Origin: the human T2T-CHM13v2.0 reference genome, Homo sapiens
Length of the DNA: 64,000 nt
Assembly: GCF_009914755.1 (NCBI RefSeq)
Contig: NC_060945.1
Strand: one strand, 5' to 3'
This document shows, one piece after another, positions 1 to 64,000 of this stretch. The notes beneath the pieces are model-generated. The model had not been told where the DNA came from. It saw only the letters and a program-made list of their open reading frames with translations, and made no database searches. Both the position numbers and the translations under genes were made by a program. Each line of letters begins with the position of its first letter. Within the stretch, counting starts at the first letter, position 1.

Positions 1-3000
1 GAATGGAGTGGAACGGAATGGAATGAGTGGAGTGGAGTGGAATGTCGTGGAGTGGAGTAGAATGGAGTGGAGTGGAATGGAATGCAACGGAATGAAGTTG
101 AGTGGAATGGAATGGAGTGGTGTGGAGTAGACTTGAGTGAAACGGAAAGGAATGGAGTAGAATGCAATGGAATGGAAAGGAATAGGTGTTGAGATTGTGC
201 CATTGCTCTACAGCCTGTGTGACAGAGGGAGAACCTGTCGAGCGAAAGGAGTGGAATGGGATGGAGTGGAGTGAAGTGGAGTGTAGTGGAGTGGAATGGA
301 GAGGAACAGAGTGGTGTGGAGGGGAATGAAGTGGAGTGGAGTGGAATGGAGTGCAGTGGAGTGGGGTGGAGTGGAATTGAGTAGAAAGGAATGGAGTGGA
401 GTGTGGTGGAATGGAGTGGAGTGGAGTTTAATGAAATGGATTGGAATGGAATGGAATGGAATGGAGTGGAGTGGAGTGGAGTGGAATGGATTGGAGTCGA
501 GTGGAGTGGAGAGCAGTGGAATGGAGTGGAATGGAATGGAATGGAATGGAATGTAGTGGAATGGAATGGAATGGAATGGAATGTAGTGGAGTGGAATGGA
601 ATGGAATGGAATGTAGTGGAATGGAATGGAATGGAATGGAATGTAGTGCAATGGAATGGAATGGAATGGAATACAATGGAGTGGAGTGGAATGGAATGGT
701 GTGGAGTGGAGCAGAAAGGAATGGAGTGGAACGGAATGAAGTGGAGTGGAGTTGAGTCGAATGGAGTGAAATGGAATGAACTGGAATGAAATGGAGAGGA
801 GTGGAATGGAATGGATAGGCGCGGATTGGAGTAGAGTAGAATAGAATGGGATGGAATGAAATGGAGTGGAGGGGAGTGGAATTTAGTGGAGTGGAGTGGA
901 ATTGAGTGGAGGGTAGTGGAGAGCAGTGGAATGGAATGGAATGGAATGGAATAGAATAGAATAAGTGCAGAGTTTGAGCCACTGCACTGCATCCTGTGTG
1001 ACAGAGGGAGATTCTGGCGAAAGAAAGAATTGGAATGGGAAGGAGTGTTGTGGATTGGAGTTCAGTGGAATGGAGTGGAATGGAGTGGAGTGGAGTGGAG
1101 TGGAATGGAGTGGAATGGAGTGGAATGGAATGGAATGGAATGGAGTGGAGTGGAATGAAACAGAATATAGTGGAATGGAGTGGAGTGGAATGTACTGGAG
1201 TGGAGTGGAATTGACTTGAGTGGAAATGATTGGAATGGAGTGGTGTGGAATGGATTGGAGTGTGGTGGAATAGAGTGGAGCGTAGTGGAGTGTAGTGGAG
1301 TTGAATGGAATGGAACGGAGTGGCGTGGAATTGAATGGAATGGAATGGAGTGGAATTTACTGGAACGGTGTGGAATGGGCTGGAGTTGAATGGAACGGAA
1401 CGGATTTTAAAGGAAAGGAATGGAGTGGAATGGAGTGTAGTGGAGTTGAGTGGAGTTGAATGGAGTGTAGTGGACTGGAGTGCAGTGGAGTCCAGTGTAA
1501 TGGAATGGAAATCTATGGACTGCAGTGGAATGAAATGCAGTGGTTTTGAGTGGAGTGTAGTGGAATAGAATGGAATGGAATGGAAAGGTGGAGTGGAGTG
1601 GAATTCAGTGGAGTGGATTGCAGTGGAATGGAACGGAATGGAATGCAATGTAGTGGAGTTGTTTAGAGTGGAGTGGATTGGAAAGGAATGGAAAGAAATG
1701 GAGTGGAATGGAGTGCAGTAGAGTTGAGAGGAGCGGAATGGATTGGAATGGAATCAGATGTAATGGAATGTGGTGGAGTTGAGTTGAGTGGAGTGGAACG
1801 GAATGGAAAGGAACAAAACATAATGGAACGGAATGGAATGTGTGCTGAGATTGTGCCACTGCGCTACAGCCTGTTTGACAGAGGGAGAGCCTGTTGAAAG
1901 AAAGGAGTGGAATGGGATTGGGTGGAGTGCGGTGGAGTGGAGTGGAGTGGAATGGAGTGGAGTGGAGTGGATTGGAGAGGAGTGGATGGAGTGGAGTGGA
2001 GTGGAATGGAATGGGGATAAGAGGAAAGGAATGTAGTGTAGTGGAATGGAAAGGCCTGAAGTGGAATGGAATGCAATGGAGTGGAATGGAATGGATTGGA
2101 GTGGAATGGAGTGGAGTGGAGTGGAATTGAGTGGAATGCAATGCAGTGGAGTGGAAGGGAATTAAATGGAATGGGGTATAATTGACTGGAATGGAGTGGA
2201 ATGGACTGGAGTGGAATGGATTAGAAAGGAGTGGACTGGAATGCAATGGAGTGGAGTGGAGAGGTGTGGAGAGGAGTGGATTGGAGTGCAATGGAGGGCA
2301 ATGGAGTGGAGTGTAGTCGAGTGGTGTGTAATGGAGTGTAGTAGAGTGGAATGGAATGGAGTGGGGTGGAGTGGAGTTGAGTGGAATGTAATATAATGGA
2401 ATGGAATAGAATAGAATGGAATGGAATGGGTGCTGCGATTGTGCCACTGCACTACAGTGTGACAGACGGAGATCCTGTCGAAAAAAAAGAGTGGAATGTG
2501 ATGGAGTGTAGCGGAGTGCAGTGAAGTGGAATGGAGTTGAGTGGAATGGATTGGAGTGGAGTGTAAAGGACTGGAGTGGAGTGGAATGGACTCGAGTGGA
2601 GTGGAGTGGACTGGAAAGAAATGGAATGGAATGAAATGGAATGGAATGCACTGGAATGGAATGGAATGGTGTGGAATGGAATGGGTGCTGAGATTGTGAC
2701 ACTGCACTGCAGCCTGTGTGACAGAGGGAGACCCTGTCGAATGAAAAGAGTGGAATGCGATGTAGTGGACTGGAGTGGATTGGAGTGGAGTGGAGTAGAA
2801 TGGAGTGGAGTGGAGTGCACTGGAGTTGAGTGGAGTAGAGTGGACTGGAATGGAATGGAATGGAGTGGAGTGTAATTGAATGAAGTGGTGTGGAAGAGAG
2901 TGGAGAGAAATGTAATGGAATGGAATGGAACTGAATGGAGAGGGGTGGAGTGGAGTGCAGTGCAATGTAATGTAATGTAATGGAATGGAATGGAAAGGAG

Positions 3001-6000
3001 TGGAGTGGAATGGAGTGCAATGGAATGGAGTGCAATGGATGAAGTGGAGTGGAGTGCAGTGGAGTGGAATGGAGTGGAATGAACTGGAATGGAATGGAGT
3101 GGAGTGGAATGGAATGGAGAGGTGTGAAGTGGAGTAGAGTGGAATGAAATGGAATGTAATAAAGTAGATTGGTGTGGAGTGGAATTGAGTGGAGTGCAGT
3201 GAAATGGAATGCAATGGAATGGAATGGAGTGGAGTTGAGTGGGGTGGAGTGGAAACGAATGGAGTGGAATGAAGTGCAGTGAAGTGGAGTGGAGCCAAAT
3301 GGAGTGGAATGGAATCCGATGTAATGGAATATAGTGGAGGGGAGTGCAGTGGAGTGGAAAGGAATGGAACGGAACAGAATGGAATGGAACGGAATGAAAT
3401 GTGTGCTGTAATCACGCCACTAAGCTACTGCCTGTGTGATAGAGGGAGATCCTGTCGAGAGAAAGGAGTATAATGGGATTGAGTGGAGTGGAGTGGAGTG
3501 GAATGGAGTGGAGAGGAGTGGAGTGATGTGGAATGGTGGGGAGTGGAGTTTAATGGATTAGAGTTGAGTGGAATGCAATGGAATGGAGAGGAGTGGAATG
3601 GGATGGAGTGGAGTGGAATGGACTGGAGCAGGGTGAAATGGACTGGAGTGGAATTGAATGGAATGGAGTGGAGTGGAATGGAAAGGAATGGAGTAGAATG
3701 GAGTGGAGTGGAGTGGAGTGCAATGGAGTGTGGTGGAATGCAATGGAGTATAGCGGAATAGAATGGAGTGGAGTGGAATTTACTGGAATGGAGTGGAATG
3801 GACTGGAGTCAACTGGAATGGAGTTGAGTGGAGTGGAATGGAGTTGAGTGGAGTGGAATGGAATGGAGTGGAGTGGAGTGGAATGGAATGGAGTGCAGTG
3901 GAGTGGAGTGGAGTGAAATGGAGTGGAGTGGAGTGCAATGGAGTGTGGTGGAATGCAATGGAGTGGAGTGGAATAGAATGGAGTGGAGTGGAATTCACTG
4001 GAATGGAGTGGAATGGACTGGAGTCGACTAGAATGGAGTTGAGTGGAATGGAATGGAGTTGAGTGGAGTGGAATGGAATGGAGTGGAGTGGAGTGGAGTG
4101 GAATGGAATAGAGTGGAGTGGAGTGGAGTGAAATGGAGTTGAATGGAATGGAATGGAATGAAATGGATACTTAGACTGTGCCACTGTGCTACAGCCTATG
4201 TGACAGTAGGGGAACCTGTCAAAAGAAAGGAGTGGAATGGGAAGGAGTGTAGTGGAGTGTTGTGGAGTGGAGTGGAGTGGAATTGGAGATTAATGTAACG
4301 GAGTGGAGTGGAATGGAATGGAATGGAGTGGAGTGGAATGGATTGGAGTGGAGTGGGGTGGAGAGCAGTGCAATGGAGTGGAGTGGAATGGAATGGAATG
4401 GAATGTAGTGGACTGGAATGGAATGGAGTTGCGTGGAGTGGAGTTCAGTGGAATTGAATGGAATGGAATGGAACTGAGTGGAATGGAATGGAATGGAATT
4501 GGTGCTGAGATTGTGCCACTGCTCTACAGCCTGTGTGATAGAGGGAGATTCTGTCGAAAGAAATAATTCTAATGGGAAGAAGTGGAGTGGATTGGAGTTG
4601 AGTGGAATGGAATGGAATTGACTGAAGTGAAATGGAATGGAATGAATGGTAAAGGAATAGAATGGAGTGGAGTGTGGTGGAATGGAATGGAGTGTAGTGA
4701 AGTGCAGTGCAGTTGAGTGGAATGGAATGGAGTGGAGTGAAATGGAGTGGAAAGGAGTTGAGTGCAATTTACTTGAAAGGAGTGGAATGGAATGGAGTGG
4801 AATGGAAACACAAGGAGTTGAATGGCGTGTAGTGGAGTGGAGTGGAGTGGAGTGGAATGGAATAGAGTGGAGTGGAGTGGAGTGAAATGGAGTGGAATGG
4901 AATGGAATGGAATGAAATGGATACTTAGATTTTGCCACTGCACTACAGCCTGTGTGACAGAGGGAGATCCTGTCAAAAGAAAGAATTGTAATAGGAAGGA
5001 GTGGAGTGGATTGGAGTTGAGTGAAATGGAGTGGAATGGAACGGAGTGGAGTGGAGTGGAGTTGAATGGAATGGGGTGGAGTGGAATGGAGTTGAGTGGA
5101 ATGGAGTGGAATGGAATCTGATGGAATGGAATGGAATGGAATGGAATGGAATGGAATGGAATGGATTATGGTGGAGTGGAGTGGATTGGAGTGGACTAGA
5201 ATGGATTGGAGTGCAATGAAATGGGATGGAATGGAATGCCATCGAGTGCAGTGGAGTGGAGTGGACTGGAGTGGCGGAGAGTGGAACGGAGTCGAGTGGA
5301 ATAGAATGGAGTGGAATAGAATGGAATGGAATGCAATGGAATGGAATGCAAAGGAATGGAATGCAATGGAATAGAATGGAATGGAATGGTGAAATGAAAT
5401 GTGAGCCGAATTTGTGCCACAGCAAGCCAGCCTGGGTGACAGAGTGAGATGCTGTTGAAAGAAAGAAATGGAATGGAATGGAGTGGAGTGGAGCGGTGTG
5501 GAGTGGAGTGGTGTGGAGTGGAATGGAATGGGATGGACTGTAATGGAATGGAGTGCAGTGGAGTGGAGTGGCAGAGAGTGGAATGGAGTCACGTGGAATG
5601 GAATGGAATGGAATGGAGTGGAATGGAGTGGAATAGAATGGAAAGGAGTGGAGTGCAGTGGAGTGGAGTGGAGTAAAGTGCAGTGGAGTGGAGTGGAGTG
5701 GAATGGAATGGAATGGATTAGTGAAATGAAATGTAAGCTGAGATTCTGCCACAGTACTCCAGAAAGGGCGACAGAGTGACATCCTGTCGAATGTAAGGAA
5801 AGTAATTGAGTGGATTGGAATGGAATGGAGTGTAGTGGAGTGGATAGGAGTGTAGTGGAGTGGAATGGAGTGGAGAGGAATGGAATGGAAGGGAGTGGAG
5901 AGGAGTGAACGGGAGTGTAGAGGAATGTAATGGGATGGAATCCAATGGAATGAAATGGAGGGGAGTGGAGTGGAGTGTTGGGGAGAGGAATGGAGTGGTA

Positions 6001-9000
6001 TGGAATTGGATGGAATTGAATGTAGTGGAGTGGAGTGGCATGGAGAGGAGTGGAGTAGACTGGAGTGGAATGGCACGAAATTGAATGGAGTGGAGCCGAG
6101 TGGAGTGGAGTGGAGTGCAGTGGAGTGGAATGGAATATAGTGGAATGGAAATGAATGGAATGGAAAGGAATGTAATGGAATAGAGATGAATGATGAAATG
6201 AAATATGAGCTGAGATTGTAACACTGCACTCCAGCCAGTGTGACAGAGTGAAATACTGTCGAAAGAAAGGAATGGAATGGACAGGTGAAGAATGGAATGG
6301 AATGGAATGGAGTGGAGTGGAGTGCATTATATTGGATTGGAGTGGAATGGAAAGGGATGGAATGGGATGGAGTGGAGTGGAGTGGAGTTGAATGGAACGG
6401 TGTTGTATGGAATGGAATGGAATGGAATTGAATGGAATGCAGTGGAGTAGAGTGGAGTGGAATTCGCAGGAGTGGAATGGAAAGGCATGGAATGGAATTG
6501 AATGCGTTGCAATGGAATGGAATGCAATGGAATGGAATGGAATGCAATGGAATGGAATGGTGAAATGAAATGTGAGCTGAGATACTACCACTGCACTCCA
6601 GCCTGGGTGACACAGTGAGATCCTCTCAAAAGAGAGGAGAGGAATGGAATGGAATGGAGTGAAATGTAATGGAATGGAATGGAATGAAATGGAATGGAAT
6701 GGAATGGCATGGAATGGAATGGAGTGGAGTGGAGTGGAATGAAATAGAATGGAGTGGAATGGAATGGGATGGAGTGGAAAGAATGGAGTGGAGGTGAGTG
6801 GAGTGGACGGGAGTGGAGTGGAGAGAAATGGAGTGAAATGGAATGGGATGGAATGGAATGGAGTGGAGTGGATTGGAGTGAAGTGGAGTGGAGTGGAGTG
6901 GAGTTGACTGGAGTGGAGTGGAATGGAGTGGAATGCAATGGAATGGAATGGTATGGAATGGAACGGGGGAGGGGAGTGGAGTGGAGTGGAGTGGAATTGA
7001 GTGTAGTGGCACGGAATGGAATGGAAAGGAAAGGAATACAATGGAATGGTGAAATGAAATGTGAGCTGAGATTGTGCCCCTGTATTCCAGCCTTTTTTGA
7101 CACAGTGATATCCCGTCGAAAGGAGGGAATGGAATGGAATGCGGTGGAATGGAATGTGATGGAATTGAATGAAATGGAATGGAATGGGGTTTAATGGAAT
7201 GGAATGGAATGGAATGGAATGGAATGGAATGGAATGGAGAAATTAAATGTGAGCTAAGATTGTGCCACTGCACTCCAGTCTGGGTGACAGAGTGAGATCC
7301 ATTTCGAAATAATGGAATGGAATGGAATGGAGTAGAGTGGAATGACTGCAGCGGCGTGGAATGGAGTGGAGTGGCGTGGAGTGAAGTTGAGTGGAGTGGA
7401 GTGGAATGGAATTTAGGGGAATGGAATGGAATGGTGAAATGAAATGTGAGCTGGGATTTTGTAATTGCACTCCATTTTGGGTGACAGAGTGAGATCCTGT
7501 CGAAAGAAAATAATGGAATGAAATGGAGTGGAAAAGAATGGAATAGAATGGAGTGGAGTGGAGTGGAGTGGAGTGGAGTGGAATGGAATTTAGGGGAATG
7601 GAATGGAATGGAAGGGTAGGGAAGGGAATGGAATGGAAGGGAAGGGAATGGGGAAATGAAATGTGAGCTGACATTGTGGCACTGCACTCCAGCCTGGGTG
7701 ACAGAGTGAGATCCTGTCGAAAGAAAATATTGGAATGGAATGGAGTGCAATGTAATGGAATAGAGTAAAGTGGAGTGGAAAGGAGTGGGATGGAATGTGA
7801 TGGAATGAAATGGAGTGGAGTGGAGTAGAGTGAAACGGAATGGAGTGGAGTGCAGTGGAGTGGAGTGGAATTCATTGGAACGGAATGGAATGGAATGGAA
7901 AGGAATGTAACAGGTGCTGAGATTGTACTACTGTGCTACAGCCTGTGTGACAGAGGCAGATCCTGTCGAAAGATAGGCGTGGAATGGGTTGGAGCAGAGT
8001 GGAGTGGAGTCGAAGGGAGTGGAGTGGAGTGGACTGGAGTGGAATGGAATGGAGTGGAGTGGAATGGAATGGACTGGAGTGGAGTGGAATGGAATGAAGT
8101 GGAGTGGAATGGACTGGAGTGGAATGGAATGGAAAGAAGTGGAATGGAATGGAGTGGAGTGGAGTGGAATGGAGTGGAATGGAGTGGAGTGGAATGGAGT
8201 GGAGTGGAGTATAGTGGAGTGGAATGGAGTGGAGAGGAGTGCAGTGGAGTGGAATGGAGTGGAGTGGAGTGGTGTGGAGTGGAATGGAGTGGAGTGGAAT
8301 GGAATGGAATGCAATGCAATGCAGTGGAGTGGAGTGGAATGGAGTGGCGTGGAATGTAATGGAGTGGAGTGGAATGGAATGGACTGGAGTGGAGTGGAAT
8401 GGAATGGAGTGGAGTCGAATGGAATGGAGTGGAGTGGAATGGACTGGAGTGGAATGGAATGGAATGGAGTGAACGGAATGGAGTGGAGTGAAGTGGAGTG
8501 GAATGGATTGGAATGGAATGGAATGGAATGGAATTAAGTGGAGTGGAGCAGAGTGGAGTGGAAAGGAATGGAATGGAGTGGAATGGAGTGCAGTGAAGTG
8601 GAGAGAAGTGCAATGTAGTGAAATGGAATCGGATGTAATGGAATGTAGTACTGTGGAATGGAGTGAAGTGGAGCGAAATGGAATGGAACGGGACAGAACG
8701 GAATGGAACGGAACGGAATGGGTGCTGAGATTGTGCCACTGCACTACAGCCTGTGTGAAAGAGATACTTTAGAAAGAAAGGAGTGGAATGGGATAGAGGG
8801 GAGTGGAGTTTAGTGGAGGGGAATGGAGTGGAGTGGAATGGAGTGGAATGGAGTGGAGTGGAGTGAAATGGAGTGGAGTGGAGTGAAATGGAGTGAAGTG
8901 GAGTGGAATGGAGTGGAGTGGAATGGAGTGGAGTGGAGTGGAATTCAGTGGAATGGAGTGGAGTAGAATGGAATGCAATGGGATGGAATGGAATGGAATG

Positions 9001-12000
9001 GAATGGAGTCGTCTGGATTGGTGTGGAGTGGAGTGAAGTGGATTGAAGTGGAATGGAGCGGAATGGAATGGGATGGAATGGAATGGAATGAAGTGGAGTG
9101 GAGTGGGGCGGAGTGGAGTGCAGTGGAATGGAGCGGAATGGAATGGGACGGAGTGGAGAGGAGTGGAGCGCAGTAGAGTGAATAGGAGTGGAATGGAGTG
9201 GAATGGAAACGAATGTAATGGAATGTAGTGGAGTGGAGTGGAACGGAGTGGGATGGAATTGAATTGAATGGAATGGAATGGAATGGAATGGAATGCACTG
9301 GAATGCAATGGAATAGAATGCAATGAAATGGAAAGTTGACATGCAATGTGAGCTGAGATTGTGCCACTGTACTCCAGCCTCAGTGACACAATGATACCCT
9401 GTCAAAAGAAAGGAATGGAATGCAATGGAGTGAAATGGAATGTAATGGAGTGGAGTGGAGTGGAGTGGATTCGAGTGGAATGGAGTCGAATGGAATGGGA
9501 TGGAGTGGAATGGAGTGGAGTGGAGTGGAGTGGAGTGGAGTGAAATAGAGTGGAATGGAGTGGGATAGAATGGAATACAGTGGAATGGTGAAAAGAAATG
9601 TGAGCTGAGATTGTGCCACTGCACTCCAGTCTTTGTGACAGAGTGAGATCTTGTGGAAAAAAAGGAATAGAATGGAATAAAGAGGAATGGAATGGAAGGG
9701 AATGGAATGGAATGGAAGGGAGTGGATTGGAGTCGAGTGGAATGGAGTGGAATGGAATGTGATGGAATGGAATGGCAAGGATTATGGTGGAGTGGAGTGG
9801 ATTGGAGTGGAGTAGAGTGGAATGGAGTGGAATGAAATGGGATGGAATGGAATGCCATCGAGTGCAGTGGAGTGGAGAGGACTGGAGTGGCGGAGAGTGG
9901 AATGGAGTCGAGTGGAATAGAATGGAGTGGAATAGAATGGAATGGAATGCAATGGAATGGAATGCAAAGGAATGGAATGCAATGGAATAGAATGGAATAG
10001 AATGGAATAGAATGGTGAAATGAAATGTGAGCTGAATTTGTGCCACTGCACGCCAGCCTGGGTGACAGAGTGAGATGCTGTCGATAAAAGAAATGGAATG
10101 GAATGGAGTGGAGTGGAGCGGTGTGGAGTGGAGTGGTGTGGAGTGGAATGGAATGGGATGGACTGTAATGGAATGGAATGCAGTGGAGTGGCAGAGAGTG
10201 GAATGGAGTCGAGTGGAATGGAATGGAATGGAATGGAATGGAATGGAGTGGAATGGAGTGGAATGGAATGGAAATGAGTGGAGTAGAGTGGATTGCAGTG
10301 GAGTGGAGTGGAGTGTAATGGAATGGAATGGAATGGATTAGCGAAATGAAATGTAAGCTGAGATTCTGCCACTGTACTCCAGAATGGGTGACAGAGTGAC
10401 ATCCTGCCGAATTTAAGGAATGGAATGGAGTGGAGTGGAATGGAATGGAATGTAGTGGAGTGGATAGGAGTGGAATGGAGTGGAGAGGAATGGAATGGAA
10501 GGGAGTGGAGAGGAGTGGATGGGAGTGGAGTGGAATGGAATGGAATGGGATGAAATCCAATGGAATGAAATGGAGGGGAGTGGAGTGTTGGGGTGGAGTG
10601 GAATGGTATGGAATTGGATGGAATAGAATATAGTGGAGTGGAGTGGGATGGGGAGGAGTGGAGTAGAGTGGAGTGGAATGGAACGAAATTGAATGGAGTG
10701 GAGATGAGTGGAGTGGAGTGGAGTGGAGTGCAGTGGAGTGGAATGGAATATAGTGGAATGGAAATGAATGGAATGGAAAGGAATGTAACGGAATAGAATA
10801 GAATGATGAAATGAAATATGAACTGAGATTGTAACACTGCACTCCAGCTAGTGTGACAGAGTGAAATATTGTCGAAAGAAAGGAATGGAATGGACAGGTG
10901 TAGAATGGAATGGAATGGAGTGGAGTGGAGTGGATTATAGTGGAATGGAGTGGAATGGAATGGGATGGAATGTGATGGAATGGGATGGAGTGGAGTGGAA
11001 TGGAACGGTATGGTATGGTATGGAATGGAACGGAATGGAATGGAATGGAATGGAATGGAATGGAATGGAATGGAATGCAGTGGAGTGGAGTGGAGTGGAG
11101 TGGAGTTCGCAGGAGTTGAATGGAATGGGACGGAATGGAATTGAATGCATTGCAATGGAATGGAATGGAATGGAATGCAATGGAATGGAATGGAATGCAA
11201 TGGAATGGAATGGAATGGAATGCAATGGAATGGAATGGAATGGAATGGAATGGAATGGAATGGAATGGAATGGAATGGAATGGTGAAATGAAATGTGATC
11301 TGAGATACTGCCACTGCACTCCAGCCTGGGTGACAGAGTGAGATCCTCTCGAAAGAGAGGAATGGAATGGAATGGAGTGAAATGGAATGGAATGGAATGA
11401 AATGGAATGGAGTGGAGTGCAGTGGAGTGGAATGGAATAGAAAGGAGTGGAATGGAATGGGATGGAGTGGAAGTAATGGAGTGGAGGTGAGTAGAGTGGA
11501 GTGGATGGGAGTGGAGTGGAGAGAAATGGAGTGAAATGGAATGGGATGGAATGGAATGGAGTGGAGTGGATTGGAGTGAAGTGGAGTGGAGTGGAGTTGA
11601 TTGGAGTGGAGTGGAATGGAGTGGAATGCAATGGAATGGAATGGTATGGAATGGAATGGGGGAGGGGAAGGGAGTGGAGTGGAGTGGAATTGAGTGTAGT
11701 GGCACGGAATGGAATGGAAAGGAAAGGAATACAATGGAATGGTGAAATGAAATGTGAGCTGAGATTGTGCCCCTGTATTCCAGCCTTTTTTGAAACAGTG
11801 ATATCCCGTCGAAAGGAGGGATTGGAATGGAATGGGGTGGAATGGAATGGAATGCAATGGAATGGGGTTTCATGGAATGGAATGGAATGGAATGGAATGG
11901 AATGGAATGGAATGGAGACATTAAATGTGATCTAAGTTTGTGCCACTGCACTCCAGTCTGGGTTACAGAGTGAGATCCATTTCGAAATAAAGGAATGGAA

Positions 12001-15000
12001 TGGAATGGAGTAGAATGGAATGGCTGGAGTGGCGTGGAGTGGAGTGGAGTGGCGTGGAGTGAAGTTGAGTGGAGTGGAGTGGAATGGAATTTAGGGGAAT
12101 GGAATGGAATGGAATGGTGAAATGAAATGTGAGCTGGGATTTTGTAATTGCACTCCATTTTGGGTGACAGAGTGAGATCCTGTAGAAAGAAAATATTGGA
12201 ATGGAATGGAGTGGAAAAGAATGGAATAGAATGGAGTGAAGTGGAGTGGAGTGGAATGGAATGGAACGGAATGGAATGGAATGGAAGGGAAGGGTAGGGA
12301 ATGGAAGGGAAGGGAATGGGGAAATGAAATGTGACCTGACATTGTGGCACTGCACTCCAGCCTGGGTGACAGAGTGAGATCCTGTCGAAAGAAAATATTG
12401 GAATGGAGTGCAATGTAATGGAATAGAGTAAAGTGGAGTGGAAAGGAGTGGGATGGAATGTGATGGAATGAAATGGAGTGGAGTGGAGTGGAGTATAGTG
12501 CAAAGGAATGGAGTGGAGTGGAGTGGAGTGGAAAGGAATGGAGAGGAGTGGATTGGAATGGAATGGAATGGAATCGAATCGAATGGAATGCTGAAAATAA
12601 ATATGTGTTGAGATTGTGCCACTGTGCTACAGGCTGTGTGACAGAGGGAGATCCTGTCGAAAGAAAGGAGTGGAATGGAAGGGATTGGAATGGAATGGAA
12701 ACGAATGGAATGTAATGGAATGGAAGGGAATGGAATGGAAGGGAAGGGAATGGGGAAATGAAATGTGAGCTGACAGTGTGGCACTGCACTCCAGCCTGGG
12801 TGACAGAGTGAGATCCTGTTGAAAGAATATATTGGAATGGAATGGAGTGCAATGGAATGGAATAGAGTGGAGTGGTTTGGAAAGGAGGGGAATGGAATGG
12901 GATGGAATGAAATGGAGAGAAGTAGAGTGGAACGGAATGGAGTGGAGTGGAGTGGAGTGGAAAGGAATGGAGAGGAGTGGAGTGGAATGGAATGGAATGG
13001 AATGGAATGGAGTGGAATGGATTGGAATGGAATGGAATGGTGAAAAGAAATATGTGTTGAGATTGTGCCACAGCGCTACAGGCTGTGTGAGAGAGGGAGA
13101 TCCTGTCGAAAGAAAGGAGTGGAATGGAAGGGATTGGAATGGAATGGAATAGAATGGATAAGAGCAGAGTGGATTGGAATGGAGTGGAGTGGAGTGCAGT
13201 GGAATGGAATGGCATGGAATGGAATGGAATGGTGAAATGAAATGTGAGCTGAGATTGTTCACTGCACTCCAGCATGGGTGACAGAGTAAGATCCTGTCAA
13301 AAGAAAGGAATGGAAAGGAATGGATTTAGAATGGAATGGAATGGAATGGAAAGGAAAGGAATGGAATGGAGTTGAATGGAGTGGAGTGGAATGGAGTGGA
13401 GTGGAGTGGAAATGATTGAAATGGAATTGGATGGCATGGAAAGGAGTGGAGTGGACTGGCATGGAGTGGAGTAGAGTGGAGTGGACCGGATTGGAGTGGA
13501 GTGGAGTGGAATGGATTGGAGTGGAGTAGAGTGGAGTGGAGTGGAGTGGAATGGAATGGAATGGAATGGAATGGAATGGAATAGAAAAGAATCAATGGAA
13601 TAGTGAAATGAAATGTGAGCTGAGATTGTGCCACTGCACTCCAGGCTGGGTGACAGAGTGAGATACTCTCAAAATAAAATAATGGAATGGAAGACAGTGG
13701 AATGGAATGGAATGGAATGGAATCTAATGGAATGGAATGGAATGGAATGGAAAGCAATGGATTGGAATGGAATGGAGTGGACTGGAGTGCAGTGGAGTGA
13801 AGAGGAGTGGAGAGGGGTGGAGTGGAATGCAGTGGAATGGAGCAGAAAGAAATGGGATGTAGTGGAATGGAGTGGAGTGGAGTGGAATGGAATACAATGG
13901 ACTGCAATGCAATAGATTGCAATGCAAAGGAAAGTTGACATGTAATGTTAGCTGAGATTGTGCCACTGCACTCCAGCCTGTGTGACAGAGTGATATCCTG
14001 TGAAAGAAAGGAATGCAATGCAATGGAGTGAAAAGTAATGTAATGGGATGGAATGGAGTGGAGGAGAGTGGAGTGGAGCGGAGTGAAATGGAGTCGAATG
14101 GAATGGGAAGCAGTGGAATGGAATGGAGTGGAGTTAAGTGGCGTGAAATAGGGTGGAATGGAATGGAATGGAATGGAAAGGAATGCAATGGAATGGTGAA
14201 ATGAAAAGTGAGCTGAGATTGTGCCACTGCACTCCATGCTTTGTGACAGAGTGAGATCCTGTGGAAAGAAAGTAATGGAAAGGAATAGAGTATAATAGAA
14301 TGGAGTGAAGTGGAGTGGAGTGGTGTGGAGTGCAGTGGAGTCAACTGGAATGGAGTGGAATGGAATGGGATGGAATGGAATGTCATGGAGTGCAGTGGAG
14401 TGGATTGAAGTGGAGTAGAGTGGAATGGAGTGGAAAGAAATGGGATGGAATGGAATATCATGGAGTGGAGTGGAGTAGACTGGATTGGAGTGGAGTAGAG
14501 TGGAAAGCAGTTGAGTGGAATGGAATGGAATGGAATGGAATGGAATACAGTGGAATGCAATGGAATGGAATGCAATGGAATAAAATGAAATGGAATGGTG
14601 AAATGAAATGTGAGCCTAGTTAGTGCCACTGCATGCCAGCCTGGGTAACAGAGTGAGATGCTGTCAAAAGAAAGGAATGGAATGGAATTCACTGGAGTGG
14701 AGCAGAGTGGAGTGGAGTGGTGTGTAGTGGAATGGAGTGGATTGGAATGCCATGCAGTGGATTGCAATGGAGTGCAGTGGAGTCAAGTGGACTGGAGTGG
14801 AATTGAGTGGAATGGAATGAGAAGGAATGGAATGGAGTGGAGTGGAGGGAATGGAGTTCACTGGAATGGAATGGAGTGGAATGGAATGGAATGCAATGGA
14901 GTGGATTGGATTTCAGTGGAGTGGAGTGGAGTGGACTGGAATGGAATGGAATGGAATGGAATGGAATAGTGAAATGAAATGTAAGCTGAGATTCTACCAC

Positions 15001-18000
15001 TGCACTCCAGACTGGGTGACAGAGTGACATCCTGTCGAATGTAAGGAATGGAAGGGAAAGAAGTGGAATGGAATGGAATGGAATGGAATGTAGTGGAGTG
15101 GAGTGGAGTGGAATGAAATGGACTGGAAAGAAATTGAATGGAATGGAGTGTAGGGGAGTTGAAAGGAGCAGAGTGGAATGGAATGGAAGGGGATGGAAAA
15201 GAATGGAATGAAATTGATGGGAGTAGAGTGGAATGGTGGGGAGAGGAGTGGAGTGGTATGGAATTGAATGGAGTGGAGTGGAGAGGAGTGGAGTAGAGTG
15301 GACTGGAATGGAAAGGAATGGGGTCGAGTGGAGTGGAGTGGAGTGCAGTAGAGTGGAATGGAAGGTAGTGGAATGGAATTGAATGGAATGGAAAGGAATG
15401 GAATGGAATAGAATGGAATGATGAAATGGAATATGAGTTGAGATTGTACCACTGCACTCCAGCGTGGGTGACAGAGTGAAATCCTGTTGAAAGAAAGGAA
15501 TGGAATGGGAAGGAGTGGAATGGAATGGAAGGGAATGGAATGGAGTGCAGTGGAGTGGAGTGGAGTGGAGTGGAGTGCAGTATAGTGGAATGCAATGGGA
15601 TGGAATGGAATGGAGTGGAGTGGAGTGGATTGGAGTGAAGCAGAGTGGAATGGAATGGAATGGAATGGAATGGAATGGAATGGAATGGAATAGAATGGAA
15701 TGGAATGGAATGGATTGGAATAGAATGGAATGGAAAGCAGTGGCATGGAGTGGAATGGAGTGAAGTGGAGTGGAGTGGAATTGAATGGAGTGTAGCGGAG
15801 TGGAGTGGAGTGGAATTGAATGGAGTGGAAAGGAATGGAATGGAGTGTAGCGGAGTGGAGAGGAGTGAAGTGGAATGGAATGGAGTGGGATGGAATCTAT
15901 TGGAATGAAGTGGAGTTTAGTGGAGAGGAGTGGTGGGAAGTGTAGTGGAGTAGAATGAAATTGGATGGAATTGAATGGATTGGAGTGGAGTGACGTGGAG
16001 AGGAGTGGAGAAGAGTGGAGTGGAATGGCATGCAATGAAATGGAATAGAGTGCAGTGGAGTGGAGTGGAGTGGAATGGAATGTAGTGGAAATGGATTGAA
16101 CGGAATGGAAAGGAATGGAATAGAATAGAATGGAATGGTGAAATGAAATATCAGCTGAGATTGTTCCACTGCACTCCAACATGTGTGACAGAGTGAAATC
16201 CTGTTGAAAGAAAGGAATGGAATGGAAAGGAGTGGAATGAATGAAACGGAATTGAGTGGAGTGGAGAGAAGTGGAGTACATTGGAGTACATTGGAATGAA
16301 ATGGGATAGAATGGAATGGAGTGAAGTGAAGTGGAGTGGAGTGGAGTGGAATGGAATGGAATGGAATGCAGAGGAGTGGAGTTCACTGGAGTGGAATGGA
16401 ACACGATGGAATGGTATTGAATGGAATGGAATGGAATGCAATGGAGTGCAATGGAATGCAATGGAATGGGATGCAATGGAATGGAATCGAATGGTGAAAT
16501 TAAATGTAAGCTGAGATAGTGCCACTACATCCAGGTCTGGGTGACAGAGATCCTGTCGAAAGAAAGGAATGGAATGGAATGGAGTGAAAAGGAATGGAAT
16601 GGAATGGAGTGGAATGGAATGGAATGGAGTGGAGTGTAGTGGAGTGGAATGGAGTGGAATCGAATGGGATGGAGTGGAATGGAATGGAATGGAGTGGAGT
16701 GGAGAAGAATGGAGTGAAAAGAAATGGGATGGAATGGAATGGAGTGGAGTGGAGTGGAATGGAGTGTAGTGGTGTGGAGTGGAGTTGATTAGAGTGTAGT
16801 GGAATGGACTGGAGTGGAGTGCAGTGGAATGGAGTGGAGTGGAATGGAAGGGAATGGAATGCAATGTAATGGTGAAATGAAATGTGAGATGAGATTGTGC
16901 AATTGTATTCCAGCCTTTTTTGACACAGTGAGATCCCATCAAAAGAAAGGGATGGCATAAAGTGGAGTAGAATAGAATGGAGTGGAATGGATTGGAGTGG
17001 GCTGGATTGGAGTGGAGTGCAGTGCAGTCGAGTGGAAAGGAGTGGAATGGAATGGGATGCAATGGAATGACATGGAGTGGAGTGGAGTGGAGTGAATTGG
17101 AGTGGAGTAGAGAGGAATGGAGTGGAATTAAATGGGATGGAAAGGAATGGCATGGAGTTGAGTGGAATGGAGTGTAGTGGATTGGAGTGTAGTGGAGTGG
17201 ATTGGAGTGTAGTAGAGTGGAATGGAATGGAATGGAATGGAATGCAATGGAATGGAATGGAATGGTAAAATGAAATGTGAGCTGAGTTTGTGCCACTTAA
17301 CGCCAGCCTGGGTGACAGAGACAGATCCTGTCAAAAGAAAGGAATGGAATGGGGTGGAGTGTAGTGTAGTGGTTTGGAGTTCAATGGAGTGCAATGGAAT
17401 GGGATGGAATGGAATGGAATGGAGTGCGGTGGAGTGGAGTGGAGTGGAGTGGAGTGGAGTGGCATGGAGTGGAATGGAATGCGATGGAATGGAATAAAGT
17501 AGAGTGGAGTTGAATGGAGTGGACTGGAGTGGAATGTAGTGGAATGGAATGGAATGAAGTGGAGTGGAGTGCAGTGGAGAGGGGTGAAGTGGAATGGAAT
17601 GGAATGGAATGGAATGGAATGGAATGGAATAGAATGGTGAAATGAAATCTGAGCTGAGATTATGCCTCTGCACTCCATCCTGGGTGACAGAGTGAGATCC
17701 TGTCGAAAGAAAGCAATGGAATGGATTGGAGTGGAATGCAATGGAATGGAATGGAACGGAAAGGAATGGAATGGAATGGAAAGGAGGGAATGGAATAGAA
17801 TGGAGTGGGGTGGAGTGGAATGGAGTTGAATGGAATGGGATGTAATGAAATGGAGTGTAATGGACTGGACTGGAGTGGAATGGAGTTGAGTAGAGTGGAA
17901 GGGACTGGAATGGAATGGGATGGAATGGAATGGAATGGAGTGGAGTGGAGTGGGGTGGAAAGGAATGGGATGGAGTTGAGTGGAGTGGAGTGAAATGGAG

Positions 18001-21000
18001 TAGAATGGAAAGGAATGGAGTGGAGTGGAGTTGAATGGAATGGAATGGAATGAAATTGAATGCAATAATGAAATGAAACGTGAGGTGTTATTGTGCTACC
18101 GCACTCCAGCCTTGGTGACAGAGTGAGATCTTCTTGAAAGAAAGGAATTGAATGGAATGGAGTGGAATGGAATGGAATGGAATGCAGTGGATGGAGTGGA
18201 GTGGAATAGAGTGGAACGGAATGTGATGGAGTGGAATGGAATGGAGTGGAGTGGAGTGGAATTGAGTGGAATGGAAAGGGATGGAATGGAATGGAATGGG
18301 GAGGAGTGGAGTGGAAGGGAGTTGAGTGGAGTGGGGAGGAATGGAATGGAATGGAATGGAGTGGAGTAGAGTGGCGTGGAGTGGAGTGGAGTAGAGTGGA
18401 GTATAGTGGAGTGGAGTGGAGTATAGTGGAGTGGAATGAAGTATAGTGGAATGGAGTGGAATGGAATGGAATGGAATTAAGTGGAGTGGAGTGCAGTGGA
18501 ATGGAATGGAATGGAATGGAAAGGAATTGAAAGGAATGGAATGCAGTGGAGTGGAGTGGAGTTCACAGAAGTGGAATAGAATTGAATGGAATGCAATGGA
18601 ATGGAATGCAATGCAATGGAAAGGAATGGAATGCAATGGAATGAAATGGAATGGAATGCAATGGAATGCAAAGGAATGGATGGTGAAATTTAATGTGAGC
18701 TGAGATAGTGCCACTGCACTCCAGCCAGGGTGACACAGTGAGAGTCTGTCGACAGAAAGGAATGGAATGGAAAGCAGTGAAACGAATGGAATGGAATAGA
18801 ATGGAGTGGAGGGGAGGGGAGTGGAGTGGAGTGTACTGGAGTGAAATGGAGTCGAATGGAATGGGATGGAGTGAAATGGAATGGAGTGGAGTGGACTAGA
18901 GTGAAATAGAGTGGAAAGGAATTGGATGGAATGGAATGCAATGGAATAGTGAAAAGAAATTTGAGCTGAGATTGTGCCACTGCACTCCAGCCTTTGTGAA
19001 AGAGTGAGATCCTGTGGAAAGAAAGGAATGTGATGGAATGGAGTGGAATTGTATGGAATGGAATGGAGTGAAGTGGAGTGGAGTGGAGTCGAGTGCAATG
19101 GAGTGGAATGGAATGGGATGGAAAGGAATGGCATGGAGTGGAGTAGAGAGGAGTGGATTGGAGTGGAGTAGATTAGCATGGAGTGGAATGGAATGGGATG
19201 GAATTGAATGCCATGGAATGAGGTGGAGTGGAGTGGACTGGATGGAGTGGACTGGATTGGAGTGGAGTAGAGTGTAATGGAGTGGAGTGGAATGGAATGG
19301 AAAGGAATGGAATGCAGTGGAAAGCAATGGAATGGAATGCTATGGAATAGATTGGAATGGAGTGGTGAAATGAAATGTGAGCTGAATTTGTGCCAATGCC
19401 CGCCAGTCTGGTTGACAGCGTTACATGCTGTCAAAAGAAAGGAATGGAATGGAATGAATTGGAGTGGAGCTGAGTGGAGTGGAGTGGTGTGGAGTGGAAT
19501 GGAGTGGAATGGAATGGGATGGAGTGGAATGGAATGGAGTGTATTAAGTGGAGTGGCATGGAGTGAAATGCAGTGGAATGGAATGCGATGGAATGGGATG
19601 GAATGGAATGGAGTGGAGTGGAGTGGAATAGAGTGGAATAGAGTGGAATGGAGTGGAATGTAATGGAATGGAATGGAGTGGATTGGAGTGCAGTGAAGTG
19701 GAGTGGAATGGAATGGAATGGAATAGTGAAATGAAATGTAAGGTGGGATTCTGCCACTGCACTCCAGACTGGGTGACAGAGTGACATCCTGTCGAATGTG
19801 AGGAATGGAGCGGAATGGAGTGGAATGGAATGTAGTGGAGTGGAGTGGAATGGAACGGAGTGGAAAGGAATGGAACGGAATGGAGTGGAACGGAGTGGAG
19901 AGGAGTGGAGTCGAATGGAATGGAATGGGATGGAATCGAATGGAATGAAGTGGAGGGGAGTGGAGTGGAGTGTTGTGGAGAGGAGTGGAGTGGTATGGAA
20001 TTGGATGGAACTGAATGGAGTTCAGTGGAGTTGGGTGGAGAGGAATGGAGTACACTGGAGTGGAATTGAATGGAATGGAATGGAGTGGAGTTGAGTGAAG
20101 TGGAGTGGAGTGGAGTGGAATGCAATGTAGTAGAATGGAATTGAATGGAATGGAAAAGAATGGAATGGAATAGAATGGAATGATGAAATGAAATATGAGC
20201 TGAGATTGTGCCACTGCACTCCAGCAGGGTGACAGAGTGAAATCCTGTTGAAAGAAAGGAATGGAATGGAAAGGACTGGAATGCAATGGAATGGAATAGA
20301 GTGGAGTGGAGTATACTGGAAGGGAGTGGAATGGAATGGGATGGAATGGAATGGAGAGGAATACACTGGAGTGTAGTGGAGTGGAATGGAATGGAATGGA
20401 ATGGAATGGAATGGAATGGAATGGAATGCAGTGGAGTTTAGTTCACAAGAGCGGAATGGAATGGGATGGAATGGAATGGAATGCAATGGAATGGAATAAA
20501 ATGGAATGCAATGGAAGGGAATTGTGAAATTAAATGTTAGCTGAGATAGTGCCACTGCACTCCAGCCTGTGTGACAGAGTGAGATCCTGTCGAAAGAAAT
20601 TAATGGAATGTAAAGGTGTGAAGTATGATGGAATGGAAGGAAATGGAATGGAGTGGAGTGTAGTGTAGTGGAATGGAGCGTAATGGAGTGGAATGGAATG
20701 GGATGGAGTGGAATGGAATGGAGTGGAATGGAGTGGATTGAATTGGAGTAGAGTGGAGTTGACTGGATTGAAGTGGAATGGAGTGGAGTGGAATGGAATG
20801 GAATGGAATGGAATGGAATGGAATGGAATGGAGGGGAGTGGAGGGAGGTGGAGGGGAATGGAGTGGAGTGGAATGGAATGGTGAAATAAAATGTGAGCTG
20901 AGATTGTGCCACTGTGTTCCAGCCTTTTTTGACATAGTGAGATCCCATCAAAAGAAAGGACTGGAATGGAATGGGGTGGAATGGAATGGAGAAGAATGGA

Positions 21001-24000
21001 ACGGAGTGGAGTGGATTGGAGTGGAGTGCATTGGAGTGGAGTGGAGTCAAGTGAAATGGAGTGAAATGGAATGGAAGGAAATGGAATGGCATGTAGTGGA
21101 GTGGGGTGGAGTGAATTTGAGTAGAGTAGGGTGGAATGGAATGGAATGGAGTGGAATGGAATGGGATGGAAGGGAATGGCATGGAGTGGAGTGGAATGGA
21201 GTGGATTAGAGTGGAGTAGAGTGGAATGGAAAGGAACGGAATTAAATGGAATGGAATGGAATGGTATGGAATGGAATGGAATGCAATGGAATTGAATGGA
21301 ATGCAATAGAATGGAATGGAATGCAATGGAATGGAATGGAATGGAATGGAATGCAATGGAATGGAATGGAATGGAATGGAATGGAATGGAATGGAATGGA
21401 ATGGAATGGTGAAATGAAATGTGAGCTCAGTTTGTGCCACTGCACGCCAGCCTGGGTGACAGAATGAGATCCTGTCGAAAGAAACGAATGGAATGGAATG
21501 GAGTGGAGTGTAGAGGTGTGGAGTGATGTGGAGTGGAATGGAGTGGAATGGAATGGGATGGATTTGAATGGAAGGAGTGTAGTGGAGTGGATTGGAGTGG
21601 AGTGGAGTGGAATGGAATGGAATGGAGTGGAATGGAATGGAATTGAATGGAATGGAATGGAATGGAATGGAATGTTGTGGAGTGTATTGGAATGGAGTGG
21701 AATGGAGTGAAATGGAGTGTAATGTAATGTAGTGGAATGGAGTGGAGTGGAGTGCAGTGGAGAAGGGTGTAGGGGAATGGAATGGAATAGTGAAATGAAA
21801 TGTGAGCTGAGATACTCCCACTGCACTCCAGACTGTGTGACAGAATGAGATCCTGTCGAATGGAATTGAATAGAGTGGAATGAAATGGAGTGCAGTGGAG
21901 TGGAGCAGAGTGGAGTGGAGTGGAGTGGAATGGAATGGAATGGGATGGAATCAAATGGTATGAAGTGGAGGGGAATGGAGTTGAGTGGAGGGACGAGGAG
22001 TGGAATGGAATGGAATTGGATGGAATGGGATGGAGTGGAGTGGAGTGGGGTGGAGAGTAGTGGAGTAGAGTGGAATGGAATGGAATGCAATGGAATGGAG
22101 TGGAGTGGAGTAGAGTGGATTGGAGTGTAATGGAATAGAATGGAATGGATAGGAATGGAATGGTATAGAATGGAATGATGAAATGAAATATGAGCTGAGA
22201 TTGTGCCACTGCACTCCAGCCTGGGTGACAGAGTGAGATCCTGTCAAAGGAAAGGAATGGAATGGAAAGGAGTGGAACGGAATGGAATGGAATGGATTGA
22301 TTGGAGTGCAGTGGAGTAGAGGTGAGTGGAGTTCACAGTAGTGCAATGGAATGGAATGGAGTGGAGTCGAGTGCAGTGGAGTGGGTTGGAATGGAATGGA
22401 GTGGAATGGAATGGGATGGAATGGAATGGAGTGGAGTGGAGTGGAGTTCACAGGAGTGCAATGGAATGGGATGGAATGGAATTGAATGGAATGGAATGGA
22501 ATACAATGGAGTGGAATGCAATGGAATGCAATCGAATGGAATTGTGAAATTAAATGTGAGCTGAGATAGTGCCACTGCACTCCAGCCTGTGTGACAGAGT
22601 GAGATCCTGTTGAAAGAAATTAGTGGAATGTAAGAGAATAAATTATACTGGAATGGAATGGATTGGAGTGGAGTGGAGAGGAATGGAGCTTAATGGAGTG
22701 GAAGGGAATGGGAAGGAGTGGAATGGACTGGAGTGGAGTGGAGTGGAGTGGAGTGGAGTGGAGTGGAGAGAAATGAGGTAAAATGCAATGGGATGGACTG
22801 GAATGGAGTGGAGTGGAGTGGAGTGAATTGGAATGGAGTGGATTTGACTGGATTGCAGTGGAATGAAGTGGAGTGGAATGGAATGGAATGGAATGGAATG
22901 GAATGGAGGGGAGTGGAGTGGAGTTGAGGGGAATGGAGTGGAGTGGAATGGAGTGGAATGGAATGGAATGGAATGGTGAAATAAAATGTGAGCTGAGATT
23001 GTGCCACTGTGTTCCAGCCTTTTTTTGACACAGTGAGAGCCCGTCAAAGGAAAGGAATGGAATGGAATATGGTGGAATGGAATGGAGTGGAGTGGATTGG
23101 AGTGGAGTGGAGTGGAGTCAAGTGGAACAGAGTGGAATGGAATAGGATGGAATCGAATGGCATGTAGTGGAGTGGGATGGAGTGAATTTCAGTGGATTAG
23201 GGTGGAATGGAGTGGAATGGAATGGGATGGAAGGGAATGGCATGGAGTGTAGTGGAGTGGACTGGAGTGGGTTAGAATGGAATTGAATGGAATGGTATGG
23301 AATGGAATGGAATGGAATGGAATGGAATGGAATGGAATGGTGAAATTGAATGTGAGCTGAGATAGTGCCACTCCACTCCAGCCTGGGTGACAGATTGAGA
23401 TCCTGTCAAAAGAAAGGAATGGAATTGAATGGAGGGGAATGGAATGGGATGGAGTGGGGTGGAGTGGAGTGGAGTGGAGGGGACTGGATTTGAGTGGAGT
23501 CTAGTGGAACAGAGTGGAATGGAATGGGGTGGAGTGGAACGGAATGGAATGGAGAGGAGTGGTGTGGAGTGGAGTGGATTGGAATTCAATGGGATGGAAT
23601 GGTATGGAGTGGAGTGGAATGGAGTGGAGTGGAATGGAATGGAATGGAATGGAATGGAATTGGAATGGAATGGAATGGAATGGAGAGGAGAGGAATGGAG
23701 TGGAATGTAGTGTAATTGGAAAGGATGGAATGGAATGGAATGCCATGGAATAGAATTAGGAATAGAATGGAATGATGTGGAATGGAATGGAGTAGAATTC
23801 AGTGGAGTGGAGTGGAGTGGAATGTAATGTAATGGAATGGGATGGGATGGAGTGGAATGGAATGGAGTGGAGTGGAGTGGAGTGGAGTGGAGTGGAGTGG
23901 AATGGAGTGGAATGCAATGGGATGTGATGGAATGGAGTGGGGTGGAGTTGAGTGGATTGAAATCGAATGGAATGGAGTGGAGAGGAGTGTAGTGGAATGG

Positions 24001-24550
24001 AATGGAATGGAATGGAATAGAAGGGAATAGAATGGTGAAATGAAATGTGAGCTGAGATTGTGCCACTGCACTCCATCCTGGGTGACAAGTGAGATTCTAT
24101 CGAAAGAAAGGAATGGAACGGATTAGAGTGGAATGGAATGGAGTGGGGTAGAGTGGAGTGGAGTGTAGTGGAGTAGAGTGGAATAAAGAGGAATGGAATG
24201 GGATGTAATGGAAAGGAATGCAGTGGAGTGGAGTAAAGTGGAGTGGAGCGGAGTGGAGTGGTGTGGAGTGGAGAGGAGTGGAATGGAATGGAATGGAATG
24301 GAATGGAATGGAATGGAATGGCACGGTGAAATGAAATGTGGGCTGAGATTGTGCCACTTCACTACAGCCTGGGTGACGGAGTGAGTTCCTGAAGAAATAA
24401 AATAATGTAATAGAATGGATTGGAATGAAATGGAATGGAGTGTAGTGGACTGGAGTAGAGTGGAATGGAGTGGAGTAGAGTGGAAGGGAATGGAATGAAA
24501 TGAGATGGAATGGAATGGAATGGAATAGAATGGAGTGGAGTGGAGTGCAA
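1..24550 (+). repeat. Diverged classical satellite 3 (HSat3-like) array, (GGAAT)n/(GGAGT)n, G-rich strand on +; runs off the left edge of the window
   Basis: Continuous 5-bp periodicity of GGAAT and GGAGT with variants (GCAAT, GTAGT, GGATT, GGACT); + strand is almost C-free; ends at ...GGAGTGGAGTGCAA at 24550. Confidence 0.97.
185..24392 (+). repeat. About 60 interspersed, co-oriented copies of a ~57-bp Alu right-arm 3' terminal fragment embedded in the satellite
   Basis: Approximate starts: 185, 965, 1841, 2430, 2685, 3401, 4171, 4501, 4921, 5401, 5733, 6205, 6572, 7061, 7249, 7446, 7663, 7913, 8721, 9348, 9600, 10027, 10353, 10818, 11295, 11754, 11927, 12129, 12331, 12605, 12765, 13054, 13244, 13615, 13947, 14208, 14610, 14981, 15433, 16150, 16506, 16884, 17277, 17649, 18080, 18695, 18961, 19377, 19738, 20195, 20536, 20893, 21421, 21802, 22190, 22556, 22988, 23352, 24047, 24338. 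They match the Alu 3' end GTGAGCCGAGATCGCGCCACTGCACTCCAGCCTGGGCGACAGAGCGAGAC(C/T)C(T/C)GTC; compare the AluY at 63966-64000. Confidence 0.95.
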
Positions 24551-24889
24551 AAATCCTCAATAAAATACTAGCAAGGCGAATCCAGCAGCAAATCAAAAAG
24601 CTTATCCACCATGATCAAATGTGTTTCATCCCTGGGATGCAAGGCTGGTACAACATACGCAAATCAGTAAACGTAATCCATCATATAAACAGAACCAACG
24701 TCAAAAACCACGATTATCTCAATAGATGCAGAAAAGCCCTTTGACAAAATTCAACAACCTTCATGCTAAAAACTCTCAATAAATTAGATATTGATGGGAC
24801 GTATCTCAAAATATTAAGAGCTATTTATGACAAACCCGCAGCCAATATCATACTGAATGGGCAAAACCTGAAAGCATTCCCTTTGAAAA
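24546..24889 (+). mobile_element. Internal L1PA ORF2 (RT-region) fragment, lacking 5' part, 3'UTR and poly(A)
   Basis: TGCAAAAATCCTCAATAAAATACT...GCATTCCCTTTGAAAA, translating as [24 protein letters not shown] and [34 protein letters not shown]; homologous to ~45055-45400 of the full-length L1 in this window but with different diagnostic bases. Confidence 0.95.
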
Positions 24890-25140
24890 TCTCAGTTACC
24901 TTTCTTTTGGATATGTGTGTGAGGAAAGAGTACCTACAAACTACCCTTTTAGTTAAATGCCATATACAATAAATATTAATACCTACAGTCCTCATGTTGT
25001 ACATTAGAGCCCTCAATTTGTTAATTCTACATATCTGCAACTTTGCATCCTTCGAATTCTCTATCTCCATTTTCTCTTCTCACCCCCAGCCCCTGGTAAC
25101 CACTGTTTTATACTCTATCTCTGCATATTTACCTTTTTGC
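24890..25140 (-). mobile_element. Old L1MA-type 3'UTR fragment
   Basis: ACAGTCCTCATGTTGTACATTAGA...CCCCAGCCCCTGGTAACCACTGTTTTATACTCTATCTCTG resembles an antisense L1MA 3' end. Confidence 0.7.
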
Positions 25141-26483
25141 TGTTTTTGTCCTGAGAAGTTTATTGGGACTTTCAGCTAGGAGATAATATGTTCTGAGTCT
25201 TGATTATCTCAAATTATATCAGGTAAGAAGTTTTACTTGTCTGGAGAGCAGAGAGCAAGTGCATAATTTTATGCAGAAGAGGGAATAAAGAGAATTCTCT
25301 AATTAAAATTTGAATCAGAAATATGGTTCATATTTTTATGTACAACAATCTCTAAGGCTTCCTGGAAAGGAACTAGCTGCCTGATTTTTTTTCATTTGAA
25401 TCCTCTAATACATGAAGAGGATGATTCTACCATACCAATCACAAGAATGATATCTGTAGAATCAAAAGTTGAAATCCTATTATCCTAGAAGTTTTTTCAG
25501 AAAACTTGAACATGTATTGAAATGTCATGCTGGTCATATATGTTACAGCAATGAGGAATTTACTTATTATATACTTTAGCTTTTTAGCCCTTTCCCTGCC
25601 CACCAGAAATGTTTCTTTTGAATCCAATTTGGTCCTCAGAGTTTTAGAATGTTAAGGAATGTATAGGGGTATCTTTTTTCTTCTTTTTTTTTTTGTCAAG
25701 CTATTGTATATTTTTACTTTACCTGTTTGGGTATGTAGTTACTATTTGTTTGGACTGTCATACTAGAAAAAAATTATAGTGAATTTTACATGTATGGAGT
25801 CTTCATTAATCTGTATAAACTGACAAGTTTAGAATATCAAAGTCAACACTGTAAAAAATAAAGTGATATTTTATCTGGTCTATCTCCTTGCAAATAAAAG
25901 AACAATAAATTCTGTACTATTATGAAATATAAGAGCTTGAAAATTTTTCAAGTGTCTTGTATAGAATGGCCTTCGAATTCAAGGTATAAACTACAACAAA
26001 ACACTTTCGAGGTCTAGTTTGATTGAAGAGTGCATTCTTACTTATTTATATATTCTCTGCAATTTCTGATTCAAGATAGTCCACAATTCTAAAGGAAAAC
26101 CAAAATAGAATAATAATTACAAAACAAAATAAAAAGTAATTGAGGAAGACAATTGAGCAACTTATTCTTGACAACTAGCTTTTTAACAAACAGAAAAGTG
26201 CACTAAAAATACTGCCTAGTTGTTTAAAGTAGGCTGAGATCTGACTGTATCCCCTGAGTGTCATAAAGAAAAAACTACCTTTGAGGGAGCACAGTGATTA
26301 AATTTAAAAGATTTATTGTTTAACCTCAGGAAGACTTTCAATAACTTTTTATAAATTGTATACAGTTAATGGAAGACATGCTAGGCTTCTTGTAAGAATT
26401 TGTTCCAGATCACTGTGTATAATTAATGGCTTGTCTACATATTTTTTCAATAAAACTGTTCATGAAGAATTTTAAGTATGCAC

Positions 26484-27374
26484 TTTCAGTACCAGAATGA
26501 ATATATCTTTGTGAAGATACCATTTATGTACCATAACATCCAAAGCATAATGAGGAGATTTTGATACACTGCAGATTTAGAACTGAGTTGGAAAACAAAA
26601 CTTCAACATACTGTCTTGTCAGCACAAAGCAAATAAATTCATCACTGTCAGTTGAGATTTAAATTCACAAACTTATAAGCAATAAAATCAAAGTAATTTT
26701 GTTATAAGTTTTTTGACACCAGATTATATGGGGTAAATAATTTACTTTCTAATCAAGCAATTGATACATATAAACCTGAAATAGAGAGTTTTGCCTTTTA
26801 ATTAGATACATTGTTACGCAAAGAGTGGTTGAAGATGCAGTTGAGAATTATCTTTTTCTCTTTTTGCTGTTCTTACAAGGACAGTTTCTAGAATTCTTTT
26901 CAAAACAATAGAACAGAAAATTTCACTTACTCACTTAATTTAACTTTTGTTAAAGTACTTTGCCAAAATTAGCAAACTATGAAAGGAAAGTTTGCCTTTT
27001 CAATATATATGTAAGTGGCAAGTAAAAGTTGTTCTTAAATCACGTGATCTCATAGAAATAACATGGGATAAAAAGAGTTCTGAAGGTGTTCAGGAAATGC
27101 CAGTCCTAAATGTATTGCTTTGGTGTACTGATTACATTGAACTGAAAATATTTGAAAAATAACAACTGTGGGACATGCTTTCTCTGCACTCCCTTTACGT
27201 TCCTCAAGAGAGATCCTCCAAAAGGAATTTTCAATACCAGAATGAATGTATCTTTGTAAAGATACCATTTATCTACCATAACATCCAAAGCATGATGAGG
27301 AGATTTTTATACACTGCAGATTTAGAACTGAATTGGAAAACAAAGCTTCAAGATACTGTCTTGTCAGCACAAAG
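26484..27374 (+). repeat. Dispersed direct repeat of ~146 bp (26484-26629 and 27229-27374)
   Basis: TTTCA(G/A)TACCAGAATGAAT...ATACTGTCTTGTCAGCACAAAG present twice, 745 bp apart, about 90% identical by eye, no indels. Confidence 0.92.
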
Positions 27375-27788
27375 ACATTCATCTCCTTCCTAGGAGTTTC
27401 ATCAGCCAGGGAAAATTGACTCCTCATATCACAGGAGACAAGACTAAGAGTCCATTCCACACCAAGGCAGACTGCCACAAACTATCATCTATGCTCCTAG
27501 GGGTCTGGTCATCTTTCCCAAAAGTCATTTGCTCTCCCTTAAGTTTCCTACATTCTTCCTCCTGCCTTCCCTACAAGCTCCTAAATCTCACTGGGTTTTT
27601 TTCTTGGTGGTGTTTTGTTTGTTTTGTTTTGTTTTGTTTTTGATTCCACGTTTCTTTCCTGTGATTCCCCCATGCGTGTAATAAATGTGTACACATTTTC
27701 TTCTTTTGACATGCCTGTTATCCATTTATTCAATAGACTCAGTTATCATACCTTCAGAGGGTAGAGGGAAAGGTCTCCAAGTCCTACA
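27375..27788 (+). mobile_element. ERV1 solo LTR fragment, MER34/MER39-like
   Basis: AATAAATGTGTACACATTTTC polyA signal region and terminal ACCTTCAGAGGGTAGAGGGAAAGGTCTCCAAGTCCTACA ending in CA, typical of this LTR group. Confidence 0.6.
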
Positions 27789-29416
27789 GTTCCAAAAGAA
27801 AATAGCTAGTAATGCAAATGCAAAAGTCATATAAACTTTGAGACAAAGTTAGCGTCTTATATGGTACGTTCAGAAAGAAGAGGTGTGTTGCACACCAAGG
27901 GACATTTTCCTGGTCTTAGCTACTAAGTTTCTCTGAGAAGAAGCAGTCACTACTACAGCAGTTAAACACCTGACTCCCAAATTATAAAAGCCTAAGTGTT
28001 CAGATTAAATCATGAGTTGTCACCTGTGAATCATAAAGTCTGAACTCTTTAAATTGCAAACACTCATAGAAAAACGATTCTTACACAGGGATCCATGAGT
28101 GGAACTGCAAAGTTTTGTCAAAATCTATATATATGTTTTCTTTTTAAGGGTCATAGATTTCAATATATGTTAAAAGATATCTGGGGCTAGTAAAGATTAA
28201 TAACCATTTTCAGTTTTGTGCTGAAATTGGCAAATCATGGCTTTTCTCCCTCCAACACACCCCCTCCCGCCTCAGCACACCACTGGTTAATCTTTATTTT
28301 CAGGAGAGAAAAAGATGTTTCATATTAATAAAGGTAAATTATACACTTGTTTGTTTTATACTTTTCCACCTCTTAAGCTTAATCGTGTTTTAATAATGTA
28401 TAATTGAATACATTAACATTTAGATGTTAGTAAATGAATAACAAATGTTCATTATTTCTCTTGAGTAGAGGAATAAAAATTTTGCACCTGTTGTATAGAA
28501 TGATTTTTAAAATCTCATTCAATCCTTCAGAAGTTTAAGATTTTTTTTCAAGAATTTTTATATAAAATTTTTACTCAGAAGCAGATAGCTCACAAAAAGT
28601 ATGGGGGTTTTTTGGATTATAAATAAACTATTCCACTCACCAAGATGCTGAGACATCCTACTTTCTGGTATTTTGAAATAAAAACAAAACACAAGAATGT
28701 GACGATGAAGCAAGTGAAAATTAAAAGGGTACAGACTTTAGAAGTATCATAAGCTAAAAATAAAATGAAACAAACCTGTAAAGGAACCAAAAGCCCAGGT
28801 AGATATAATACAGTAAATTATGAGAAGCTAAAAAAAATGAGGAGGTGATAAACAATAAAGTGAAAATCTCTGATAAAGCCAAAACTACTTGAATGGCAGT
28901 CAACAAAACAGAAGAAAAAAATGACACTCATAACAAGGCAGAACTATGGAAATGCATCCCTGGGGGTAAGATAATAGAGTTGCGAATTAGTGGAGGTGGA
29001 TCACAAATACTGGCCAAATAAAGCCCGCTAACATAATTCAAAGGACAGAGAAATTCTGTAGCTGAAGATAAAAAGTCTGAAATACATTATGGTATAGTCA
29101 AATGAGTGTCATTTCTAATAGACACACTTATTTTTCAAGAGTTGATAATATGAAGTAAAAATTTAGTATGCAAAGTTCAAATTTTCCATTTGTTGAGTAA
29201 TTCATTTTTATTAAATATTTTCCAACAATTAAACTAAAGTGGTACCAGAACAGAGTAGACATTCTGAGTTTTCACTTTACAAAAGCTACACATAAATCAA
29301 CGTACTTCTTAAGGGTATAAACAAAGTCAGAGCCTGTGTGATATTTCAATAAACAATTGGAGAAAATTTTTTTAAGAATAGATTATATACATATTGACCT
29401 CTTTGAGAACCTTATT

Positions 29417-31231
29417 TTTTTCTTTTTTTTGTGTGTGTGTTTGTTTTTTTGTGTGTGTGTGTGTTTTCATTTCTTTTTTAAATTATTATTATTATACTTT
29501 AAGTTTTAGGGTACATGTGCACAACGTGCAGGTTCGTTACATATGTATACATGTGCCATGTTGGTGTGCTGCACCCATTAACTCGTCATTTACATTAGGT
29601 GTATCTCCTAATGCTATCCCTCCCCCCTCCCCCCACCCCACAACAGTTCCCAGTGTGTGATGTTCCCCTTCCTGTGTCCATGTGTTCTCATTGTTCAATT
29701 CCCACCTATGAGTGAGAACATGCGGTGTTTGGCTTTTCATCTTTGCGATAGTTTACTGAGAATGATGGTTTCCAGCTTCATCCATGTCCCTACAAAGGAC
29801 ATAAACTCATCATTTTTATGGCTTCATAGTATTGCATGGTGTATATGTGCCACATTTTCTTAATCCAGTCTATCATCGTTGGACATTTGGGTTGGTTCCA
29901 AGTCTTTGCTATTGTGAATAGTGCCACAATAAACATACGTGTGCATGTGTCTTTAGAGCAGCATGACTTATAATCCTTTGGGTACATACCCAGTAATGGG
30001 ATGGCTGGGTCAAATGGTATTTCTAGTTCTAGATCCCTGAGGAATCACCACACCGACTTCCACAATGGTTGAAATAGTTCACAGTCCCATCAACAGTGTA
30101 AAAGTTTTCCTATTTCTCCACATCCTCTCCAGCACCTGTTGTTTCCTGACTTTTTAATGATTGCCATTCTAACTGGTGTGAGATGGTATCTCATTGTGGT
30201 TTTGATTTGCTTTTCTCTGATGGGCAGTGATAGCATTTTTTCATGTGTTTTTTGGCTGCATAAATGTCTTCTTTTTAGAAGTGTCTGTTCATATCCTTCG
30301 CCCACTTTTTGATGGGGTTGTTTTTTTCTTGTAAATTTGTTTGAGTTCATTGTAGATTCTGGATATTAGCCCTTTGTCAGATGAGTAGGTTGTGAAACTT
30401 TTCTCCCATTCTGTATGTTGCCTGTTCACTCTGATGGTGGTTTCTTTTGCTGTGCAGAAGCTCTTTAGTTTAATTAGATCCCATTTGTCAATTTTGGCTT
30501 TTGTTGCCATTGCTCTTGGTGTTTTAGACATGAAGTCCTTGCCCATGCCTATGCCCTGAATGGTATTGCCTAGTTTTTTTCTATGGTTTTTATGATTTTA
30601 GGTCTAACATGTAAGTCTTTAATCCATCTTGAATTAATTTTTGTATAAGGTGTAAGGAAGGGATCCAGTTTCAGCTTTCTACATATGGCTTGCCAGTTTT
30701 CCCAGCACCATTTATTAAATAGGGAATCCTTTCCCTAGTTCTTGTTTTTGTCAGGTTTCTCAAAGATCAGATAGTTGTAGATATGCGGCATTATTTCTGA
30801 GGGCTCTGTTCCATTCCATTGGCCTCTATCTCTCTTTTGGTATAAGTACCATGCTCTTTTGGTCACTGTAGCCTTGTAGTATAGTTTGAAGTCAGGTAGC
30901 GTCGTACCTCCAGCTTTGTTCTTTTGGCTTAGGATTGACTTGGCAATGCAGGCTCTTTTTTGGTTCCATATGAACTTTAAAGTAGTTTTTTCCAATTCTG
31001 TGAAGAAAGTCATTGGTAGCTTGATGGGGATGGCATTCAATCTATAAATTACCTTGGTCAGTATGGCCATTTTTACAATATTGATTCTTCCTACCCATGA
31101 GCATGGAAGGTTCTTACATTTGTTTGTATCTTCTTTTATTTCATTGAGCAGTGGTTTGTAGTTCTCCTTGAAGAGGTCCTTCACATCCCTTGTAAGTTGG
31201 ATTTCTAGGTATTTTATTTTCTTTGAGTCAA
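29417..31231 (-). mobile_element. 5'-truncated L1PA (PA4/PA5-like): ORF2 C-terminus, 3'UTR and decayed poly(A)
   Basis: Antisense L1 3'UTR (TTATACTTTAAGTTTTAGGGTACATGTGCACAAC); ORF2 peptides [30 protein letters not shown] and [23 protein letters not shown]; TSD TTGAGA(A/T)CCTTATT at 29403-29416 and 31232-31245. Confidence 0.96.
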
Positions 31232-31269
31232 TTGAGATCCTTATTGTGAGATTCAATTCAGAATCTGGG

Positions 31270-31567
<298 letters not shown>

Positions 31568-33136
31568 CAGAATCTGGGTCTTAACCAGATTTGCCATTAT
31601 AAAATGAAATGAAACCAAAACCACCAGTCAATATCTGTAGCAGTGTTATTGTTGGGGAGCATGCACGTTTGTTTGAGCTTACTTATATATACAGAGCTGT
31701 TTAGCTTAATCTTTAAATTGAAAATTTTTAGTATTTTTAGAATGTTTTAGATACTTTGATGAATAAATTTTGTGTTAACAAACTACTATTAATAAAACTT
31801 ATAAATTAAATATTTCTGAACACATTGGCAGATGTAAATGACAAAGTTATATTCACACAATCAGTTTTTCTTGCACAGAATTGACATTTTGTCAAAAAGT
31901 TAAAATCTTTGAAATGTGTTTTCTGTCTCATCTTTCCCCTTTTGAGCATTTTTCCCCCTGGGTTGGTTATAAAATATTCCCTAACTTCAGGCATCTGGTT
32001 AAGTTTTGGGTTTTCTCCCTTCCTACCAACTCATATGGATTGGTAATGATCTGATAGAAGACAATTGCCAAAAATCAATCAAATATGTTTTAAATGAAAC
32101 TTCTCCAAGATAATATTCATATTAATCCTTCTTTAATTGCTGAATGAGTAATAATTGTTCACTGACCCTTAAAATCCTAAAACTTAATCAGCTCACTGGA
32201 GTGGATGAATGGATGTTTGTCTAGAAGAGAATGCTTAAGGTCTACTTCAAGGAGTTCATAATGGTAAAAATGTCCTTTTCTTCCATCAGAAACTTCATCC
32301 TGATCTTTTCATCCTTGTTTTTCTACTAGCTCTCCTTCTCCAAATACACTGACTTGGAACCCCAGTTTCAGTGGTGGACTGCGTGGATTTGATTCTAAGC
32401 TATGCTATAATGAGAAAGTAGCTCTAACCCTATTCTCATTTTCTTCACCTGTAATATAGAAATCATCATCAGACAATATACAGATAGGGGCCAGTTATTT
32501 CACAGATAATAATAGGTGAAAATGGAGAGTATGTGGGTGTAGGCATGGAAAAGTGAGTTTAAATGGTTTCAGGAGTCTGTGGAAATTGTCTTTGGGTGAT
32601 TCAATGTTCTCAGGGAAGCACACCCAAAAAGACATTGAGGATTTCTGGGGAAGTGTTAGGGATTAGAGACAGGATAAGATACAAAACTAGGAAAATTAGA
32701 GAGTGAATAGATTGGAACATATGTAGTATGATTGATTGATAGGCGGCACTCAGATTCTCAGTTTCAAGTGGGATATTTTTCAATTTGATCCATATAGCTA
32801 GTTGCTAAAATATATGTGGGGATTTGGTGGAAATTTGGATCTAACCAGGGTTATTTTCCTGGTTAGATTCAGCAAAGTGAAAGAGAAACAAGGAAGTTGA
32901 AGTTTCCTGGGAATGGTTGGCCACGGAATTTAGGCAGGAGAACAGGAAATAGAGTACATCAGTAGGTAAGGGTCATTATAAATATGATAAAATAATAGTT
33001 TGGAGGTCTCAGAGAGATTGAAAAATTTTATGTCAGCGTATGAAAGGGAATGATTAAAGGAGGAGTTCAGAGAATGGGATGAATGAAATTGTGACTACAG
33101 AGGAGTTGCTATTATAAGTAACGACGATGCTTCACT

Positions 33137-33330
33137 CAGTCCCTCTGGAAGTGTGGTCCCTGTGCTAGCAGCAACAGCATCACCTGGGAACTTACTAGAA
33201 CTGCATATTCTCAGGTTACACCCCCAGATCTTCCAAATATGAAATTCCAATAGCAGGTCTCAGCAATCTCTTATTGTAACACAACTGTAGGCAATTTTGA
33301 GGCACACAGTAGTTAGCACAACTGGTCTAG
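33137..33330. mobile_element. MER5A-like hAT-Charlie DNA transposon fossil
   Basis: AAGTGTGGTCCC...CAGCAACAGCATCACCTGGGAACTTACTAGAACTGCATATTCTCAGG...AACTGGTCTAG. Confidence 0.75.
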
Positions 33331-34010
33331 TGTATGTCTTATTTGGTCTTCCTCCCCGGTTCACAGTACAGAGCTCCTGAAACTTGAAATTTCCTGATAG
33401 AGATGAGAGGACCATCCTTTACTAGTCATAAGTCCCTCTTAGCCATACCTGAGTTTATGCTATTGACATGACATGAGTGGTGGCTGGAGACCCGTATGGC
33501 TTCAGGGTGGGTGCTTGACACCAGAAACATGAAGGCATAACTAGATGGTTAAAACTGTCAGCCCTCTCCTCCATCACCTCTGAGGTGCTGGGAGGGTGAT
33601 ACAATGATATACTTAGAGGTCATATGGCAGCTTTGTGCCCCTTTTCACCATACCTGGCCCTATGTGTCTCTTCTATTTGACAGTTCCTGATTTGTATCAG
33701 ACAGTAACTGTAAGCAAAGTGCTTTCTTGGGTTCTGTGAGCCATCTTAGCAAATTATAGAACCTGGGGAAGGAATCCATGGAAGTCCTAATTTATAGCCA
33801 GTTGGTCAGGAGTATGGCAGGCCCACAACTCCTCTCTAATGGTGGGGGGGTGGCAGTCTTGTGGTCCTGAACCCTGAACTTGTGGGATCTGATTCTATCT
33901 CCAGATAGATAGTCTCAGGATTGAATTGAATTGTAGGACACCATTTGGTGTCCTGAGAGTTGAAAAATTGATTGGGGTGAGACTAAACCAACAAATTTCA
34001 TCTCAGAAGT
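33331..34010 (+). mobile_element. MER21-like LTR
   Basis: CATACCTGAGTTTATGCTA, GTTCTGTGAGCCATCTTAGCAAATTATAGAACCTG, GGCAGTCTTGTGG...TGTGGGATCTGA...GATTGAATTGAATTGTAGGACACC motifs. Confidence 0.75.
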
Positions 34011-34849
34011 TTGAGTAGAAATAATTCTGTTGGAAAACATTATCGTTAGATCAAAGGTGTTAATAGAACTGAGAGATCAAAATGGCAAAGAGTCATCTAT
34101 GATTAAACATTGTTGACATAAACTAGAATTAAGACAAGAGTATGTCAAAGAGAGTTACATTGAGCCAGGGATAAAAATAGTCAATTGATTGATTAGAATT
34201 TAGTAAATGCTATTTTTTGAAAAATTAATATTTAGTTAATTGAGATACTTAATTATCTCCATTTTGACTTTAAATTTAAAACTAAAAAATTGATATTTTA
34301 TCTATTTTCCATAAATGGAAATTGAAAAGCAATAGCAAAATGCTTCGACAGAAAATCTGCCCTTCTTATTCCCAAGAGGAAGAATGGCCAACTACCTTAA
34401 GAATAAGTTAGAAAAACTTTCATAATTTTTTAAGTTGCCATATTTTATAGCTTTGAACAAGTTGAATTATTAACTAGACTGCCCAGGGAATGGAGCCATC
34501 TAATATAATTTCCTTACTATTTAGATAAAATCTTTGTTGTTGAAAATCTTAATCATTTTTAATGATCCTGTTTTCAGAGCCTGATATTAATGATTCGTGA
34601 AACTCATTAAATGCAGTTATGCATCTGATTTGAAAATCATGAGGGAGATTTTTGGTCAGATATGCATAGCAAATCTATGTCACTAGACATAAGTCCCTTC
34701 TACCCATGCCACAACCTTTATGTCTACTCTTGAATTGAGGTTTTGCTACGTTTTATTTTTGAGGTTTAAGAATTATTCATTTAACTGTCGGAAAATTGTG
34801 TTTCTCTTGTTAGAATAGAGCCCAATTTGTCCTTTCTATTTTTCATGGA

Positions 34850-35075
34850 GACATGAAAGGATGTGAATTTGCAATCAGAGAAACCTGAGTTCCACCATGC
34901 TTTCTTCCTCTTGCAAGCCATGAAATCCACAGTGGGTTAGTGGATATTACAAACCCCTGGTCCCACCTTATTAAGATGGAAAAAAATAAGACTAATTGAA
35001 AGAACAAATGTGGTAATGAGAAGAAATGGTATCAATAAAGTTCCTGGAACACAGTAAGTTCTAACAAATGCTAGT
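34850..35075 (+). mobile_element. Degraded MIR
   Basis: AATCAGAGAAACCTGAGTTC at the 5' side and CCTGGAACACAGTAAGTTCTAACAAATGCTAG at the 3' side. Confidence 0.5.
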
Positions 35076-37161
35076 TCTTTTCTTTCATAATTCAAAATCT
35101 AAATAGAAGCCAGTTGGTAATTCCAAGATAATAGTATGAAGACAAAAAAAATGTTTGTTAACTGACCTTCAACCATTGAGACCTTATCTTATAGGAAGCA
35201 AAATTAACAAATATTTTCTCCCTTCTACAAATGTATACCCTCTGAGAAAGAGAGACAGTGTTCCAATCAAGACGATGACAGTATTCTGTGCACACATAGG
35301 AAAGGAAGAAGAATAAGAGAGAACATTTAAAAAGACAATTTTAGATAGGCATCCTATTTTTACCGGCAATAACATTTTTTAGAACTTACGGCATACAAAA
35401 TAGACCTTAAATGGACTCAGTGTTGAGAAAATTTTATAAGGCTGCTTTATTTTCTTCTATGGTAAATCTAGGAACCAATAAAATAGCTTTGATAATTCAC
35501 TCATTACATTCTTTCCTAACTAAACTATTTACATTATAAACTTTGTTGATATGCTGTGCTTTTGCATTAATAATTCTCATGTGTCTCATTTGTGAATACA
35601 TGAAAACTAGTTGTAAAATAAGGAAAATGTAATTTTGAAACATCTTCAAAAACAGTTGCATAATTTAACAAATGTTTATAAATTTTCGTCCTTACTCTAA
35701 AACCATAGATATCCTAAAATTGATTGAAGGTAAAATGATTTTTAAAGAACTGGATTTCTCACCATGAGTTATTTTATCTCCATACAAACTGTGGTAGTGT
35801 TATACAATGGTTAAGAAGAAATTACTTAAAAATGAGAATAAAGATACAGCTTATTAACACTTCATTTTGTGGATGAGACCTGAAAAATTAAACTTTTCTT
35901 CTAGAGACAAGTTGTAGTTGTGTATATAGAGTGTGAATAGATAGTGTCCATATTTTACTGTCATTATTTAAACAGAAACATGCAATTTGCACTTCAAAAA
36001 CCTACTACAAATTAACTGTGTCATTTGGAAGTGTCAAAATTATCTCATTAATGATCAGATAGGCTTTTGGCTCATTGTAATGAGATGTTCCTATAAACCT
36101 AATTTGAAAGACAAAGACAGAGTTTGGAGTCTTTAATTCTTGGTAAAAATCAGTAGCTCTATTTAGGGCTATATTTGCAAAATACTATTTCAACTCAAGC
36201 ATATTTTTATTTACAAGGCACTTCACAAATGTTGACCACAAAGATGTTTCTACCTAGCAGAAATAATTATAGTTACATATAGTTGTCTAGGAATATCTTA
36301 AACATGGGGTATTAAAATAACTTTCAAGAACAAGAAGAAATGTTACACCAGGCATTTTTGCAACTAGTGCTCTATTTCAGTGCAATATTTGTGGCAATTA
36401 AAAAACATAAATGGCTTGGATATATAGCTAAGTTATCAAAGGAAAAATATGCAAAGGCATGATTATTTTATAAATGTGCCACATATGTGACTTGAGGTAC
36501 AAATCCTCTAAGTTTAAAATTGTCTTTTTAAAAAAGAAATCAAAACAGACAAGTGGGCAATGAGTTATGGATACTATTATAGGGTACCCTGATAAACTAG
36601 TAAGAAGACGACTTTTGGTACTGAAAATTCCAATTAACCACATGCCCCCATTAAGGCCATGATCACTGCCAATTTTTACTCACAAAGGCTGGAGCTAGAG
36701 TTATATGGAATTCCATATGTATCTAAACCATAGATTTATCAATTATCACTTAAATACAACTTGGAAGACACTATCCAGAATTTGTAGGGCTTGGCCTTAT
36801 TCTAGAGAAACATACACTGGAATAGGCAGTTGGATTTTAAATTCAGTCTTAAATCTGTTGAAAATAATGCATTTTTTTCTCAGAGATGAGATATTGTTCA
36901 ACTCTTTTGACTTATTTTAGATTTGATAATATACAGTTCAAACACCATGGAGATTTACTAATCTGAATGAACACACACCAAATTTGTCTTTGCTCCAGTC
37001 TCGAAATCTGAGATTAATTCTAGCTGCTGAAGAAATTTTCCAGTGTTAGGAGTATGCTTCAATGCTGGTGACCGGTACTACTTTCTGGTAAACTATAGAT
37101 GACATGTGTGCTTTCATTGCCTAAACTCACTTTGTAGAACACCATTAAATGAAAATCATCA

Positions 37162-37462
<301 letters not shown>

Positions 37463-37477
37463 TCAGTGACTCTTTGT

Positions 37478-37550
37478 TTTTCATGCTGATAAACTATTAC
37501 GAAGAAAAAGAAAATTTTCATGCTGATAAACTATTACACAGAAAAAGAAA
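37478..37550 (+). repeat. 37-bp tandem duplication (2 copies)
   Basis: TTTTCATGCTGATAAACTATTAC(GA/AC)AGAAAAAGAAA at 37478 and 37515. Confidence 0.88.
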
Positions 37551-37608
37551 TGTATCCATTATGGACAATTAAAAGGGCTATACAATCTCTCTCATTGTAT
37601 GATTCTAG

Positions 37609-37945
<337 letters not shown>

Positions 37946-39540
37946 TAACACAATTCTTATTACTTCTGTTTCAATTTTACAAAGCCATAGGTTTTTAATC
38001 TGGGAAACCTTTGAGAAAACATCCAGATAAATTTATAAATAGAAAAATAAATTCAGACAAATATAATTAAGTTTATGATCTAACAAGTGGGTGGCAACCG
38101 AAAACTTTCCAAGTTCCATAAACTGAAGTGAAAGGATCACTTTCCTGAAAATATTACAAAGGCTTGATAATTACCTGGATTGTACTAAAACCTACACAAT
38201 CTAGTATATTCTATAGCAGCAATTCATAAAGACAGCTTCACTTACCATGTAGAATTTATACATACATTAAATTTAAGGAATGCGTTACTTGTTATTGGAG
38301 TAGGATAATAAACTCCCAGCAGAACTGATTTTCATGAATGCCTATTAAACTATCATTGATGTAGAAATTAAACAATATATTAAGCTATTCAGACCCAGAT
38401 TGTGAGAGACAGAGAAAAACTTCAAAAAAGTTCAGCTACCAAATCCCTTCCTCAATAGCTCTTTGAGTCTCAAGACAGTTTCAACCACACACATCCTCAG
38501 AGTCTTATGGTCCAAACAACATTTGACTGCAGCTCTAAAGTAAGCAAACATTTGAAAAGAAACTCAAAGATCTATACCTGTAGTTATGGTCAAGGAGGTC
38601 CACCTACTGGTGGGTGAGCATGGCAAGGATAGGGACTAAGCCAAATGATGGGTTTACCAAAACAGAAACAAGAGAAGTCATTGGAAGCACAGTCCAGGTT
38701 ATAACAGGAGCCCAGGCACTTGATGTGGGAACCCTATTTGTCTCATTCAGCACCTAGAGTTTTAACGTCCTATGAGGCACAGCTAATGCCCTTCATTATT
38801 TTTTTGTAATTGACTGCATAGTTTAGAACTATGCCTTGAATTTAATATCTATCTGTTGAATAAATGAATTAATAATGATGAAAATCTGTCCACAGGTTAT
38901 GTGCAGTACTGAAGAGCAACTTCAGCTATTGAGGTATCTATCAGAAGTCTTACTCTCCAAAAAGCCTCTGGTTAGTTACTGATATACGTTGCTGATAATT
39001 TCACTCTCACAATGTAGGGGAAGCAGGAATGTTATCTGGCCTCTTGGCTCCTCTTCCTTTGCCTTCCACAGATCTCTCTGCTGGTTCACAGAGGAACACT
39101 TTCGTGGCTCTCAGTTCATTTTGCAATTCTGCTAGAATCTCATTCCATCCTCAGTTGTAACTACCTTGTCCTTCACCCAACGCTTATTTACGGAGGGACA
39201 GATAGCAAGAAGAAATCGCACTCTGGATTACAAAGTGGGAAGACGCACCCCTTGGCCAGAATGCCTGCCTCCTATGTTCATGAAGGATATTTCTAATTGA
39301 TCTCGGCACTCTTTTCCATTGAGCCCATGTCCCAAATTGGCCGTGAGTTAGGGAGAGGGCTCTAGAGTGGGAAAGGTGTACCCAAAACTTCCCTAATCTG
39401 ACTATCAAGCCTAAAAAATTAAACTTTCAATTCAACATCCCTTGTTTCTCCAACTTGGAGTGCCTGATGGTGTGGGAAGCCCCTACTCATAAAAATTCAT
39501 AGTTGAAGATTGTTGGTAATTTTGCCCAACCTCCTTCTTT

Positions 39541-39990
39541 TCTTTTTATTCTACTTTAAGTTCTAGGGTACATGTGCACAACGTGCAGGTTCATTACATA
39601 TGTATACATGTGACATGTTGGTGTGTTGCACCCATTAACTCGTCATTTACATTAGGTATATCCCCTAATGCTTTTCCTCCCCTAGCCCGTCACCCCACAA
39701 CAGGTCCCGGTGTGTGATGTTCCCCTTCCTGTGTCCATGTGTACTCATTGTTTAATTCCCACCTATGAGTGAGAACATGTGGTGTTTGTTTTTTTGTCCT
39801 TGTGATAGTTTGCTGAGAATGATGGTTTCCAGCTTCATCCTTGTCCCTACAAAGGACATGAACTCATCATTTTTATGGCTGCATAGTATTCCATGGTGTA
39901 TATGTGCCACATTTTCTTAATCCAGTCTATCATTGTTGGACATTTGGGTTGGTTCCAAGTCTTTGCTATTGTCAGTAGTGCCTCAATAAA
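39541..39990 (-). mobile_element. Short 5'-truncated L1PA (PA5-like) 3' end
   Basis: TACTTTAAGTTCTAGGGTACATGTGCACAAC...; perfect 10-bp TSD CTCCTTCTTT at 39531-39540 and 39991-40000. Confidence 0.95.
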
Positions 39991-41350
39991 CTCCTTCTTT
40001 CTTTGCCTAGTTACACCTCAATGCAACCTGCTGGCAGGCCAGCCTTAAGCCCAGCAGTCCAACCATGCATCTAAGCTGAGTTCTCATCAGAGCCAACTTC
40101 AATTATAAACAACTGAGATGATGCCAGAGGCCAGAATCCCTGAGAACCCAATTTGCTGTCATCACCACAGCTGAAACAAGGCGCTTGGCATCTAGAAAAG
40201 CTGATCTGTAGGAAATTTCCAATAGAGTTCAAGTTTTTCTAAGTTTAAAGTGTACAATATCATCAAGGTGAGACACTCAAGATAAAACTAGGCTTGTGTT
40301 TAAATATAATAAAAATATTTGAAGAATAGTAAGAGTGGTGACTACTTTTACACAGGAATGTTTCAAATAAATTGTTTTTTTCTTGTGCCTTTTAAATTTT
40401 GTGATTTGTCAATGAGATGCTGACATGTTTTTAATGAAGCATGCCTTGTAAAATAATAAGTGAATGAAAACTACACAGTAATATTTACATCAACAAAGCT
40501 AGAAGAAGACTGTATGTCTCAAGAGGCTCCATCATCTACCCAGTGGCCACTTCACCAAATTAAGATCCAAATACCAAAAAGAAAAGTAATTAAAATTTGT
40601 GTTGTATGCCTTATAAGACCAAACCTATAAAATGAGGGGAAACTTCACAATTACTTGTAATTTGCTCTGTGGAATTGTAACAGATGGATTATAAAGATGA
40701 TTCCATGATAAACATGTAAATGTGGTTACTACCTTCTGTGCTTTCTTGGTTCATATTTTTATTGTTTTTTTCTTTATAAACAGATAATTCATTCTTATCT
40801 ATGGCAATGCAAACTTTTCAGATGTATTGAATATGTCATAGTGTTTTTCTATTGTAGGCATCTCTAAAAAAGTTATAGAAAACAAACAGAGAAAAGTCTG
40901 GTGTTGGAAAGGAGAGAGAAATAAAGCTTGTAAAGGAATGAAGATTAGAGCTTTCTGGAGATAAAAATTCTTAGAAGATACAAAAGCTAGTTACTGAATT
41001 AGATGAAGGTTCTTTTTCAGTTTTTCCCAGTTGTTCACCTCTTAGAAGGCACATATTCACAGCAGAAAAGAAAAATGTGTTAAAAAGAAAATACCTCGGT
41101 GTAGTGAGACTGTAATTTCATGAGGGCATTACTGAAGACTCACTTTTTCCAGCATCACTCAGCATGGTATTATGCATGTGTGTAATGTAAAGGAAAGTGA
41201 ATACGCATTCTTGGATGGGTGATCAAATCGTAATTCCAGAATATAATCAGAAGCTGATTCATTATCCTCTTGAGATTTCACAATCTTTTCATCAGGAATT
41301 AAAATTCAGAAGAGGGTAAATGTATCTAATCAGTTGAAAGTTAAAAATTA

Positions 41351-42364
41351 GAGGATGGAGGCAACATGGCCGAATAGGAACAGCTCCAGTCTACAGCTGC
41401 CAACGTGAGTGATGCAGAAGACAGGTGATATCTGCATTTCCAACTGAGGTACCAGGTTCATCTCACTGGGGAATGCTGGACAGTGGGTGCAGCGCACCAT
41501 GCATGAGCCAAAGCAGGGAAAGGCATCACCTCACCTGGGAAGCAGAATGGGTCAGAGAATTCCCTTTCCTAGTCAAAGAAAGGGGTGACAGATGGCACCT
41601 GGAAAATCAGGTCACTCCCACCCTAATACTGCGCTTTTCCAACAGGCTTATCAAATGGCACACCAGGAGATTGTATCCAGCACCTGGCTTGGAGGATCCT
41701 ACACCCACGGAGCCTCGCTGTTTGCTAGCACAGCAGTCTGAGATCAAACTGCAAGGTTACAGTGGGGCTGGGGGAGGGGCGCCCGCCATTGCTCAGGCTT
41801 GAGTAAGTAAACAAAGCAGCCAGGAAGTTCGAACTGGGTGGAGCCTAACACAGCTCAAGGAGGCCAGCCTGCCTCTGTAGGCTCCACCTCTGGGGGCAGG
41901 ACACAGACAAACAAAAGACAGCAATACCCTCTGCAGACTTAAATATCCCTGTCTGACAGCTTTGAAGAGAGTAGTGGTTCTCCCAGCATGCAGCTTGAGA
42001 TCTGAGAACGGGCAGACAGCCTCCTCATGTGGGTTCCTGAACCCTGAGTAGCCTAACTGGGAGGCACCCCCCAGTAGAGGCAGACTGACATCTCACATGC
42101 CCGGGTACCCCTCTGAGTCAAAACTTCCAGAGGAACGATCAGGCAGCAGCATTTGCAGTTCACCAATATCCACTGTTCTGCAGCCACCGCTGCTGATACC
42201 CAGGCAAATAGTGTCTGGAGTAGACCTCCAGTAAACTCCAACAGACCTGCAGCTGAGGGCCCTGACTGTTAGAAGGAAAACTAACAAACAGAAAGGACAT
42301 CCACACCAAAACCCCATCTGTATGTCACCATCATCAAGGACCAAAGGAAGATAAAACCACAAAG
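41351..42364 (+). promoter_or_regulatory. L1 5'UTR with internal sense promoter (YY1-like AACATGGC at 41363-41370), antisense promoter region, and the ancestral ~129-bp segment (~42108-42236)
   Basis: Recognisable L1PA 5'UTR; the segment between GGGTAC and TCCAACAGACCTGCAG, absent from L1HS/PA2, is present. Many CpGs have decayed. Confidence 0.8.
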
Positions 42365-43378
42365 ATGGGAAAAAACAGAGTAGAAAACCTGGAAACTCTA
42401 AAAATCAGAGTACCTCTCCTCCTGCAAAGGAATGCAGCTCCTCACCAGCAATGGAACAAAGCTGGACGGAGTATGACTTTGACGAGTTGAGAGAGAAAGG
42501 CTTCAGAAGATCAAAGTACTCCGAGCTAAAGGAGGAAGTTCGAACCAGTGGCAAAGAAGTTAAAAACTTTGAAAAAAAATTAGACGAATGGATAACTAGA
42601 ATAACAAATGCAGAGAAGTCCTTAAAGGACCTGATGGAGCTGAAAACCATGGCACAAGAACTACATGACAAATGCATAAGCCTCAGTAACCGATGTGATC
42701 AACTGGAAGAAAGAGTATCAGCGATGGAAAACGAAATGAATGAAATAAAGCATGAAGAGAAGTTTAGAGGAAAAGGAATAGAAGAAATGAACAAAGCCTC
42801 CAAGAAATATGGGACTATGTGAAAAGACCAAATGTATGTCTAATTGGTGTACCTGAAAGTGACGGGGAGAATGGAACCAAGTTGGAAAACACTCTGCAGG
42901 ATATTATCCAGGAGAACTTCCCCAATCTAGTAAGGCAGGCCAACATACAAATTCAGGAAATACAGAGAATGCCACAAAGATACTCCTCGAGAAGAACAAC
43001 TCCAAGACACATAATTGTCAGATTCACCAAAGTTGAAATGAATGAAAAAATTTTAAAGGCTGCCAAGAGAAAGGTCAGGTTACCCACAAAAGGAAGCCCA
43101 TCAGACAATCTGCTGATCTCTCCTCAGAAACTCTACAAGCCAGAAGAGAGTGGGGGCCAATATTCAACATTCTTAAAGAAAAGAATTTTCAACCCAGAAT
43201 TTCATATTCAGCTAAACTAGGCTTCATAAGTGAAGGAGAAATAATATACTCCACAGACAAGCAAATGCTGAGAGATTTTGTCATCACCAGGCCTGCCCTA
43301 AAAGAGCTCCTGAAGGAAGCACTAAACATGGAAAGGAACAACTGGTACCAGCCACTGCAAAAACATGCCAAATTGTAA
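42365..43378 (+). pseudogene. L1 ORF1p (RNA-binding chaperone), frameshifted
   Basis: ATG at 42365 followed by a 1-nt loss; fragments MEQSWTEYDFDELREKGFRR (42451) and KRPNVCLIGVPESDGENGTKLENTLQDIIQENFPNL (42819) are in different frames; native stop at 43376-43378. Confidence 0.93.
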
Positions 43379-43441
43379 AGACCATCAAGGCTAGGAAGAA
43401 ACTGCATCAACTAACGAGGAAAATAACCAGCTAACATCATA

Positions 43442-47263
<3,822 letters not shown>

Positions 47264-48624
47264 ACAATGAGAAAACATGGATGCAGGAAGGGGAACATCA
47301 CACACTGGGGACAGTTGTGGGGTGGGGGAAGGGGGGAAGGATAGCATTAGGAGATATACCTAATGTTAAATGACGAGTTAATGGGTACAGCACACCAACA
47401 TGGCCCATGTATACATATCTAACAAACCTGCACGTTGTGCACATGTACCCTAAAACTTAAAATATAATAATAAAAAAAATTAACAGGAGACTTTTATACA
47501 GATAAATTTGCTTTGCATCATGATCAGCACTAAAGAGCATCATAGATTTAAACCATATTTTCACAGTTAAAACAATGTAACCAAATATGCAATATATTAT
47601 GTAACATTCTACAAGATGTTTTCAAACATGCAAACTGACCTTTAAAACAATTTTGCATAAAATAACATTTCTAGGTAAGAGAAAATACAGACATGTGGTT
47701 AGGGCAAAATATTTCTGTTCAAATTACAAAATACTGAATGACAAATCACAGGATAGAAAAGAATTATATTGTACCTGGAATTTGAAGTCTTCAAATTTAT
47801 TTAGGTATATGTATCTATATGTATTAATAGAGACATATTTAACTGATTATAAGTTTAGAACATTTATATTTTAAAGATGTCATTCTTTAAAAATTATTAA
47901 TATCTACAGGATTGATACAGATATTTTAATTTTAAACAAATATTTTTCACTAATGTGACCAGCATTTATGTCCTATTTCATTAAACAGACATTTCAAGAT
48001 TTTTTAGAGTTAATTTTTAAAAATTAAGTATCACAAATATTTCTGAAGTACTACCTTAAAAAATAAAACTCTTTCCTAGCTTTTCATATAGTTAAACATT
48101 TTCATAATGACTAAAAAGATAAAAATAAATTAGCAACCATAATTAAATTAGAATTCTACTTTTTATATCAGATGAAATACTACATAAAATGTCCAGAAAA
48201 TCTAGTGTTAATGAGGCTGTGCAGCCTGGACATTTGATGTCTCATCTGTGGGAATGTGAACTAACCCAACCATTCTGAATAATTATTGACTCTGTGTGTT
48301 AACAGTCTAGAGTCCTGAAACAAGGATCTTAATTCTAAAATAAAATCCTATTCTAAGAATATACCAAGGGTTGATAATCAAGGAAGTTTCAAAGTTATAG
48401 AGAAGAACCTTCATCCTAGCATTATATATGTAATCATCCATATAAACCACATAGTGTTGAATGAAATTACAGAAAAACAAAGAGCCTACAGAATATGTTT
48501 CTCTTTGTGTACAACAGTAAATGTACACATCTATCCATGTAAAATTTTACATCTCAGGAAGATAGGTACCAACATGTTAACATGCTATATCTATAAGATA
48601 AGAAATTTTACTTTCCTACAATTT

Positions 48625-48743
48625 CATACACACACACACACACACTCTCAAACATACATACCCACACACCGAGGATATATACACACACAAATATATATAT
48701 AAACATACATGTTTATATAGGTACACACACACATACATATACA
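48625..48743 (+). repeat. (CA)n/(TA)n low-complexity microsatellite
   Basis: Interrupted ACACAC and ATATAT runs. Confidence 0.8.
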
Positions 48744-49087
48744 CAGATGGTCAACAAATTATAATGGTTCAATTTATGATTTATTTACTTTATGATGAAG
48801 CAAAAGTGATAGCTTTGAATAGAATATAACCATTCTGCTTTTCACTTTCAGTACAATATTCAACAAATTACATAAAATATCCAAAACTTTATTATAAAGT
48901 GGGTTTTGTATTCAATGATTTTGCCCAATTGTCAGCTGATGTAAGTGTTCTGAGCACATTAAAGGTATGCCAGGCTAAGCTGTGATATTCAGTAAGTTAG
49001 GTATTAAATACATTTTTAACTTACTGTATTTTCAATTTATAATCAGCTTATCAAGACTTAACCCCATTGTACATTGAAAAGCATTTG
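48744..49087. mobile_element. MER47A-like TcMar-Tigger MITE
   Basis: Ends CAGATGGTC... and ...AACCCCATTGTACATTGAAAAGCATTTG|TA; internal TTTTCACTTTCAGTACAATATTCAACAAATTACAT and GTAAGTGTTCTGAGCAC. Confidence 0.75.
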
Positions 49088-49190
49088 TATTGCATTAAAC
49101 ATGTTATATATATTTTTAATTGAAATTACTAGCAACTTTTGAAAAAATGTAATGAAATAATGTGCTTTGCTATTGGTTAAAATGTTTTTG

Positions 49191-49506
<316 letters not shown>

Positions 49507-50019
49507 GTTTTCAGCTTCAAGTAACAGAATAGTCAACTAATTAAAGAAAAAAACAAGGAGCAACTTTTACCAAATCGCACAACAAATAGATGGTATCAAT
49601 GCTTACTTAATTCAACATGATCCACTTCGTGATTCTCTTATCTTTCTACCTATGTTTTCAAGATGGCTATGGCATTCCCAGCCTTACAACTTCATGTGAC
49701 AAAATCCAATGGCAGGAAATAATAAGTGACGGCATTTTGGAACTTTAAGGAAAAACTTTAAGGATTGGAAAACAGGGATGCCATATGTCCAGTAACATGG
49801 GATAGCCGTTCCTAATTAAGGATTGCTGTATGTCCTGAATGACTTTCTAATGTAATGAAGGTGAATAACCTGCTTTGTTTAATTATACAATCCCAAATGT
49901 AACTGCCTAAGTGCCAAGTACTTTTGCATGGTTTTAATATGCCATGAATTTTGCAAGAATGAAACTACTATGTATATGAGAAAAGATGGTAGATTTTTTC
50001 ATTTAGATACTCATTTCAG

Positions 50020-50445
50020 AGTCTCAATAGGAAAAACAGAACACACTCAAACTAAGATAATTTAACATGGGTTTATTTCCAAAGAGACTACTTACGAAAA
50101 TGTCAGGGGAGAAGGGTGAAGGAATCACAGAAATCCCACCCCACAATAACTCTGGGTTAGTAGCAGCAGGCAGAGTTCTGGGGAGTAAACTTCCCTGATC
50201 ATGCAAGGAAACACTAATTTTCTTATGAAAAAGATTGGTCAAGGAGACCTAGCAGAGAGGGAGTTTAGGCAATAACCCCCAATCCCATTTCCTCCTTCCC
50301 TTTAATCTCATGAACATGCATAGAAGGCAATGAGCAAGGGAACCGATTGAGATATTCAATATGGACCATTCCACTTGGACAAAAGCCAGTAAATAGGGGA
50401 GTATAACAGGGGACAAGGGCCAAACAGAAAGTGTCTATTACATTT
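50020..50445. mobile_element. Possible ERVL LTR16-like LTR
   Basis: AGGAAAAACAGAACACACTCAAACTAAGATAATT and GAGCAAGGGAACC..TTGAGAT motifs recalled from LTR16 consensus; heavily diverged. Confidence 0.4.
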
Positions 50446-53299
50446 ACCAATGCAGATCAATCATGTCAAAAACAGAAATGGCAGTTTTGGCATTTGGTTA
50501 TTCAATGAAACTATATTTGTAGCTTTTTATTTACAATGTTTCAAGGTATGGGCGAAGATATGAAAATTTCATTATGTTCTATTTTATTTGATATGTAAAT
50601 GTTCTGGCACAATTATATACATTTTGGATCATATATTGACAGTAAATTATTTCTCCTTTGTTAGCTTCAGCATAACATTAATATTTTCAACAACTTGAAT
50701 GCATACATTGTGTTCTCACTAATAGTTTAGAATAGTGAAGGGGTCTTTGAAGAATTTCTTATGAAGTAGAGGCATTGGGTCAGACAGAGCCGAAAACCAT
50801 TGGCTTAGATTAATCACTATTTATCCTAGGGCTGAAGAGGGCCAATTGAAGACACAAATGTCCAATCCCTTTATGACCTTGGAGTTCTATGAACCAGAGA
50901 AATAGAGACTGGTTCTTAAGGAGGTAATAAGTGTGCCTTCTATGGTTTATAATAATATGCATTGTCTTAACAATCGAATACTTAAAAGTTAATGCCCTCA
51001 TAATATGCAAAATTTTTAATAAGCACATTGGTCCCTGTGTTCAAGTAGTTGGTAATCAAATTAGCGAAGTATGGTAAGTCTTTTGAAGAGCATTAAACAG
51101 CAGAGAATGTAAGAAATTTGTCTCTATAATAGTGTGGGCCTTCTGTGTTTCCTAAGGGCACATTCATATGATCTAATAATTGAGCAGAGAGAAGCCTAAA
51201 GGATAGTTTTTGGTTTCATTTGTTTGTTTTTCCAATTAACATACATTTCTAGATTAAAGGTCAACTATCTTTTCCTTGGGAGTCAACTATAGGAGAAGAT
51301 AGTGAAGAGGCAAGGAAAATTACAGCAGCTCAACAGCTTTACCCTGGAAATATCTGTATTGTGTACCGCTATAGCCTACCTTTATCAGTCAGATAACAAT
51401 GTCAAAGAGGCAAGCTTGGCACCATTGCTCTTAGTGAATCCCTGCTGCCAACCTTTTATCCTAAGTGCTCTCCAAAGACCCATTTAATGGACCTTCCTGA
51501 AATTGTGCTCAGGATCAATATGAGGCTCATTGATACAGCATTTTTGGAACTCACCATTTGCTTATTTATTAAACCTGGGATAGTTGCCCGACTTCTATCA
51601 TCTGAAATCCTCTCCATGACTTTCAAAGTTACCAACATTGGTTCCAACATCATTCCTAGAAAACATTTCAGTGGAGTATATTTATCTGACATTTGACTGT
51701 ATTTATAGCAGTAAGAATCTATGATGATTCCTCCCAAAATAATCCCACAATTACACATTTTGGGTCACCCTGAGGGTCTTATCCTTAATATCAGAGATCT
51801 GTTCTATACATTTGAGTCTTAGAAATAATTACTAGCTTCTCTCTGAATTTAACTGAGGTTCCTTACTTTTATTCAGCCTGTTACCTAAATTACATAATGT
51901 ATTGAAGGCTATAAACTGTCCAAATTTCTGATTACATTGAGTTAAAAATGGGAATATGACTTTCTTTTTCTAACTTGGCAAAGATTATGTTTTTTTCATG
52001 AAGAAATATAGGCATATTTAAACACTCAGGATCTGAGAATTTGAAATACATGAAACTTAGCAAGTGGTCTTTAAGTAGTTTTCATTTCCAAATTATAGTA
52101 CATACCATTGAATGCTACAGAAGGAAAGACAATGAGGGATTACTCATAAACATTGCCTTTATGATATCCTTCCAAAGAAAACCAAGTGTCCCTGTGCTTG
52201 GACTCATAAAGCAGAAATGCTTACCTTGCTTTTATGTCACTAACAAACAATTGTGCCTAGTCATTTAATTCTAACGCATTTAAGCCATCTAGAGAGTGGA
52301 GCCCCTAGGGAAAACTACAAATGGAAAATTCATTGATTTTTGATTTTGCTTTCCTATGGATTAAATTTAACACTTTCTTGTAAATCTCTCCCTTTACAGA
52401 TCATATGTGATAAATAGTTATCCAACTTTCTAGATGTCCACCCAGAGCTGCTTCCATATGAAGAGGTGGAAACGGATTCTGTGCATGATACTGGTTAGGA
52501 TCGGGAACTGTTTTTTTTTAAAGGAGATTTTTAAAATTTGTTTTCCTTGTACACATAGCCTTAATATTGTGTTGCTAACTGCCCTCTGGGAACAAAGTCA
52601 TACCAATCACAAATACATTGCCTAAAGTGGGATGGTTATTACTCTGCTGTGAATTGCACCTCCTATTATGTTTTAAAGATGTTACAAACTTGAGACATTA
52701 CTATGTAGATGACATTCCCAGCAAATCCCCAAACAACACTTAATGAGATTTCAAATACCAGGATCATGAAACAGTAAGAGATATAAGGAAATAAAGAAAA
52801 ACACAGTATATGTGTAGAAGGCATTAAAACACAAATTTTATAATTACGAATGCATATAATAAGGAACAAGTTTTATTCTAAATAGCAATTATATCAGAAC
52901 TACGATACAGGGAATAAAAGTGAATATTAAGCCATTGTACCAACAATAACAGAGCCCCTTTTCTGCTGCGTGATGGAATTTAGTGTTTACTAAGGAAGAA
53001 AAAAATGCAAGATATCTTAAATTTGGTACTTTCCAACAAATTTAAGAAATGTGTACACACTTGAGGAGACTTAAGAAGTCTCTGACTAAAACACTAGAAA
53101 AGAAAAGCAGTGAAAAACCAAATAAGTATTACTCAACAATAACAACATTTGTTACTATTATATTAATATTAAACACACTATTAAGCAACAACATTTCAGT
53201 TACTCACTGAGCCCAAAGTCATTTTTCATGAACCATTCACAACACTGATAACCTATTGAAAAATGATTGAAAACAAAAAAGCTTATTTCTTTCCAAGTC

Positions 53300-53715
53300 C
53301 TTTTAAAGCCTTCTCATGTGTCATTTCATATAATCCTTATAACAAATCTATGGAGTATATACTGACTTTATCTCTGTACAGAAAAGAAAACTGAATCACA
53401 TTCAGAATAAGTTGCAAAGATCCCCAGATAATCAGTGTCATAGGTGAAATATGATGTCACAGTGTACTCAAGAGTAATTTAGGGAAGCAGTACAAATGAT
53501 GGTTGAAAGCACAGGTTCTGGGGTAAATAGCCTGAAGTCAAAATCTAGTTCATATCCTCAGTGGCTGTGTGATCTTGGGAAATTTCCCTTAACTCTCTGT
53601 GTCTTGATTTTATAGTTTCATCCATTTTTGCCTCTCATATGATCTGGTGAGCGTTACACTAGTTTATGCTTCTAGGACACTGAAAACAGTGCCTGGCTCT
53701 TGATAAATATTAACA
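53300..53715. mobile_element. Two oppositely oriented MIR fragments (~53300-53450 minus, ~53485-53715 plus)
   Basis: AATCCTTATAACAAATCTATG...ACAGAAAAGAAAACTGA and GGCTGTGTGATCTTGGGAAATTTCCCTTAACTCTCTGTG...AACAGTGCCTGGC core motifs. Confidence 0.6.
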
Positions 53716-54334
53716 ATTTTGTTTCATTTTCTTCACCTTGAGTATTTCATGGCCAGATAGAAATCAATGTCAATATGAAAAAATGTTCATAATTCAGCAG
53801 GAAGAAATACAAAACCATATAAACAACTTTGTTTTATTGGCAAGTGTATTTGGAAGCTATGTTAAATTGAGAAGGGGAAGGGAAAGCCTCTAAGGATATC
53901 GATTAATCAATGACTGAAAGCTGATGAGACTTGTCTGGAATTTTTTTTTGGAGACTCTGAGACTTAAAATTTTGACAAAATAAGGAGATGAATTGAGTAG
54001 TGTGGAAGAGACATTTTCTGAAGTCAGCAGAGAAAGGAGAGACAAATATGGTAAGGGGAAAATGGTATGAAGTAATAATATGAATGAAGTGCTTTCTAAA
54101 GTATAACACATGTAAGTTGTGTTAAATGTAAACTATCATGATTATATCATTACTGTCTGACTGATACAACTATATCCACCTCAGTTAGCCACATAAGATC
54201 AATTTTCTTATATCTTAGAGAATACCAGTAACCTCCAGTTCAGAAACAGCATAAATATCTATCCACAGCTGAGCAGACACATAGAGCTAGCTACCAGATG
54301 AAATGGGCTATATCTTCAAATACTATTGTTTTCC

Positions 54335-54561
54335 ATTTTTTAACTGTGGCAAAACACACTCAACAATTTGCATCTTAACCACTGTTAAGTATACAATTCA
54401 GTGTCATTAAATGTATTCACAATGTTGTGCAAGCATCACCACCACCCATCTCCATAATTCTTTTTGTCTTGTAAAATTGAAATCCTGTACCCATTAAAAA
54501 GTGACTCCCCATTCCCCGCCCTCCCAGGGCAACTACAGCTTTACTTTCTGTCTTGATGAAT
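54335..54561 (-). mobile_element. L1MB-type 3' end fragment
   Basis: CATCTTAACCACTGTTAAGTATACAATTCAGTG...ATTCACAATGTTGTGCAAGCATCACCACC...GTACCCATTAAA...CTTTCTGTC. Confidence 0.78.
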
Positions 54562-55199
54562 CATACAATATCAAATGGAATTTTTAAGATATTTAAAATC
54601 TTTTGTCTGGAAGCGAAGTGGAAGTTAATATCAATGGCTATGCCTTCAGTGAGTTCTCAGACCACATTGCAATGTAGTTAACTATTTATCTTTTATTACG
54701 TTCTAGACCTATTATTTCTTTCTGGCACAAAAATATCTTCTTTGTAGATTATGGCATTTACCTCTATCTCCACACCTTTCTGCGTCTGTCATCCACAGAT
54801 CATCAGCCTCTTGCTTAGTCTCCATTTAATGACAATTTCTATTTAGTATACAAGAGTCCTTCCCCCCGCAATGCAATTTCTTCACTCTGAAAAGCTCTGA
54901 CTCTGGCTACTGGTCTCTGTTATGTACTCATCCCTAGAGCCATGTCTTCAAATATTTCTCAGAACTTCTTCACATCTAAAAATCTAGGATTAATGTATTG
55001 CTCTCTGATTATATTCTTCTGGTATTTCAAGTATCCTGTATAACTTCTTCATCTGCCCTTGCTTTTCTTATACATCAAGATGTCAAGTTCATGGACTTCC
55101 CAATTAATCATTTTAAAAATTTATTTCAAGCCTTTATGAGTCACTACAATGTACATATGTTCTCAGGAATTATGACCCTACAATTTGTATATGAGAATA

Positions 55200-55560
55200 G
55201 TTCCTGTGTCAGGCATTATGGACATAAGAGTAAATAAATTCTAGCCCCTGCCTACAAGGAGCTAATTCCCAGCCTAAGACAGATTGTAAGCCAATAATAT
55301 GCAGAGTTGTAAGTCTAAGGAAACTGATTGGGATGTACCTAATTCGAGCTGGGAATATCAGAAGAAAAACTTTTTGAAAGTCATGAGACATGAGCTGTGC
55401 CTAAAAGAATAAAAATAGAGTGAGAAATAAGAATAAATAAATTAGGGAATGAGATGGGTATAATAGTAGAAAAAGGAAATCTCTTTAGATAAAACAGGGT
55501 ATGAGAGTATATAGGAGGCTTATTAACTCAGTGTGGTTGGAGAAAACAGGTAGAAAGGAG
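55200..55560 (-). mobile_element. Degraded L2 3' region
   Basis: TGTGTCAGGCATTATG...CCCCTGCCTACAAGGAGCT pattern typical of the L2 3' end. Confidence 0.45.
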
Positions 55561-56195
55561 AAATAGGGGAGAAAGTTACAAAGGGAATCAAATGTGTTAG
55601 TAGTTGAGGGAAAAGCAAATATTGAATACGACCCATAGATCTTGGATAAACCAGTGTTTGGTAGTAGCTTACATAAAAGGTTGTGACAAAATAACCAGAG
55701 ATATGTGGAGAAAATAATAACTGAGTGTTATATTTCCTCTCAGTAGAAACCTAAAAAAAAAAATGTAATCACATACTGATCTTTTAACTGACCTCCACTT
55801 ATCTTGCTGCCTGGATTGGTATATATAGTCCTCTGCCTGAAAAATTGCTCAACACTTTTGAAAGGTTGTTTCTCACTGTTACTCCCAGGCATTTCTGCTA
55901 ACACCAGCTGAGTTGTAAGGGGCCCTCCAGGAGGCCTAGGTTGTTCTCCTTATCACATATATTATTTTCATTTATCAATTTACCCAGAACATCTAATGAA
56001 ATATTATGGACACCAATAACATGAATACAAATACAGCTATAGTCCCTAAAAAGTAAATTGATGTCTCTTGAAAGACTGTCATGTCTTAGATGCTAAATTT
56101 GGAGTATGTGTTTCTAATAAATAAATAGCTTGCTTTAATAATTCTGATTTATGAATGTAATATAGGGGAGCAGCTTTTATTTCATCCTTAATCTT

Positions 56196-56368
56196 AAAAA
56201 ACAATTAGCCGGGTGTGGTGGCGGGCACCTGTAGTCCCAGCTACTCAGGAGGCTGAAGCAGAAGGATGGTGTGCACCTGGGAGGCGGAGCTTGCTGTAAG
56301 CCAAAATTGTGCCACTGCACTCCAGCCTGAGTGACAGTGTGAGACTCTGTCTCAAAAAAAAAAAAAAG
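56196..56368 (+). mobile_element. 5'-truncated Alu (right monomer only, AluY/Sc-like)
   Basis: AATTAGCCGGGTGTGGTGGCGGGCACCTGTAGTCCCAGC...GGCGGAGCTTGC...GAGACTCTGTCTC followed by poly(A). Confidence 0.92.
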
Positions 56369-56775
56369 ATCATACAAGGAGTAAATGATGATTTAGCATA
56401 AAACACAACTTGAGCCTAAAACACAGATCATAGGGCTCAAACTTTGTTATTTTATGGGATTATACTAACCAGTTAATATTCAAAATTTACCATTTCAAAA
56501 GAAGAAATATTGGTCTGGGAAAATTGCCATTGCTTATACAGAAGAATGGAGGAATCTTTTTGAGAACAACAATTCTAATGATCTTCTTCATCACTGGTTC
56601 CAAAACCAAGCCCATGGAAGGCCCGCATAGGGATAATGTGGAGAACATGCAAAAGAAATACACATCACCAGCTCCTCAACTCAGAGCTCCAAGGGAATGG
56701 CCAAGGAAGCTGTATTGTCCTAAGAAATTTGAGACTGTTTGGACTTACAATAAATCCTGCTCAATCATATGTATG

Positions 56776-56778
<3 letters not shown>

Positions 56779-56821
<43 letters not shown>
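56779..56821 (+). repeat. Perfect (AC)~21 microsatellite
   Basis: Uninterrupted AC run. Confidence 0.95.
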
Positions 56822-56824
<3 letters not shown>

Positions 56825-57318
56825 GGTGTTGTCAGTGAAGCCTCTAACATTGCATCTTGACTGGACAGATTTGACAATTAAAATGGCTGGAAGAAAATAG
56901 GCTTCATAAGTGTCACTTACTATTCACATTACACATTAAAAGGACATCTCCTAAATTAAATCTTGTCTATGATAAAAAGGCAGAAAATCATGACCCAAGG
57001 CTCATTTATAACTGCAGAAATGTTCAAGATAGACCAATGCTTGCTATGTTTAGGAAGTGACAAGAAAGTACAGGTCTTTATAATCTACCATTTTGCCCCT
57101 TTTGATACCAGGTGACCTTCATAATGCAGGCTATAGAGAATTACAAGATTTGTCAGAGATTTCAGGTCTTTGGAAAGCTATGCTCTTTCACAAGAACAGC
57201 CATGGAAACAGGAAGAAAGTCAATTCCCACTTAAGGTAATCAGAATTTACAAATATTCCTTTCTTCATTGAAATCTCAATAGGCACTTCGATATTATATT
57301 TAATTAATTCTTTTGTTA

Positions 57319-57693
57319 CAATCATGCATCACATAACAACATTTTGGTCAAGGATAGTGCACTTGTATGACAGTGGTGCAATAAAATCATAACACTGTAT
57401 TTGTACTGTACCTCTTGTATGTTTAGACACGTATAGATACACTTGCTGTATAGATATAAGTAAGTATAGATATACTTGACTGTTGTGTTACAATTGCCTA
57501 CAGTATTCAGTACAGTAATATGCTGCACAGGTTTGTAGCCTAGGAGGAATAGGCTATACCACCTAACCTAGGTATGTAATCAGCTATAGCATCTAGGTTT
57601 GTGTAAGTAAACTCTGTGATGTTCATACAATAATAAAATTGTCCAGCAATGCATTTCTCAGACACACCCCTGTCATTAAGTGACACATGACTG
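57319..57693. mobile_element. Tigger3a/MER7-like DNA transposon MITE
   Basis: TA|CAATCATGCATCAC ... GTGACACATGACTG|TA terminal inverted repeats with TA target duplication; internal CAGGTTTGTAGCCTAGGAGGAATAGGCTATACCA. Confidence 0.85.
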
Positions 57694-59611
57694 TATTAGT
57701 TAACACTATGGGAACTTCATGGGAAATGGACACTCTAGCTCCACCATAAATAGAAACTGTTTATGTCAAAAAACACATAAAAGCATAGTTGCAAGATTAC
57801 AATTCCTTCCAGATATTTCATTTAGTATCTCCACAGATCACTAACTTCCTGAATAGCATTCTTGTGTCTCCACTGCCTCACATTTGATTTCAGGTCATTC
57901 CATCAATTGTCAAAGACGCATCCAACATTAACTTTCCAACTACTGGTTTGGATTGTGTCAACATTGTCATTCTGGGCCACAACAACACAAAAGGCTAACT
58001 CAGTGAGGTAACATAGACACTGATCAGTGAGATTTTGCTGATGGGTGGTACCATTTTTTACCAAGATCAAGGGTATTCATACCTTCAGGCATCTAGATAA
58101 CATTGAAAAGGGCAGGTTCATAGATAAAAAGGGAAAGAGGAAGGGTTTTTGCAGTATATATGAGCTACCATGTCTCCTGTTTAACCTGAGTCTGAAGAGA
58201 TTCAAAGTGCAGGTGCCATGAATGCCTCTTTAATAGCTCCATGTCGATTGATTTTCTGGGCTACACTTCACAGCATTCAAATTGCTAAATGCATATAAAC
58301 TACTAGTGGATATTTATTACCTGGATTTGTGCTTCTGAGTGACCTTATCTATAGTTATGTGCTTCAGTGATCCAACTTGGGGTGCACTCCAAACTTTGAT
58401 AAATTAAAGACCCTGCATATTCCTTGAGTAATGCTACACTGACAACTGATTTAGTGAATGCCACTGTGAAAATAATAAACCTCTTGGTGAATATATTTAG
58501 ACATGTCTTGGAACCTGTACACATCTTAACCAGGGATGTTACTTGGTCTTTTTATGTTCAGGAGTGTCTGGAGATAGAAAAACATACAGGATTGTAATTG
58601 TTGCCTGTGAGACTAACAGAAAATTCAAGCTAGTGAAGTATGCTTATGCATGGCACACTTCTCACCAGCAATTTTAGGAAGTTCTACCCACAACCCATAT
58701 GTCTTTTGATATGTGGGTTACCTTGGAGAGAGAAAAAGAAACTCTGAACACAAGCATGAAATACTTTCGAATTTTATCTAGAGTTGGACTTGTCCAAAAG
58801 CTTTTGTATAAACTTGCTTGATGAGGAACTGTTGTCCACTGGTACCTTCACCGTACAATCCACACACAACCAAACTTCACAACTGGACACCTAAATTTGC
58901 ACTTTGTTTGGTAAAGTTGAATGAAAAATGTTGTCTTTTAAGCTTATGTTCTCTTATGAAAGCTGTTATTAGATTAATTTTACTCCAAGATATGCCAGTT
59001 AGGAAATAACTTCCCATTTAATTTCACCAGCTCCCTGTGGGTGGACTAATTACTCATACATCACACTTACTCTGGTGGTGAAATGCCTCAAAAGAAGGTC
59101 TCCAGAGTGTCGCTTTACCTAGAAGGACAAGAATGAAGAGACATAAAAATCATTCATTAAGAAGGAAGAAGATTTTCCTTGCCTAGATTTTCACTTGTAG
59201 GATCCAATTAATTTTATCACTTAATATTTTGTCCTGGTGGGCATTCACTTTACAAATTTGTAAGGTCAGTAGAAATGGAAACTTTTGGAAATCAAACTGT
59301 AAATGTTCTGTAGACGTTGACAGAAATAGCTATTTGGAGCTGCGCTTTTGCCAACTAGACACTCTGAGAAAATCTGTGAGAGGATATTTTCAGGAAGTCA
59401 TTGAACCCCCTAAAAATCAAGTTTATTGCTTTTACCATAAATATAAATAATTTATTTACTATCAACCACTTTCAATATTCGAATAAGTAACTTTATTGTT
59501 TATTTCATTGACATGATCTACATAGACATGCAATTTATCTTCTTTTGCGATACATTCAGAAAATTTGCTGCCTGAAAAAGCCATGTTTTGAAATTACCAC
59601 CTGTTTGATGA

Positions 59612-59860
59612 TTTTTTTTTTTATACTTTAAGTTTTAGGGCACATGTGCACAACGTGCAGTTTAGTTACATATGTATACATGTGCCATGTTGGTGTGCTG
59701 CACCCATTAACTCGTCATTTAGCATTAGGTATATCTCCTAATGCTATCCCTACCCCCTCCCCCCACCCCGCAACAGGCCCTGGTGTGTGACGTTCCCCTT
59801 CCTGTGTCCATGTGTTCTCATTGTTCAATTCCCACCTATGAGTGAGAACATGCAGTGTTT
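59612..59860 (-). mobile_element. Short L1PA (PA4-like) 3'UTR fragment
   Basis: Poly-T, then TATACTTTAAGTTTTAGGGCACATGTGCACAAC...ATGAGTGAGAACATGCAGTGTTT. Confidence 0.93.
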
Positions 59861-62439
59861 CATTTCCACTTAAGTATCTATCTCTATTTGTCCTTTATTT
59901 TCACTTCCATCCTAGCTCTATCCCTTGTCTCCTTCGTGTGTCTCAGGATAAGTGCCCTATAACATTTTATACTTCTGGAAACCCTTCAATATAATGTTAT
60001 TACATGTAAAAATAAAAAGTCTGTTTTAGCGAACTCTTTCTTCACAAATTATCTTTTCCTACTTCCCTATTAGACAATTTTTGTAGGCTCCATATGCTAT
60101 TAATTTATATTCACTTTTAGAAGAATTTTCATCAAAAGCAAAAGTCTTATGTAAATCGTTTATATGCTATTTGTACTTCTGTGTATATATACACGCATAG
60201 CCACATACATATATGTAACTCCAGAGGCCTGCCTGGACTGTTAAATAACTGTATTGAACAAGAGCAAGAAAAAGCTGTTCAAATTTCAAACAACAAGTTG
60301 AACTGAAGAGCTCACATCTTTGAATGAAATAGACACTAGTAGCCTTTAAAAATTAAACATTTCTACTGTTTTAAAAAATTATAGGCATCATAGTATGAGG
60401 AAAAAATGTAATAATCCTTTTTAATTCTTGCCATTTTATTAACCACGGACTCCTTATGCCCTGACTTCATTGGTACCCCTTTGAGATTAAACAGAACAAT
60501 TAATTTAAAATTCTGATAAATAAATAAATTACACCATTTACTTGAGGTACTCTTTCACCTTTCAAGAAATATTTTGAGAATTCATTAGCTAAATATTGCT
60601 ATAATGCAGGCTAGTAATAAATAGAAATAATGATTTCATTGTAAAGTTTAAACTAATGATGGTATGATCTGGAATTTTTGTTAACCTAGAAGACATAATT
60701 AGCTCTACAGGTGAAATGAAAGACAAAATCACTTCACATATTAGTAAAAAACAAATAATATAACTTTATAAGCTACTGCTGTTCTTTTGCTGTTAAGAAC
60801 CAATGACATCTGTAATTAGGGAAGATTATGGAAAGGTTAAAGGTGAGAATACATGCAGTCTATATACAGGAAACCCAAACTGTTTAGGTTAAGGAAATGT
60901 CTGCAAAAGTCATATTAATTAGCAGGTTCACAGGAAACTAACATTTATTGTATAAATTCCATGGTCAAATGTATTAGGGCTCCACGCACACAACTGTGCG
61001 CCATCTATGTTACCACACAGTGCTTACTTCTTTCAGTCTTTATTCATTTCTCTCCTAATGGTCTGTATGGTATTATTACATAGTTCTAAAAACCTTCCAT
61101 GAGGCAGAAATTTCATTTAATGATACAGCTTCAAAAATAATGAAAACCAGTAGAAACTTTCTATTTTTTTATGAAGCAGAATTATTGAATTTTCAGTTTC
61201 ATTTATTTAATGTTACAAGAGGACAAACATATTTCTTTAATTCCTTCTTGTTATTTTTGTCTAACATCAACCAAAGCCATTTCTTTCATTTGAAGGTGAA
61301 AACTGCTCATCAAAATCCAGTTTAAGCTGAGAAACAAAGAACTAAATTTTGCATGAGACATTATACACTGCATAAATATAAAACAGGACCAGAAACAATG
61401 GTAGATTAGCAATTTTTAAAAAGACAAAAGCAGGTTATCATCAAATCAATTGTTACCAACACCCCAATTCCACCTCTAGGCCAGAAAATTAGCCACTTAC
61501 CCACGGGAAAACAATGATTGAAGACAAAGTTCACCAGTGAAAGTTGGTTATTTTTTTCCATCCTTGCATCAACTAAAATGATATCTACAGTTCCTCTTAA
61601 CACTTTTCTTACTTTCAAATATGTGGGTATGCTTCATTAGCTGAGGCCATGTTCCATATGTACATCTGGCTACAAGGGAAACTGGGAATGTGAGCCCTGA
61701 TCCTAATGTTTGTAGAGTATTTAGAAGTTTGAGAATTCCCTCCAAATAAAGAGTTTTCTAAAACATTGTTAGACAAAAAGTTTGAATTACAAAATATGGT
61801 AGTAGCTCAGGTCTAAACCAAATGCAGGGAAAAAACTATTAACTCTAAAAAAATTAAATACACATTTGATGGTAATGAGAAACAGAAAACAGGCAGAAAT
61901 AGTAGAATACTCCACTAATGATGAAGTATTTGACCATTGAATAAAGAAAATTGCAATGATTTAAATTTGCATCAAGGCAACTTCACACCTGATGACGCTT
62001 CCCAGTCTGTGCAAAATTAGATGTCTACGAGTAAAGCGGTGAGTTTTACTAGCTTGAGGAATAAGAGCACAGAGTTCCAGGCTGACAGAAAAGAGGAACT
62101 GGGAAATTTAAATGACATGGGAGGACATCTCACACAACTGAAAGTCACAGAGGAGAATATCACAGAGTAAAAATCTAAAATCAGCACTTCAACTTCATTC
62201 AAATATATGATGGCTGCTACATTTCACATTCATAAAAGGAGACTCCATAGAATCCAGCAGAAAACAACAGCTAAATTGCTAGTACAGAGCAGAGATTTCA
62301 ACCATTGCATATAGCTCAGGAGTGAAAGTTTGGTGTTTGACTACGGAAAGAAGACTAATGTTAGAAAAGAGTCATTCTTCAAAGGAAAATAAACGAACCT
62401 ATCTCTACAAAATATCATACACATAATCTAACATATAAT

Positions 62440-63744
62440 TTAATCTGCCTAGACATAGAACCAGGAAAATATGACACATAACAAAAAAAGTAAACAATGG
62501 ATTAAGACATTGAAATGGCCCACACGCTGGAATTAGAATATAAGAAATTTAAAATAAGCTATTATAAGCATATTCAAGGATTTAAGGAATAGATGGTCAT
62601 AAGAGGGAATATATGGAGAATCTCAACAGAGAAGTAAAAATGATAAAGAGATAATAGGACAAATTTTAGAACTGAGAGACAGAGTATCTTATATAAAAAT
62701 GTCATTTTATGTACATACCAGTAAATTAAAGATGGCACAAAAAATTATCAGTGCACTTAAAAACAGATCAAGAACAATTTCCCAATACAGTTAATACAAA
62801 CGAAGAAAAATAATAAAAATAGGGCCAGTCTAGCACTAATATAATTGGAGTCCTAGAAAGAGTAGAGAAGTAAATGAGACAGAAAAAGCTATTTGAAAAA
62901 GTAAAGACCAAAAGTTTTCCTAATTGTCAGCATATATCAACTTACAGGTTTAAGAAACTCAAAGAACAGAATAAAAATAAAGAGAACCAAATGTAGACAT
63001 ACCATAGTCAAACCACTGGGCAAAAAAAAGAGTAAATCTTGAAAGTAGCTAAAGGGAGGGAGAAAATAATTTACATCCGTGGAAACAAATAGACAGATGA
63101 CCTGTCATCAGAAATGACACTTTAAAAAGCAATGAAACTACATCTTCAAAAGAAAACTGTCAACTCCAAATTCTATAACTAGATAAAGTAATTCTTGAGA
63201 AAAGAAAGATTTATTCAGATAAAAGAAAGCTTCAAACAATTGTCATTAGCAGACCAAGATACAAGAAATGCAAACGGAAATTTTTTAGGCTAAAGAAAGA
63301 TAACAACAGACGGAAATTCTGAGCTACAGGAAGCAAGGAGAAGCTCTAGGAATGGCATGTGCATAAACGTGAAAAACTAAGGCTTTTTTTTTTAGTTTTA
63401 TAACAAACAACTGATGCTTTGAATAAAAAATTAAGTGTACTATTGATAATGTGTGTAAAATATTCTAAATTAATAGCTCTGACAGGAGACTAAACGCAAC
63501 AATTTTGCCGCAACTTTTCCTTATGTTACATGAAAACGCTGACTATTAACACTAAGTGGACTGCGATAAGCCCAGGATGTTTATTATAATCCCTAGAGAA
63601 CCACCACATTATATGAAGATACTCTTCTAAAATGCCAATAAAGGAATTAAAATGGAACGCTGAATATTGTTCAGTTAATATAAAAAGGCATGAAAGAAAG
63701 AGGAGCAAAAAATGATGGAGCAAATAGAACATAAGAGCAAAATA
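62440..63744 (+). mobile_element. Ancient L1M ORF1-region remnant
   Basis: A-rich; AACCAGGAAAATATGAC, TATAATTGGAGTCCTAGAA, CATAGTCAAAC...AAATCTTGAAAGTAGC and CTGTCAACTCCAAATTCTATA motifs of old L1 ORF1. Confidence 0.65.

Positions 63745-64000
<256 letters not shown>

What the first reader, a model, noticed from the sequence alone, without database searches (positions are those of the whole stretch)
185..24392. Composite Alu-fragment/HSat3 satellite: the true monomer is one Alu 3' end plus a variable pentamer tract, repeated about 60 times
Seen: about 60 copies of the same ~57-bp Alu right-arm terminus, all in one orientation. They share the same 5' breakpoint (usually after GTGAAATGAAAT) and 3' junction (CTGTC-GAAAGAAAGG), and are separated by ~115-750 bp of GGAAT/GGAGT. 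None has TSDs, a poly(A) or Pol III A/B boxes. Established: independent Alu retrotransposition gives random 5' truncation, A-tails and TSDs. Inference: one Alu remnant was captured once and then co-amplified with the satellite by DNA-level recombination, giving a conserved-spacer plus elastic-pentamer architecture. Repeat maskers would probably fragment it into simple repeat plus tiny Alus. The known Alu-containing satellite HSat1B/DYZ2 is AT-rich and different. I cannot tell whether this array is already catalogued as an HSat3 subfamily.
Basis: partly seen in the sequence, partly recalled or inferred. Interest (0 to 1): 0.8.

Follow-up and report, generated by a model that had tools for sequence, protein, structure and literature searches.

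The report
Alu-tagged HSat3 satellite on chr21p
A stretch of human satellite 3 on the short arm of chromosome 21 is built from units that each carry the same short tail-end piece of one Alu element plus a stretchable run of GGAAT-type pentamers; it is real, but it belongs to a genome-wide family that the complete-genome papers have already noted.

Summary
There are 60 same-strand copies of a ~56-nt Alu 3' end plus a short A-rich tail at window 189-24407, with one shared 5' breakpoint and one shared 3' junction, set in GGAAT/GGAGT pentamers. The single-capture, DNA-level amplification reading holds, and it extends genome-wide. The two junction 41-mers have 1441 and 1160 matches in CHM13+Y, against 0 for reversed controls. 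In 20 sampled 10-kb loci on 11 other chromosomes, 409 of 440 fragments start at the same Alu position, always sense on the GGAAT strand.

Four corrections:
- The 3' boundary is the natural Alu end with an A-rich remnant, so "no poly(A)" is not right, and target-site duplications (TSDs) cannot be tested.
- The Alu piece is stable in length, not conserved in sequence. Against the chr3 paralog, substitutions are 0.76% in the Alu piece and 0.77% in the pentamers, while indels are 0.25 versus 3.5 per kb, and 63 of 71 pentamer indels are multiples of 5.
- Above the unit lies an irregular ~4.65-kb higher-order duplication.
- The array is the edge of a larger HSat3 block, inside a segmental duplication.

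Not novel in kind: Altemose et al. and Rhie et al. report Alu fragments in HSat3 units. Low interest.

The parts
1..24549 (+). HSat3-type pentamer satellite (GGAAT/GGAGT on the + strand). It continues upstream of the window and ends at 24549 against non-satellite sequence.
   Evidence: TRF gives period 5 over 244-24321 with 4736 copies. GC skew is +0.71 to +0.81 up to 24 kb and falls to ~0 afterwards. The sequence at the boundary was read. Upstream loci L009 and L010 are also pentamer-rich.
189..24407 (+). 60 copies of the Alu 3'-end fragment (~56 nt of Alu plus a ~9-nt A-rich tail). nhmmer starts: 189, 967, 1844, 2432, 2687, 3405, 4170, 4504, 4924, 5405, 5737, 6209, 6576, 7065, 7253, 7450, 7667, 7916, 8724, 9352, 9604, 10031, 10357, 10823, 11300, 11758, 11932, 12133, 12336, 12608, 12769, 13057, 13248, 13619, 13951, 14212, 14615, 14985, 15438, 16154, 16510, 16890, 17281, 17653, 18089, 18699, 18965, 19381, 19744, 20199, 20540, 20897, 21425, 21806, 22194, 22560, 22992, 23356, 24051, 24342.
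   Evidence: nhmmer, alignment, and mapping onto the Alu profile at positions 216-223 to 267-286.
188..5404 (+). Domain of nine 'type A' units. Their core reads ..GTGCTGAGATT..CTACAGCCTGTGTGACAGAGGGAGA.. and units are mostly long (255-877 bp). Type A copies also occur at 7916, 8724, 12607 and 13056.
   Evidence: Alignment. In the tree the 13 type A rows fall on one side of a branch, SH-aLRT 72. The type A 48-mer has 107 genome matches at <=3 mismatches.
5405..7915 (+). Eight-unit 'type B' block, first copy of the clearest higher-order duplication.
   Evidence: It is 94.7% identical to 10031-12606 over 2411 aligned bases, and 22 of 29 gaps are multiples of 5. Out-of-register controls give 80-84%. 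Unit-by-unit best matches lie at lags of 4613-4723.
10031..12606 (+). Second copy of the eight-unit block, at a lag of ~4.65 kb.
14614..16153 (+). Older echo of the first three units of the block (14614, 14985, 15437).
   Evidence: Core-plus-flank identity to the units at 5405/5737/6209 and 10031/10357/10822 is 0.85-0.89. The k-mer lag histogram peaks at 9200-9400.
19381..20539 (+). A further echo of the same three units (19381, 19742, 20199).
   Evidence: 0.86-0.91. The lag histogram peaks at 13950-14000.
20199..24050 (+). Terminal ~2.0-2.1-kb duplication: 20199-22193 against 22194-24050.
   Evidence: 88.2% identity against an 80-84% baseline. Unit best matches lie at lags of 1995, 2020 and 2095.
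24550..24918 (.). Start of the non-satellite flank that abuts the array. It is not part of the repeat.
   Evidence: Sequence read. It looks like an L1 ORF2 piece from recall only; this was not tested.

Best explanation
This is a stretch of human satellite 3 of the A type, which lacks the CAACCCGA motif. Its basic repeat unit is a composite. It consists of the last ~56 nt of one Alu right arm, a ~9-nt A-rich remnant of that Alu's tail, and a run of GGAAT/GGAGT pentamers of variable length. Units measure 162-877 bp, median 372.

Inferred history:
1. One Alu landed in, or next to, a pentamer array. It was either 5'-truncated at insertion or cut down afterwards.
2. That single remnant with its flanks was multiplied as DNA, by unequal exchange or replication slippage. 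It diverged into two unit types (A and B).
3. Multi-unit blocks of ~2.5 kb at a ~4.65-kb lag, and of ~2 kb, were then duplicated.
4. The whole array with its non-satellite flank was copied between chromosomes as a segmental duplication.

The pentamer tracts keep changing length in 5-bp steps, while the non-repetitive Alu piece cannot slip and so stays fixed in length. Nothing points to a sequence-specific function. The Alu piece behaves as a passenger, and as a useful lineage tag. Shown: anatomy, shared junctions, genome-wide spread and indel behaviour. Inferred: the order of events and the recombination mechanism.
For: - 60 of 60 window copies share strand and boundaries. 59 of 60 map to Alu profile positions 216-223 through 267-286.
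- Genome-wide, the 5' junction 41-mer has 1441 matches and the 3' junction 41-mer 1160, at <=3 mismatches. Reversed-pattern controls give 0. Listed places lie on chr3, 4, 9, 10, 13, 14, 15, 16, 17, 20, 21, 22 and Y.
- In 20 loci of 10 kb on 11 other chromosomes there are 440 fragments, and 409 start at profile positions 216-218. Each locus has one orientation, and Alu sense lies on the GGAAT strand in 20 of 20. The consensus of 435 of these equals the window's type B consensus.
- No copy with a longer Alu part was seen.
- Elasticity: unit length is 2 mod 5 in 24 of 59 units. Against the chr3 paralog, the spacers have 71 gap events in 20112 aligned bases, 63 of them multiples of 5, while the Alu pieces have 1 gap in 3960 bases.
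- Higher order: the k-mer lag histogram peaks at 4600-4700, and one block pair is 94.7% identical against 80-84% for controls.
- Segmental duplication: chr3:95.518-95.555 Mb is collinear with the window. Mismatches are 0.76-0.77% in the satellite and 0.46% in 10.9 kb of flank.
- Tree: the satellite fragments fall on one side of a branch against 6 ordinary Alus.
Against: - The tree support for satellite-fragment monophyly is only SH-aLRT 31 on 58 columns, so the case rests on the junctions, not on phylogeny.
- The 20 other loci were picked from junction-pattern hits. They cannot reveal HSat3 arrays that carry Alu pieces with other breakpoints, and an unbiased sample could not be fetched.
- In-register identity of the older ~4.65-kb echoes (84-87%) is only slightly above the out-of-register baseline of 80-84%. 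The 'higher-order repeat' is therefore irregular and partly eroded.
- The mechanism (unequal exchange versus slippage versus gene conversion) is inferred, not observed.
- Rhie et al. [quoted passage not shown]
Confidence: 0.9

Rival explanations
1. The copies are independent Alu retrotranspositions into the satellite, for example at a preferred endonuclease site in the pentamers.
For: The 5' flank GAAATGAAAT is A-rich, as L1 endonuclease targets are (recalled rule), and an A-rich stretch follows the Alu end.
Against: All 60 window copies, and 409 of 440 copies elsewhere, share the same truncation point, the same junction sequences, the same strand and the same substitutions. Independent insertions would differ in truncation point, tail length and orientation. 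The six ordinary Alus in the flank do differ in these ways.
Confidence: 0.01
2. The pentamer tracts of this HSat3 lineage grew out of the Alu's own A-rich tail, as pentanucleotide expansions at Alu tails do. On this view the Alu seeded the satellite rather than being captured by it.
For: The tail remnant GAAAGAAAGG runs straight into GGAATGGAATGG in the consensus. [quoted passage not shown]
Against: Pentamers also lie directly 5' of every fragment. 17.3 kb of the same satellite immediately upstream has no Alu piece at all. HSat3 as a whole is far larger than the Alu-tagged part. Capture by a pre-existing array explains all of this more simply.
Confidence: 0.04
3. The Alu piece is kept by selection as a functional punctuation mark, for example a protein-binding or nucleosome-phasing site, or a motif in satellite III RNA.
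For: It is retained in well over a thousand units on many chromosomes, and its orientation relative to the G-rich strand is invariant.
Against: Against the chr3 paralog, its substitution rate equals that of the neighbouring pentamers (0.76% vs 0.77%) and exceeds that of the non-satellite flank (0.46%). Copies are only ~82% identical to their own consensus. Invariant orientation and retention follow automatically from tandem amplification.
Confidence: 0.04
4. The pattern is an assembly artefact in a hard-to-assemble acrocentric short arm.
For: None from the calls. It is only the general difficulty of such regions.
Against: Collinear paralogs with the same unit order exist on chr3. Matches of 98-100% to a 551-bp probe exist on chr13, 14, 15 and 22. 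Copies differ by point changes and 5-bp indels, as real paralogs do.
Confidence: 0.01

Closest known systems
Human satellite 3 (HSat3, classical satellite III), A-type subfamilies of Altemose et al. 2014 (PMC4022460) as annotated in T2T-CHM13
   Same: Diverged GGAAT/CATTC pentamer arrays on acrocentric short arms and pericentromeres. The CAACCCGA 10-mer is absent. Units are irregular and higher-order structure is nested. Altemose et al. [quoted passage not shown]
   Different: Nothing in kind. The exact subfamily could not be assigned. Of the 14 published marker 24-mers, only the HSat3A4 marker comes close: 0 exact hits and 2 one-mismatch hits in the window, with exact hits in the chr17, chr16 and chr10 Alu-tagged loci.
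HSat3-associated AluY fragments described in the T2T-Y paper (Rhie et al., 10.1101/2022.12.01.518724)
   Same: [quoted passage not shown] Here the same junctions are found on Y (10.89-10.91 Mb, 11.0 Mb, 62.07 Mb) and on the acrocentrics.
   Different: In the passages read, that paper gives no unit anatomy or breakpoints, and it reports no local homogenization. Here a fixed breakpoint, an A-tail remnant, two unit types and local block duplications are shown. The AluY label cannot be checked on 56 nt with the tools at hand.
HSat1B / DYZ2
   Same: A satellite whose repeat unit contains one 5'-truncated Alu, amplified as DNA. It occurs on Y and the acrocentrics.
   Different: HSat1B is a ~2.4-2.5-kb unit with a much longer Alu part and an extremely AT-rich segment. 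Here the units are ~160-880 bp, GC is 45-48%, the repeat is pentameric, and only the last ~56 nt of Alu is present.
WaluSat (Hoyt et al., 10.1101/2021.07.12.451456)
   Same: An Alu-associated satellite that spread by segmental duplication to the acrocentric short arms and expanded there (passage read).
   Different: In WaluSat a 64-nt unit lies beside one AluSx3 and only the 64-mer is amplified. Here the Alu piece is inside every repeat unit.
Alpha-satellite monomer / higher-order-repeat organisation
   Same: A basic unit plus multi-unit blocks that are more alike at a fixed lag than neighbouring units are.
   Different: Units here vary several-fold in length. The higher-order pattern is irregular and mostly eroded, with only one block pair at 94.7%.

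Membership tests
HSat3 (human satellite 3) | Long tandem array of diverged GGAAT/CATTC pentamers | tested here: met
   TRF gives period 5, 4736 copies, 67% matches over 244-24321. There are ~90-120 GGAAT or GGAGT words per kb in the upstream chr21 loci L009/L010 and ~76-120 per kb across the satellite part of the collinear chr3 paralog.
HSat3 A-type versus B-type | B-type arrays carry the CAACCCGA(A/G)T 10-mer and A-type arrays lack it (rule recalled; the B1 marker in PMC4022460 contains it) | tested here: met
   There are 0 occurrences on either strand in the window and in all 25 related loci. This fits the A type.
HSat3A4 subfamily (pTRS-47-like, acrocentric) | Subfamily-specific 24-mers of Altemose 2014 | tested here: inconclusive
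   Only the single most common marker per subfamily was available, from the table in PMC4022460. The A4 marker has 0 exact and 2 one-mismatch hits in the window. It has exact hits in the Alu-tagged loci on chr17 (2+2), chr16 (1) and chr10 (2). The full 24-mer library and the chm13_hsat track were not on hand.
Ordinary Alu retrotransposon insertion | Dimeric ~280-nt element with left-arm Pol III boxes, a poly(A) tail and flanking TSDs | tested here: not met
   Only profile positions ~217-274 plus a ~9-nt A-rich remnant are present. TSDs cannot be tested in pentamer flanks. The six ordinary Alus in the flank show the full pattern.
HSat1B / DYZ2 | A ~2.4-2.5-kb unit made of an Alu part, a >85% AT segment and a GC-richer segment | tested here: not met
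   GC is 0.45-0.48 throughout and units are 162-877 bp. No AT-rich segment was seen in the sequence.
'Composite repeat' in the sense of Hoyt et al. | [quoted passage not shown] | tested here: not met
   The unit has two components, one Alu fragment and a pentamer tract. Whether it is among their 19 composites could not be checked, because bioRxiv supplements are closed.

The most novel reading that the evidence does not exclude
All Alu-tagged HSat3 in the human genome descends from one founder unit. By extrapolation this is some 3,000-4,000 units, over 1 Mb, on at least 13 chromosomes including Y. If so, the 56-nt Alu remnant dates this HSat3 lineage to after the Alu insertion. It also works as a built-in barcode for reconstructing the order in which HSat3 spread among acrocentric short arms, pericentromeres of former acrocentrics, and the Y. 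The passages read do not state this single-founder claim with its exact breakpoints. It can be tested directly in the ape T2T genomes.
Probability: 0.6. Interest if true: 0.35.

Novelty: already known. Interest (0 to 1): 0.2.

Why it matters
The feature has three practical uses.
- **Annotation.** Period-5 callers and maskers hide the real unit, so an Alu-tag profile would segment these arrays cleanly.
- **Evolution.** A single-capture tag with fixed junctions gives a marker for tracing exchange among acrocentric short arms, chr3, 4, 9, 10, 16, 17, 20 and Y.
- **Mutation.** Paralogous copies give a clean internal contrast. Substitution rates are equal, but the indel rate is 14-fold higher, in 5-bp steps, in pentamers compared with the embedded unique piece.

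None of this changes current understanding of satellite biology.

Tried and rejected
- **Tree test of monophyly.** Satellite fragments fall on one side of a branch against 6 ordinary Alus, but with SH-aLRT 31 on 58 columns. This is too short to carry weight, so I rely on the junctions.
- **Subfamily naming by the 14 published 24-mers.** No exact hit in the window, so inconclusive.
- **'Type A units sit in GGAGT-rich spacers'.** I suspected this. One search shows GGAGT fractions of 0.41-0.62 in type A units, overlapping 0.0-0.67 in type B, so I dropped it.
- **Search for a longer progenitor Alu.** The one 'longer' hit (L024) is a spurious extension into pentamers. The full Alu in L032 lies in non-satellite flank.
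- **A clean ~4.65-kb higher-order repeat.** Only one block pair stands clearly above the out-of-register baseline. The rest is eroded.
- **blastn of the blocks without a complexity filter.** It timed out and was replaced by global alignment.
- **Papers not held.** Bandyopadhyay 2001 (no id held), Jarmuz 2007, Choo 1990 and 1992, the Science version of Altemose 2022, and the Altemose 2022 review (one search found only citing papers). The claim that the exact unit anatomy is not in print therefore cannot be made.
- **Ape genomes.** Not available in any tool.
Full report
**What is there.**
The first 24.5 kb of the window (CHM13 chr21:2,108,001 onward) is a G-rich pentamer satellite. GC skew is +0.71 to +0.81 and drops to about zero after 24 kb. 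TRF reports a single period-5 array over 244-24321. An iterated nhmmer search seeded with one copy finds 60 copies of a ~68-nt element at 189-24407, all on the + strand, with E-values from 3.5e-14 to 4.7e-24. Six further hits lie in the non-satellite part, and these are ordinary Alus with A-tails. The alignment of the 60 copies with flanks shows common boundaries on both sides. GTGAAATGAAAT precedes 48 of 60 copies, and CTGTCGAAAGAAAGG closes 37 of 60, both at <=2 mismatches. Start-to-start spacing is 162-877 bp with median 372.

Two coordinate details differ from the finding:
- The array ends at 24549, not 24392.
- It continues upstream of the window, with five more copies in 2.7 kb and then 17.3 kb of pentamers without any Alu piece.

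**Which part of Alu.**
I built a 290-position profile from the six ordinary Alus of the same window. It hits 59 of the 60 satellite copies. The hits start at positions 216-223 (position 217 in 35 of 59; one at 209) and end at 267-286. So the element is the last ~56 nt of the right arm, from GTGAGC to CTGTC, followed by GAAAGAAAG(G). The profile aligns that last stretch to its A-tail. TSDs cannot be assessed because both flanks are the same pentamer repeat. I only note that the 5' flank GAAATGAAAT and the 3' GAAAGAAAGG resemble each other. The left-arm Pol III boxes are absent because the left arm is absent. The Alu subfamily cannot be told from 56 nt with the tools at hand. Rhie et al. call such pieces AluY.

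**One capture, genome-wide.**
The 5' junction 41-mer has 1441 matches in CHM13+Y and the 3' junction 41-mer has 1160, at <=3 mismatches. Reversed-pattern controls give 0. Listed places lie on chr3, 4, 9, 10, 13, 14, 15, 16, 17, 20, 21, 22 and Y. I fetched 20 loci of 10 kb from 11 other chromosomes, chosen from those hits. They hold 440 fragments.
- 409 of the 440 fragments start at profile positions 216-218.
- Every locus has a single orientation.
- In 20 of 20 loci the Alu sense strand is the GGAAT strand.
- The consensus of 435 of these fragments with flanks equals the window's commoner ('type B') consensus.
- No copy with a longer Alu part exists among them.

The strict patterns recover 203 of 435 copies (5' pattern) and 183 of 435 (3' pattern) in the sampled loci. 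In the window they recover 20 of 60 and 21 of 60. The true number is therefore probably 3,000-4,000. This is a rough extrapolation from loci that were not chosen at random. A tree of the 56-58-nt pieces puts all 60 on one side of a branch against six ordinary Alus, but with support of only 31. The junctions, not the tree, carry the argument. Independent retrotransposition is excluded.

**Structure above the unit.**
Two unit types exist.
- Type A has 13 copies: the first nine, plus 7916, 8724, 12607 and 13056. They fall on one side of a branch with support 72. The type A 48-mer has 107 genome matches.
- Type B has 47 copies.

A k-mer lag histogram peaks at 4600-4700, with echoes at 9200-9400 and about 13950. 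Units 5405-7915 match units 10031-12606 one for one. The two blocks are 94.7% identical over 2411 bases, and 22 of 29 gaps are multiples of 5. Out-of-register controls give 80-84%. Older echoes of the first three units lie at 14614 and 19381. A ~2-kb duplication closes the array and is 88.2% identical. The other in-register comparisons (84-87%) are barely above baseline.

**Elastic pentamers, rigid Alu piece.**
Unit length is 2 mod 5 in 24 of 59 units and within one base of that in 23 more. The collinear paralog on chr3 (95.518-95.555 Mb) gives a direct measure:

| Region | Aligned bases | Mismatches | Gap events | Gaps that are multiples of 5 |
|---|---|---|---|---|
| 66-nt windows over the Alu pieces | 3960 | 0.76% | 1 | 0 |
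| Pentamer spacers | 20112 | 0.77% | 71 | 63 |
| Non-satellite flank | 10927 | 0.46% | 6 | 1 |

The Alu piece is therefore not conserved in sequence. It simply cannot slip. The chr3 copy also has about 1.67 kb extra at window position 18000, and it holds 69 fragments against 65 on chr21.

**Mechanism.**
- Shown: a single founder junction pair, amplification as DNA in one orientation, 5-bp-step length change, block duplication, and inter-chromosomal copying together with unique flank.
- Inferred: an Alu inserted into, or beside, a pre-existing pentamer array. It was either 5'-truncated at insertion or cut down later. Unequal exchange and slippage did the rest. Spread followed the known exchange among acrocentric short arms and pericentromeric duplications.

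I see no evidence of function. The substitution rate in the Alu piece equals that of its neighbours.

**What is known.**
- Altemose et al. [quoted passage not shown] They cite Bandyopadhyay et al. 2001, which I could not read.
- Rhie et al. [quoted passage not shown] They add that the Y and acrocentric fragments cluster together.
- Hallast et al. (10.1101/2022.12.01.518658, passage read) point to published consensus sequences for the HSat subfamilies.
- Hoyt et al. (10.1101/2021.07.12.451456, passages read) define composites as units of three or more repeats, and describe WaluSat, which is different.
- Altemose et al. 2014 (PMC4022460, passages read) list the marker 24-mers. None occurs exactly in the window, and the A4 marker is the nearest.
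- My searches for a paper giving this unit's exact anatomy found none.

**Verdict.**
This is a real and neatly organised feature. It is a member of a genome-wide, already reported class of Alu-tagged HSat3, so interest is low.

Noticed in passing
window 1-35483 versus G000:C3:95517877-95555000 (L011-L014): The satellite and at least 10.9 kb of its non-satellite flank are a recent segmental duplication shared with the chr3 pericentromere. Mismatches are 0.46-0.77%. A 551-bp probe also matches chr14, chr22, chr15 and chr13 at 98-99%, chr13:10.6 Mb at 96% and chr4:49.5 Mb at 93%.
   Followed up: partly
window ~18000 / chr3:95535922-95537594: The chr3 paralog carries about 1.67 kb that the chr21 copy lacks at this point, roughly four units (69 versus 65 Alu pieces). 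This is a unit-number change since the duplication.
   Followed up: no
L009 1-7308 and L010 (chr21:2088001-2105308): The 17.3 kb of HSat3 immediately upstream has no Alu piece, so the Alu-tagged part is the ~27-kb edge of a larger pentamer block. On chr3, chr15 and chr22 type A copies continue further upstream than on chr21, which suggests a rearrangement or duplication boundary near chr21:2,105,300.
   Followed up: no
window 189-24407, the Alu pieces: At the positions where I recall CpGs in the Alu consensus, the type B unit consensus reads TG on the G-rich strand every time, never CA. The + strand of the satellite is only 5.3% C, and CpG is at 192 observed against 539 expected. This may reflect strand-asymmetric decay or chance. 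The CpG positions are recalled, not taken from a call.
   Followed up: no
window 24550-24918: The array abuts sequence that looks like an internal L1 ORF2 fragment. This is from recall only and no tool was run on it. There is no transition zone of degenerate pentamers.
   Followed up: no
G000:C9:76675001-76695000 (L025, L026): Alu-tagged units (45 in 20 kb) also lie at chr9:76.675-76.695 Mb. From recall only, this may be near the distal end of the large chr9 HSat3 block. Whether the main block carries them could not be sampled.
   Followed up: no
window 31271-31562, 37161-37432, 37631-37924, 49190-49495, 56193-56369, 63753-63999: Six ordinary Alus lie in the non-satellite part, in both orientations, with different truncations and A-tails. 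They served as the internal reference profile.
   Followed up: yes
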